From Copranaerobaculum intestinale (GTDB taxonomy: Bacteria; Bacillota_I; Bacilli_A; Erysipelotrichales; Erysipelotrichaceae): a DNA stretch of 32,000 nucleotides. Every line of letters starts with the position of its first letter. Positions within the stretch are counted from its first letter, which is position 1. A model generated the notes under the pieces. It saw nothing but the letters and a program-made list of their open reading frames with translations. It did not search any database and was not told where the DNA came from. Location: positions 810,001 to 842,000 of the forward strand of contig NZ_WUUQ01000001.1 of the NCBI RefSeq assembly GCF_009831105.1, given 5' to 3'. The position numbers and the translations under genes were made by a program. Shown here piece after piece: positions 1 to 32,000 of this stretch.

Positions 1-96
1 ACGGAACGTTTTCAAAGGGGTGAAGAAATAACCTTTGGTTTTCAGCAAAGTCACATCATGTGTTTTGATCAGAACGGGAACCGGCTTTATCGATAA
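1..96 (+). CDS. 3' end (last 31 codons) of a gene entering from the left; tentatively the C terminus of a MalK/MsmK-type ABC ATPase
   Basis: Frame 1 is open from the window edge to TAA at 94-96 (TERFQRGEEITFGFQQSHIMCFDQNGNRLYR*). The ending resembles sugar-ABC ATPase tails, but the fragment is too short to be sure. Confidence 0.3.
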   Translation, partial: TERFQRGEEITFGFQQSHIMCFDQNGNRLYR

Positions 97-233
97 AACG
101 GCTTTTTCATTCCCTCATAAACAATGTTTCTGCTTTTGAATCACGATAAGGATGTATTAGCTTAGTCTGTATCATCAACAGTATTTTTGTAATAGAAATT
201 GCTTATATTCATAATGAAAATATGTCAGTATTC

Positions 234-267
234 AAAAAACGGCGATAGTTTATCTCGCCGCTTTTCT
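234..267. terminator. Bidirectional rho-independent terminator between two convergent genes
   Basis: Stem CGGCGA/TCGCCG (240-245 / 255-260), flanked by an A-run on the left and a T-rich run on the right. Confidence 0.6.
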
Positions 268-296
268 ATATTTATTGAGGTATATCTGCGCTCATG

Positions 297-1625
297 TTAC
301 TGATTTGATGATGAAATAATGTGTTCATCATTGCTTTCTAATCGCCAAATATATTTATCTTTTCGGAAAAGCAAACAAACGCATACACCTCCGATTCCGA
401 TCATAAAGAATAAGAAGGCAGCGCCGCTGCCCTTGCCAAGGCCAAACAGCTGGTGCAGAAAATGATCAGTAGGGAGAGATTTCATCAATGGTTCGACTAC
501 ATGATCGACCAAGAATCCACCGGTCAGATAACCGATCGGTATGGTGAAAAATTGCAGGGAATTGCGGATTGCGTAAACTCGTCCTTGAATCGTAATCGGG
601 ATTCTCGTACGAAACAGCACATCCATATTCGCGTTCATGATCGGTACGAATAACCAACCTAAAACCGCGCCCACGCACCATATCGGTACGCTTTTGCCAA
701 ATGCCAAAAAGAAATTTTCAGTGCTCATGGATACTAGCAGAGCATTGCAGATCACGCGTACCCGGCTTTTGGGAGACGGAAGCAGCGATATCAGAATACT
801 GCCGATTAAAGCAGCGAAACCGGCACACATATTGATAATGCCTAATGCGGCCGCATTCCCATGTATTTTCGAGAGCACCATGGCGGGCAGCACTGCATCA
901 TAAATGGATGCGATCAAATTGATCGAAGCCAGAAATAACATTAAATCAAGGATGCCGCGATGCTTTTTTAAATACTGCAGTCCGGCTTTGCTCGCCTGTA
1001 AAATTCCCTCTGCGGTTTCCTGATGATCCTTTGATACATCCGGTATCATAATAAAGTAATAAAGGGTCAAAAAGGCGAGCAGGAAGGTAAACAGATCGAA
1101 TGCAATTACCGCGTCCATGCCTAACAGTGTGAACAGAGCGGTGGCAAGCATTGGTGTCAGCACGGTAATCAGTGAGTTGGAGAAAGACCGCATACCGCTG
1201 ACTTTCTGATAATATGCTTTCGGTGTGAGAATGCTGATTGCCACATCTGAAGCCGGACCTTGTATGGTATCCATAAGTCCGTTGCAGGTATTTAGGATAT
1301 ACAGATGCCAAATTTCTAAATGACCGCTTTTCAGCAGGATAAAGATGAGAATGGTACATACTGCCGCAAAACTGTCACTGATCAGCATCGTAACGCGCTT
1401 ATTCCAACGGTCACTTAACGCTCCGGCAAAAATACTGCATAAGACATATGGCGCATAGGAACAAACCGTCAGAAGTGCTGTGCTCATCGCTGATCCGGTT
1501 TTCTGATACAGCCATATCACCAGGGCAAAATTTGTCATAGAACTGCCGAGCTGAGATAATGACTGAGTACTCCACAACAGCAGAAAGGCGTGAAGATCGT
1601 GATACATTATTTTATAGTTTTTCAT
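297..1625 (-). CDS. MFS transporter (DHA3/macrolide-efflux-like)
   Basis: 442-aa ORF that is hydrophobic throughout with about 12 predicted TM helices. The N-terminal FLLLWSTQSLSQLGSSMTNFAL...SDRWNKR pattern is typical of the MFS_3 family. Confidence 0.85.
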   Translation of the reverse strand: MKNYKIMYHDLHAFLLLWSTQSLSQLGSSMTNFALVIWLYQKTGSAMSTALLTVCSYAPYVLCSIFAGALSDRWNKRVTMLISDSFAAVCTILIFILLKSGHLEIWHLYILNTCNGLMDTIQGPASDVAISILTPKAYYQKVSGMRSFSNSLITVLTPMLATALFTLLGMDAVIAFDLFTFLLAFLTLYYFIMIPDVSKDHQETAEGILQASKAGLQYLKKHRGILDLMLFLASINLIASIYDAVLPAMVLSKIHGNAAALGIINMCAGFAALIGSILISLLPSPKSRVRVICNALLVSMSTENFFLAFGKSVPIWCVGAVLGWLFVPIMNANMDVLFRTRIPITIQGRVYAIRNSLQFFTIPIGYLTGGFLVDHVVEPLMKSLPTDHFLHQLFGLGKGSGAAFLFFMIGIGGVCVCLLFRKDKYIWRLESNDEHIISSSNQ

Positions 1626-1810
1626 AAGACTTTACTCCTTTAATGTTTGTTTAAACAATGAAATCGCAAAGTCTATCGGACGAATAAGAATTTCTCCATG
1701 CATGGATCGTCCAAATCTAGACTTTGCATGGAGTATAAGCAATGCATAACATAATAAAGAATTCCTCCTCAAATATATTTATTATGACATTGAAATCAAA
1801 ACCTGACAAT

Positions 1811-1834
1811 AAAAAAAGAACTGCTGAGCAGTTC
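1811..1834 (-). terminator. Terminator downstream of tRNA-Ala
   Basis: On the minus strand: GAACTGC-loop-GCAGTTC followed by T7. Confidence 0.6.
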
Positions 1835-1846
1835 CTGATAGATAAA

Positions 1847-1922
1847 TGGTGGAGCTTATCGGGATCGAACCGATGACCTCCTGCGTGCAAAGCAGGCGCT
1901 CTCCCAACTGAGCTAAAACCCC
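1847..1922 (-). tRNA. tRNA-Ala(UGC): tRNA-Ala (anticodon UGC), CCA encoded
   Basis: The reverse complement GGGGTTTTAGCTCAGTTGGGAGAGCGCCTGCTTTGCACGCAGGAGGTCATCGGTTCGATCCCGATAAGCTCCACCA folds as a cloverleaf with anticodon loop TTTGCAC. Confidence 0.93.
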
Positions 1923-2201
1923 ATGTATGTGAAATTCGATAGGAAACTATCGAATGCCTATTAAATATACCACTCATAAAGATTTTCGTCAATCCCCATA
2001 TGTGAATCTTTCTTATGATTTCTTTGGGGGGAGTCATAGAGATTATTTCATAATCTAGGGGGATTTGGACTTTTTTATGTACGCTGACTAAGCTTGCGTG
2101 ATTGCGGGATACTGCACGAACATCCTTACTTGCATTTTTGATGATCATAGGATATTAAAAAAGGCTCATCGTTGCCGATAAAACAGATAAAGATATGCGC
2201 G

Positions 2202-2230
2202 TTGTAAACTGTCCGCCGGTAGCGTATAAT
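2202..2230 (+). promoter_or_regulatory. Sigma-A-type promoter for ald
   Basis: TTGTAA (2202-2207), 17-nt spacer, TATAAT (2225-2230). Confidence 0.45.
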
Positions 2231-2252
2231 AAATAGAAAAGGAGTGAATAAC

Positions 2253-3359
2253 ATGATTATTGGGATTCCTAAGGAAATAAAAAATAATGAAAATCGTGTA
2301 GCTTTAACACCTGCCGGTACACTGGCGCTGACGCGTAGCGGACATACGGTGCTGGTAGAAACCATGGCGGGCGCTGGAAGCGGGTTTTCGGATAAAGAGT
2401 ATCAGGAAGCAGGAGCGGCGCTCACTAGCGGAAAGGAAGTCTTTGCGAAAGCGCAGCTGATCGTAAAAGTAAAGGAGTATTTAGAGCGTGAATATGTGTA
2501 TTTGCGTGAAGATCAAATGGTTTTCACATATCTGCATATCGCGAATAACGAGCCGTTTGCCAAGGCGCTGATTCAATCGAAAACAACCGCAATAGCATAT
2601 GAAACAGTCACCCAGCAAAATACATTGCCGCTGCTTACGCCGATGAGTGAAGTAGCCGGACGAATGGCAGTGCAGATCGGGGCCTGGATGCTGCAGAAAG
2701 CCAACGGCGGCGGAGGTATTCTATTAGGCGGAGTTCCCGGTGTAATGCCTGCGGATGTTGTGATAATCGGCGGCGGCATGGTTGGGCTGAATGCCGCGAA
2801 GATTGCCAGCGGATTAGGCGCTAACGTACAGGTTTTTGATATCAATGCACAGCGCATGGCGTATATTGATGATATCAGCAAAGGTACCATTCATACCATT
2901 TTCAATAATGAGTATAATTTGCGTCAGGCTTTGAAGAGTGCTGATTTGGTAATCGGTGCGGTATTGATTCCAGGCGGCAAAGCACCGAAGATTGTCACCA
3001 AAGACATGGTGCAGTCCATGAAGCCGGGAAGTGCAATCGTTGATGTAGCGATCGATCAGGGCGGATGTATTGAAACCAGCGATCATGTCACCACGCATGA
3101 TGATCCGATCTTTGAACGGTACGGAGTGCTGCATTATTCAGTAGCGAATATGCCGGGAGCGGTTCCGCGTACCAGCACGATCGCATTAAGCAATGCCACG
3201 CTACCTTATATTCAAAAGCTTGCTGATAAAGGACTGGAGGCCTTAAAACAGGATCCTGGCTTTTTGGCCGGATTGAATACGTATCGCGGTTTTTATACAT
3301 GCAAAGCCGTTGCGGATGCGTTAAACGGGGAATATAAGGACCCGCTGCGGCTGATCTGA
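2253..3359 (+). CDS. ald: Alanine dehydrogenase
   Basis: MIIGIPKEIKNNENRVALTPAG N terminus and Rossmann motif VVIIGGGMVGLNAA. I prefer the ATG at 2253 (AAAGGAG 8 nt upstream) over the track's GTG at 2244. Confidence 0.93.
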   Translation: MIIGIPKEIKNNENRVALTPAGTLALTRSGHTVLVETMAGAGSGFSDKEYQEAGAALTSGKEVFAKAQLIVKVKEYLEREYVYLREDQMVFTYLHIANNEPFAKALIQSKTTAIAYETVTQQNTLPLLTPMSEVAGRMAVQIGAWMLQKANGGGGILLGGVPGVMPADVVIIGGGMVGLNAAKIASGLGANVQVFDINAQRMAYIDDISKGTIHTIFNNEYNLRQALKSADLVIGAVLIPGGKAPKIVTKDMVQSMKPGSAIVDVAIDQGGCIETSDHVTTHDDPIFERYGVLHYSVANMPGAVPRTSTIALSNATLPYIQKLADKGLEALKQDPGFLAGLNTYRGFYTCKAVADALNGEYKDPLRLI

Positions 3360-3610
3360 TGAGCGAACTTCACAATTTAATGAATATCGGCAGCTACATT
3401 GAAGAAAAATTGTATGCGGCCGGTATCTATGATGAAAAGACGTTAAGAGAACTCGGATCGAAGGAAGCTTTTCTGAAAATTAGAACGATGGATGATACAG
3501 TATGTATCCGTGTGCTTTATGCTTTGGAAGGAGCACTTCAGGGAATTAAGGATTCTCAGCTGTCTGCTTCTGATAAAGCGGATTTAAAAGCGTTTTTCAA
3601 ATCTCTGTAA
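3359..3610 (+). CDS. TfoX C-terminal-domain family protein
   Basis: 83 aa. NIGSYIEEKLYAAGIYDEKTLRELGSKEAFLKIR matches the helix-hairpin-helix TfoX_C pattern. The start overlaps the ald stop (ATGA). Confidence 0.7.
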   Translation: MSELHNLMNIGSYIEEKLYAAGIYDEKTLRELGSKEAFLKIRTMDDTVCIRVLYALEGALQGIKDSQLSASDKADLKAFFKSL

Positions 3611-3619
3611 GAAATCAAG

Positions 3620-3652
3620 GCAATGAGACCAACCGGTAATCATTGCTTTTTT
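3620..3652 (+). terminator. Rho-independent terminator
   Basis: GCAATGA...TCATTGC stem followed by T6. Confidence 0.65.
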
Positions 3653-3708
3653 CATAGGAGAACAGGCTTCTTTGTGATATGATGATAGTGTTTTAAAGGA
3701 GTGTTTTT

Positions 3709-5496
3709 ATGTTACTTTCAGCTGAACATATTACGAAATATCAAAATGAAAAATGCATCCTTGAGGATGTTTCTTTTGCCATCGAAGAGCGAATGAAGCT
3801 GGGACTGATCGGAGTGAACGGAGTTGGAAAAACCACCCTGCTTAGAATTTTGGCGGGGGAAGAGCATTTGGATTCAGGAAGGATCATTCAGCAAAATGGG
3901 CTGCGGGTTCACTACCTGCCCCAGAATCCTCGTTTTCAGGAGGGTAAAACGATCTATCAGTGCGTTCTTGATGCAGTAAATGAAAAACAGCGGGAAGCCT
4001 GTACCTTTGAAATTCAGACAATACTTTCTAAGCTGGGCATGCGGGATTATGAACAAACCGTTGAAGTTCTGTCCGGGGGACAGCGTAAGCGCGTGGCGTT
4101 GGCCTGTGCACTGGTGAGCGAATGTGATCTGCTCATATTGGATGAGCCGACCAATCATCTGGATAATGACATGGTGGAATGGCTGGAGCACTATTTGATG
4201 AAATATCCTAAAGCATTGTTAATGGTGACGCATGACCGCTACTTCTTGGAGCGTATTACCGATCATCTCATGGAATTGGATCGGGGAAATCTGTATCTGT
4301 ATGACGGCAATTACGAGACATACCTTGAGATGAAGGAACAGCGCAGTCAAATGGAAGCTGTGCAGCTGAAGAAGCGTCAAAAGCTTTTGAAAAAAGAACT
4401 GGCGTGGATGCGAGCCGGCGTTCAGGCAAGAGGTACCAAAAGTCAGAGCCGGATCGATCGTTTTTATGAGCTTCGTACGCAATGCCGCGCTAAGCAGGAT
4501 GAAACCATGCAGTCAATAAATTCCATCACCTCACGGCTGGGGCGCAAAATCATGGAGATCACCGATTTACGCATGGGCTACGATAATAAGATTCTGTTTC
4601 ATGATGTTAATATTCGGGTAAAAAAACGGGATCGCATCGGTATCATCGGACCAAACGGCTGTGGGAAAACGACCCTGCTGAATGTTCTTTCTCATAATTT
4701 AGAACCGTTAAGCGGAGAAGTTGTTATCGGTGAAACTGTTAAGCTGGGATTCTTTCATCAAGGAGATGATCAGATGGATCTCTCAATGCGGGTCATTGAC
4801 TATATCCGTAATCAGGGAGATCAGATTCAAACAACGGATGGATCGCGTACTGCGGCTCAGCTGCTTGAACAATTTCTGTTTCCCAAGCAGCTTCAATACA
4901 CACAGATCAAAAGGTTGTCTGGGGGTGAACGGCGGCGGCTGTACTTGCTAAAGGTGCTGATTGCTTCACCGAACGTGCTGTTTTTGGATGAACCGACAAA
5001 TGATTTGGATATCCAGACCCTGACGATTTTAGAAGATTATCTCGATACATTCCCCGGGGTTATTATTACGGTATCGCATGACCGTTATTTTTTGGATCGA
5101 ATCTGTGATTCACTCTTTGTATTTCAAGCAGATGGTACATTGCGTGAATATGCCGGGGGATACAGCGATTATATTGCGCGGCAAGCGGCTGAGCCAGATT
5201 TGCAGACAGTGAATAAAAGTCGTGGCAAAAGCCGTGCGGAACGATCTTCGATTCCCTCCTTTACATCATCTGAACGACGTGAATTTGAATCAATTGACGA
5301 AGTGATTGCCGGATTAGAGGCTGCGATCGCGGATATCGACCATCAAATGGAATCACGGCAGGATCAATTTGATGAAATTGCGGTGCTTGCCGATCAACGG
5401 GAAAAGCTGACAAGAGATCTGGATCTGAAAACAGAGCGCTGGATGGAGCTTCAGGAAAAATATGATGCGATTCAGGCGGCGCGAAAGGGGAGATAA
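3709..5496 (+). CDS. ABC-F family ATPase (Uup-like; tandem ABC domains, no TM domain, C-terminal coiled coil)
   Basis: Two Walker A sites (GVNGVGKTT, GPNGCGKTT), two signature motifs (LSGGQRKR, LSGGERRR), a basic inter-domain linker and an acidic/basic coiled-coil tail. Confidence 0.9.
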   Translation: MLLSAEHITKYQNEKCILEDVSFAIEERMKLGLIGVNGVGKTTLLRILAGEEHLDSGRIIQQNGLRVHYLPQNPRFQEGKTIYQCVLDAVNEKQREACTFEIQTILSKLGMRDYEQTVEVLSGGQRKRVALACALVSECDLLILDEPTNHLDNDMVEWLEHYLMKYPKALLMVTHDRYFLERITDHLMELDRGNLYLYDGNYETYLEMKEQRSQMEAVQLKKRQKLLKKELAWMRAGVQARGTKSQSRIDRFYELRTQCRAKQDETMQSINSITSRLGRKIMEITDLRMGYDNKILFHDVNIRVKKRDRIGIIGPNGCGKTTLLNVLSHNLEPLSGEVVIGETVKLGFFHQGDDQMDLSMRVIDYIRNQGDQIQTTDGSRTAAQLLEQFLFPKQLQYTQIKRLSGGERRRLYLLKVLIASPNVLFLDEPTNDLDIQTLTILEDYLDTFPGVIITVSHDRYFLDRICDSLFVFQADGTLREYAGGYSDYIARQAAEPDLQTVNKSRGKSRAERSSIPSFTSSERREFESIDEVIAGLEAAIADIDHQMESRQDQFDEIAVLADQREKLTRDLDLKTERWMELQEKYDAIQAARKGR

Positions 5497-5498
5497 TT

Positions 5499-6167
5499 GT
5501 GGTACATATCGGAAATGATTGGGACGTTCTGCTGAAGGATGAATTTCAAAAGGATTATTATCAGCAGCTGCGTAAATTTTTAGTGGATGAGTATAATCGG
5601 GGGCCGGTCTATCCCAGCATGTATGACATCTTCAATGCTTTGAAATATACCAGCTATGCAGATGTGAAGGTAGTATTGCTGGGACAGGATCCTTATCATG
5701 GAAAAGGACAGGCACACGGACTTTGCTTTTCGGTGAAAAAGGGAATTACCCCGCCGCCGAGTCTTCAAAATATTTACAGGGAGCTGCATGATGATATCGG
5801 AATGCCGATACCATCGCATGGAGAGCTGACGGCATGGACCAAACAGGGTGTGCTGATGCTGAACACGGTACTGACAGTACGCGGCGGGATCGCCAATTCA
5901 CATCGGGGAAAAGGCTGGGAGATACTGACCGATCAGGTCATCCGTTTGTTGAATCAACGGGAAAAGCCGATTGTGTTCTTGCTTTGGGGTAAAAATGCCC
6001 GGGAGAAGGCTGCACTTATTACAAATCCTAATCATTTGATCCTGACATGTGCGCATCCCTCTCCCTACAGCGCTGATTATGGCTTTTTCGGATGCCGTCA
6101 TTTTTCAAAGACGAATGCTTTTTTAGAAGCACACAAAGAGCGTCCGATTGATTGGAATATTTACTGA
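5499..6167 (+). CDS. ung: Uracil-DNA glycosylase (family 1)
   Basis: Motifs GQDPYHG and HPSPYS. GTG start with AAGGGGAG upstream. Confidence 0.92.
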   Translation: MVHIGNDWDVLLKDEFQKDYYQQLRKFLVDEYNRGPVYPSMYDIFNALKYTSYADVKVVLLGQDPYHGKGQAHGLCFSVKKGITPPPSLQNIYRELHDDIGMPIPSHGELTAWTKQGVLMLNTVLTVRGGIANSHRGKGWEILTDQVIRLLNQREKPIVFLLWGKNAREKAALITNPNHLILTCAHPSPYSADYGFFGCRHFSKTNAFLEAHKERPIDWNIY

Positions 6168-6294
6168 ATTTGAGATAAAAAAAGCTTTTTACAGCGTATG
6201 CAACGCAAAGTTGACACTTATTTACACCGATGCAAATGCTGGTTGGTAGTGTGAATGCTGTTGTATCCCATACAATGTAGGCGAGGTGATCAAT

Positions 6295-6432
6295 ATGAAA
6301 TTTGAAGAAAACTTGAGAGAATTAAGAAAACAGAATGGTTTGTCTCAGGAGGAACTCGCTGAGAAATTGAATGTTTCCCGTCAAGCGGTAAGTAAATGGG
6401 AAAACGGAGTTTCCCAAACAAAAGGATATTAA
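6295..6432 (+). CDS. Short XRE-family HTH protein, probably 3'-truncated (45 aa)
   Basis: MKFEENLRELRKQNGLSQEELAEKLNVSRQAVSKWENG, then an abrupt VSQTKGY*. GAGGTG ribosome-binding site upstream. The ORF is below the ORF-track size cutoff. Confidence 0.5.
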   Translation: MKFEENLRELRKQNGLSQEELAEKLNVSRQAVSKWENGVSQTKGY

Positions 6433-6621
6433 GGAATAACCTGTGTTTACCTGCTTGCAGAATACTGGTGTATAAGAGAATGGCACTTGAAATATAGTGT
6501 CTTTTTCTATATCTAATAAATTTTCATTAGATAACTGAAAAAGAATGACTGTTCATTTCTAGCGTGATATAATTTATATTATAGAGAACGATAAATTGGA
6601 ATTTGAAAGGATGTTAAAAAT

Positions 6622-6990
6622 ATGGTAGATGAAGTGGTATTAGGGAATGTTATGGTTGATTGTGATGATGAAAGAAAATTGCAAAGATTCTATGGAGAAT
6701 TATTAGGTTGGGAAATGTGTGAACTATTTGCAAGACCGGCTGTCAGTAGTTCTTCGGGGATTGTTTTTTTGTTTATTGAGGAAAAAGATTATGTTCCTCC
6801 TGTATGGCCAGAAGATACAGGAAAACAACAAAAACAGATGCATTTTGATTTTCAGGTTGATAATGTTGCAGAAATGGTTAAGAAAGCGGAATCATTGGGA
6901 GCCAAGAAAGCGGAAAGTCAATTTGGAGGAAATGATTTTGTAACCATGTTTGATCCGGCAGGACATCCGTTTTGTTTATGCCGGAAGTGA
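6622..6990 (+). CDS. VOC (glyoxalase/bleomycin-resistance fold) family protein
   Basis: 122 aa; the pattern VMVDCDD...FYGELLGWE...HFDFQVDNV...DPAGHPFCL is typical of the VOC fold. Confidence 0.75.
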   Translation: MVDEVVLGNVMVDCDDERKLQRFYGELLGWEMCELFARPAVSSSSGIVFLFIEEKDYVPPVWPEDTGKQQKQMHFDFQVDNVAEMVKKAESLGAKKAESQFGGNDFVTMFDPAGHPFCLCRK

Positions 6991-7026
6991 CAATTCCAGT
7001 TTGACAATTTCATATCCATACACACA

Positions 7027-7057
7027 AAGCAGTTAGTCTTAGGATTGACTGCTTTTT
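7027..7057 (+). terminator. Rho-independent terminator
   Basis: AAGCAGTTAGTC...GACTGCTT stem followed by a T-run. Confidence 0.6.
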
Positions 7058-7278
7058 AGTGTTATTTTATTGTCATATCAAGGCTCATTCAATCGTGGTA
7101 AATTCGTGGTAAATTGAATAATTTTCTATACTTCAAATTGCTTGAAAGTATAGTGTTTATGCGGATAATCGAAAATTATATATAAAATTTCTAATAAATT
7201 ATTAAAGTTTTTCTTAATACGTATTTGGATTTATCACAAATACATCATTCTGTGATATATTTTACCTAGAGGTGGAAT

Positions 7279-8571
7279 ATGACGGCGAGAAGACTGAGGC
7301 AAAGACATTTAAACTCGAATCATCTATTAATCATGATTGGAATATTGATCATCATATTAATAATATGTATCGTGCTTTGTTTATGGATTACGAAAAGATT
7401 GAATTCTGATCCGTATGCAGAATTTAAAAAATATCATTCAGCGCAAAAATATGCCGGTAAACCGAAATCTTATTCAATCGATGAAAATAAGATATTTAAG
7501 CAGTTTTATTATCCTCGGTTTGATAGCACAGATTTTAATACAATTCTTGAAAAACAAATTCAACAGTTCAAAAATGAGACAAAGGATGAGGGAATCTATA
7601 CCTTAGATTACAAAAGCAATGAGTTATGGAATCAGTATGATCAGGTTCAGTTTACTTTACACCATTACAGTATGGAAAAGAAACTCTTAGAAACTAGGGT
7701 GATATCACTTTGCTTTGATCGAAAAAGCAAGCAGCTGGTGAAGCTGGAGGATATTCTGCGCTCTGATTATATGAGCGCTCTCACAGCCATTGTGCAGCAG
7801 AAAAAAATAACGGATATTGATTGGCAGGATTTTCAATTAACGCAATCCGGCATTACCTTTTATCGTAAGGGGAAGGAACTATTTACCTTTCCCTATACAG
7901 GAAATGAACGATTTATGAAGCTTCAAAATGGGCATGTGAAAGGACTTGCACCTAACGATCTGCCAAAGCGGCCGGAAAAGAAAAAAATCGATCCAAATAA
8001 ACCGATGATTGCTTTGACCTTTGATGATGGACCCAACCCTTTATCGACCCCGCGGATTTTGGATACCTTAAAGAAATATCATGCGACCGGAACTTTCTTT
8101 ATGCTTGGATCACGAGCCATCCAAAATCCCAATCTGATTCGCAGAATGGTAAGTGAAGGGCATGAACTGGGAAATCATTCCAATACCCACGCAAATATGC
8201 TTAAACTGACAGATCGTCAGATCAAGGATGAATTTTATGTGACACAGGATGCGATTTACGCGGCAAGCGGTGAAGAAGCAACGGTGTTTCGCCCGCCCTA
8301 TGGTGCATCTAATGAACATATCAGTCAAATCCTTAACCGCAGAAATATTTTATGGACGATAGACAGCTTAGACTGGAAATCACGAAATGCTGAAGCAATT
8401 AAGAAGGAGGTTTTACCGTTTGTGAAAGACGGTTCGATTATTCTGATGCACGGTATCTATGGAACAAGCGCAGACGCGTTGGCCCAGATGATGCCGGTTC
8501 TTGCGGAACAGGGTTATCAGTTTGTAAGTGTATCCGATCTGCTTCAATACCGGCCAAATTCACAAAAATGA
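7279..8571 (+). CDS. Membrane-anchored polysaccharide/peptidoglycan deacetylase (NodB domain)
   Basis: N-terminal TM helix (LLIMIGILIIILIICIVLCLWI). C-terminal NodB motifs ALTFDDGP, HELGNHSNTH and RPPYG. Confidence 0.85.
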   Translation: MTARRLRQRHLNSNHLLIMIGILIIILIICIVLCLWITKRLNSDPYAEFKKYHSAQKYAGKPKSYSIDENKIFKQFYYPRFDSTDFNTILEKQIQQFKNETKDEGIYTLDYKSNELWNQYDQVQFTLHHYSMEKKLLETRVISLCFDRKSKQLVKLEDILRSDYMSALTAIVQQKKITDIDWQDFQLTQSGITFYRKGKELFTFPYTGNERFMKLQNGHVKGLAPNDLPKRPEKKKIDPNKPMIALTFDDGPNPLSTPRILDTLKKYHATGTFFMLGSRAIQNPNLIRRMVSEGHELGNHSNTHANMLKLTDRQIKDEFYVTQDAIYAASGEEATVFRPPYGASNEHISQILNRRNILWTIDSLDWKSRNAEAIKKEVLPFVKDGSIILMHGIYGTSADALAQMMPVLAEQGYQFVSVSDLLQYRPNSQK

Positions 8572-8605
8572 TTTACAAATGCTATTTAATTTGTTATGAT
8601 ATGCG

Positions 8606-8700
8606 CAATAAGGGAGTAGTCGACGTTTGTTTATAGACGGAATCTTATCAACATCACGGACGGTATCGTTCTGGTAAGGTTATTATGACAAGACTTATGA
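8606..8700 (+). promoter_or_regulatory. Candidate yybP-ykoY (Mn2+) riboswitch aptamer
   Basis: 5' ATAAGGGAGTAGTCGACG, central ATCAACATCACGG and 3' GACAAGACTTAT resemble the conserved GGGGAGUAG / UUGACAUA / GCAAGAC blocks of this class. The P1 3' strand overlaps the 5' arm of the following terminator. Confidence 0.55.
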
Positions 8701-8733
8701 GAGTTTTTTACTTTTCATAAGTCTTGTTTTTTT
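8688..8733 (+). terminator. Intrinsic terminator (riboswitch expression platform and/or terminator of the deacetylase gene)
   Basis: 13-bp stem ACAAGACTTATGA / TCATAAGTCTTGT followed by T7. Confidence 0.75.
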
Positions 8734-8794
8734 ATTGAAAAAACGTTCAGACTAAAAGTGGAAACTCATACAGAAAGATGAGGTAGATAAACGA

Positions 8795-11389
8795 ATGAAT
8801 TGGTATCAGATGGATGAAGAGCAGATCCTTGAGGAACTGAAAACAAGTCGCTGCGGTTTAAATGAGCATGAAGTAAAAATACGGCAGGAACAGTATGGCT
8901 CAAACACCTTGAAAGAAGGGAAAGTGAAAAGTCCGCTGATGATTTTTTTGTCACAGTTTAAAGACCTTTTGGTCATTATTCTGATTGTGGCTGCATTTGT
9001 ATCTTTTATCAGCGGCGAAAAAGAGAGTACGATCGTAATTCTGGCAGTTATTACTATGAATGCAGTCTTGGGAACGATTCAGGAAATCAAAGCCCAGAAA
9101 TCGCTGGATTCTTTGAAACAGCTATCGTTACCAAAGGCAAGAGTTCTTCGTGACAATCAAAAAGTAGAAATAGACAGCCGGGGAATAACAGTCGGTGATA
9201 TACTGCTGGTGGAAGCGGGAGATGTTGTAGGTGCTGACGGTCGGATCATAGACAGCTTTTCACTGCAAATTAATGAGAGCTCTTTGACTGGCGAAGCGCT
9301 GAGTGTTGATAAAATGAGTGCTTCTATCAATGAGGAATGCGCTTTAGGTGATCAGAAAAACATGGCGTTTTCAAGTGGTTTGGTAACATATGGACGCGGC
9401 AGTATTTTGGTAACGGAAATCGGCATGAATACACAGATCGGTAAAATTGCCCGGATGCTGGATGAAACAAAAGAGCGGAAATCACCGCTACAGCGGAATC
9501 TGGATGACTTTTCCAAGAAACTGTCAGTTATGATTCTGGTTATCTGTCTTGCGGTATTCGGTTTAAGTATTATGCAGGGAACACAGCTTCTGGATGCTTT
9601 GATGTTTGCGGTGGCGCTGGCAGTTGCGGCGATTCCCGAAGCACTGGCATCTATCGTAACCATCGTTTTGGCAATCGGTACGCAGCGGATGGCAAAGGAA
9701 CATGCCATTATGAAACAGATTTCAGCGGTAGAATCACTGGGCAGTGTTTCGGTAATCTGTTCAGACAAAACCGGTACTCTGACCCAAAACAAAATGACAG
9801 TTATGCAGGTGTATTTTGATGAATCGCTTCATGAGCCGCTGGAATTGGATGAAAATCGTCCGCTGGATCGTATGATCATGTTAGGATTTGTATTGTGTAA
9901 TGATGCACAGATCAGCGGCGGTCAAAAGCTGGGTGATCCTACTGAAATTGCCTTTCTTGATTTACTGGCAAAATATAAAATCGGGGAGCTGTCAACACGT
10001 GATAAGTATCCGCGCATTGCGGAGAACCCGTTTGACTCAGAACGAAAGCTCATGAGTACCCTACATCGTATTGATGAGAAAAATATGATTTTATGCAAAG
10101 GTGCACCGGATGAATTGATTATGCGCTGCACCAGCATTCAGCGCGAAGATGGGATTCATCCAATTACCGAAGCGGATAAAGAAAGTATATTGAATCAAAA
10201 TCATGCTTTCGCAAAGGCTGGTTTCCGGGTGCTTGGGTTTGCCTGCCGCTTATTTGACAAGGATGACTTGGAGTTGAAGGATGAACAGGAATTTACGTTT
10301 TTGGGACTGGCTTCGCTGATGGATCCGCCGCGTGAAGAAAGTACGCAGGCTGTTGCAGATTGTTTCCGTGCCGGAATCAAACCAATCATGATTACCGGAG
10401 ATCACAAAATTACCGCGGTGAGCATCGCCCGTCAGATCGGTATCTATCACGATGGTGATCTATGCTTCAGCGGAGAGGAAATAACCAAAATGAGTGATGC
10501 AGAGCTTTCTGAAAAGCTTCCTCAAATATCCGTGTATGCACGGGTTGCGCCGGAGCACAAAATCCGGATCGTTGATGCCTGGCAGTCCCGCGGCAATATC
10601 GTAGCAATGACTGGTGACGGTGTTAATGATGCCCCAGCCTTAAAGCAGGCCGACATCGGCATTGCGATGGGAATTACCGGTACCCAGGTTTCCAAGGACG
10701 CAGCGAAGATGATTCTGACCGATGACAACTTTGCTACTATTATCAAGGCGGTTGCCACTGGACGTACGATTTTTACCAATATCCGAAATGCGATTTTGTA
10801 TTTGCTGAGCGGTAATTTATCCGGTATTATCTGTGTCTTGGCAGCTTCTCTGTTGATGCTGAAGGTTCCCTTCTTCCCGGTTCATCTTTTGTTTATTAAT
10901 CTGATTACCGATTCGCTTCCGGCGATTGCAATCGGTATGGAGAAAGTAAAACACGATATTCTGAGCGATGCTCCGCGCGATATGAAAGAGGGAATTTTAA
11001 ATGGCCCAATGATGCGTCAGATCGGTTTTGAAGGAATCGTAATTGCGGCGGCTACGATGACAGCTTATTTCATCGGATTGAAAACCTCGTATCCGGCTGG
11101 CGCAACAATGGCATTTGCGACTCTGTGTCTGGCCCGTCTGCTTCATGGCTTTAACTGCCGCAGCCGCGAAAGCTTAAAACGTATTGGCTTTTTCTCTAAT
11201 CCATACAGTATTTTGGCGTTCTTGGTAGGTTTTGCATTCTTGAACATCATCCTGTTAGTACCATCTCTTCACAGCTGGTTCTCAGTTACAACCATCTCTA
11301 TGGAACAGCTGTTTATGATTTATGGCTTGGCTTTGCTGCCGACTATTTTGATTCAGATTGTGAAGATGCTTCAGGATCCAAAAGGATAA
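8795..11389 (+). CDS. P-type cation-transporting ATPase (type II, Ca2+/Mn2+-like)
   Basis: 864 aa with CSDKTGTLTQNKM, the TGE motif, TGDGVNDAPAL and multiple TM helices. Confidence 0.92.
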   Translation: MNWYQMDEEQILEELKTSRCGLNEHEVKIRQEQYGSNTLKEGKVKSPLMIFLSQFKDLLVIILIVAAFVSFISGEKESTIVILAVITMNAVLGTIQEIKAQKSLDSLKQLSLPKARVLRDNQKVEIDSRGITVGDILLVEAGDVVGADGRIIDSFSLQINESSLTGEALSVDKMSASINEECALGDQKNMAFSSGLVTYGRGSILVTEIGMNTQIGKIARMLDETKERKSPLQRNLDDFSKKLSVMILVICLAVFGLSIMQGTQLLDALMFAVALAVAAIPEALASIVTIVLAIGTQRMAKEHAIMKQISAVESLGSVSVICSDKTGTLTQNKMTVMQVYFDESLHEPLELDENRPLDRMIMLGFVLCNDAQISGGQKLGDPTEIAFLDLLAKYKIGELSTRDKYPRIAENPFDSERKLMSTLHRIDEKNMILCKGAPDELIMRCTSIQREDGIHPITEADKESILNQNHAFAKAGFRVLGFACRLFDKDDLELKDEQEFTFLGLASLMDPPREESTQAVADCFRAGIKPIMITGDHKITAVSIARQIGIYHDGDLCFSGEEITKMSDAELSEKLPQISVYARVAPEHKIRIVDAWQSRGNIVAMTGDGVNDAPALKQADIGIAMGITGTQVSKDAAKMILTDDNFATIIKAVATGRTIFTNIRNAILYLLSGNLSGIICVLAASLLMLKVPFFPVHLLFINLITDSLPAIAIGMEKVKHDILSDAPRDMKEGILNGPMMRQIGFEGIVIAAATMTAYFIGLKTSYPAGATMAFATLCLARLLHGFNCRSRESLKRIGFFSNPYSILAFLVGFAFLNIILLVPSLHSWFSVTTISMEQLFMIYGLALLPTILIQIVKMLQDPKG

Positions 11390-11390
11390 C

Positions 11391-11425
11391 AAAAAAGTGG
11401 GGTATGTAATTATCCCACTTTTTTT
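11391..11425. terminator. Bidirectional terminator between convergent ATPase and MATE genes
   Basis: A6-GTGGGGTA-loop-TATCCCAC-T7. Confidence 0.75.
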
Positions 11426-11427
11426 AT

Positions 11428-12807
11428 TTAGGTTGATGAAGATACGGTTAAATCATGTATCCAAGTAAGCTTATGAAGATGTGGCAAAGCGACAGCGAGC
11501 TTGGTGATTTCCTCAGCGGATATGATTAGGGCAACCATTTCTACCGACAAATGCAGGTAGACCGCACCGATGAAAGCCAAGGGTACGCCGATCAGCCACA
11601 TCGTCATAGCTTCCAGCTTCAGTGCGTAACCGGCGTCTCCGCCGCCGCGGAACACACCGACGATCAGAATCACTGTCGTGACCCGTACCGGAGCCATAAA
11701 GCAGAAGATTCTTAAAATGGCGATTGCACTGATGCGTACATCCTCTGATACATTGAACAATGTCAGAATTGTCGGTGCTGCAAAGATGACGACGATGCCG
11801 AGAATGACTCCCAAAAGCAAGGCAAGGATCGTAAATTTATAGGCATAGGTTATGGTATTTTCACGGTTTTTAGCACCAATCTGATTGCCGATCATTACTA
11901 GCGCCGCACTGGACATTGAGAAACAAAGAACCATGAAGAGATTTTGTATGGTGTTGGTGATCTGGGTTGCAGCAATGGCCTTAGTGCCAATTTGCCCATA
12001 TGCGATTGTATAGAAGACCGTCCCAATGCCCCAGCAGCCCTCATTAAGAATGACGGGAAGCGAATTGGCCTGTATTTTACGAAAAAATGCTGTGGTGAAA
12101 TGGAAATAATCGTGATAGCCACCGGCCAGTACTGAATTTTTCTTAAGTGAAAATATAAGTAATAATGTACATTCCAATAATCGTGCAATCAGAGTTGCGA
12201 TCGCCGCTCCTTCAACCCCCAGCTTAGGAAACGGACCGATTCCGAAAATCAACAGCCAGTTGAAGAATGCATTCGTTAAAATGGCTAGAAAAGATATGAT
12301 CATCGGCAGATTGGCATTGCCTACGCTTCGTTGGGAAGCGGCGAAGATTACCGATACTGCTGTAAAAAGGTAACTGAGACAAACGATATGCAGATAATCA
12401 ATACTGAGCTGAAGCACAATTGGATCACTGGTAAAAAGCGCCAGAATCGGTTTTGGAGCGAGCAAAGCAACACCGGTAAACAGAAGCGAAATCACAAAGC
12501 CGCTCAAAAGGCCGACGCCCAGCGTTTTGTGAATATCCGTGATATCTTTGGCACCCCAATACTGAGAGATGAACATACTGCATCCGGCGCCGACTCCGCC
12601 GATCAGCAGATTGTAGAGAAAGAACACTTGATTGGCAATGCCCACGGCTGCTATTTCATTTTCACCGATACTGCCGATCATCAAGGTATCGATCATATTC
12701 AAAGAAGATACCAGCAGGTTCTGAATCATGATCGGAATCGCCAGAAAGATCATCGTCCTATAGAACGTGCGATCCTTGAATAAATTCTTGCATTGTTCTT
12801 TAAACAT
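11428..12807 (-). CDS. MATE family efflux transporter
   Basis: 459 aa with 12 TM helices. The N-terminal FYRTMIFLAIPIMIQNLLVSSLNMIDTLMIG is typical of MATE/NorM-like proteins. Confidence 0.9.
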   Translation of the reverse strand: MFKEQCKNLFKDRTFYRTMIFLAIPIMIQNLLVSSLNMIDTLMIGSIGENEIAAVGIANQVFFLYNLLIGGVGAGCSMFISQYWGAKDITDIHKTLGVGLLSGFVISLLFTGVALLAPKPILALFTSDPIVLQLSIDYLHIVCLSYLFTAVSVIFAASQRSVGNANLPMIISFLAILTNAFFNWLLIFGIGPFPKLGVEGAAIATLIARLLECTLLLIFSLKKNSVLAGGYHDYFHFTTAFFRKIQANSLPVILNEGCWGIGTVFYTIAYGQIGTKAIAATQITNTIQNLFMVLCFSMSSAALVMIGNQIGAKNRENTITYAYKFTILALLLGVILGIVVIFAAPTILTLFNVSEDVRISAIAILRIFCFMAPVRVTTVILIVGVFRGGGDAGYALKLEAMTMWLIGVPLAFIGAVYLHLSVEMVALIISAEEITKLAVALPHLHKLTWIHDLTVSSST

Positions 12808-12821
12808 AAGACACCTCCTTA

Positions 12822-12855
12822 TAAAAAAGCCACTTTGAGTTTTTTACAAAGTGGT
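12822..12855 (-). terminator. Terminator-like hairpin in the 5' leader of the MATE gene
   Basis: On the minus strand: CCACTTTG-loop-CAAAGTGG followed by CTTTTTT, immediately before the AAGGAGG ribosome-binding site. Confidence 0.45.
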
Positions 12856-12879
12856 TTTCTTCACTGTTTAATCCAGATT

Positions 12880-12909
12880 ATTCTATTTCATTTGTATCGA
12901 TGATGTCAA
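12880..12909 (-). promoter_or_regulatory. Putative promoter of the MATE gene
   Basis: On the minus strand: TTGACA, 18-nt spacer, TAGAAT. Confidence 0.45.
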
Positions 12910-12989
12910 TGATTTCTGCTTAAAAAATTAGTTTTTCTTTGATTCACAGAACTTTCATGATATATTAATGACATTCGAGGTGGTATGTT

Positions 12990-14306
12990 ATGAAGATTGG
13001 TTTTGTTTCACTGGGATGTTGTAAAAACCTGGTAGACAGTGAGAAAATGATGGGTATGCTGAATAATGGCAGACATGAAATCGTTCATGATGCGAAAACG
13101 GCTGAAATGATTATTATCAATACCTGCGGTTTTATCAATTCCGCAAAGGAAGAGGCCATTTCCACCATATTGGAAATGGCTCGCTATAAGCAGGAGGGCA
13201 ACTGTAAAAAATTAGTTGTCACGGGATGTCTGGCTCAGCGCTACAAAGCAGACCTGGAAAAGGAAATGCCGGAAGTAGATGCGTTTATCAGCATTGCTGA
13301 ATATCCCCGCTTGCATGAAATTATCGGCAGTATGATCGAAGATGATCAGCTTCAGGTATTTGGAAAATGTGAACGGCTGTTGTCATCCAAGCCATGGACA
13401 GCTTATCTGAAAATTGCCGAAGGATGTTCTAATCACTGTACATATTGCGCAATTCCGCTGATCCGCGGTGATAATGTGTCGGTGCCCTTGGAGCAATTGG
13501 TTGAGGAGGCAAAGCGTTTGGCTGCGCGAGGTGTAAAAGAATTGGTTCTCATCGCCCAGGATACGACAAAATATGGGGTTGATCGGTATGGCAAGCGCTC
13601 CTTAATTGATCTATTAAAAGCTGTGCATGAGATTGAGGGCTTTCATTGGATCCGCATTTTATACATGTATCCTGATGAAATTGATGAAGAGCTGCTGATG
13701 GGCATGACAAAGCTGCCGAAGGTAGTTCCGTACTTTGATATTCCGATGCAGCACGGGGACGATCATATGCTGCGGCTGATGAACCGTCGCGGCAGTGTTG
13801 CTGAGGTAAAGGCTTTGGTTGAAAGAATCCGTGAGCTGTTTGCTTTTCCGACGCTTAGAACAACATATATCGTAGGTTTTCCGCAGGAAAGTGAAGATGC
13901 ATTTGAAAATATGATTGATTTTACCAAAGCAATTTGCTGGGATCGAATGGGCGCCTTTACCTATTCACCGGAGGAAGATACTCCTGCTTATACGATGGAG
14001 GGTGCCATTCCGGAAGAAGTAAAGGAGCAGCGGCTGGCGCAGCTCATGGAGCTTCAGGAGAGGATATCCTATGATCAGTCCCAGCGTTGGGTAGGGCAGG
14101 TTTTAGAGGTGCTTGTAGAATCACAGGAAGGACTTACCGGAAGATATCGGGGACGGGCAGCGAACAGTGCGCCGGATGGAGTTGACGGAATGATCACCTT
14201 TACCAGTGAACGTGAAATACCTTTTGGTACCTTTGTTGAGGTTTTGGTAACCAATGCTTTGCCGCATGATTTGCAGGGAGTTGAGAAAGTTGCTGAAAGG
14301 GTTTGA
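12990..14306 (+). CDS. rimO: Ribosomal protein S12 methylthiotransferase
   Basis: N-terminal VSLGCCKNLVDSE, radical-SAM motif CSNHCTYC and a C-terminal TRAM-like domain; 438 aa. Confidence 0.9.
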   Translation: MKIGFVSLGCCKNLVDSEKMMGMLNNGRHEIVHDAKTAEMIIINTCGFINSAKEEAISTILEMARYKQEGNCKKLVVTGCLAQRYKADLEKEMPEVDAFISIAEYPRLHEIIGSMIEDDQLQVFGKCERLLSSKPWTAYLKIAEGCSNHCTYCAIPLIRGDNVSVPLEQLVEEAKRLAARGVKELVLIAQDTTKYGVDRYGKRSLIDLLKAVHEIEGFHWIRILYMYPDEIDEELLMGMTKLPKVVPYFDIPMQHGDDHMLRLMNRRGSVAEVKALVERIRELFAFPTLRTTYIVGFPQESEDAFENMIDFTKAICWDRMGAFTYSPEEDTPAYTMEGAIPEEVKEQRLAQLMELQERISYDQSQRWVGQVLEVLVESQEGLTGRYRGRAANSAPDGVDGMITFTSEREIPFGTFVEVLVTNALPHDLQGVEKVAERV

Positions 14307-14769
14307 TCCGATTATCGGTTTACAGCCAACCGTTTTGATACTTGGCTCGATGCCCAGCGTTACGTCCCTTGAAAAACAGGAGTACTATGGCTTTGCTCAT
14401 AATCGCTTTTGGAAAATCATGGCGAAGCATTATGGAACAACGCTTGACTGTTATGATCAGAAAATACAGTTAATTTGTGATCATCATATGATTTTGTGGG
14501 ATGTGATCGGAGAATGTGAACGAGAGGGCTCGCTCGACAGTGCGATCCGTAATGAATCAATCAATGATATTGAAGGTTTATTATATACCTATCCGACTGT
14601 ACAGAAAATTATCTGTAATGGACGTAAAAGTCATGATCTGCTGATGCGCCATTTTCCAAGTCTAGTACAACAGCTGGAAGTAATTTATCTGCCCTCCACC
14701 AGCAATGCCAATCGAAGTCTTAAAGAAGAAATGCTGTTTGAAGCATGGGAACAAGAATTACCCCTTTAA
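14266..14769 (+). CDS. DNA-deoxyinosine (hypoxanthine) glycosylase, UDG superfamily
   Basis: KGFDPIIG...LILGSMPSVTSLEKQEYYGFAHNRFWKIM matches this family. The start is uncertain: ATG 14254, ATG 14266, or TTG 14290 with AGGGAG upstream. The gene overlaps the rimO 3' end. Confidence 0.72.
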   Translation: MICRELRKLLKGFDPIIGLQPTVLILGSMPSVTSLEKQEYYGFAHNRFWKIMAKHYGTTLDCYDQKIQLICDHHMILWDVIGECEREGSLDSAIRNESINDIEGLLYTYPTVQKIICNGRKSHDLLMRHFPSLVQQLEVIYLPSTSNANRSLKEEMLFEAWEQELPL

Positions 14770-14902
14770 AGAGAATAAGCAGTTTTTTGAAGAATTTCAT
14801 GAAATTTGAAATTCAATCAGAATTCTGCTTTTTTATATTTTGCAGGCAAGGGTAAAGACCAAGTACTCTGATGCACCATACAGTAGAACAGGAGGTGCTG
14901 TT

Positions 14903-14995
14903 ATGTTTGTATGTATTCTTGTGATTGGTATATCAATATATGGAATATGTCTGTATCGCTATCATCATTCGCATAATTCCTGTCATCGTAAGTGA
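14903..14995 (+). CDS. Small hydrophobic peptide (30 aa)
   Basis: MFVCILVIGISIYGICLYRYHHSHNSCHRK. GGAGGT lies 6 nt upstream of the ATG. A 9-bp hairpin plus T-run (15001-15035) follows directly after the stop. Confidence 0.35.
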   Translation: MFVCILVIGISIYGICLYRYHHSHNSCHRK

Positions 14996-15127
14996 ATGGG
15001 AAATGTGGACTATCGGTTTCGGTAATCCACATTTTATATGATAAAGAGTTTAATCAACAAAATCTCATCTTATAAAAAGTCAAAGAATATAGACAGCTGA
15101 TAAGCTATACATACTTTCATGCACAGC

Positions 15128-15150
15128 AAAAAAACTGCACAAAGGCAGTT
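15128..15150 (-). terminator. Terminator of the D-LDH gene
   Basis: On the minus strand: AACTGC-loop-GCAGTT followed by T7. Confidence 0.6.
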
Positions 15151-15153
15151 ACA

Positions 15154-16143
15154 TTAAATTAATTCGTTTTGAGAAGAGCCGCTTTTTTCAATTTCCGCAA
15201 TATTGGATAAAGAAATCTGAACCATGTTCTTCACTGCTTCATCCGTATAGAAAGCGATATGCGGTGTAACAATGATATTATTGTGATTGATCAATTCTTT
15301 CAGCAGCTGGTCTTCCAGATCATCACCCGCATTGTTTTTCAAATATAAACCATTTTCATATTCGTAAACATCCAGTGCGGCTTTGGCTATCTTATGTGAT
15401 TTTACTGCATCCAGTACATCCTGGGCATCAATCAGAGCACCGCGTGAGGTATTGATTAAGATGACTCCATCTTTCATTTTTGATATTGCTTCTTTATCAA
15501 TGAGATGATAATTATCTTTGGTAAGCGGACAGTGAATGGATATAATGTCGCTTCGTTTCAGCAGCTCATCGAAAGCTACATAGTCTGCAATCTCCTTGAC
15601 CTTATCATTTGGATACAGATCATAGGCGAGGATTGAGTCTGTAAACCCGCGAAAATTGCGGATTGTTTCATATCCAATGCGTCCGGTACCGATGATACCG
15701 ATTGTCATATCCTTTACCTCACGTCCGATGAGTCCTTTGATTGCAAAATTGTAATTGTGCATGCGGCGAATTGTCAGCGGCAGGTTGCGCACACAAGCCA
15801 GAGCCAGCGTAACCGCATATTCACTCACTGCGTTAGGTGAGTAAGCAGGCACATTGCAGGCCCTGATTCCTAATCGCTGAGCTGCATCCAAATCGACTTT
15901 ATCATAACCGGCACAACGAGTTGTCAGAATTTTAATACCAAGTTCATGAATAATTTCCAGCGCTCTTTCATCAGCAATACAGTTACCCTGAATGATGACT
16001 GCATCATGTCCTTTGGCTAAATATGCACTTTCGGATGAGAAGGGATCGATCGTGCATCGTACATCCAAATCATATACGTCAGCGTACTCGTGGAAAAAGG
16101 CTACTTCGTCTTCACGTACGTTATAAGCTAAAACTTTCAACAT
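15154..16143 (-). CDS. ldhD: D-lactate dehydrogenase (D-isomer-specific 2-hydroxyacid dehydrogenase)
   Basis: VPAYSPNAVSEYAV, GTGRIG, LDVYEYE and PHIAFYTDEAVKNMV match the D-LDH pattern. Confidence 0.85.
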   Translation of the reverse strand: MLKVLAYNVREDEVAFFHEYADVYDLDVRCTIDPFSSESAYLAKGHDAVIIQGNCIADERALEIIHELGIKILTTRCAGYDKVDLDAAQRLGIRACNVPAYSPNAVSEYAVTLALACVRNLPLTIRRMHNYNFAIKGLIGREVKDMTIGIIGTGRIGYETIRNFRGFTDSILAYDLYPNDKVKEIADYVAFDELLKRSDIISIHCPLTKDNYHLIDKEAISKMKDGVILINTSRGALIDAQDVLDAVKSHKIAKAALDVYEYENGLYLKNNAGDDLEDQLLKELINHNNIIVTPHIAFYTDEAVKNMVQISLSNIAEIEKSGSSQNELI

Positions 16144-16176
16144 AATAAATTCCTCCTAATACATTATAATAGTATC

Positions 16177-16223
16177 AAAAATAAAAACAAATGTATACAT
16201 TTGTGCATAAAATGTATACATTT
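16177..16223 (-). terminator. Terminator formed by two copies of the palindrome AAATGTATACATTT
   Basis: Copies at 16189-16202 and 16210-16223 can pair as a 14-bp stem with a 7-nt loop. On the minus strand the stem is followed by GTTTTTATTTTT. Confidence 0.6.
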
Positions 16224-17304
16224 AATAGAAATAGAGAATTGCATGTAATTCAGGTATCATATAGAAATTTATATTTTTCAAAGCGATGCCGTTAGTTTCC
16301 AGAATAGAAAAGAGCCGATACTGATCGGTCAGCTGCTGATGCACGCTCTGCATGGTTTCTGCCGTATCAAATTTCATGAGCAAACTGCGATTGCCGGCTC
16401 GCACACTGTCTTTCACAAGCTGCTTTACTTGTTCCTCATCATAGGAAGTAAAATAGCAGTTGTTTTTCATATAATAGGTATCCGCAGTAGCGTTTGATAT
16501 TTCATGAGGAGCCATCTCATTGTAAAGCTTCGCAATCTCATTAGAGGTCATACCGAAGTATATATAACGATAGTCAGATACATTCTGACCGTTATCACTG
16601 TCGGCATATGTGGTATCTAAATAATAATATTCATCATCCATCTTCACCATATTCCATGCATGGCTGACATTATTTTCTGTAGCTTTACCGGTTATGAATG
16701 CACAATCGATATCCAGCATTGCCAGCAGATACTGCACCGCTTTGGCATAGCCGGCACAAACCGATGTTTTATTAATCAGGGAGCTGATGATATTCTGTGA
16801 ATTTGGGGCATCATCCACATATTCTGTTTGATTGATGATGAAGTCATAGATGTATTTTACTTTCTCATAGTCATCGGCATTTTTATCTATTCCCTGAATG
16901 ATTTGTTTGGAAATAGATTTCAGCTGCCGGTTAAAATCTTTGATTTCTGACTGATCAAATGCATAAACTGGATAGAAGATCATATTTGATTTCTTTTCTT
17001 TGTCTCGCTGGTAGCGGAATTCAGAAGTCCAGAAAATTTCCGGGTGATCGGCTAATACACTGTCAAAGATCTTAATGATTTCAGCTTCCGAAGCAGCATG
17101 AATGGATGCTTTTTCTTTATGATCCATCAGGGTATTAAATATCTGGTCATAATCTTTTTTTTGTTTTTTGTCCAGATGGGTACGGGCATACATGAAATGG
17201 GAATCCTGTTCAATTGGTGCAGTCTTTGCATTAGGAAGAATGCGACCGCAGCCGCTCAGCAGCAATGAACTAGCCATTACAATCAGCAATAATCGTTTCC
17301 GCAT
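16222..17304 (-). CDS. Lipoprotein with transglutaminase-like (cysteine-protease fold) domain
   Basis: Lipobox LLLSGC. A Cys...His...Asp arrangement is present (SVCAGYAKA ... SHAWNMV ... YLDTTY). Confidence 0.75.
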   Translation of the reverse strand: MRKRLLLIVMASSLLLSGCGRILPNAKTAPIEQDSHFMYARTHLDKKQKKDYDQIFNTLMDHKEKASIHAASEAEIIKIFDSVLADHPEIFWTSEFRYQRDKEKKSNMIFYPVYAFDQSEIKDFNRQLKSISKQIIQGIDKNADDYEKVKYIYDFIINQTEYVDDAPNSQNIISSLINKTSVCAGYAKAVQYLLAMLDIDCAFITGKATENNVSHAWNMVKMDDEYYYLDTTYADSDNGQNVSDYRYIYFGMTSNEIAKLYNEMAPHEISNATADTYYMKNNCYFTSYDEEQVKQLVKDSVRAGNRSLLMKFDTAETMQSVHQQLTDQYRLFSILETNGIALKNINFYMIPELHAILYFY

Positions 17305-17397
17305 ATCGATCTCCTTTTCTATATTTTATCAGATATTTGGAAATATCTATACTAGTTTATTATTGGTGGTGATCTTTCATGTATGCAGCTATATAAT

Positions 17398-17424
17398 AAA
17401 AAAAGTCCTTCAAACGAAAGACTC
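17398..17424 (-). terminator. Terminator downstream of tRNA-Ser
   Basis: On the minus strand: AGTCTTT-loop-AAGGACT (one G-U pair) followed by T7. Confidence 0.5.
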
Positions 17425-17434
17425 AATTTTTATA

Positions 17435-17522
17435 TGGCGGAGAGTATGAGATTCGAACTCATGGTAGCTTTCACTACACAGCCTTTCCAAGACTGCACCT
17501 TAAACCACTCGGACAACTCTCC
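17435..17522 (-). tRNA. tRNA-Ser(GGA): tRNA-Ser (anticodon GGA), long variable arm, CCA encoded
   Basis: The reverse complement GGAGAGTTGTCCGAGTGGTTTAAGGTGCAGTCTTGGAAAGGCTGT...GAGTTCGAATCTCATACTCTCCGCCA folds as a class II tRNA. Confidence 0.92.
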
Positions 17523-17619
17523 ATAGCAGTACTCTATAATTTTAACGAAAATTAGAAATTTGTCAAACACTTATTGCATTCTTTTTTCAATTATGCTAAT
17601 ATATCACTTGCCGATAGAT

Positions 17620-17695
17620 GACTCCTTAGCTCAGCTGGCAGAGCAACTGACTCTTAATCAGTGGGTCCAGGGTTCGATTCCCTGAGGGGTCACCA
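17620..17695 (+). tRNA. tRNA-Lys(CUU): tRNA-Lys (anticodon CUU), CCA encoded
   Basis: GACTCCTTAGCTCAGCTGGCAGAGCAACTGACTCTTAATCAGTGGGTCCAGGGTTCGATTCCCTGAGGGGTCACCA with anticodon loop CTCTTAA. Confidence 0.93.
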
Positions 17696-17706
17696 TGTAA
17701 AAAGAT

Positions 17707-17745
17707 ACGGAAATCCTTTGTTTAATAGGGTTTCCGTTATTTTTA
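17707..17745 (+). terminator. Terminator downstream of tRNA-Lys
   Basis: ACGGAAATCC...GGGTTTCCGT stem followed by a T-rich run. Confidence 0.7.
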
Positions 17746-17817
17746 TGTATTCATAAATGATAATGTAAATTTTCCTATATCCGCCACATTTACCCTCGTT
17801 TTTCCACGCTCTTGGGT

Positions 17818-18501
17818 TCAAATTGGGGTCAAAGAATTAGAGGTGTTTTTAATGTAATTATCCAGTAATAAAGGGGCTTTCATATTATCTGTATCGGGGT
17901 GAGTATATGTATCCATTGTGATCACAACACTTGCATGACCCATTAGGTATTGCCGCTCTTTTAACGGGACACCAGCTTTGTCGAGCAATGTGGCATAATT
18001 ATGCCGGAAGATATGGGGAGTCAGGGAGTCAATGAATTCATCGTATTCTAGTTCAACGGCTTTTTTATTCATTTTCTTGATAATTGATTCCCACATTTTT
18101 TTGAATGATTGCTGAGTAATCCATTCACCTGATTTTATTGATGTGAATAGGTATTGTTTTTTTAATGTAGTTAAGTAATATGAAAGAAAAGGGAAACATT
18201 GGTCTATAAGGGGTATATCTCTTTCACCCGAATCTGATTTGGTTTCTTTCATAGAGGGTTGATTATTGATAAATTCAACAGTCTTTTTGAAGTAAGCCAA
18301 AGCTTTGCATAATCATGGAATATAATTAATTAATATATTATTTCGTTTGAGATAGTCAGATTTCATAAGAGTCTTATTATTTCCAGCTCTTCAATCGTTG
18401 TGCCATATATCTTTACTACGATTGGATTTCCAGTGTTGTAGCCTCTGCCTACAGTAACGTTTGTTGCGTATCTACGGCCTTTTTTTGTATCGATTTGCCA
18501 T
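17818..18501 (-). pseudogene. Tyrosine recombinase (phage integrase), disrupted
   Basis: The catalytic C-terminal domain is intact (SGERDIPL, HIFRHNYAT, GHASVVITMDTYTH). The N-terminal arm-binding part (MANRYKK/GRRYATNVTVGRGYNTGNPIVVKIYGTTIEELE) is out of frame at an A7 run and followed by stops. The core-binding domain is largely missing. Confidence 0.75.
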
Positions 18502-18573
18502 TTGCATACCTTCGTATAATTTGTTAGAATAGGTAAAGAAAAGGATAGTCTGTCAGGACATTTTTTCTATACA

Positions 18574-18608
18574 AGACACCCGGTGCTTAAAACACCGGGT
18601 GTCTTTTT
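18574..18608. terminator. Strong hairpin just past the lipoprotein gene stop
   Basis: 12-bp stem AGACACCCGGTG / CACCGGGTGTCT. The T-run is on the plus-strand side only. Confidence 0.5.
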
Positions 18609-18612
18609 ATTC

Positions 18613-19383
18613 TTAAACAAAGTTGTTTAAATAAATTTTATTAGCTGTTAAATATTTTAAGAAATTGGCAAATATATTTATAACTTTTATCTCAGCATCA
18701 ATATTATCTTCATCAGATACCCATGAATGTGTATCAGTATTATACGTATAATATGCTTCACCGGTTTTGTATGTAATAGTTTTGTCTTTCCAATTGATAA
18801 GATATAGCTTTCCTTCAATTGTGGTAGCAAATGTATTATTTTCTAAATTAAAAACAGATACCCCAACATTTTGATAATCACCAAAAGTTTCAATTGATTT
18901 TATAATGTATGATTCATCATCTGACTCAAGCTTATATCCCAAATTAATTAAACGTTTTTCCACATCGGAACTATCATCACTTTTTGTATTGCTCGTGGTG
19001 TGCTTCTTGTCATAATAGTCCAGAACATTAATTATTTGGGATTTTTTCAGTCCCATTTCATTCAGCCAATCTAAATAAGCATCATATTGTAATTTTTCAT
19101 CTTTTGAATCATTTTCTTCCTTATCGATGATATTGGCATGCTTCTCGTTAACATCTTCTTTGCTAAACGTGTAATTCGTTCCTACATATGTGTTATCATA
19201 CTTCTGAACCCAAATATAAGATTCATCATCTTTATTTATGTTTGTAAAATAAACATAATGCGTTTCTTCTTCATCTGAAATATTAAATTTGTAACCCTTT
19301 TTCTCTAATAATTCAACTACCTCTGAATTTGATAATTTTGTATTATCATCTTTATTGCTACAAGCCGCCATCCCCAATACCAA
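18613..19383 (-). CDS. Prophage lipoprotein (lipobox LGMAAC) with two similar internal lobes; the signal peptide appears frameshifted
   Basis: ORF-track protein MVLGMAACSNKDD.... A GGAGGA ribosome-binding site plus TTG at 19417 opens MKKVFTALICAI in the +1 frame. Internal repeats: EVVELLEKKGYKFNISDEE and DVEKRLINLGYKLESDDES. Confidence 0.6.
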   Translation of the reverse strand: MVLGMAACSNKDDNTKLSNSEVVELLEKKGYKFNISDEEETHYVYFTNINKDDESYIWVQKYDNTYVGTNYTFSKEDVNEKHANIIDKEENDSKDEKLQYDAYLDWLNEMGLKKSQIINVLDYYDKKHTTSNTKSDDSSDVEKRLINLGYKLESDDESYIIKSIETFGDYQNVGVSVFNLENNTFATTIEGKLYLINWKDKTITYKTGEAYYTYNTDTHSWVSDEDNIDAEIKVINIFANFLKYLTANKIYLNNFV

Positions 19384-19718
19384 TTGCGCATATAAGCGCT
19401 GTAAAAACCTTTTTCAACTTTTTATCCTCCCATAATTTATATGTATAACATGCTCATCCATGTTGATACCCGATTGATTTTTTTCTGATTTCTCTATGCT
19501 GGTATATTTTATTTCATATTCCGTTTTGGAAAAATCTGTTCATGCTTGATTGAATTTTTTGCATGAGGCATTACGTATATAAATTAATTTGCTTATTTAA
19601 TGAACCTTACGATTATTATAATAACTGTCACCTAAAAAAACAACTCACATTACCAGCATATGTATCATTCCCAAAGCAGTTATTTATGCTAGAAAATTGC
19701 TAATAAAAAATGATTTGA

Positions 19719-20162
19719 TCAGTTTAAGCTTATGTGGTTTTGCGATTCATATTCCCAAAAATCATTTGCGATTTTTTCTGGTACACCTTTGTTAATCAAC
19801 AATGATGGTATGCAAAGATCATGGATATCTTCATCCGCCAACAGACAATAACAACCAAAATAGTTTGCTTCAGCTTCTGTACGGTTTCGATATCGCTCTG
19901 CAAGAAAATGATATTCTGTTCCAGGATTGTAATGGATCAGGTAATGACCGATTTCATGATAGAGTACAAACTTCTGATAATTTTCCTCCAAATCCGGTTT
20001 TACAAAAATAATTGCCTTCCTATTATAAATTCGCAGTAATGCATCCATGTTAAGCCCCATCTTCTCGTTCATATAGACCTTTTGAATACTCAGCTGTTGT
20101 AGCATATCCTCAACCGCAACGGTAGGAAATTGTGCCAATAAATCCTGATATTTCTTGAACAT
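19719..20162 (-). CDS. ImmA/IrrE-family zinc metallopeptidase
   Basis: HEIGH motif; 147 aa; lies immediately downstream of, and co-oriented with, an XRE repressor gene. GGAGGG ribosome-binding site. Confidence 0.85.
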   Translation of the reverse strand: MFKKYQDLLAQFPTVAVEDMLQQLSIQKVYMNEKMGLNMDALLRIYNRKAIIFVKPDLEENYQKFVLYHEIGHYLIHYNPGTEYHFLAERYRNRTEAEANYFGCYCLLADEDIHDLCIPSLLINKGVPEKIANDFWEYESQNHISLN

Positions 20163-20173
20163 TGTTAGCCCTC

Positions 20174-20656
20174 CTATTTCAAGTACTTCGAGGCTTTTTG
20201 CTCCATTTCATAAATATCGTTTGCCAAGTCGATCAATTCTTCCTGATTCATGGATTCTATATTCATTCCACCCATTGCATACATCTGCCCGCTGATCATA
20301 AATGCATATGCATCATCAAAGCTTTGAAAATGACGGTTTTCAACCCTAGCATGAACTCGCTGATATTCTAAATTCAATGTAGTTTCTACAGCTTTCTTTC
20401 CATATGCATCAAGTGAGCGGTAATGTGTGATCAGCTGCTTTTCATGCAAGGTATACGTTTCATCTTTAAAGTCAAAAAAGTAATTGGGTGATACATCAAG
20501 AACCTTGCATATACGCGTAAGTGTCTCTAAGTCCGGTTTACTGATATTTCGTTCCCAGTTATTGACCGTTGTATTGCTGACAGAAATCTGACTTGCTAAT
20601 TCATTCTGACGATATCCTTTTAATAGTCGCGCCTCTTTCATCTTTTCACCAAACAT
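20174..20656 (-). CDS. XRE-family (cI-like) repressor
   Basis: HTH segment KEARLLKGYRQNELASQISVSNTTVNNWERN. I prefer the ATG at 20656 (GAGGTGA upstream) over the track start at 20683. Confidence 0.85.
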   Translation of the reverse strand: MFGEKMKEARLLKGYRQNELASQISVSNTTVNNWERNISKPDLETLTRICKVLDVSPNYFFDFKDETYTLHEKQLITHYRSLDAYGKKAVETTLNLEYQRVHARVENRHFQSFDDAYAFMISGQMYAMGGMNIESMNQEELIDLANDIYEMEQKASKYLK

Positions 20657-20711
20657 ACTATCACCTCTTCTTACATCAATCATAGCACATTTGTAAATTT
20701 AATGATATTTA

Positions 20712-20805
20712 AAATTCAATTAAATTGGATTTTTAAATATTGATATCCATTGACATTTGCAATTTGCAGGAATATTATGGTATTAAATCCAATATAATTG
20801 AATTT
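20712..20805. promoter_or_regulatory. Genetic-switch region: consensus rightward promoter bracketed by a 21-bp inverted repeat (putative operators)
   Basis: AAATTCAATTAAATTGGATTT (20712-20732) and its inverted copy AAATCCAATATAATTGAATTT (20785-20805) differ at one position. Between them: TTGACA (20750-20755), 17-nt spacer, TATTAT (20773-20778). Confidence 0.65.
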
Positions 20806-20849
20806 AATTTATAAATGTTCAATTAAACGGTGGTGGGAGGAGAAATGAA

Positions 20850-21260
20850 ATGATTACACAAAAAGACAAGGCAGAACAATTTAAAAGGGATCTGCGTTCC
20901 AGACAATTTTATGAAGGAATGGTACGGGAATATGATTTGAAGCTGGAAGAAATTAGTATCCATCTTCAAGGTGTCAATTCGCCGCGTACCGATGTTGTAA
21001 GAAAGACAAGTCATCATCGGCAAAACAATTTTGTTTATTGGCTTATGGAGGAAGAAATCTGTATCAAAGAGCGAAAGAACTATTGTGATCGGATTGCTCG
21101 GATGGATGAAACATTGGCAAAACTGGAAGATGAAGAGCGGGATTTGATCGTCGATCTTTATGTAAAAAATAAACGTCATGAAAACGTTGCAGATGAACAT
21201 CATATGAACCGACAAAATATGTATAAAAAAATTGACAAAATGCTTTTTCGAATTTTATGA
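20850..21260 (+). CDS. Sigma-70 region-4-like / ArpU-RinA-type phage late-gene regulator
   Basis: 136 aa. The C-terminal ERDLIVDLYVKNKRHENVADEHHMNRQNMYKKIDKML looks like a region-4 HTH. The gene sits where late activators sit in Bacillota siphoviruses. Confidence 0.55.
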   Translation: MITQKDKAEQFKRDLRSRQFYEGMVREYDLKLEEISIHLQGVNSPRTDVVRKTSHHRQNNFVYWLMEEEICIKERKNYCDRIARMDETLAKLEDEERDLIVDLYVKNKRHENVADEHHMNRQNMYKKIDKMLFRIL

Positions 21261-21263
21261 AGG

Positions 21264-21401
21264 TTGCGACAATGTACCAAAGCAGAAATGATATGATACA
21301 TATGCGGAAGAAAAACAAGCTTTTCTTCCTCTGCCTTTTGTTTGAACGGCATAAAAAAACAAAGCGTGTGAAGGCTGTGCTTCCGAAATAATTCACAGGA
21401 T
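21264..21401 (+). repeat. Late promoter/leader element, copy 1
   Basis: Blocks TTGCGACAATGTACC, GCCTTTTGTTTGAAcGGCATAAAAAAACAAAGC, TGAAGGCTGTGCTTC and CACAGGAT are shared with 26452-26581. Block 4 ends 20 nt before the ATG in both copies. Confidence 0.7.
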
Positions 21402-21421
21402 GTTCAAAATTGGGAGGGCTT

Positions 21422-21889
21422 ATGAATACTTTACAGTCAATGAAATTTAGCGGATATGGTATGGATTATCCCACCGCGGAGGTAAAGAAGTACAGTGATA
21501 AGGAATTAAACGATCGAATTGCAAAAGCAAAAAGAAAAGCAATAGAAAAATTTATTCGAAAACTTGGCTATACAGATGAAGCAGCACTACAGGATTCGCT
21601 TCACTATGAAGGGAAAGCGGATTTATTGCTTCGTGAAGAAGCATGGAAGCAGGAAAAACAGAAGCTTCATGTGGAATTGAGTCGATGCCGACGAATGCTC
21701 ATGTTGTATGAACAAAATATTGATCCCATGTTCTTTGAATTTATTCTCTATCAGCTTCAAGATGAAAGCGATACTGAAATATTCCAATCCAAACTTCAGA
21801 AGTTTATGGAAGATCATCCCCAATATTCCAAAGCGTATTCTAAAACGGATGAATTACATCCCTTCGTACTGCTGTATAAGAATACATAG
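21422..21889 (+). CDS. Phage protein of unknown function
   Basis: I prefer the ATG at 21422 (GGGAGGG upstream). The protein is charged and helical. No family recognised. Confidence 0.6.
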   Translation: MNTLQSMKFSGYGMDYPTAEVKKYSDKELNDRIAKAKRKAIEKFIRKLGYTDEAALQDSLHYEGKADLLLREEAWKQEKQKLHVELSRCRRMLMLYEQNIDPMFFEFILYQLQDESDTEIFQSKLQKFMEDHPQYSKAYSKTDELHPFVLLYKNT

Positions 21890-21944
21890 GTTCTTTCATT
21901 TTGAACTTTTAGTATAGCTTTTCTATTACATCAGGAGGATCATC

Positions 21945-22400
21945 ATGTTGGAAAACAAGCAGTTAGAATCTTTGACAATGTATGATCAGAAACGTATTGT
22001 TGATAGTCTTCTGCCATTTTTGGACACCATTCCTGATCTGCCTTCACCGATTAAATTTGGAGTCTTACATAAACAAAGTGTTTCCATGTGCGTCCAGTTT
22101 TTAAAAAGTGAAGTACAGAAAAGACAGGATATTACCGGGGGATATACAGGAAGTCTGTATTTCTCAATCTGGTATCGATTCCAAGAAGCGGATGCAGCGA
22201 CAGAATTATATGGTTCTAATGTCATGTATCAGATTAATGAATTTTTTGATTCTGCCTGCGAAAATAATGCATTGCCAGTATTAGGCGATGATATGCAGTA
22301 CTTGAAAATAGGAATGATTGAGCTTCCGACGGTAGAACGAAAAATAGACAATATGTTGGATTGCATGGCTATTTTTGAGTGTAGAATTGAACATCAATAA
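21945..22400 (+). CDS. Putative tail-completion / tail-terminator-type protein
   Basis: 151 aa with a strong AGGAGG ribosome-binding site, immediately upstream of the major tail protein gene. The call rests on position and size only. Confidence 0.45.
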   Translation: MLENKQLESLTMYDQKRIVDSLLPFLDTIPDLPSPIKFGVLHKQSVSMCVQFLKSEVQKRQDITGGYTGSLYFSIWYRFQEADAATELYGSNVMYQINEFFDSACENNALPVLGDDMQYLKIGMIELPTVERKIDNMLDCMAIFECRIEHQ

Positions 22401-22418
22401 AAAAAGGAGAAAACAAAT

Positions 22419-22922
22419 ATGACTTCAGTAAATGCAGCAGGTATCGCTACGCGCGATGAAATGTTATCGTATATGAATACAGGATCTGGCGATCAGGCAG
22501 TATGGAGCCTGATCGGACAGGGTTTTACAGAATTGACAGAAGCTTTAAATGCAAAGACTAAGGATAGTCAGTATATTCACCAGAAATCGGGAACATCTTC
22601 CGTGATTGGATATGCCCCTACTTTTACATTTGTGGCAGAGCTTGATAAAGCGGATCCAGTGGCATCCTTTATTGCCAATATTGGACGTGAGCGTAAAATC
22701 GGTGCGGAATGTGAGACCGATATTGTGAATGTTTATTCCTGGCTGCCGGGTACAACTGAGGGCTCTGTGGTTGCTTATCAGCAGCATGTAGCCGTGAAAG
22801 TGGATAATAGTGGCTCCGGTGTCGGCGGTGAAGCAATGGGTCTTGCCGGCGCTCTGTTATACAAGGGTGATGCAGTAAAAGGGGAATGGAATCCAACTAC
22901 AAAGACTTTTACAGCAAAATAA
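22419..22922 (+). CDS. Major tail protein (TP901-1-like tail tube)
   Basis: 167 aa. N-terminal ...SYMNTGSGDQAVWSLIGQGFTELTEALNAKT... and its position ahead of the chaperone/TMP genes fit this family. Confidence 0.78.
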   Translation: MTSVNAAGIATRDEMLSYMNTGSGDQAVWSLIGQGFTELTEALNAKTKDSQYIHQKSGTSSVIGYAPTFTFVAELDKADPVASFIANIGRERKIGAECETDIVNVYSWLPGTTEGSVVAYQQHVAVKVDNSGSGVGGEAMGLAGALLYKGDAVKGEWNPTTKTFTAK

Positions 22923-22927
22923 GATCA

Positions 22928-22955
22928 AAGCGGATATTCATTATCCGCTTTTTTA
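22928..22955 (+). terminator. Intrinsic terminator directly after the major tail protein gene
   Basis: AAGCGGATA-loop-TATCCGCTT followed by T5. Confidence 0.7.
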
Positions 22956-22964
22956 ATAAGAATA

Positions 22965-23150
22965 GCAATTACCATCTTTTATTGACTGTGTTCAGCATAT
23001 TAAAAAAATCTCGATTCATTACTGCTGAAGCGATGAATCGTGAATATCCCGTTGGTTTAGCTTTTAAACGAGGTTGAAATTAATCGAAAGGAAATTGATA
23101 TACAATCTGATACTATGTACTATTTGAATACTTCTAATCTAGAATGTTAG
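22965..23150 (+). pseudogene. Relic of a duplicated tail-chaperone 3' end fused to an internally deleted gp15-like gene
   Basis: 22999-23110 aligns base-for-base (roughly 80% by eye) with 26940-27054, the chaperone/gp15 junction. 23123-23156 aligns with the gp15 3' end at 27575-27600. Confidence 0.6.
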
Positions 23151-23186
23151 TATATGTCGTCTAAAAGAAATTATATAATAAAAACA

Positions 23187-23286
23187 GATATCAAAAGAAG
23201 TCTAAAGCTATTGGAAAAGCAAATAGAAGATGATATGCTGAAAACATGAAAGAAGAGAGGAATTATTATGAAAAGAAATTTTTTAG
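23187..23286 (+). repeat. Conserved leader/mini-ORF block, copy 1 (upstream of paralog A)
   Basis: 3 mismatches over 98 nt against 24030-24127. 77 nt (23208-23284) are identical to 27648-27724. Confidence 0.85.
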
Positions 23287-23516
23287 GTTGTTTTAAAATG
23301 GATCCATGCGATATTCGTGATCATATGTTTAATGAAATTATAATGGGAATACAAAAGAATGGAGGAGAAATTTTAAGTACTCAAATGGTAAGTACTCGTC
23401 AATCTTTAACTACTTTTTTCTTAGTGCTTTACGAGGATAATAACTTATTTTCTGAAATAAATACTTTATTAGAAAATTATAAAGAAATTACAAAAAAAAC
23501 CACATGGCATCAATAA
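23268..23516 (+). CDS. Small protein, unrecognised family, paralog A (82 aa)
   Basis: AGAGGAA ribosome-binding site. Shares MKRNFL, GIQxNGGEIL and FFLVLYEDNN with paralogs C and E. Confidence 0.65.
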   Translation: MKRNFLGCFKMDPCDIRDHMFNEIIMGIQKNGGEILSTQMVSTRQSLTTFFLVLYEDNNLFSEINTLLENYKEITKKTTWHQ

Positions 23517-23590
23517 TAGTATTTAAGGAAAAAAAGACATTTATTTGACATGAAATAATCCTAATATGAAAGTTAATATGGAGGGAAAAG

Positions 23591-23824
23591 ATGAAAAGAG
23601 TATTTGTAAGTGAATTGAGTATTTTCAAAACTTTAAAAAGAAAAAAAACTAATAAGTATTATAATGAAATAATTTGTGGAATACAGGAGAGAGGTGGTGA
23701 AATCTTTTCAATAAATTTAAGCAATGCAACTTATGGTAATGAAAACGAACTTTTTATTGTTGTATATGAAGATAACAATAATAATGATGAAATCGAGAAA
23801 TTTTTAGATACGTTTACATCATAG
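23591..23824 (+). CDS. Small protein, same family, divergent paralog B (77 aa)
   Basis: GGAGGG ribosome-binding site. Family blocks GIQERGGEIFS and LFIVVYEDNN are present. Lacks the conserved leader. Confidence 0.6.
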   Translation: MKRVFVSELSIFKTLKRKKTNKYYNEIICGIQERGGEIFSINLSNATYGNENELFIVVYEDNNNNDEIEKFLDTFTS

Positions 23825-23833
23825 TGATTTTTT

Positions 23834-23859
23834 GACCACACGTAAGTGTGGTTTTTTTT
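23834..23859 (+). terminator. Intrinsic terminator after paralog B
   Basis: ACCACAC-GTAA-GTGTGGT followed by T8. Confidence 0.75.
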
Positions 23860-24029
23860 ATGAAAGAAAGGGGAGAGTTACGAATAAAAAGATAATCTTG
23901 AATTGAGTAAGAATATATCTAATGTGGATTTGATAGTCGAAAATGCCATAACATGTTGAATTATCTATTAATAATCGTGGTGAATCGTAAACCAACACAA
24001 TAGAGTATATTACTATAATGAATGATATT

Positions 24030-24129
24030 GATATCAAAAGAAGTTTAAAGCTATTGGAAAAGCAAATAGAAGATGATATGCTGAAAACAGGAAAGAAAAG
24101 AGGAATTATTATGAAAAGAAATTTTTTGA
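24030..24129 (+). repeat. Conserved leader/mini-ORF block, copy 2 (upstream of paralog C)
   Basis: See copy 1. Here the in-frame TGA is replaced by GGA, so the mini-ORF and paralog C are fused (track ORF 24018-24266). Confidence 0.85.
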
Positions 24130-24361
24130 GTACTTTTGGAATATCTTATTTTAAAATTGAAACTTTTATGTTCAATGAGATTTTGGTTGGTATACAAGAG
24201 AATGGAGGGGAAGTGTTAAGTACACAAGTTTATTCTCCTAATTCTGGAGCTATTACTTTTTTTTAGTATTGTATGAAGATAATGGATTTTATTCTGAGAT
24301 AAGTGCTTTTTTAAAAGACTATGAAAAGATTAAAAAAAATATGAATTGGCATAACAACTAA
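24111..24361 (+). pseudogene. Paralog C, interrupted by a frameshift in a T8 tract
   Basis: Reads MKRNFLSTFGISYFKIETFMFNEILVGIQENGGEVLSTQVYSPNSGAITFF*. The -1 frame continues LVLYEDNGFYSEISAFLKDYEKIKKNMNWHNN*. Confidence 0.6.
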
Positions 24362-24467
24362 TTTATGTTTTTTGAAAGAAATGAGGGAAATATTTGCTTG
24401 AAAATGAGGGAAAAGCAATGTGAATATGCTAGGTTAAGGTTAGATAAAAAGAGTGTGTATAAGTTAA

Positions 24468-24720
24468 ATGAATTTTCTGGCAATGTGAAAAAATTGGATG
24501 AATGATGTATAGAATAACATTATGAATCATTTACAAAAATTAGACGGTGAAATTATTACTGCTTCATTTCCAGCAGATTTATGGTGCTTTTATTTTTGTT
24601 TTATACGTAGATAATAATATGTATCAAGAAATCTCTGAGAGTCTTACGAATTATGAATCATGCAATATTGACTGTGTCTATGAAATAAAATATTATTTTT
24701 TAGAAGATTTAATTTATTGA
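24468..24720 (+). pseudogene. Paralog D, degenerate (several stops and frameshifts)
   Basis: Reads MNFLAM*. Later fragments are ...LQKLDGEIITASF... and YGAFIFVLYVDNNMYQEISESLTNYES..., which retain the family blocks. Confidence 0.45.
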
Positions 24721-24799
24721 CAAAGTATAATTTTTCTAAAAGTTATGCTTTGTCATTTTTTATCCTGACTTCACTATTAACAATTACAATAATAATTAT

Positions 24800-25292
24800 A
24801 GAATTTAAGAGCTATTCTTTTTCAATATGCCAGTTCTTCTTCATAATTTGGTTTTGATTATTTAAATGTATTTAAAAATCATTTATCTTTTACTTTCACA
24901 GAGCCACAATCCTAAGATATCATTGTACCCATTTACATCAACGTCTTGTATTATGTAAACAGCATATTTCTTCACCTTTTATCTACTTTTGACGTATATA
25001 TAATTAAGAATGCGTAGCATGCAAATGCTGATAACATTTTCTTCTAATTCTGGTAATACGAGAAAGATTATGTCTGAAACTATTTTATGTAATATCGAAA
25101 AGCTATTAATTTTTTTCCGCTAATTTGAAATATTGTGTTTTAATACACTGACGTACCAGCTTATATCTTATTCTCAATACTATTTACATCTCTTTGATGT
25201 TAAAAATATCCGCCATGATTATTGATTTCAATATTACCTTACGTGATATTATTGACTATATCTATTTGTTCATTTTTAGACTTTTTTGCCAT
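24800..25292 (-). pseudogene. IS256-family (mutator-type) transposase relic
   Basis: On the minus strand: GAGGAA ribosome-binding site plus ATG at 25292 (MAKKSKNEQIDIVNNIT*). Further on, ...VYIIQDVDVNGYNDILGLWLCES... resembles the GYxxILGxxxGExE block around the first catalytic Asp region. Many stops; only about 0.5 kb is left. Confidence 0.4.
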
Positions 25293-25320
25293 ATATTCTT
25301 CCTCTACTTTCTTGTATCGC

Positions 25321-25370
25321 AAAAAAAGAAAAACCGTGTAAATTGAGAATAAATAGCTCAACTTACACAG
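25321..25370 (-). terminator. Hairpin plus T-run on the minus strand, downstream of the island lipoprotein gene
   Basis: 14-nt arms CCGTGTAAATTGAG / CTCAACTTACACAG (12 of 14 positions pair). On the minus strand they are followed by TTTTTCTTTTTTT. Confidence 0.55.
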
Positions 25371-25616
25371 TTTGTATTACATATATTCTATATCACACTT
25401 TATTACTCAGTTCACCCAATCTATCTTCTGTCATATCACTTATCAATTTTAAGAACATGTTAGAAATATTTTAATGTTTATTATATTCATTCTTTACTTT
25501 CATTGAATGGAAAGCCTTTATATTTACATATCTATTAACATTTATTTTTTAAGACTTAGATAGGATGCCAAGATGTGTAGTACATAAATACTGATATTCA
25601 TAAGTGATAAAAAAGA

Positions 25617-26009
25617 TTAATGATTGTTGTCTCTTTCATATAAAGTAGTTCCAGTAATATCTAAATCTTCATAGGTTAAATCTAATTCTTTTAAGAGACT
25701 GTCAATCTTCTTTTTTGCTTTTTTATCACAATTACTATTTTTATCTGGATCCGTATTACTTAACACACAATAACTTGGGTTATATGATGTTGATGATTTT
25801 GCACCACTATTATCTTCTTTTGGGAAAAAAGTGAAAGTTATATCATCTCTAGTAAAAATATATCCTTTCTTATCTTTGAAATCATAAAATTCTTCTTCAA
25901 ATCCATTATCCAGAAGAATAGAGCGAATGTCTTTTTCTTCTTTCCCACCACAACCGACTATACAAGATAAAAATAAGACTGCAAATAAAATAAGTGCTGT
26001 TTTTCTCAT
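25617..26009 (-). CDS. Small lipoprotein (130 aa)
   Basis: Signal peptide plus lipobox MRKTALILFAVLFLSCIVGC. Opposite strand to the tail genes, inside the AT-rich insert. Confidence 0.7.
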   Translation of the reverse strand: MRKTALILFAVLFLSCIVGCGGKEEKDIRSILLDNGFEEEFYDFKDKKGYIFTRDDITFTFFPKEDNSGAKSSTSYNPSYCVLSNTDPDKNSNCDKKAKKKIDSLLKELDLTYEDLDITGTTLYERDNNH

Positions 26010-26451
26010 AAATTCATCTCTTTATCTTAATATTAGCATATTAAATAAGGATTTCCAATAAAGATATATTTACTATACTAATACTTTTAGATTACATTCA
26101 GATGCTTCTTTATTAGGTTTCAATTTAGCTATTTTAAGAATTAATAAATTATGTGTTTAAAAACAGATATTTGCTTGAATTTATTCTAGTTAACATAAGT
26201 ATTTTTGTATAAAAATTTTCCAAAATCAAGATGAAAATAGTCAGATAGAATGGTGTGGTACATAAAATTTAATTTCTCATATATACACGAATCAGAAATA
26301 AATATTAATTGTTAAAAATTGGTATTCTTTATACTGTATTTGTGCTAGTTAAATGTTAATGATTATAAAACTGAATCATCAAATTTATAAAGGGAAAGAC
26401 ATATTCCTAGAACTGCGGAAATAGAAAAATAAGACAAAAATAATAACTATA

Positions 26452-26581
26452 TTGCGACAATGTACCTAGATATCCATGATAAGATGATAGTGTGGTTTGA
26501 TAGATAGAAAACCTTTGCCTTTTGTTTGAATGGCATAAAAAAACAAAGCAATGAAGGCTGTGCTTCTTTTTTACACAGGAT
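26452..26581 (+). repeat. Late promoter/leader element, copy 2
   Basis: Same four conserved blocks as 21264-21401, and the same 20-nt distance from CACAGGAT to the start codon (26602). Confidence 0.7.
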
Positions 26582-26601
26582 ACTAAAGGGAGAAAATAAA
26601 T

Positions 26602-27003
26602 ATGAGTAAATTTGAATTTAAGAATCAGGAAAAGCCAGAATTCTTGAAACTTCAGATAAATGGAAGAAACTATTCATTTAATCCATTGTCATTATCGGTG
26701 AAAAGAGCTTCAGAAAAATTTTTGAAGGGACAAAAAGTGCTTATGCGCCAGTCAAAGAAAGAAAATTTAAAACAGGAAGAAATCTCTGATATTGTTTATA
26801 AATGCTGTGATTTAGTAAGAGAAACCATTGATTTGATTCTAGGTAATGGAGCGTATGAAAAAATATTTGGAGGCAGAACGATGGATTTTGAAGAAAATCA
26901 GGAATTAGTAACCTTTATTTTTCAAGAAATTGCATCATTTACCAAAAATAAGAATCTGACGGTACATGCGGAAGAAATGAATCATGAACATCTTGTTGGA
27001 TAA
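26602..27003 (+). CDS. Putative tail assembly chaperone
   Basis: 133 aa, acidic. Sits at the position preceding the gp15-like and tape-measure genes. GGGAG ribosome-binding site. Confidence 0.55.
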   Translation: MSKFEFKNQEKPEFLKLQINGRNYSFNPLSLSVKRASEKFLKGQKVLMRQSKKENLKQEEISDIVYKCCDLVRETIDLILGNGAYEKIFGGRTMDFEENQELVTFIFQEIASFTKNKNLTVHAEEMNHEHLVG

Positions 27004-27586
27004 GCTTCCGAACAAGGTTGAAATTAATCAGAAGGAAATTGATATTCGATCTGATTTCAGACAGGGAATACAGTTTGAAATGCTGATGGCTGATTCATCA
27101 ATTTCCTATATGGATAAGATGTTAAAAGCTATTTTAATATACTATCCAAAAGTTCCGGAGGATATATCTGCATGTGTTGAAAAACTTATATGGTTTTATA
27201 ACTGTGGAATGAAATTGAAAGAGAGAAAAAATGTGAATGGGAAATTAACAAATAAACCGATTTTTTCCTATGAGCAAGATCAATATCTTATTTATTCAGC
27301 TTTCCTGCAGTATTATCAAATTGATCTGAATGATATTGAATATTTGCATTGGTGGAAATTTAAAGAGCTTTTTCAAGAATTGCCAGATGAATCAAAAATA
27401 AAACAAGTGATGATGTACCGATCCATACCGATTACTTCGAATATGTCTGAGGATCAAAGACAATTTTATGCAAATATGAAAAATATATATCGTTTAAATG
27501 ATGATCGTTCGGAAAAACAGATTGCTAATTCTTTTGCATCTATCCTTGCTTCTGGGATGATGAATGCCCCTGAACTTGAATACTAG
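26984..27586 (+). CDS. Gp15-like tail assembly protein
   Basis: 200 aa. N-terminal LPNKVEINQKEIDIRSDFRQGIQFEMLM resembles the Gp15 family of TP901-1/A118-like phages. Overlaps the upstream gene by 20 nt. Confidence 0.55.
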   Translation: MNILLDKLPNKVEINQKEIDIRSDFRQGIQFEMLMADSSISYMDKMLKAILIYYPKVPEDISACVEKLIWFYNCGMKLKERKNVNGKLTNKPIFSYEQDQYLIYSAFLQYYQIDLNDIEYLHWWKFKELFQELPDESKIKQVMMYRSIPITSNMSEDQRQFYANMKNIYRLNDDRSEKQIANSFASILASGMMNAPELEY

Positions 27587-27647
27587 AATATATCAACTTA
27601 AAAAAATCATATTGTAAAACAGATTAATGATGAAAAAGTGTTTAAAT

Positions 27648-27726
27648 CTATTGGAAAAGCAAATAGAAGATGATATGCTGAAAACATGAAAGAAGAGAGG
27701 AATTATTATGAAAAGAAATTTTTTGA
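27648..27726 (+). repeat. Conserved leader/mini-ORF block, copy 3 (upstream of paralog E)
   Basis: 77 nt identical to copy 1. Weaker similarity extends upstream to about 27615. Confidence 0.85.
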
Positions 27727-27965
27727 GTATATTTGGGATTGAACCATTCAAAATTCGAGATTACATGTTAAATGAAATATTAATGGGAATACAAGAAAAT
27801 GGGGGAGAAATTTTAAATACACAAATACAAAAGTCATATCCTAATCATTATGCATTTTTCTTAGTGTTGTATGAGGATAATAATCATTATTCTGAAATTC
27901 ATGCATTTTTAGAAAGTTATGAAGAGATTACGAAAAAAACCGTATGGCATCAACAAAATACTTAA
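27708..27965 (+). CDS. Small protein, same family, paralog E (85 aa)
   Basis: 52 of 82 aligned residues are identical to paralog A (counted by eye). Located between the gp15-like gene and the tape-measure gene. Confidence 0.7.
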   Translation: MKRNFLSIFGIEPFKIRDYMLNEILMGIQENGGEILNTQIQKSYPNHYAFFLVLYEDNNHYSEIHAFLESYEEITKKTVWHQQNT

Positions 27966-27990
27966 AGAATAAAATCACAAATAATTTGGG

Positions 27991-28017
27991 AAAAGAAATC
28001 AAATGATTTCTTTTTTT
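27991..28017 (+). terminator. Intrinsic terminator between paralog E and the tape-measure gene
   Basis: AAAAGAAATC / GATTTCTTTT stem followed by a T-run, 30 nt before the TMP start codon. Confidence 0.7.
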
Positions 28018-28048
28018 ATCTTGATTAATAAAAGAAAGGAATGGTTAT

Positions 28049-30361
28049 ATGATAGAGAATTATGAAATAGATTCAAAGACATTTTTAAACCAAATGGATC
28101 AGCTATCTATCTCCGTACAGAAGGCAATGCAAATGATGGGTGAAAGTATTTCTGTAACCATGAGTGATTTGGCTTCTACGTTAGATAGAACTATTCAATA
28201 TATGGACACATTTGCAAGTAGTACTGCTTCAGTTAGTGATGCACAATCCACGGCGATAACAAGCATAACACTGTTCAATGGGGTTATGGGGATGTTAAGC
28301 GCAACGATAAATATTGCTAATACCTGTGCAGAAAACTTTAATCTTGCAATGCTTGCAAGTCCATATGTTATCGTCGCTACAGCAATTGCTGGAGTAGTAA
28401 GTGCTCTGGGAGTATTATCATCCTTCATGGGTAACGAAATAAGTGAGCATCAGCGTGCCATGGATGCGATCAATAAAGAAATTGATGCAAGAAATGATTT
28501 AAAAAGTAAACAAGAGGAACAATTAGCAGCCAATTTAAGTGAAGCAGTTAATATTCAGGGATTGAATAATGAGCTCAATAAACTTGTAAATGCGAATGGT
28601 GAAGTAAAAGCGGGCTATGAAGATAGAGCCGCTTTTATTATATCTACATTAAATAGTGCTTTAGGAGAACAGATTAAAATAGAAAATGGCGTGGTAACTG
28701 GTTACGATAACGCATCAGGAGCCATTGATAACAAAATTGCGAAATTACGAGCTGAAGCTGTACTGGAAGCAGAATTGCCTATTTATAAAAAAGCATTGAT
28801 AGAATTATCCGAGGCTCAGGTTAAAGCGGATAAATTAGAAAGTGAAATGTCCGAATTAAAAACAAAAAGGAAGGCCAAAGAAGCTGAGCTTGAAGCTGAA
28901 TATCATGATAATTGGAGACAAAAAGCTTTAGAAAAAGGAGATCTTCGTTTAGCAGAATTATCACAATTAGAATTAGAAACTGATACAAAGCAAGAGCAAT
29001 ATGATCAGCAGAATAAACTTATTGAAGGATATTATGATGATATTTCGCTCTATGAAACAAATGCTGCGTTAATTGCCAGTGGCAATGCTGAGAATTATGC
29101 AAAAGTCCAAATGGAATCTGCTGTAACCAAAGCACAATCTGTTGAAGAGAAAAAAATAGCTTTGCAAAAAGAGATTGATGCGGAAACAGATCATATTGAT
29201 TACTTGAAAGAATTAAAGAATAAAGAAAAGGATGAAGAAAAACAACGTCAAATTCAAGCTCAAATTGAGGCTGAAGAGTTGAAACTCACTGGCTATCAAA
29301 ATGAAATTGACGGATTTGTAGAGCAAGGGGAGAAAATAGCAGAGCTAGGAAAAATTAAAAATAATGATGAATTGAGCGCGTTGGAAACATTTATTAATAG
29401 CAAACAAGAGAAACTTATAGAAATGAATCAAACCGAGAGTTCACAATGGACTGAGCAGCAACAGCAAGAGGCAGCAGATTTACAAAAATCGATAACCGAT
29501 AATTTGAAATTATATACAGATTATGCTGACAAAAAGATTTTAAAAGCAAAAGAAAAAACGGCAAAGCTGAATGAAAATTCAACTCAAGAGGAGAAGGATG
29601 CGGCAGCAGCAGCCGAACGTGAAGCGGCGAACACATTAGAAATATTAGGACAGAATGCAATTGATAAATTAAATGTTTTGGAAGATTTAAAACAGCGTAA
29701 GAAAAATGGAGAATCCGGTATAACCGATGATATGATCGAAGAAGCTGCCAGACAAGCAAAGGAAGCTGAAAAAGGCTATAAAAAAGTCGCAAATAAAGTG
29801 GAAGGAAGTTTTAAGGACCTACCTGAAAGCTCACGTAAAATCTTTGGCGATGTAATGATACCAATGCTAGATGAAATGCAGAAGAAAGAAGAACCGTTGT
29901 TTAAAAAAGCGGATCGAATAGCTGGGGGAATCCTAGATCGATTGAAAAAATCCTTTGACATACATTCACCTTCCCGTAAAGTGCGTCAAATTTTCCAATA
30001 TGTAATGGAAGGTGCCAAAATAGGATTGGATGATCGAACTCCGGAATTGTTAAAACAGACTGATGCTATTTCATCTGATGTTTTAGAGTCTTTCCTAAAT
30101 CTGGATGTATCAGAAGTAAATCGAATGGTTGATAAGATGCAAGATGCATTCCATCGAGAAAATTTTAAGATAAATGGTTTGATACAATCAAGTTATTCAC
30201 ATGAATTGATGACTACCGGAAAATTACATGTCGATGTTCCTGAATTAAAAGCAACTTTAAAGGGTAATCTTGAGAATCACATTTCCATTGACGGGCGTGA
30301 AACGGCAGTCGCATTAACGCCTTTTATCAGTGAAGAAATAGCGTTTCAAGGAGGTCTATAA
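28049..30361 (+). CDS. Tail tape measure protein
   Basis: 770 aa: hydrophobic segments near the N terminus, a very long E/K-rich coiled coil, and a C-terminal DIHSPSRK-type motif. Lies immediately upstream of the Dit and Tal genes. Confidence 0.88.
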   Translation: MIENYEIDSKTFLNQMDQLSISVQKAMQMMGESISVTMSDLASTLDRTIQYMDTFASSTASVSDAQSTAITSITLFNGVMGMLSATINIANTCAENFNLAMLASPYVIVATAIAGVVSALGVLSSFMGNEISEHQRAMDAINKEIDARNDLKSKQEEQLAANLSEAVNIQGLNNELNKLVNANGEVKAGYEDRAAFIISTLNSALGEQIKIENGVVTGYDNASGAIDNKIAKLRAEAVLEAELPIYKKALIELSEAQVKADKLESEMSELKTKRKAKEAELEAEYHDNWRQKALEKGDLRLAELSQLELETDTKQEQYDQQNKLIEGYYDDISLYETNAALIASGNAENYAKVQMESAVTKAQSVEEKKIALQKEIDAETDHIDYLKELKNKEKDEEKQRQIQAQIEAEELKLTGYQNEIDGFVEQGEKIAELGKIKNNDELSALETFINSKQEKLIEMNQTESSQWTEQQQQEAADLQKSITDNLKLYTDYADKKILKAKEKTAKLNENSTQEEKDAAAAAEREAANTLEILGQNAIDKLNVLEDLKQRKKNGESGITDDMIEEAARQAKEAEKGYKKVANKVEGSFKDLPESSRKIFGDVMIPMLDEMQKKEEPLFKKADRIAGGILDRLKKSFDIHSPSRKVRQIFQYVMEGAKIGLDDRTPELLKQTDAISSDVLESFLNLDVSEVNRMVDKMQDAFHRENFKINGLIQSSYSHELMTTGKLHVDVPELKATLKGNLENHISIDGRETAVALTPFISEEIAFQGGL

Positions 30362-31020
30362 TGAAAATAAATGATCATAATTTTACAGAATTTCGCGCAA
30401 GTGTTGTGCGATTCTCCCCCGTAAGCATGGAGTTTACGCAAGATATTTTATTTGGCGGTAACAGCTACTATCCGATCATGGGCGAAAAGTCATTAAAGCC
30501 GCAGCAGCGTGAATTGGTAATCGACTTTACCCGTGAAGAAGATATCAGTAATTTTTCTGCGGAAGCCCAAAAAGAATGTGTGCTTGATCTGGATGATGGA
30601 TATCGCTATCACTGCTATCCAACTACCTATGGCAAAATCAGCGAGGAAGCATACGGAGCTTATACCGGTATTTATACGTTTTATACGTTAAAGCAGAAAC
30701 CGTTGATTACGGAAAATTTGAATGATTCAATCATGAATCAGGGAAATATTGAAACAAACATGATTTATGAAATCACATCAAAACAAGCGATTGATGATTT
30801 TTATGTGGGTGATATTCATGTAATGAGTCTGCCCACAGATAAAACGCTGATCATCGACGGTATCGATAAACGCATTTATTATCAGGACAATCCGGATGTT
30901 TCAGCCTTCGACAGTGTGATGATTTCACGATTTCCGATGTTAAAAGCTGGACTTAATGAAATCACTAAAAGCGATCCCAGTGTGCAGGTAGTCGTGAAGT
31001 ACTATCCAACCTTTATGTAA
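30361..31020 (+). CDS. Distal tail protein (Dit, siphovirus tail family)
   Basis: 219 aa. ATGA overlap with the TMP stop. Position and size fit Dit. Confidence 0.65.
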   Translation: MKINDHNFTEFRASVVRFSPVSMEFTQDILFGGNSYYPIMGEKSLKPQQRELVIDFTREEDISNFSAEAQKECVLDLDDGYRYHCYPTTYGKISEEAYGAYTGIYTFYTLKQKPLITENLNDSIMNQGNIETNMIYEITSKQAIDDFYVGDIHVMSLPTDKTLIIDGIDKRIYYQDNPDVSAFDSVMISRFPMLKAGLNEITKSDPSVQVVVKYYPTFM

Positions 31021-31032
31021 GGAGGCAGGACT

Positions 31033-32000
31033 ATGTTACTAATAAAAACAGCGCAGGGCTATCTGCCGTTGGAAAACCGAACCAATTTTAGTATAACTAC
31101 CGAATATGAGGGCGAGCAATCGCTCTCTTTTGATATTCAGCCATCAGATTCTAACTTTACATATTTGAAGGAAGAATCATCACTTCGATTTGAAGATAAT
31201 GATTTTCTGATTAAATCAATTAACCAGCGAAAAGAAATAGCTACTATCACGGCTGAAATTGACATGGATGAATGGAAAAAACAGATATATCCTCGTTTTA
31301 TTCGTAAAAACATAGGGTTTACGGAATTGCTGGAGTACATTATTCCATCCGGATGGACGCTCGTAGGTGCTGGTACAGTTGTAGGGCACACAGATATTGA
31401 CATGGAAGGATGCACTGATTACGAAATTCTAATGGCATGTAAACAGTTATATGGTGTGGTCTATGAGTATCATACCGCTTCAAAACAGATCAAGATCATT
31501 CATCCGGATCTGATTCAGCCGCGGGGTTTGTATATGAGTGATGAATTGAATTTGCAGAATTTGGAATTTAAAGGATCAAGCAGCGGATTCGTAACCAGAT
31601 TGTATGCATATGGTAAAAAAACGGAAACAAAAGATGAGGACGGCAATGTTTCAGCGGTTTCCTATGTGAATTTTGCGGTGCTCAACAAGGGCAAAGAATA
31701 TATTGAAAATCATGAATATAGTGAAAAAATTGTTTCTGCCTATTGGCATGATGACGCAATCACGGATGAAAAAGAGCTTTTGGATGAAGCAATCGAAAAA
31801 TTAAAAATAGCTGCAATTCCCAATCGCTCTTATAGCTGTAAACTTATCGATCTTTCAAGAATAAATCCCAAATATCGCATGCTGGATTTTAAAATGTATG
31901 ATAAACCTACCTTAATTGATAATCGGTGTAATTTATATATTACTCATCAGATCGTACAATACAAACGGTATCCAGATAATGAAGGTCTTAATGAAATTGC
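31033..32000 (+). CDS. Tail-associated (Tal) / phage minor structural protein, N-terminal part; continues beyond the window
   Basis: AAGGAGG ribosome-binding site plus ATG at 31033, with an open frame to the window edge. Absent from the ORF track because it has no stop in the window. The N-terminal region resembles prophage tail endopeptidase/Tal N domains. Confidence 0.7.
   Translation, partial: MLLIKTAQGYLPLENRTNFSITTEYEGEQSLSFDIQPSDSNFTYLKEESSLRFEDNDFLIKSINQRKEIATITAEIDMDEWKKQIYPRFIRKNIGFTELLEYIIPSGWTLVGAGTVVGHTDIDMEGCTDYEILMACKQLYGVVYEYHTASKQIKIIHPDLIQPRGLYMSDELNLQNLEFKGSSSGFVTRLYAYGKKTETKDEDGNVSAVSYVNFAVLNKGKEYIENHEYSEKIVSAYWHDDAITDEKELLDEAIEKLKIAAIPNRSYSCKLIDLSRINPKYRMLDFKMYDKPTLIDNRCNLYITHQIVQYKRYPDNEGLNEI

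What the first reader, a model, noticed from the sequence alone, without database searches (positions are those of the whole stretch)
17696..32000. Regulatory module wired straight to a non-contractile tail module: candidate F-type tailocin locus (or a very selectively pruned prophage)
Reading left to right: tRNA-Lys, integrase relic, lipoprotein, ImmA protease, XRE repressor, switch promoter, sigma/ArpU-like late regulator, two small proteins, major tail protein, chaperones, TMP, Dit, Tal.

There is no cro/antirepressor, no replication module, and no terminase, portal, protease or capsid gene where siphoviruses carry them (between the lysogeny module and the tail tube gene). The only gap is 21.3-21.9 kb.

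The consensus rightward promoter at 20750-20778 reads directly into the late activator. The implied circuit is short: repressor inactivation, then activator, then tail genes.

This resembles the organisation reported for Listeria monocins (F-type, TP901-1-like tails). The integrase is dead, which is consistent with a domesticated and immobilised element. No contractile sheath gene is present.
Basis: inference. Interest (0 to 1): 0.75.

Follow-up and report, generated by a model that had tools for sequence, protein, structure and literature searches.

The report
Head-less phage-tail (tailocin-like) gene cluster
A gut bacterium (Copranaerobaculum intestinale) keeps, at a fixed place in its chromosome, an intact and evolutionarily conserved set of genes for a flexible phage tail plus a switch and a cell-lysis kit but no genes for a phage head, which is what a tail-shaped protein weapon (F-type tailocin) looks like; nobody has yet shown that it makes particles or kills.

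Summary
Window 17.7-32 kb (continued by the identical contig L001) contains: tRNA-Lys, a dead integrase, a lipoprotein, ImmA/XRE, one strong rightward promoter, a small regulator with a sigma-region-4-like HTH, and a 155-aa unknown. It then has a tail-terminator candidate, tube protein, two chaperones, TMP, Dit, Tal, RBP, two small membrane proteins and an amidase, followed by housekeeping genes. There are no terminase, portal, capsid, replication or sheath genes.

Evidence for a maintained element rather than a rotting one:
- The same locus occurs in every assembly of the species examined.
- Pooled dN/dS is 0.12-0.14 with no indels, while the integrase accumulates indels.
- dN/dS is 0.04-0.16 against a diverged tail-only relative.
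- Tail-only relatives share short TMPs (708-770 aa, against 1076-1196 aa in complete phage relatives).
- A conserved late-promoter/leader is present twice, once after the regulator and once after the moron block. Complete phages carry this promoter type once, just downstream of their homologous regulator and 1.5-4.8 kb upstream of the terminase genes where those were detected.

Verdict: a credible new candidate F-type tailocin, analogous to but not homologous with monocin. It is a new member of a known kind, and function is untested.

The parts
17620..17695 (+). tRNA-Lys (CTT). Former integration site and left boundary of the element.
   Evidence: ARAGORN; Rfam tRNA 68 bits.
17818..18520 (-). 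Tyrosine-integrase pseudogene. A C-terminal 160-aa ORF lies at 17818-18300, with frameshifted N-terminal remnants upstream and the middle of the gene deleted.
   Evidence: Only Pfam PF00589 positions 65-169 match. Three-frame translation shows N-terminal arm-type remnants in other frames. Between strains it has 2-5 indels and 92-96% identity.
18613..19419 (-). Lipoprotein (256-268 aa) between the integrase and the repressor module. This is the position of a lysogenic-conversion or exclusion gene.
   Evidence: Lipobox LGMAAC. Weak hits to phage lipoprotein PHROGs. No Pfam or PADLOC hit.
19719..20162 (-). ImmA/IrrE-type metalloprotease, the presumed anti-repressor.
   Evidence: PF06114 E 1.9e-10. 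dN/dS 0 within the species and 0.07 against L015.
20174..20683 (-). XRE/CI-like repressor.
   Evidence: PF01381 E 1.1e-15. dN/dS 0-0.06 within the species and 0.09 against L015.
20705..20812 (.). Genetic switch. A 28-nt inverted repeat (20705-20732 and 20785-20812; core AAATTCAATTAAATTGGATTT) flanks the rightward promoter TTGACA-17-TATTAT (20750-20778). The repeat arms are candidate operators.
   Evidence: An AATCCAAT...ATTGAATT-like motif recurs in the switch regions of L015 and L016. The operator role is inferred.
20850..21260 (+). Late-gene regulator 'reg136': an N-terminal helical hairpin plus a C-terminal sigma-70 region-4-like HTH.
   Evidence: Weak HMM hits: phrog_36 7e-5, Sigma70_r4_2 0.014, RinA 0.055. 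AF2 pLDDT 87; the C-terminal ~55 aa superpose on SigF/SigD region 4 at 1.7-1.8 A, but no Foldseek hit reaches E<=0.001. Homologues in 20 phage contigs lie upstream of the terminase genes.
21264..21421 (+). Late promoter/leader, copy A. It comprises Box1 TTGCGACAATGTACC (21264-21278), an extended -10 TGATATGAT (21289-21297), a hairpin (21306-21329), Box2, Box3 GAAGGCTGTGCTTC...CACAGG, and an RBS.
   Evidence: 85-97% nt identity to L015, higher than the flanking coding DNA. Repeated at 26452-26566. The boxes are invariant in 7 copies from 4 lineages. The same architecture lies downstream of the regulator in 16 of 19 phage contigs.
21422..21889 (+). Conserved 155-aa protein of unknown function, the first gene of late unit A.
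   Evidence: Orthologues occur in L004-L007, L015, L016 and L023. dN/dS is 0.00-0.16. No family hit.
21945..22400 (+). Tail-terminator (TrP) candidate, 151 aa.
   Evidence: Homologous (23-27% identity, E 3e-7 to 1e-11) to the gene immediately upstream of the tube gene in the complete phages L011, L014, L021 and L022. It occupies the same position as FtbF in monocin (PMC11830787). No Pfam or PDB sequence hit, so the assignment rests on synteny.
22419..22922 (+). Major tail (tube) protein, 167 aa. A hairpin follows at 22927-22951.
   Evidence: phrog_3099 1e-43 and phrog_820. NCBIfam tube_lmo2291 above its cutoff. PDB 11ok, the tube of the C. histolyticum F-type tailocin, E 2.8e-18. Hairpin.
22952..26440 (.). 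AT-rich (26% GC), strain-variable moron block. It contains a relic of the chaperone/Gp15 junction (23023-23111), par82 (23268-23516), par77 (23591-23824, with a terminator at 23834-23853), a frameshifted par copy (~24112-24350), a par fragment (24547-24720), and a lipoprotein gene (25617-26009, minus strand).
   Evidence: The block is about 1.5 kb in strains L004, L006 and L007, and absent in L015.
26452..26601 (+). Late promoter/leader, copy B. It comprises Box1 (26452-26466), an extended -10 TGATAAGAT (26477-26485), GATAGTGTGG, Box2, Box3, and an RBS.
   Evidence: Identity to L015 copy B is 89.8% nt, although the adjacent chaperone protein is only 37% identical.
26602..27586 (+). Tail assembly chaperone pair: DUF6673 (26602-27003) overlapping Phage_Gp15 (26984-27586).
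   Evidence: PF20378 1.9e-5 and PF06854 2.3e-51. Homologous to the pair downstream of the tube gene in complete phages.
27708..27965 (+). par85, the fifth copy of the orphan ~80-aa family, lying directly upstream of the TMP gene.
   Evidence: The family has only 4 clusters among 5.8 billion proteins. AF2 gives a beta-alpha-beta-beta-alpha-beta ACT/ferredoxin-like fold (best model pLDDT 83, the other four 64-68) with only generic fold matches.
28049..30361 (+). Tape measure protein, 770 aa.
   Evidence: TMP PHROGs, best 2e-12. 31% identical to the 1117-aa TMP of phage L011. The allele in other strains is 759 aa and 60% identical.
30361..31020 (+). Distal tail protein (Dit), 219 aa.
   Evidence: phrog_33 2e-7; SPP1_Dit C-terminal domain 1.5e-4, which is below the Pfam cutoff. 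45% identical to the Dit of phage L011.
31033..32000 (+). Tal / baseplate hub. The window holds the first 322 aa of a 705-aa protein. The element continues beyond the window with the RBP, two small membrane proteins and an amidase.
   Evidence: Prophage_tail 2e-25 and Prophage_tailD1 7e-10. Continuation in L001.

Best explanation
This is a domesticated, immobilised, tail-only derivative of a temperate siphovirus in Copranaerobaculum intestinale (Erysipelotrichaceae). Its most likely product is a non-contractile (F-type) phage tail-like particle released by lysis of the producer cell.

Proposed mechanism, with the basis of each step:
1. The XRE repressor holds the single strong rightward promoter (20750-20778) shut through the flanking inverted-repeat operators. 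(Annotation shown; operator role inferred.)
2. A stress signal activates the ImmA-type metalloprotease, which removes the repressor. This is what MpaR does to the CI-like repressor of monocin. (Inferred by family analogy.)
3. The first gene transcribed is a small regulator with a sigma-region-4-like HTH. (Position shown.)
4. This regulator activates two copies of a late promoter. Each has a 15-nt box, TTGCGACAATGTACC, in the -35 position and an extended -10. (Architecture and conservation shown; binding inferred.)
5. Unit A gives the 155-aa protein, the terminator candidate and the tube. Unit B gives the chaperones, TMP, Dit, Tal, RBP, holin-like proteins and amidase. (Gene content shown.)
6. 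Tails are assembled on the short TMP, capped, and released by lysis. They presumably kill or damage sensitive relatives. (Not shown.)

The AT-rich moron block sits between the two late units and therefore does not interrupt either of them.
For: Gene content: a complete siphovirus tail module and lysis module, with no head, packaging, replication or sheath genes in the window or in the 100%-identical continuation L001.

What was lost: complete phage relatives L011, L014, L020, L021 and L022 carry TerS-TerL-portal-scaffold-MCP-connectors directly upstream of the orthologous terminator/tube genes.

Fixed locus: the same flanking genes and the same layout occur in L004-L007 and in the isolate genome. 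Summed over 90%-identity clusters, element genes are seen on about as many contigs (51-61) as the neighbouring housekeeping genes (55-58).

Selection:
- Within the species there are no indels or stops, and pooled dN/dS is 0.12-0.14 over ~2550 codons. The integrase relic, by contrast, carries 2-5 indels.
- Against the diverged tail-only relative L015, dN/dS is 0.04-0.16 at dS 0.7-2 for the regulator, the 155-aa protein, the terminator candidate, the tube, Dit, ImmA and XRE.

Derived features shared by tail-only relatives:
- TMPs of 708-770 aa without PF10145, against 1076-1196 aa with PF10145 in three of the complete phages.
- A second late-promoter copy upstream of the chaperones in the window strain, L004-L007, L015 and L023. 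It is absent from that position in complete phages.
- The terminator candidate is the most diverged tail protein relative to phages (23% identity, against 78% for the tube).

Regulator: it has a sigma-r4-like fold. In 20 phage contigs its homologues sit 1.5-4.8 kb upstream of the terminase genes where those were detected, and in 16 of 19 they are followed by the same box-N-extended -10-GATAG promoter.

Precedent: the closest solved structure to the tube is the tube of an observed F-type tailocin of C. histolyticum. Monocin has the same order of functions: regulators, TrP, tube, chaperones, TMP, Dit, hub, fibres, holin-lysin (PMC11830787). It also has a metalloprotease/CI-like switch (PMC9043618).
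Against: - No experimental evidence exists for particles, induction or killing.
- Purifying selection measured between tail-only relatives assumes that head loss predates their split. This is supported by shared junctions but not proven.
- The terminator assignment rests on synteny and weak homology only.
- The regulator's family assignment is weak, and its binding to Box1 is inferred.
- One relative (L023) has a nonsense codon in the terminator candidate and a frameshift in Gp15. The E. hominis element has an IS91 insertion and no terminator gene. So some lineages of this kind do decay.
- The RBP is nearly invariant among the sampled strains (98.6% nt). This differs from the RBP diversification typical of many tailocins.
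- 'Near-core' rests on contig counts, not on a strain panel.
Confidence: 0.65

Rival explanations
1. It is a functionless prophage remnant that happens to have lost its left half recently and has not yet accumulated lesions in the tail genes.
For: - The integrase is dead and no attR is found.
- A 3.5-kb block of AT-rich foreign DNA with pseudogenised par copies sits inside the tail region.
- The related elements L023 (nonsense plus frameshift) and E. hominis (IS91) show decay.
Against: - dN/dS is 0.12-0.14 within the species and 0.04-0.16 against L015 at near-saturated dS. There are no indels in about 2550 codons, while the adjacent integrase relic carries 2-5 indels.
- The same head-less junction is found in lineages whose regulators are only 56-81% identical.
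- A non-coding leader is more conserved than the neighbouring genes and is duplicated exactly where it is needed to drive the distal genes.
Confidence: 0.15
2. It is a tail donor. The particles are not weapons but are joined to capsids made elsewhere: by another prophage, a capsid-forming island, or a split prophage in the same genome.
For: - The tube protein is 72-78% identical to those of co-circulating complete phages (L011, L020, L022), so mixed assembly is conceivable.
- A terminator candidate, the head-joining surface, is retained.
Against: - The terminator candidate is only 23-27% identical to the phage protein, while the tube is 78% identical. This suggests relaxed or changed constraints at the head-joining end.
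- The element carries its own lysis cassette and its own induction switch.
- The TMPs are shorter than those of the complete phages.
- The rest of the genome could not be inspected here.
Confidence: 0.08
3. It is a tail-like particle, or simply a regulated lysis module, with a non-bactericidal role. Examples would be release of cytoplasmic goods, biofilm matrix or DNA, or interaction with the host, with the tail genes retained for that purpose.
For: - The RBP is nearly invariant among strains. This fits a fixed target better than an arms race between strains.
- The element carries three lipoprotein morons and an orphan gene family of unknown role.
Against: - All characterised head-less siphovirus-type tail clusters with this layout (F-pyocin, monocin, efagin, the C. 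histolyticum tailocin) are bactericidal or are interpreted as such (PMC11830787, PMC12713668, bioRxiv 10.64898/2026.06.17.733002).
- Nothing in the cluster resembles an effector or a eukaryote-targeting domain.
Confidence: 0.07

Closest known systems
[quoted passage not shown]
   Same: The order of functions is the same: regulatory genes, terminator, tube, two chaperones, TMP of similar size (622 aa against 770 aa), Dit, hub, fibre/RBP, holin-lysin, with no head genes (PMC11830787). Both use a repressor plus metalloprotease anti-repressor switch (MpaR/CI-like; PMC9043618). Both are chromosomal and immobile.
   Different: No sequence homology was detectable: the tube, Dit, Tal and RBP find no monocin chain in the PDB. 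The element derives from a different siphovirus lineage (Gp15/DUF6673 chaperones, relatives L011/L014). It has a duplicated late promoter, an internal moron block, and an orphan par gene family.
F-type tailocin of Clostridium (Hathewaya) histolyticum NCTC 503 (PDB 11ok tube; bioRxiv 10.64898/2026.06.17.733002)
   Same: The tube protein is homologous (E 2.8e-18 over 138 residues). That locus is also TrP-tube-...-TMP-Dit-hub-RBP-lysis, and it demonstrably yields head-less flexible tails.
   Different: The host class differs (Clostridia against Erysipelotrichia). The C. histolyticum locus has a duplicated tube gene, whereas this one has a single tube gene plus par/lipoprotein morons.
Efagins of Enterococcus faecalis
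   Same: A head-less, chromosomally fixed, species-wide, monocin-like tail cluster in a gut Firmicute. It was interpreted as independently evolved from a siphovirus (PMC12713668).
   Different: Efagins are reported as exclusive to E. faecalis, with no significant identity elsewhere. They are experimentally shown to kill; this element is not.
Complete temperate siphoviruses of gut Erysipelotrichaceae/Firmicutes (metagenomic contigs L011, L014, L020-L022; IMG/VR contigs L024-L043)
   Same: They share homologous tube (51-78%), chaperones, Dit, Tal, terminator candidate (23-27%) and regulator (28-42%), and the same late-promoter architecture.
   Different: They carry TerS, TerL, portal, scaffold, MCP and connectors. 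Their TMPs are 1076-1196 aa with PF10145 in L011, L020 and L022; L014 and L021 also have long TMP regions. Within the DNA held for them, no late-promoter motif lies between their tube and chaperone genes.
PBSX-type xre/xpf control of defective prophages (Bacillus subtilis); from my own knowledge, not tested here
   Same: The logic is the same: an Xre repressor controls a small sigma-like positive factor, which in turn switches on the structural and lysis operon.
   Different: PBSX has a contractile tail and heads that package DNA. No sequence relation was tested.

Membership tests
F-type (non-contractile) phage tail-like bacteriocin / tailocin | A complete siphovirus-type tail gene set (terminator, tube, chaperones, TMP, Dit, hub/Tal, fibre/RBP) without a sheath. 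| tested here: met
   The terminator is assigned by synteny and weak homology only. No sheath family hit was found on any ORF.
F-type (non-contractile) phage tail-like bacteriocin / tailocin | Absence of capsid, portal, terminase and replication genes from the element. | tested here: met
   Pfam/PHROG scans of all ORFs in the window and in L001. tblastn with the head proteins of L011 and L020-L022 finds them only in complete phage loci. The rest of the genome was not examined.
F-type (non-contractile) phage tail-like bacteriocin / tailocin | Its own lysis cassette for release. | tested here: met
   An Amidase_2 endolysin (6e-23; PHROG lysis families to 7e-42) is preceded by 58-aa and 75-aa proteins with predicted transmembrane segments, in phage families phrog_13256 and phrog_1863. 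Holin function is inferred.
F-type (non-contractile) phage tail-like bacteriocin / tailocin | Chromosomally fixed, non-mobile, and maintained by selection in the species. | tested here: met
   The integrase is a pseudogene and no attR is found. The flanks are identical in L004, L005 and L017 and in the isolate contig. Pooled dN/dS is 0.12-0.14 with no indels. Contig counts are similar to those of neighbouring core genes. No systematic strain panel was available.
F-type (non-contractile) phage tail-like bacteriocin / tailocin | Inducible production of head-less particles with bactericidal activity on related strains. | not testable with these tools
   This needs induction, EM and killing assays.
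Monocin (Listeria ftb) family | Sequence homology of the structural proteins to FtbF-FtbP. | tested here: not met
   phmmer of the tube, Dit, Tal and RBP against all PDB chains, which include the monocin cryo-EM structure described in PMC11830787, returned no monocin chain. The resemblance is organisational.
Tube family of the C. histolyticum F-type tailocin / Listeria A118 lmo2291-type tubes | Tube protein sequence homology. | tested here: met
   PDB 11ok_A E 2.8e-18. NCBIfam NF047353 tube_lmo2291 scores 28.4 bits against a cutoff of 27.
Phage-inducible chromosomal island / phage satellite | Functional integrase, replication (primase/rep) module, and packaging-redirection genes; no tail module of its own. 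| tested here: not met
   The integrase is dead, there is no replication or packaging gene, and a full tail module is present.
Gene transfer agent / PBSX-like defective phage | Head and packaging genes present; particles carry DNA. | tested here: not met
   There are no head or packaging genes in the locus.
RinA/ArpU/sigma-like phage late activators (the regulator at 20850-21260) | A significant match to a curated family model. | tested here: inconclusive
   All hits are below the curated cutoffs: Sigma70_r4_2 15.5 bits against 25.7, RinA 13.6 against 31.9, phrog_36 E 7e-5. The structural match is local, to sigma region 4 only, with Foldseek E>0.3. Its position and associated promoter in phages fit a late activator.

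The most novel reading that the evidence does not exclude
The strain-variable cassettes inside the tail operon could form a specificity/self-protection module for a TMP-mediated killing mechanism. These cassettes are the arrays of orphan 'par' genes, whose subtype next to the TMP gene goes with the TMP allele (par77 with TMP-759; the long par type with TMP-770; each strain keeps the other subtype in the moron block). They also include the lipoprotein genes inserted near the TMP/chaperone genes in two independent tail-only lineages (the window and L019). Such a module would be analogous to orphan immunity arrays of polymorphic toxin systems, and is unknown for tailocins.
Probability: 0.07. Interest if true: 0.85.

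Novelty: new member of a known kind. Interest (0 to 1): 0.5.

Why it matters
Few F-type tailocins are characterised in Gram-positive bacteria. The text searches here turned up monocin, efagins and the C. histolyticum particle, and none for Erysipelotrichia.

If this cluster is active, a common human-gut commensal lineage carries a narrow-spectrum, engineerable protein weapon. Similar tail-only clusters exist in at least five further lineages, including [Eubacterium] hominis, and these could shape strain competition in the gut.

The locus also offers a compact regulatory cascade that can be tested: ImmA/XRE, then a sigma-r4-like activator, then a defined 15-nt box plus extended -10 promoter present in two copies. 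It is a natural case study of how a prophage is converted into a tail-only machine, through head deletion between the late promoter and the terminator gene, TMP shortening and promoter duplication.

Tried and rejected
- attR search: exact 12-mers and blastn-short of the tRNA-Lys 3' end and downstream DNA against L001 gave only chance-level hits.
- Empty-site or alternative contexts, looked for through the flanking transglutaminase-like protein: only the same context was returned.
- Terminator identity: Pfam on 24 family members, and PDB profile searches with two alignments, gave nothing.
- Regulator fold search: no Foldseek hit at E<=0.001, only local sigma-r4 superpositions.
- par family: no Pfam, PHROG, NCBIfam or PADLOC hit. 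Only 4 clusters exist among 5.8 billion proteins. The fold is a generic ACT/ferredoxin-like one, so no function can be derived.
- RNA reading of the leader: no Rfam family matched. The fold of copy A is not better than shuffles (z -0.37). RNAalifold pairs are mostly invariant, with compensatory changes only in the first hairpin. I therefore treat it primarily as a promoter/leader DNA element.
- More leader copies in public data: two patterns were scanned in IMG/VR and JGI metagenomes and gave zero hits.
- Genome-contig scan with the tube alignment returned only 3 loci.
- Satellite/PICI, GTA and contractile (R-type) readings were rejected on gene content.

Full report
**What is in the sequence.**

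The left 17.4 kb of the window is ordinary chromosome. It carries an MFS transporter, alanine dehydrogenase, TfoX, ABC-F, UDG, a glyoxalase-like protein, a polysaccharide deacetylase, a P-type ATPase, MatE, RimO, a second UDG-like protein, a 2-hydroxyacid dehydrogenase and a transglutaminase-like protein. It ends with tRNA-Ser and tRNA-Lys.

- an integrase relic (only the C-terminal part of PF00589),
- a lipoprotein,
- ImmA/Peptidase_M78,
- an XRE-type HTH protein,
- a 136-aa regulator,
- two small proteins,
- a tube protein,
- DUF6673 and Phage_Gp15,
- a 770-aa TMP,
- Dit,
- Tal.

Exact-sequence look-ups identify the organism as Copranaerobaculum intestinale (Erysipelotrichaceae). The tube protein is WP_160624540.1, on a 979-kb contig of strain DONG20-135.

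**What lies to the right.**

Contig L001 is 100% identical to window 27700-32000 and runs 9 kb further. It carries:
- the full Tal (705 aa),
- a 744-aa tail fibre/RBP (phrog_372 5e-59; Gp10_C, an fn3 domain),
- a 58-aa protein with two hydrophobic segments,
- a 75-aa protein with one,
- an Amidase_2 endolysin.

A minus-strand lipoprotein gene follows, and then MsrA, a DedA/VTT protein and FtsX.

No head or packaging gene follows. No repeat of the tRNA-Lys 3' end marks an attR. The element is therefore about 20 kb long and consists of a switch, tail genes, lysis genes and a few morons.

Between the tube gene and the chaperones lies a 3.5-kb block of 26% GC. It contains:
- a relic of the chaperone/Gp15 junction (23023-23111, 81% identical to 26967-27055),
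- two intact copies, one frameshifted copy and one truncated copy of an orphan ~80-aa gene ('par'),
- an opposite-strand lipoprotein gene.

A fifth par copy sits between Gp15 and the TMP gene.

The block differs between strains. It is about 1.5 kb with one par copy in L004, L006 and L007, and it resembles the window in L005. It is absent in the diverged relative L015.

The par family has only four clusters among 5.8 billion proteins. It has no family hit, and its predicted fold is a generic ACT/ferredoxin-like one.

**Is it a maintained element or wreckage?**

1. The same locus lies between the same neighbours in every assembly of the species that I retrieved. Element genes occur on about as many contigs as the adjacent housekeeping genes, 51-61 against 55-58.
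2. Between strains the tail and regulatory genes have no indels or stops. Pooled dN/dS is 0.12-0.14 over about 2550 codons. The integrase relic has 2-5 indels and 92-96% identity.
3. L015 has a regulator 81% identical and the identical head-less junction. Against it, dN/dS is 0.04-0.16 at dS 0.7-2 for the regulator, the 155-aa protein, the terminator candidate, the tube, Dit, ImmA and XRE.
4. Further tail-only relatives exist. L016 (regulator 56% identical) lies next to ABC-transporter genes. L019, [Eubacterium] hominis (L008, L012) and L013 have LexA-like or XRE repressors plus a cro-like gene.
5. Complete phage relatives (L011, L014, L020-L022) show exactly what is missing. TerS, TerL, portal, scaffold, MCP and three connector genes lie directly upstream of a 152-156-aa gene that precedes the tube gene.
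6. The 151-aa protein here is homologous to that 152-156-aa gene (23-27% identity, E 3e-7 to 1e-11). It is therefore the tail-terminator candidate, as FtbF is in monocin (PMC11830787).
7. It is the most diverged tail protein relative to phages, while the tube is 78% identical. This is what one might expect if the head-joining surface is no longer constrained. That last point is inference.
8. All tail-only elements with a complete TMP gene call have TMPs of 708-770 aa without PF10145. The complete phages L011, L020 and L022 have 1076-1196 aa with PF10145.

Not all relatives are healthy. L023 has a nonsense codon in the terminator candidate and a frameshift in Gp15. The E. hominis element has an IS91 transposase between the regulator and the tube gene.

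**The circuit.**

The 166-bp divergent region contains the best sigma-70 promoter match of the region, TTGACA-17-TATTAT at 20750-20778. A 28-nt inverted repeat flanks it, and its core motif recurs in the switch regions of L015 and L016.

The first rightward gene is the 136-aa regulator:
- HMM evidence is weak: phrog_36 7e-5, Sigma70_r4_2 0.014, RinA 0.055, Q-like 0.002-0.014.
- An AF2 model (pLDDT 87) shows a helical hairpin plus a three-helix C-terminal domain. That domain superposes on sigma region 4 of SigF and SigD at 1.7-1.8 A. No whole-protein match reaches significance.

The stronger argument is comparative:
1. Directly downstream of the regulator gene lies a stretch that is 85-97% identical to L015, more than the flanking coding DNA.
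2. About 120 nt of this stretch is repeated immediately upstream of the chaperone gene (26452-26566; E 2e-13).
3. Seven copies from four lineages share three features: an invariant Box1 (TTGCGACAATGTACC), an extended -10 (TGATATGAT or TGATAAGAT) 10 nt further on, and invariant Box2 and Box3 ahead of the RBS.
4. Copy B is 89.8% identical between the window and L015, although the adjacent chaperone proteins are only 37% identical.
5. Homologues of the regulator (28-42% identity) occur in 20 IMG/VR phage contigs. Where terminase genes were detected by similarity, they lie 1.5-4.8 kb downstream of the regulator.
6. In 16 of 19 of these contigs, a lineage-variable box, N9-10, TGnTAnnAT and GATAGYRTGRA follow within 200 nt of the regulator gene. 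In phage L025 the box differs from Box1 by one base.
7. The strict motif occurs once in the 32-kb window. It never occurs between the tube and chaperone genes of complete phages.

I conclude three things. The regulator is the late activator inherited from the ancestral phage. Head loss removed the DNA between its promoter-proximal gene and the terminator gene. The tail-only lineage acquired a second promoter copy that drives the distal unit. Binding of the regulator to Box1 is inferred, not shown.

This arrangement also explains why the AT-rich moron block is tolerated. It lies between the hairpin after the tube gene (22927-22951) and promoter copy B.

It also removes an apparent lesion. The 44-aa ORF plus in-frame stop ahead of the 155-aa gene is the leader read as protein, as shown by the identical leader in front of the chaperone gene.

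**Comparison with known systems.**

*Monocin.* The organisation matches monocin gene for gene, and the switch matches its MpaR/CI-like pair (PMC11830787, PMC9043618). However, the tube, Dit, Tal and RBP find no monocin chain in the PDB. It works like a monocin without being a member of that family.

*C. histolyticum tailocin.* The one solved relative is the tube of the C. histolyticum F-type tailocin, which was seen as head-less tails in collagenase preparations.

*Efagins.* These are a further independent example in a gut Firmicute.

*Literature.* Full-text searches found no paper that combines tailocins with Erysipelotrichaceae, and no paper on phage elements of Copranaerobaculum.

The closest cultured phages are Clostridium siphoviruses at 30-36% tube identity.

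**Verdict.**

The interpretation as a candidate F-type tailocin is supported by all the sequence-level tests that could be run. It is a new member of a known kind. Three details deserve follow-up: the duplicated late promoter, the short TMP, and the polymorphic par/TMP region. Function remains to be demonstrated. I put about 0.65 on a selectively maintained, particle-producing tail-only element, 0.15 on an inert remnant, and the rest on other uses of the tails.

Noticed in passing
window 21264-21421 and 26452-26601; L015 1870-2015 and 3860-3977; L016 5166-5323; L023 1914-2059 and 3731-3874: A ~150-nt non-coding element occurs twice per element. Its boxes are invariant: TTGCGACAATGTACC; an extended -10; TGCCTTTTGTTTGAAYGGCATAAAAAAACAAAGC; GAAGGCTGTGCTTC...CACAGG. 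It is more conserved than the adjacent genes. The part downstream of the -10 (Box2, Box3) is unexplained and could be an RNA leader. It is not in Rfam and has no other copies in IMG/VR or JGI metagenomes.
   Followed up: yes
window 23268-23516, 23591-23824, ~24112-24350, 24547-24720, 27708-27965: An orphan ~80-aa gene family ('par'; motif NEIxxGIQENGGEIL...FLVLYEDNN) is present in 2-5 copies per strain, some of them pseudogenised, with signs of gene conversion. Only 4 protein clusters exist in the 5.8-billion-protein database. The predicted fold is ACT/ferredoxin-like. The function is unknown.
   Followed up: partly
window 28049-29837 compared with L004 13347-15100: The TMP is dimorphic within the species (770 aa against 759 aa, 60% aa identity overall), although flanking genes are 98-99% identical at the nucleotide level. 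By blastn only the last ~525 nt of the gene still align (94%). The short par77 type precedes TMP-759 in 3 of 3 strains. A long par type precedes TMP-770 in 2 of 2 strains.
   Followed up: partly
window 18613-19419(-), 25617-26009(-); L001 9139-9984(-); L019 12322-12648(+): The C. intestinale element carries three unrelated lipoprotein genes: one at the left end, one inside the tail region and one at the right end. Another tail-only lineage (L019) has a lipoprotein gene in an AT-rich insert between Gp15 and the TMP gene. They may be exclusion or self-protection morons. The Ltp-like analogy comes from my own knowledge and was not tested.
   Followed up: partly
L008 3362-4772, L009, L010, L012 ([Eubacterium] hominis): A second tail-only element occurs in [Eubacterium] hominis. 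It has a serine recombinase gene, a LexA-like CI, a cro-like gene, and a regulator of the same family. An IS91-family transposase follows, then the tube gene with no terminator gene. Its Tal is 76% identical to that of the complete phage L011, so this may be a more recent, IS-mediated head loss.
   Followed up: partly
L023 2606-3061 and 4262-4863: A relative with a regulator 74% identical has a nonsense codon (Q118*) in the terminator candidate and a frameshift splitting Gp15. This is either real decay or an assembly error in a single-run assembly.
   Followed up: partly
window 23023-23111 compared with 26967-27055: An 89-nt relic, 81% identical to the DUF6673/Gp15 gene junction, sits just after the tube gene. 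It shows that the moron block arose with a duplication or recombination of the chaperone region.
   Followed up: no
window 26984-27003: Gp15 starts 20 nt before the DUF6673 stop, in the +1 frame. A programmed frameshift producing a G/GT-like fusion chaperone is possible but was not examined.
   Followed up: no
L021 11546-13197: In one complete phage relative a Bro-N/ANT antirepressor-like moron is inserted between Gp15 and the TMP gene, and the TMP is called in two pieces. The Gp15-TMP junction therefore appears to be a general moron insertion site in this phage group.
   Followed up: no

What the first reader, a model, noticed from the sequence alone, without database searches (positions are those of the whole stretch)
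21264..21401. Duplicated late promoter/leader element in front of both halves of the split tail operon
The element at 21264-21401 lies just after the sigma/ArpU-like regulator gene. It shares four ordered blocks with 26452-26581.
- TTGCGACAATGTACC: 15 of 15 nt identical.
- GCCTTTTGTTTGAA(c/t)GGCATAAAAAAACAAAGC: 32 of 33 nt identical. It contains a CTTTTGTTT/AAACAAAG hairpin.
- TGAAGGCTGTGCTTC: 15 of 15 nt identical. It forms a small GAAG/CTTC hairpin, which in copy 2 is followed by T6.
- CACAGGAT: ends exactly 20 nt before the start codon in both copies.

Sequence between the blocks is unrelated. This looks like a regulator-dependent late promoter (TTGCGA as a -35-like box) plus a structured 5' leader. 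The second copy appears to restore expression of chaperone, TMP, Dit and Tal downstream of the 3.5-kb insert.
Basis: partly seen in the sequence, partly recalled or inferred. Interest (0 to 1): 0.62.

Follow-up and report, generated by a model that had tools for sequence, protein, structure and literature searches.

The report
Duplicated late promoter cassette in tailocin
The repeat is real: two copies of a promoter recognised by the element's own late-gene regulator, each followed by a strongly conserved untranslated leader of unknown role, head the two transcription units of a head-less phage-tail (tailocin-like) gene cluster. The second copy is an old feature of this lineage, not a repair of this genome's 3.5-kb insert.

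Summary
Observation confirmed. 21264-21401 and 26452-26581 share four ordered blocks, and these are the only two copies in the 2.3-Mb genome.

- **Block 1 (promoter box).** TTGCGACAATGTACC is most likely the recognition box of the adjacent regulator, a distant DUF1492/LtrB-type, sigma-region-4-like protein. TTGCGA is not a -35: it lies 22 nt from the -10.
- **Family-wide layout.** About 25 regulator homologues place the -10 region 26-28 nt after their stop codon. The box co-varies with the protein's recognition helix.
- **Hairpin.** A 5' hairpin follows in every copy and keeps its pairing through sequence changes.
- **Blocks 2-4.** They are 50-54 of 54 nt identical across lineages. Spacers are scrambled and regulator third codon positions are 43-63% identical, so the blocks are under selection. 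No fold can be proven, Rfam has no match, and the module is confined to this lineage.
- **Second copy.** Relatives without the large insert have copy 2 only 151-320 nt after a terminator behind the tube gene, so copy 2 is ancestral.

This scan has noted similar repeated late-promoter cassettes in gut phages on other DNA. No transcript data could be obtained.

The parts
20850..21260 (+). Late regulator gene (136 aa). Distant DUF1492/LtrB-type protein with a sigma-region-4-like C-terminal helix-turn-helix.
   Evidence: - Weak hits to sigma-70 region 4, RinA and phrog_36/248/1740.
- 16 of 67 homologues match Pfam DUF1492, and one is named so by NCBI.
- AF2 model pLDDT 86. The C-terminal ~55 residues superpose on sigma region 4 domains at 1.9-2.7 A, but the Foldseek E-values are not significant.
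21264..21278 (+). Copy 1 recognition box TTGCGACAATGTACC, at about -40 to -26. The core ACA-A-TGT is palindromic.
   Evidence: - Invariant in all 13 promoter copies of six related elements plus the window, including the L086 third copy.
- Starts 4 nt after the regulator's stop codon.
- Co-varies with the recognition helix across the family.
21289..21297 (+). Copy 1 extended -10 (TGA TATGAT). Predicted start of transcription near G21304.
   Evidence: - Conserved as TGnTATGAT or TGnTATTAT at a fixed 14 nt after ACAATGTAC in relatives.
- The start site is inferred, not measured.
21306..21329 (+). Copy 1 5' hairpin P1 (GGAAGAAAA / TTTTCTTCC), -10.3 kcal/mol.
   Evidence: -.
- A hairpin starts within 0-3 nt of the predicted +1 in every copy, with different stem sequences.
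21332..21401 (+). Copy 1 conserved leader module: block 2 (21332-21365), block 3 (21369-21383), block 4 (21394-21401).
   Evidence: - 50-54 of 54 block positions are identical across lineages, against 3-8 of 19 spacer positions in the diverged lineages and in all copy-2 comparisons.
- No Rfam match.
- Folding z-score about 0.
21422..21889 (+). First gene of late unit 1 (155 aa, unknown function). It is followed by a 151-aa gene (21945-22400) and the tail tube gene (22419-22922).
   Evidence: -: the tube protein hits phrog_3099/820 and NF047353.
- Same gene order in L056-L060.
22927..22957 (+). Intrinsic terminator ending late unit 1, directly after the tube gene.
   Evidence: - -13.4 kcal/mol hairpin plus T6.
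- A terminator stands at the same place in L056, L057 and L058.
26452..26466 (+). Copy 2 recognition box TTGCGACAATGTACC.
26477..26485 (+). Copy 2 extended -10 (TGA TAAGAT). Predicted start of transcription near G26492.
   Evidence: - Same spacing as copy 1.
- TGATAAGAT or TGATAAAAT in copy 2 of L056, L057 and L058.
26494..26513 (+). Copy 2 weak 5' hairpin (GGTTT / AAACC), -3.5 kcal/mol.
26516..26581 (+). Copy 2 conserved leader module: block 2 (26516-26549), block 3 (26552-26566), block 4 (26574-26581).
26602..27003 (+). First gene of late unit 2 (DUF6673 chaperone-like). It is followed by Gp15-like, a small accessory gene, TMP, Dit and Tal.

Best explanation
The two elements are two copies of one late-promoter cassette. 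They head the two late transcription units of a head-less, non-contractile phage-tail cluster (monocin-like F-type tailocin) in a gut Erysipelotrichaceae bacterium.

**Cassette parts, in order**
1. A 15-bp box, TTGCGACAATGTACC, at about -40 to -26.
   - It is read by the sigma-region-4-like helix-turn-helix of the 136-aa regulator encoded just upstream of copy 1.
   - That regulator is a distant member of the DUF1492/LtrB branch of the Ltr late-activator superfamily.
2. An extended -10 (TGnTATGAT / TGnTAAGAT), read by the host's main sigma factor. There is no usable -35, so the regulator supplies the missing upstream contact.
3. A hairpin at the very 5' end of the transcript.
4. A roughly 70-nt leader module (blocks 2-4).
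   - It is under strong sequence-level selection and is specific to this lineage.
   - It most likely acts on the RNA after initiation, through pausing or attenuation, transcript stability, or a binding partner.

**Transcription units**
- Unit 1: two small genes and the tube gene. It ends at a strong terminator.
- Unit 2: chaperones, TMP, Dit, Tal and onward. It restarts at copy 2.
- The gap between the terminator and copy 2 is a cargo-insertion site.

**Status of each step**
- Shown: the anatomy, the conservation, the box/helix co-variation, and the ancestry of copy 2.
- Inferred: the start sites, regulator binding, dependence on the regulator, and any RNA-level role of blocks 2-4.

The confidence given is for the promoter-cassette reading as a whole. 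The RNA-level role of blocks 2-4 alone I would put at about 0.5.
For: **Repeat and anatomy**
-.

**Relatives**
- Six related elements from public assemblies carry the cassette.
- Three with enough contig (L056, L057, L058) have both copies. L086 has three promoter copies.

**Promoter layout across the family**
- The -10 region begins 26-28 nt after the regulator's stop codon in most of about 25 homologue loci. A box that is often palindromic lies about 14 nt upstream.
- Full phages place the regulator gene directly before the terS/terL/portal genes.

**Box tracks the recognition helix**
- A Dielma prophage regulator is only 39% identical overall. It has the same helix (HMNRQNMYK) and the same box.
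- Regulators with other helices have other boxes.

**Regulator family**
-.
- The Ltr family is experimentally described as late activators that bind just after their own gene (PMC3753634).

**Selection on the non-coding blocks**
- Blocks are 50-54 of 54 identical. Spacers are 3-8 of 19 in the diverged lineages and in all copy-2 comparisons.
- Regulator third codon positions are 43-63% identical.

**Hairpin P1**
- Present in every copy with different stem sequences.

**RNA rather than DNA for blocks 2-4**
- The conserved arms CTGTG/CACAG are separated by 11-14 nt of variable sequence.
- The three substitutions that fall in candidate stems (A-to-G in L061, C-to-T in L060 and in L061) stay pairable as G-U on the sense strand only.

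**Copy 2 is ancestral**
- Tube stop to copy 2 is 151, 320, 1335 and 3529 nt in L058, L056, L057 and the window. Each has a terminator after the tube gene.

**Monocin parallel**
- The monocin locus is likewise described as two operons, lmaDCBA and lmo0119-0129 (PMC4940397).
Against: - No transcript data.
- The window's regulator does not itself reach any curated family threshold. Fold matches to sigma region 4 have non-significant E-values.
- Characterised Ltr proteins bind 2-4 direct 7-nt repeats and are said to drive the late cluster from one promoter. Here there is one imperfectly palindromic box and two promoters.
- For blocks 2-4:
  - No pair shows a compensatory change.
  - Predicted folding is no better than shuffled sequence.
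  - Sequence-level invariance would also fit a DNA site.
- A third promoter copy in L086 lacks blocks 3-4, so the promoter can exist without them.
Confidence: 0.72

Rival explanations
1. Blocks 2-4 are DNA operators. A repressor or host factor binds downstream of the start site and blocks late transcription, as a second lock on a lethal tailocin/lysis programme.
For: - The blocks are invariant in sequence with no compensatory changes.
- They contain inverted repeats: TGCC-N12-GGCA, GAAG-N6-CTTC and CTTTTGTTT-N13-AAACAAAG.
- RNA folding is not better than shuffles.
Against: - Spacing between blocks varies by 2-4 nt, and the spacing between CTGTG and CACAG varies from 11 to 14 nt. That fits a hairpin loop better than a fixed protein-DNA register.
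- Substitutions in candidate stems are G-U compatible only on the sense strand.
- The XRE repressor's likely operators in the early region (inverted repeat 20705-20732 / 20785-20812) look nothing like the blocks.
- No other copy exists in the genome.
Confidence: 0.12
2. The cassette is a termination-control device. Either the regulator acts like lambda Q, or the leader acts like the HK022 put RNAs, and RNA polymerase that starts here becomes resistant to terminators. The hairpin plus TTTTGTTT, and blocks 2-4, would be the pause or loading part.
For: - Most phage relatives have a near-consensus extended -10, followed within the late leader by an intrinsic terminator that every late transcript must cross. 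At least 17 of about 27 loci show this.
- A -12 kcal/mol terminator with a T7 run stands between copy 2 and the TMP gene (27991-28017). The sister element L090 has one at the same place and only one late promoter.
- There is a weak sub-threshold hit of the regulator to Phage_antitermQ, E 0.014.
- Other reports of this scan describe the same promoter-then-terminator layout on other DNA.
Against: - If polymerase were terminator-resistant, the conserved strong terminator after the tube gene and a second promoter would be largely pointless.
- In the tailocin lineage the U tract is separated from hairpin P1 by 4-6 nt (UGCC), so P1 is not a canonical terminator.
- Leaky terminators that set tube-to-TMP stoichiometry explain the internal terminators more simply.
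- Published work describes Ltr proteins as activators (PMC3753634).
- L090 lacks blocks 2-4.
Confidence: 0.17
3. The shared blocks are only the residue of a duplication or of gene conversion between the two copies, and have no function of their own.
For: - Both copies in the L061/L086 lineage share the lineage-specific AAAGT variant. This could reflect gene conversion between the copies.
Against: - Orthologous copies in lineages whose regulators are only 56-61% identical, with third codon positions 43-46% identical, still keep 50 of 54 block positions. The spacers between blocks are scrambled.
- Conversion would homogenise the spacers too.
Confidence: 0.03

Closest known systems
Ltr-dependent late (terS) promoters of Gram-positive temperate phages: RinA, ArpU, LtrA/Sigma70_r4, LtrB/DUF1492, LtrC (PMC3753634, PMC3152322)
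   Same: - A small (~15 kDa) regulator is encoded as the last early gene.
- Its DNA target lies immediately after its own stop codon.
- It has a conserved C-terminal DNA-binding domain and is specific for its cognate site.
- It controls morphogenesis genes.
- Homologues of the window protein match DUF1492.
   Different: - One 15-bp imperfect palindrome sits over the -35 position, instead of 2-4 direct 7-nt repeats upstream of the promoter.
- There are two promoters per element (three in L086), not one for the whole late cluster.
- The host element is a head-less tail cluster with no terS.
- A roughly 70-nt conserved leader module is added.
- The window protein itself is below every curated threshold.
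Listeria monocin (F-type phage tail-like bacteriocin) locus (PMC6872733, PMC4940397, PMC11830787)
   Same: - A metalloprotease plus a CI-like repressor are transcribed divergently from the regulator gene(s).
- Then come the tube gene, Gp15-type chaperone, TMP, Dit and Tal, with no head or packaging genes.
- It is described as two operons, the first ending with the tube gene (lmaA).
   Different: - No duplicated promoter/leader has been described there, to my knowledge.
- It has two early genes of unknown function (lmaD, lmaC) rather than one regulator.
- It is in a different bacterial family.
- Killing activity of the present element is untested.
Lambda Q with PR' and tR' (from established knowledge)
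   Same: - The regulator gene stands directly before the late promoter.
- The regulator's DNA site lies inside the promoter.
- In phage relatives, a terminator follows shortly downstream.
- Accessory cassettes with their own terminators sit inside the late operon.
   Different: - No significant homology to any Q family.
- No evidence of a sigma-dependent pause.
- The tailocin leader lacks a canonical terminator.
- A strong terminator plus a restart promoter argues against processive antitermination.
HK022 putL/putR cis-acting antiterminator RNAs (from established knowledge)
   Same: Two copies of a conserved ~70-nt transcribed element, each just downstream of one of two promoters of a phage-derived element.
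   Different: - put RNAs are two stable stem-loops supported by covariation.
- Here folding is no better than shuffles and no covariation exists.
- No test of antitermination was possible.
Repeated 'box + extended -10 + leader terminator' late cassettes noted by this scan in uncultivated gut phages (e1-3477042, e1-3500031, e1-3134927, e1-3602325)
   Same: Several copies of a regulator box plus extended -10 stand ahead of successive late-gene blocks, with an Ltr-type regulator encoded next to one copy.
   Different: - Those are AI notes that I did not check.
- They concern full phages with clear leader terminators.
- Here the host is a tailocin, the terminator is degenerate, and a further conserved leader module is present.

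Membership tests
Ltr superfamily late regulator and its promoter | [quoted passage not shown] | tested here: met
   - 136-aa gene at 20850-21260, between the XRE/ImmA switch and the tail genes.
- Homologues in full phages sit directly before terS/terL/portal.
Ltr superfamily late regulator and its promoter | Regulator belongs to one of the described families (RinA, ArpU, Sigma70_r4/LtrA, DUF1492/LtrB, LtrC). | tested here: inconclusive
   - The window protein has no Pfam hit at threshold. Sub-threshold hits: Sigma70_r4_2 E 0.014 and RinA E 0.055.
- 16 of 67 profile-linked homologues match DUF1492, best E 1.2e-5, and one is named DUF1492 by NCBI.
Ltr superfamily late regulator and its promoter | Binding site immediately distal to the regulator's coding sequence, specific to the cognate regulator. 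| tested here: met
   - The box starts 4 nt after the stop codon.
- The box co-varies with the recognition helix across about 30 loci.
- Binding itself was not tested.
Ltr superfamily late regulator and its promoter | Site made of 2-4 direct 7-nt repeats upstream of the promoter. | tested here: not met
   There is a single 15-bp box with palindromic core ACA-N-TGT, overlapping the -35 position.
Ltr superfamily late regulator and its promoter | Transcription of late genes depends on the regulator. | not testable with these tools
   Needs reporters or RNA data.
F-type phage tail-like bacteriocin (monocin type) | Non-contractile tail genes without head, packaging or replication genes, conserved as such in relatives. 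| tested here: met
   - The window and the 62.8-kb contig of L056 show ImmA, XRE, regulator, tube, chaperones, TMP, Dit, Tal and a receptor-binding protein only.
- The window ends inside Tal, so lysis genes were not seen.
F-type phage tail-like bacteriocin (monocin type) | Particles are produced and kill related bacteria. | not testable with these tools
   Needs induction and spot assays.
Lambda-Q-type late antitermination | Regulator homologous to a Q family. | tested here: not met
   - Phage_antitermQ E 0.014, 15.8 bits against a cut-off of 26.
- No Q structure among the fold matches.
Lambda-Q-type late antitermination | Intrinsic terminator between the late promoter and the late genes. | tested here: inconclusive
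   - Present in at least 17 of about 27 phage relatives.
- In the window, hairpin P1 is followed by TTTTGTTT only after a 6-nt spacer.
Any described RNA family (Rfam 15) | Match to a covariance model. | tested here: not met
   - No match at gathering thresholds.
- Only noise, at or below 18 bits, with permissive settings on either copy.

The most novel reading that the evidence does not exclude
Late transcription in this regulator family may be controlled at termination as well as initiation. The DUF1492-like protein docks at the box and leaves RNA polymerase able to pass the terminators that lie in the late leaders of phage relatives and before the TMP gene here. In the tailocin lineage, the invariant leader module (hairpin, TTTTGTTT, blocks 2-4) would be the pause or loading platform for that step. 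This would be a Gram-positive counterpart of lambda Q or HK022 put, hidden inside a family so far described only as activators.
Probability: 0.15. Interest if true: 0.8.

Novelty: new variant of a known kind. Interest (0 to 1): 0.45.

Why it matters
- **A readable promoter code.** It gives a concrete promoter code (box at -40 to -26 plus extended -10, at a fixed distance from the regulator's stop codon) for a poorly described branch of the Ltr late regulators in gut Erysipelotrichaceae phages. Box/helix pairs can be read straight from genomes.
- **Wiring of a domesticated tail.** The cluster is wired as two regulator-dependent units separated by a terminator and a cargo-insertion site. This parallels the two operons of Listeria monocin.
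- **An unexplained control element.** The 54 near-invariant non-coding positions after each promoter sit on a lethal production programme. Their mechanism is unknown, and they offer a compact, testable handle on how tailocin output is gated after initiation.
- **A practical use.** Anyone engineering these elements as narrow-spectrum antibacterials could use the cassette as a regulator-controlled expression part.

Tried and rejected
**Searches that found nothing useful**
- BLAST of the 171-nt element against 199 genomes of the family gave only chance hits.
- Exact-pattern scans found nothing: genome contigs twice, viral contigs twice, metagenome contigs once. Relatives came only through protein look-ups in Logan/ENA assemblies.
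- A covariance model of blocks 2-4 against 150 family genomes scored the two own copies at 92-95 bits. Everything else scored 28 bits or less and looked like noise on inspection.
- Rfam gave nothing at gathering and permissive thresholds.

**Structure tests**
- Three candidate secondary structures of blocks 2-4 were counted. All paired 99-100%, with zero compensatory changes, so they are uninformative.
- RNAalifold gave a covariation term of -0.08.

**Readings considered and rejected**
- Leader peptide. An ATG-initiated 29-codon frame exists in copy 1. The frame is broken by 2-4-nt indels between the blocks, and stops occur in copy 2 and in L060. The gene call in L056 that fuses the leader to the first gene is an artefact.
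- By eye, blocks 2-4 fit none of these motifs:
  - CsrA site (the GGA is not conserved)
  - LexA box
  - cre site
  - sigma-54 promoter
  - internal sigma-70 promoter
  - anti-SD sequestration (CUUCC is not conserved)
- The one near match to block 3 elsewhere in the genome lies in coding sequence.
- The PDB sequence search with the regulator profile gave nothing.

Full report
**1. The observation**

The two stretches were read directly and aligned.
- All four blocks are present at the stated coordinates, with the stated identities.
- The sequence between them is unrelated: 6 of 19 spacer columns are identical.
- The 33-nt block is expected 0.00 times by chance even with 3 mismatches.
- In the whole 2.3-Mb genome the box, block 2 and block 3 occur exactly twice. 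The one near match to block 3 lies in coding sequence.
TGA-TATGAT (21289-21297) and TGA-TAAGAT (26477-26485) lie at an identical distance from block 1, and each is followed by a hairpin.

**2. Context**

The gene order in the window is as follows.
- tRNA, an integrase relic and a lipoprotein gene.
- ImmA-type protease and XRE repressor, on the minus strand.
- A 136-aa regulator (20850-21260), then copy 1.
- Genes of 155 aa and 151 aa, then the tail tube gene (22419-22922) and a terminator.
- About 3.5 kb of small-gene cassettes, then copy 2.
- DUF6673 chaperone-like gene, Gp15-like gene, a small accessory gene, TMP, Dit and Tal.

There are no head, packaging or replication genes. A related 62.8-kb contig (L056) shows the same head-less layout. 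This matches the organisation of the Listeria monocin locus (PMC6872733). That locus is described as two operons, lmaDCBA and lmo0119-0129 (PMC4940397). Earlier notes of this scan on the same window reached the same tailocin reading.

**3. Relatives**

DNA searches of the family and exact-pattern scans of three public collections found nothing. Protein look-ups did find relatives.
- The regulator has homologues at 97, 81, 77, 74, 60 and 56% identity.
- The DUF6673 protein has homologues at 60-99% identity.
- Their contigs give 13 promoter copies in six elements plus the window.
- The box TTGCGACAATGTACC is invariant in all of them.

**4. Block 1 is the regulator's box in an extended -10 promoter**

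- In relatives, the sequence 14 nt after ACAATGTAC reads TGTTATGAT, TGTTATTAT, TGATAAGAT or TGCTATAAT. These are extended -10 elements.
- TTGCGA lies 22 nt from this -10, so it is not a -35.
  - The hexamers 17 nt after it in the window are AATGAT and CATGAT.
  - They exist only because ATGAT is locally duplicated, and they are absent in L056 and L058.
- With the -10 at 21292-21297, the start is predicted near 21304 and the box spans about -40 to -26. For copy 2 the start is predicted near 26492.
- Across the bacterial family, 39 of 396 genomes encode homologues.
  - In most of about 25 loci the -10 region starts 26-28 nt after the regulator's stop codon.
  - A box, often palindromic, of the type G-ACA-N-TGT-C precedes it.
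- The box follows the protein's recognition helix.
  - A Dielma prophage regulator is 39% identical overall, yet has the helix HMNRQNMYK and the box TTGCGACAATGTAACC.
  - Proteins with other helices have other boxes.
- In full phages the gene sits directly before terS/terL/portal.

**5. The regulator**

- Curated libraries give only sub-threshold hits: sigma-70 region 4, SigF-type regions 3-4, RinA, Phage_antitermQ, and phrog_36/248/1740.
- A profile search links it to proteins named DUF1492. Sixteen of 67 aligned homologues match Pfam DUF1492 and five match Sigma70_r4.
- DUF1492 is the LtrB family of the Ltr superfamily of late activators.
  - These proteins bind just after their own gene and activate the terS promoter.
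  - An LtrB from a Streptococcus suis prophage was shown to do so in a reporter assay (PMC3753634).
- The AF2 model has pLDDT 86.
  - It is a long helical hairpin followed by a three-helix domain.
  - That domain superposes on sigma region 4 domains (SigF, SigD, SigL) at 1.9-2.7 A over 52-56 residues.
  - The Foldseek E-values are not significant.
- Inference: the regulator supplies the -35-region contact for a promoter whose -10 is read by the host sigma.

**6. The leader**

- *Hairpin P1.*
  - A hairpin begins within 0-3 nt of the predicted +1 in every copy, with different stems:
    - GGAAGAAAA/UUUUCUUCC
    - GCGGA-GGAAA/UUUCCUCCGC
    - GCAGUU-AGG/CUU-GAACUGC
    - GUGGA/UCCAC
    - GGUUU/AAACC
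  - It is therefore maintained structurally, and it fits the predicted start.
  - It is strong in most copy 1 versions (-7 to -12 kcal/mol) and weak in copy 2 versions (-1.6 to -4).
- *Conservation of blocks 2-4.*
  - Blocks 2-4 follow after 2-6 nt, or about 8 nt in L086 copy 2.
  - Against window copy 1, 50-54 of 54 block positions are identical in every other copy.
  - Spacer positions are 3-8 of 19 in the diverged lineages and in all copy-2 comparisons.
  - Third codon positions of the regulator gene are 43-63% identical.
  - This is purifying selection on non-coding sequence.
- *No fold can be proven.*
  - The blocks hardly vary, so no compensatory change exists for any of three candidate folds.
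  - Predicted stability equals that of shuffles, with z from -1.2 to +0.35.
- *Evidence that leans towards RNA.*
  - CUGUG and CACAG are conserved arms around a loop that varies in sequence and in length (11-14 nt).
  - The three substitutions in candidate stems (A-to-G in L061, C-to-U in L060 and in L061) remain G-U pairs on the sense strand.
It falls in the loop of the alternative UGCC/GGCA hairpin.
- *Features not conserved.* The T6 run after block 3 and the 20-nt distance to the ATG are not conserved.
- *Distribution.*
  - There is no Rfam match.
  - A covariance model finds only the two own copies among 150 family genomes.
  - The sister elements L088 and L090, and all phage relatives, lack the blocks.
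- *Separable modules.* A third promoter copy in L086 has the box, TGCTATAAT and a hairpin. It then has only a degenerate trace of block 2 and no blocks 3-4. The promoter and leader modules are therefore separable.

**7. The second copy**

- L058, L056, L057 and the window have copy 2 at 151, 320, 1335 and 3529 nt after the tube stop codon.
- Each has a strong terminator (-13 to -23 kcal/mol) directly after the tube gene.
- The two-unit layout therefore predates this genome's insert. The terminator-to-promoter gap is a variable cargo site.
- In the sister clade (L088, L090) the tube and chaperone genes are 18-19 nt apart, with one late promoter only.
- The duplication arose within the TTGCGACAATGTACC lineage. 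It possibly compensated for an older terminator or insertion, but this cannot be ordered with the present data.

**8. Termination**

- Most phage relatives have an intrinsic terminator inside the late leader.
- The window has a -12 kcal/mol terminator with a T7 run between copy 2 and the TMP gene (27991-28017).
- L090 has one at the same place with a single promoter.
- This raises the possibility of a Q-like read-through step, as several other reports of this scan also note on other DNA.
- Against it:
  - The conserved tube terminator plus restart promoter would be largely pointless.
  - Hairpin P1 is separated from its U tract by a spacer.
  - Leaky terminators that set stoichiometry are a simpler explanation.
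- I rate this possibility at about 0.15-0.17.

**9. Verdict**

- This is a real, selected, two-copy late-promoter cassette of the Ltr kind in a tailocin-like cluster.
- The promoter part is a new example of a known kind, with a well-resolved architecture.
- The attached leader module is an undescribed, lineage-restricted cis element whose mechanism is open.

Noticed in passing
L086:5093-5180 (same sequence at L087:2599-2690): A third copy of the box, with TGCTATAAT and a -10.9 kcal/mol hairpin, stands in a rearranged relative. It lacks blocks 3-4 and keeps only a degenerate trace of block 2. It lies about 700 nt before a 458-aa gene of unknown function.
   Followed up: partly
window 27991-28017; L090:6095-6130: An intrinsic terminator closes the small accessory gene just before the TMP gene, in the window and in a sister element that has only one late promoter. 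TMP, Dit and Tal therefore need read-through of it.
   Followed up: partly
loci L027-L048, L053, L062-L064 (downstream of the regulator homologues): In phages of this bacterial family the extended -10 of the late promoter starts 26-28 nt after the regulator's stop codon. It is followed, in at least 17 of about 27 loci, by an intrinsic terminator inside the late leader.
   Followed up: partly
L064:8430-8480: A Dielma fastidiosa-type prophage regulator is only 39% identical overall. It shares the recognition helix HMNRQNMYK and nearly the same box (TTGCGACAATGTAACC) with the tailocin lineage. This suggests possible cross-talk between a phage and a tailocin if both were in one cell.
   Followed up: no
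window 23023-23111 versus 26967-27055: An 89-nt stretch is 81% identical to the chaperone/Gp15 junction. It is a relic showing that the insert arose partly by segmental duplication of tail-module DNA. This was also noted earlier by the scan.
   Followed up: no
L056:1872-2504: The public gene call fuses the untranslated leader in frame to the first late gene (210 aa instead of 155). This is a likely annotation artefact, caused by a stop-free leader in that strain.
   Followed up: no
L088:3059-3811: The sister tailocin-like element uses a LexA/CI-type repressor with a Peptidase_S24 domain, in place of the ImmA/XRE pair. The switch module has been exchanged while the tail module is kept.
   Followed up: no
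L086:246-603 and 4099-4701; L061:5331-5682: In the most diverged lineage the first late gene and the Gp15 gene are broken into fragments. That element may be decaying although both leader copies are intact.
   Followed up: no
window 20705-20812: A 28-nt inverted repeat, 86% complementary, brackets a near-consensus promoter (TTGACA-17-TATTAT at 20750-20778) in front of the regulator gene. These are the likely XRE operators of the early switch.
   Followed up: no

What the first reader, a model, noticed from the sequence alone, without database searches (positions are those of the whole stretch)
27627..28017. Fifth paralog (E) sits between the gp15-like gene and the tape-measure gene
In TP901-1/A118-type tail modules the chaperone genes are normally followed directly by the tape-measure gene. 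Here a leader plus an 85-aa family member (27708-27965) and a strong hairpin/T-run (27991-28017) are interposed, 30 nt before the TMP start. E is the best-preserved copy and the only one embedded in intact tail genes. That suggests this is the ancestral position of the family and that it is co-expressed with tail morphogenesis.
Basis: partly seen in the sequence, partly recalled or inferred. Interest (0 to 1): 0.7.

Follow-up and report, generated by a model that had tools for sequence, protein, structure and literature searches.

The report
Accessory gene cassette before tape-measure gene
A real, previously undescribed 85-residue gene with its own likely promoter and terminator sits between the tail chaperone genes and the tape-measure gene of a head-less phage-tail element (probable tailocin) of a gut Erysipelotrichaceae bacterium. 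It and the first ~100 codons of the tape-measure gene form the fast-changing, repeatedly duplicated part of that element.

Summary
ORF 27708-27965 (85 aa) is intact and under purifying selection. It is preceded by a leader shared with paralogs A and C and followed by a hairpin and T-run 31 nt before the tape-measure (TMP) start.

The host element has tail genes but no head or packaging genes, in the same order as the Listeria monocin. E belongs to a tiny unannotated family: 23 clusters among 1.8 billion representative proteins, with a predicted ACT-like beta-alpha-beta-beta-alpha-beta fold. I found it only in this clade of elements.

In eight elements, including divergent and single-copy ones, a member lies directly upstream of the TMP gene, so the "ancestral position" idea is supported. 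E is not a chaperone paralog.

Each copy looks like a moron: an extended -10 promoter, a ribosome-binding site, the gene, then an intrinsic terminator. The extra copies in the window and elsewhere are orphan modules made of the gene, its terminator and a 5' TMP fragment. The TMP N-terminus (~100 aa) is hypervariable.

The family decays where tail genes are intact (L098) and persists where tail genes are lost (L011). That argues for an accessory role rather than an assembly role.

The function is not shown. My best guess is a protective or partner protein tied to the TMP N-terminus.

The parts
27627..27707 (+). Leader of E. It holds a promoter-like site: -35 TTGGAA at 27651-27656, a 17-nt spacer with TG at 27671-27672, and -10 TATGCT at 27674-27679. 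An in-frame TGA lies at 27687-27689 and the RBS GAGAGGA at 27695-27701.
   Evidence: Nearly identical in copies A, C and E and in L001/L002 copies. The promoter pattern scores at least 10 in 71% of family copies against 11% of random windows, always 21-32 nt before the ATG.
27708..27965 (+). E: 85-aa member of a novel small-protein family, acidic, with no signal peptide by eye. Predicted fold is ACT-like beta-alpha-beta-beta-alpha-beta, with motifs GIQExGGEI and YEDN.
   Evidence: dN/dS is 0.2-0.45. No hit in Pfam, PHROGs, NCBIfam, PADLOC or PDB sequences.
27987..28021 (+). Intrinsic-terminator-like hairpin and T-run between E and the TMP gene.
   Evidence: Conserved in position but not in sequence in 9 of 9 junctions.
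28049..30361 (+). Tape-measure protein gene (770 aa). Codons 1-104 (28049-28360) are hypervariable, up to the conserved hydrophobic segment PYVIVATAIAGV.
26984..27586 (+). Gp15-family tail chaperone gene (FtbI-like).
   Evidence: PF06854, E 2e-51; phrog_706.
26602..27003 (+). gp14-like chaperone gene (DUF6673, FtbH-like). It overlaps the Gp15 gene by 20 nt.
23190..23516 (+). Orphan copy A: leader plus an 82-aa ORF at 23268-23516.
23023..23111 (+). Remnant of the gp14 3' end and gp15 5' end, upstream of copy A.
   Evidence: 81% identical to 26967-27055. tblastn matches gp15 aa 1-24. A gp15 3'-end remnant aligns just before the A leader.
23591..23853 (+). Orphan copy B (77 aa, 23591-23824) and its terminator (23834-23853).
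   Evidence: The B type occupies the Gp15/TMP slot in L001.
23888..24026 (+). Degenerate remnant of the 5' end of an L001-type TMP gene (aa 4-50), downstream of B.
   Evidence: tblastn; sequence comparison.
24033..24363 (+). Orphan copy C with its leader. It is inactivated by a 1-nt deletion next to a T-run near 24255, and is intact in L002.
24444..24755 (+). Copy D: a B-like pseudogene (start codon lost, only the C-terminal half recognisable) plus a terminator at 24718-24755.
22419..22951 (+). Tail tube gene (22419-22922) and the terminator hairpin after it (22927-22951).
   Evidence: phrog_3099/820; NF047353 tube_lmo2291; hairpin.
19719..21260 (.). Regulatory module of the element: ImmA-like protease (19719-20162, -), XRE repressor (20174-20683, -), and a 136-aa protein with weak sigma-70 region-4 similarity (20850-21260, +).
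   Evidence: Same order in L001, L002, L008, L015 and L016.
30361..31020 (+). Distal tail protein (Dit) gene.

Best explanation
E is the resident copy of a moron-type accessory cassette: promoter, ribosome-binding site, small gene, intrinsic terminator. It occupies the Gp15/TMP junction of a head-less, monocin-like phage-tail element (a probable F-type tailocin) of an Erysipelotrichaceae bacterium.

Shown:
- The gene is real and under purifying selection.
- The junction is the family's conserved home.
- The cassette together with the first ~100 codons of the TMP gene is the hypervariable part of the element, exchanged by recombination.
- Copies A-D are orphan modules left by duplication or replacement of that junction.

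Inferred:
- E is transcribed from its own extended -10 promoter, also when the tail genes are repressed.
- The terminator shields the TMP, baseplate and lysis genes from that transcription. Tail-operon transcripts must read through or antiterminate it.
- The small acidic ACT-like protein acts in the cytoplasm as a protective or partner protein, most likely directed at the variable N-terminal domain of tape-measure proteins. That would make it an immunity-like or neutralising factor, not a tail-assembly component.
For: Element type:
- The order is ImmA - XRE - 3 small genes - tube - gp14 - Gp15 - [family] - TMP - Dit - Tal - RBP - holins - amidase. No head or packaging genes occur in the window or in L001, L002, L004 and L016.
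- Monocin has the same order without the extra gene (PMC11830787).

Conserved slot:
- A member lies directly before the TMP gene in the window, L001, L002, L004, L011, L015, L016 and L017. L016 and L017 have a single copy.

Moron features:
- Promoter-like sites are enriched: 71% against 11%.
- A terminator is present in 9 of 9 junctions with differing stems.
- GC is about 25%, against 29-40% in the flanking tail genes.
- The genes are adjacent in A118, and in L018 and L019, which lack the family.

Coding constraint: dN/dS is 0.18-0.45.

Module behaviour:
- The window and L002 are 98-100% identical except for E, its terminator and the first 300 nt of the TMP gene.
- TMP aa 1-~100 are 16-30% identical between lineages, against 46-64% for the next 130 aa.
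- Orphan modules carry 5' TMP fragments in the window, L011 and L099.

Accessory rather than assembly role:
- L011 keeps six intact copies but has no tube, gp14 or Gp15 gene nearby.
- L098 has intact tail genes but only decayed copies, interleaved with lipoprotein genes.
Against: - No expression data exist. Promoter and terminator calls are consensus-level, and several copies are recent duplicates and so not independent.
- No binding to the TMP is shown.
- Rank correlation between family divergence and TMP-N divergence is absent (rho -0.02), though most pairs are saturated.
- A-type and E-type proteins (64% identical) sit next to nearly the same TMP N-terminus (88%).
- A cytoplasmic protein is an odd immunity factor against a particle that attacks from outside.
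- Known tailocins rely on receptor incompatibility, not immunity proteins (monocin and efagin papers).
- Conservation in one slot across divergent elements would also fit a structural or assembly role.
- The AF2 fold rests on one good model (pLDDT 83); the other four scored 64-68.
Confidence: 0.45

Rival explanations
1. Generic moron unrelated to the TMP. The Gp15/TMP junction is simply a hot spot where accessory genes land. The product would serve the host in some other way, for example anti-phage exclusion, regulation, or small-ligand sensing through its ACT-like fold. The variable TMP 5' end would be dragged along by recombination.
For: - Many unrelated genes occupy this slot in other Gp15-type modules: DUF4236 in phiCD38-2, a 169-aa gene in LPCPA58, and about 35 of 57 genomic loci.
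- Lipoprotein genes share the slot in L098 and lie near it in the window (25617-26009).
- An extra copy lies after the endolysin gene in L004-L007, away from the TMP gene.
- No family/TMP-N correlation was found.
Against: The family was found only in this element type, always with one copy abutting the TMP gene. Orphan copies keep their TMP 5' fragments in three independent lineages.
Confidence: 0.3
2. A third tail-assembly chaperone, specific for the variable, hydrophobic N-terminal part of the TMP. This would resemble Eag-type chaperones encoded upstream of effectors that have N-terminal transmembrane segments. It would be made with the tail operon.
For: - Same orientation as the tail genes, between the chaperone genes and the TMP gene.
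- Conserved slot, including single-copy elements.
- It varies together with the TMP N-terminus, which ends in a hydrophobic segment.
Against: - No similarity to gp14 or Gp15.
- It has its own promoter-like site, and a terminator separates it from its supposed client.
- It is absent from related head-less elements L018 and L019, from A118 and from monocin (PMC11830787).
- It has decayed in L098 despite intact tail genes, and is kept in L011 without tube or chaperone genes.
- Multi-copy arrays are unusual for assembly genes.
Confidence: 0.15
3. A regulator of read-through. The protein would bind its own transcript at the terminator and license expression of the TMP, baseplate and lysis genes, acting as a timer.
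For: A terminator always follows the junction copy, with no room for a promoter before the TMP start. The beta-alpha-beta-beta-alpha-beta fold is shared with RRM-like RNA binders.
Against: The protein is acidic (about 11 D/E against 7 K/R, read from the sequence). The hairpin sequences are not conserved, whereas the protein motifs are. Orphan copies have nothing downstream to regulate.
Confidence: 0.05
4. A selfish or decaying repeat with no current function.
For: C and D are pseudogenes. Copies have decayed in L098.
Against: dN/dS is well below 1 for E, A, B and C-type orthologs across strains. Motifs are conserved down to about 25-30% identity. Intact ORFs with an RBS occur in all lineages.
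Confidence: 0.05

Closest known systems
[quoted passage not shown]
   Same: Head-less tail element with the order regulators - terminator protein - tube - two chaperones (FtbH, FtbI = Gp15 type) - TMP - Dit - hub - fibres - holin/lysin (PMC11830787). The tube protein matches the Listeria-type model NF047353.
   Different: In monocin, FtbI is followed by the TMP FtbJ with no interposed gene. No family homolog was found outside the Erysipelotrichaceae clade. Particle production here is not demonstrated.
Phage morons (from my own knowledge: promoter-gene-terminator units between late genes, as defined for lambdoid phages such as HK97, e.g. lambda bor and lom)
   Same: Its own sigma-70-type promoter, a small gene, an intrinsic terminator, insertion between genes that are adjacent in relatives, and lower GC.
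   Different: It is held in one slot across divergent elements, amplified into arrays, and linked to a hypervariable part of the neighbouring structural gene.
phiCD38-2 gp15 (DUF4236) and other genes in the Gp15/TMP slot
   Same: Same insertion point in the closest true phages (Gp15 44% identical).
   Different: No sequence relationship. Those genes are 170-220 aa and single copy.
Polymorphic toxin/immunity loci with orphan modules (from my own knowledge: CdiA-CT/CdiI, Rhs)
   Same: A hypervariable terminal domain bounded by a conserved segment. A small adjacent gene varies with it. Displaced 'orphan' pairs contain a gene fragment plus the small gene.
   Different: The variable end is N-terminal and the small gene lies upstream. 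No toxin domain or binding is shown. The covariation test was inconclusive.
Ltp-type superinfection-exclusion lipoproteins (from my own knowledge: TP-J34 Ltp targets the TMP)
   Same: A prophage-encoded protective factor aimed at the TMP. An Ltp-family gene lies next to L008, and lipoprotein genes share the slot in L098.
   Different: E has no signal peptide or lipobox and is predicted to be cytoplasmic.
ACT / ferredoxin-like small domains (MgtC C-terminal domain 2lqj, IlvN, NikR C-domain)
   Same: Predicted beta-alpha-beta-beta-alpha-beta fold. Foldseek TM-score 0.78 to 2lqj.
   Different: 7-17% sequence identity. No Pfam ACT match. This is a very common generic fold, so it implies no function.

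Membership tests
Tail assembly chaperones (gp14-like DUF6673 / Gp15 PF06854; gpG-gpGT type) | Sequence or profile similarity to the chaperone families | tested here: not met
   No Pfam or PHROG hit. hhalign of the family against Gp15 and gp14 gives probability 0.1-0.3%.
Tail assembly chaperones (gp14-like DUF6673 / Gp15 PF06854; gpG-gpGT type) | Presence wherever the cognate tail genes are intact | tested here: not met
   Absent from L018, L019, A118 and 80 Gp15 loci. Only decayed copies occur in L098, which has an intact TMP, Dit and Tal.
Moron (autonomous promoter-gene-terminator insert in a late operon) | Own promoter upstream of the gene | tested here: inconclusive
   The extended -10 pattern TTGGAA-N14-TGA-TATGCT lies at 27651-27679. 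Such sites are enriched 71% against 11% and placed consistently. No transcript data.
Moron (autonomous promoter-gene-terminator insert in a late operon) | Factor-independent terminator downstream | tested here: met
   Hairpin plus T-run in 9 of 9 junctions, with differing stems. Activity was not measured.
Moron (autonomous promoter-gene-terminator insert in a late operon) | Inserted between genes that are adjacent in relatives; deviant base composition | tested here: met
   Gp15 and the TMP gene are adjacent in A118, L018 and L019. GC is about 25% against 29-40%.
Moron (autonomous promoter-gene-terminator insert in a late operon) | Expression while the rest of the element is repressed | not testable with these tools
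   Needs RNA-seq or 5'-end mapping.
[quoted passage not shown] | Non-contractile tail genes with regulators and a lysis cassette, but no head, packaging or replication genes | tested here: met
   The lysis genes are seen in L001, L004 and L016; the window itself ends at 32000, before reaching them.
[quoted passage not shown] | Production of bactericidal tail particles | not testable with these tools
   Needs induction, electron microscopy and killing assays.
ACT domain | beta-alpha-beta-beta-alpha-beta fold | tested here: met
   AF2 model with pLDDT 83. Foldseek hits to ACT-like domains. Predicted only.
ACT domain | Sequence membership and small-ligand binding | tested here: not met
   No Pfam ACT hit at E up to 1. 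Ligand binding is not testable here.
Polymorphic toxin/immunity module | Variable terminal domain bounded by a conserved segment, with orphan modules | tested here: met
Polymorphic toxin/immunity module | Covariation or cognate binding of the small protein and the variable domain; toxicity of the domain | tested here: inconclusive
   Spearman rho is -0.02 over 36 saturated pairs. The L011 paralogous modules diverge together: family 25%, TMP-N 23%, next 130 aa 87%. Binding and toxicity are not testable here.

The most novel reading that the evidence does not exclude
The family encodes the first protein-based immunity, or neutralising partner, for a phage tail-like bacteriocin. The hypervariable N-terminal ~100 residues of the tape-measure protein would be a polymorphic effector end. 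Each small ACT-like protein would be its cognate cytoplasmic antidote. On this reading, strains accumulate orphan 'antidote plus TMP-N fragment' modules, each with its own promoter, as CDI and Rhs loci accumulate orphan toxin/immunity pairs.
Probability: 0.18. Interest if true: 0.85.

Novelty: new variant of a known kind. Interest (0 to 1): 0.55.

Why it matters
Head-less phage-tail elements in Erysipelotrichaceae, common gut bacteria, do not appear in the searchable literature; a full-text search for "tailocin" plus "Erysipelotrichaceae" returned no papers.

This locus shows such an element with a conserved extra gene that monocin lacks. That gene, together with the start of the tape-measure gene, is the part that differs between otherwise 99%-identical strains.

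If the small protein proves to be a partner or antidote of the tape-measure N-terminus, it would bear on how F-type tailocins kill and how producers and kin are spared. Both questions are still open.

If it is simply a moron, the finding still defines a new small protein family. It also documents the Gp15/TMP junction as a general landing site for accessory genes.

Tried and rejected
- Known chaperone paralog: rejected. No Pfam, PHROG or NCBIfam hit, and hhalign to gp14 and Gp15 is negative.
- Known defence or anti-defence family: none in PADLOC, and no PDB sequence relative.
- Structured RNA in the leader: no Rfam family. The leader folds are no better than shuffles (z +0.4 to -1.0).
- Recoded in-frame TGA or an N-terminal extension: rejected. 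The same codon is TGA, GGA or TAA in different copies.
- Homologs in true phages: none in 50,697 phage records, in IMG/VR, or in the A118, phiCD38-2 and LPCPA58 loci.
- JGI metagenome scans found nothing.
- Family-wide back-translated scans failed because no stretch was conserved enough.
- Mantel-type covariation between the family and the TMP N-terminus was uninformative because of saturation.
- A complex prediction of E with TMP-N was not attempted.

Full report
**Observation.**

The ORF at 27708-27965 (+, 85 aa) is present as described. It begins 121 nt after the stop of a Gp15-family gene (26984-27586; PF06854, E 2e-51; phrog_706). It ends 83 nt before a 770-aa gene with tape-measure (TMP) PHROG matches (28049-30361).

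A profile of the family finds five copies in the window:
- A, 23268-23516.
- B, 23591-23824.
- C, 24111-24363.
- D, about 24444-24720.
- E.

A, B and E are intact. C is broken by a 1-nt deletion beside a T-run and is intact in a near-identical strain. D is a C-terminal fragment whose start codon is lost.

About 75 nt upstream of the ATG are essentially identical in A, C and E. The coding regions have diverged much further: A vs E is 63% aa identity with dS 0.69.

The hairpin maps to 27987-28018 and runs into a T-run. On its own it is weak. It is A/U-rich, with energy -12.8 kcal/mol and z -1.6 against shuffles, and the generic terminator scan did not call it.

**The surrounding element.**

From about 17.8 kb onward the window holds, in order:
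- a truncated integrase;
- an ImmA-like protease and an XRE repressor on the minus strand;
- a 136-aa protein with faint sigma-70 region-4 similarity, and two further small genes;
- a tail tube gene (NF047353, Listeria lmo2291 type);
- the paralog array;
- the gp14-like and Gp15 chaperone genes;
- E, the TMP gene and Dit.

Related contigs continue with Tal, a Gp10_C receptor-binding protein, two small holin-sized genes and an Amidase_2 lysin, then host genes. No head, portal, terminase or replication genes appear.

[quoted passage not shown] There FtbF is the terminator, FtbG the tube, FtbH and FtbI the chaperones, FtbJ the TMP and FtbK the Dit (PMC11830787).

The window is 98-100% identical to an NCBI MAG labelled Erysipelotrichaceae bacterium (GCA_018375995.1). 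A full-text search for papers holding both 'tailocin' and 'Erysipelotrichaceae' returned none.

**The family.**

E has no match in Pfam, PHROGs, NCBIfam, PADLOC or PDB sequences.

A word-indexed search of 5.8 billion proteins gave four clusters. An exhaustive HMMER search of 1.84 billion representatives gave 23 proteins at E up to 1e-3. All are 61-120 aa and share MKRxF at the N-terminus, GIQExGGEI and YEDN.

AlphaFold2 with a seven-sequence alignment predicts a beta-alpha-beta-beta-alpha-beta fold. The best model has pLDDT 83; the other four score 64-68. Foldseek finds only generic ACT or ferredoxin-like analogues: the MgtC C-domain, IlvN, the NikR C-domain and ribosomal protein S6.

The protein is acidic and has no signal peptide or membrane segment, judged from the sequence.

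Pairwise dN/dS between orthologs and paralogs is 0.18-0.45, so these are real genes under purifying selection.

E is not related to gp14 or Gp15 (hhalign probability below 0.3%).

**Synteny.**

Every context I could recover is a tail element of this type. A family member lies directly upstream of the TMP gene, with a gap of 47-94 nt, in eight elements: the window, L001, L002, L004, L011 (Amedibacillus sp. YH-ame10), L015, L016 and L017.

In L016 and L017 it is the only copy.

Copy A also carries the gp14 3' end and gp15 5' end (23023-111, 81% identical to 26967-27055), and a gp15 3'-end remnant just before its leader. The array upstream therefore arose by duplication of this junction followed by deletion.

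**How unusual is a gene in this slot?**

A118 has gp15 followed directly by the TMP gene, as does monocin. The closest true phages do not. phiCD38-2 carries a DUF4236 gene there and LPCPA58 a 169-aa gene.

I took 57 Gp15-bearing loci from bacterial genomes and applied a crude test: the first ORF of at least 450 aa after Gp15 is taken as the TMP gene. About 20 loci have the two genes adjacent and about 35 have one or more interposed ORFs.

None of the 80 loci retrieved has a family member. That includes the nearest relatives:
- L018, an Erysipelotrichaceae MAG with Gp15 52% identical, where the Gp15 and TMP genes overlap by 4 nt.
- L019, [Eubacterium] hominis, with a 42-nt gap.

The slot is therefore a general landing site, and this family is a clade-specific occupant.

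**Cassette anatomy.**

Upstream of most copies is an extended -10 promoter pattern. For E it is TTGGAA (27651-56), N14, TGA, TATGCT (27674-79), followed by a GAGAGGA ribosome-binding site.

A simple score reaches at least 10 in 71% of 24 copies against 11% of random windows from the same loci. The -10 element always ends 21-32 nt before the ATG. Some copies are recent duplicates, but about ten independent lineages show the pattern.

Downstream, all nine junction copies are followed by a hairpin and 'TTTTTTTAT' 19-38 nt before the next start codon. At least five different stem sequences are used. The orphan copies mostly keep the same terminator.

E's region is about 25% GC, against 29-32% for the chaperone genes and 33-44% for the TMP and tube genes.

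Promoter, small gene, terminator, deviant composition and insertion between genes adjacent in relatives together match the classical definition of a moron (my own knowledge of the lambdoid-phage literature).

There is no room for a promoter between the terminator and the TMP start. Tail-operon transcripts must therefore read through this terminator, and the one after the tube gene at 22927-22951. This is an inference.

**The cassette and the TMP 5' end form one variable module.**

The window and L002 are 98-100% identical across the element except at three places:
- B, at 87%;
- C and D;
- 27756-28350, at 74-89%, which covers the E coding region, the terminator and the first 300 nt of the TMP gene.

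The slot holds an E-type protein in the window, an A-type in L002, a B-type in L001 and an E-like type in L004. A 95%-identical E-type sits in the other slot of L001.

The first ~100 residues of the TMP, up to a conserved hydrophobic segment (PYVIVATAIAGV), are 16-30% identical between lineages. The next 130 residues are 46-64% identical.

Orphan copies retain TMP 5' pieces:
- Window 23888-24026 is a degenerate remnant of the L001-type TMP (aa 4-50), just after B and its terminator.
- L011 has three TMP N-terminal fragments, each behind a family copy.
- L099 has a truncated TMP gene, then a family gene, then the full TMP gene.

Within L011, two paralogous modules differ at the family gene (25%) and at TMP-N (23%) but are 87% identical just downstream.

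This resembles the orphan toxin/immunity modules of CDI and Rhs loci, mirrored to the N-terminus. A rank correlation between family and TMP-N divergence is absent (rho -0.02), but most pairs are saturated. I treat that test as inconclusive.

**Accessory or assembly?**

Two loci speak against an obligatory assembly role.
- L011 keeps six intact family genes with promoters and terminators. It has no tube, gp14 or Gp15 gene between the host V-ATPase operon and the TMP gene.
- L098 has an intact Gp15 3' end, TMP, Dit, Tal and RBP, but only decayed family copies, interleaved with three small lipoprotein genes.

Lipoproteins are typical prophage exclusion factors, and Ltp is known to target the TMP (my own knowledge). 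An Ltp-family gene flanks L008, and the window has a lipoprotein gene at 25617-26009.

**Conclusion.**

The finding is real, and its positional inference is right. The gene is best read as a self-contained accessory cassette, not a morphogenetic gene or chaperone paralog.

Its function is not shown. I commit, at moderate confidence, to a cytoplasmic protective or partner protein tied to the variable TMP N-terminus.

The rivals are a TMP-unrelated moron, a dedicated TMP-N chaperone, a read-through regulator, and a decaying repeat.

The boldest reading is a polymorphic TMP-N/antidote system, which would be the first protein immunity for a tailocin. The data allow it but do not demonstrate it.

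Noticed in passing
window 17818-32000 (continues beyond the window; compare L001 1-15807): A complete-looking head-less tail element (monocin-like F-type tailocin candidate) in an Erysipelotrichaceae genome. It has a truncated integrase (17818-18300, catalytic C-terminal part only), an ImmA/XRE switch and a weak sigma-like 136-aa gene. A full-text search for papers holding both 'tailocin' and 'Erysipelotrichaceae' returned none.
   Followed up: partly
window 28049-28360 (TMP codons 1-104): The TMP N-terminus is hypervariable (16-30% identity between lineages) up to a conserved hydrophobic segment, while the rest of the protein is 45-100% identical. L001 and the window share a 98-100% identical TMP C-terminus but have unrelated N-termini.
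   Followed up: yes
window 27687-27689, 23247-23249, 24090-24092: Seven codons upstream of the ATG, in frame, the leader has TGA (A, E), GGA (C, and the L001 E-type) or TAA (L002 C). The GGA versions give N-terminally extended ORFs, for example the 102-aa P0001. The leader reads as ...LLEKQIEDDMLKT in frame, as if derived from coding sequence.
   Followed up: partly
window 27646-27664: An imperfect inverted repeat, CTATTGG...CAAATAG, overlaps the -35 element of the conserved leader. It could be an operator, which would explain why the leader is far better conserved than the coding region.
   Followed up: no
window 25617-26009 (- strand); L098 391-717, 1165-1500, 2348-2680: Small lipoprotein genes (lipobox ...CGGK) lie inside the accessory region. 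In L098, three paralogous lipoprotein genes alternate with decayed family copies between Gp15 and the TMP gene. L008 has an Ltp-family lipoprotein next to the element.
   Followed up: partly
window 24255 region: Copy C is inactivated by loss of one base next to a T8 run (ACATTTTTTTT becomes ACTTTTTTTT). The same gene is intact in L002 and L003. This may be a real pseudogene or an assembly error.
   Followed up: partly
window 22927-22951: A G+C-rich bidirectional terminator hairpin lies directly after the tail tube gene. It parallels the putative terminator annotated after the tube/gp13 genes of A118.
   Followed up: no
window 26984-27003: The gp14-like and Gp15 genes overlap by 20 nt, with Gp15 in the +1 frame. 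I saw no obvious slippery sequence, and whether a G/GT-type frameshift fusion is made was not examined.
   Followed up: no
L004 8464-8718 (also L005-L007): A further intact family member (C-like, 84 aa) with its own strong promoter-like site (TTGAAA-N14-TGC-TATGCT) lies after the endolysin gene, at the far end of the element and next to host genes. The window ends before this position.
   Followed up: partly
window 22923-23065 (- strand): A sub-threshold Rfam match to isrP (30 bits against a gathering score of 45, E 0.016). It overlaps the tube-gene terminator and is probably chance.
   Followed up: no
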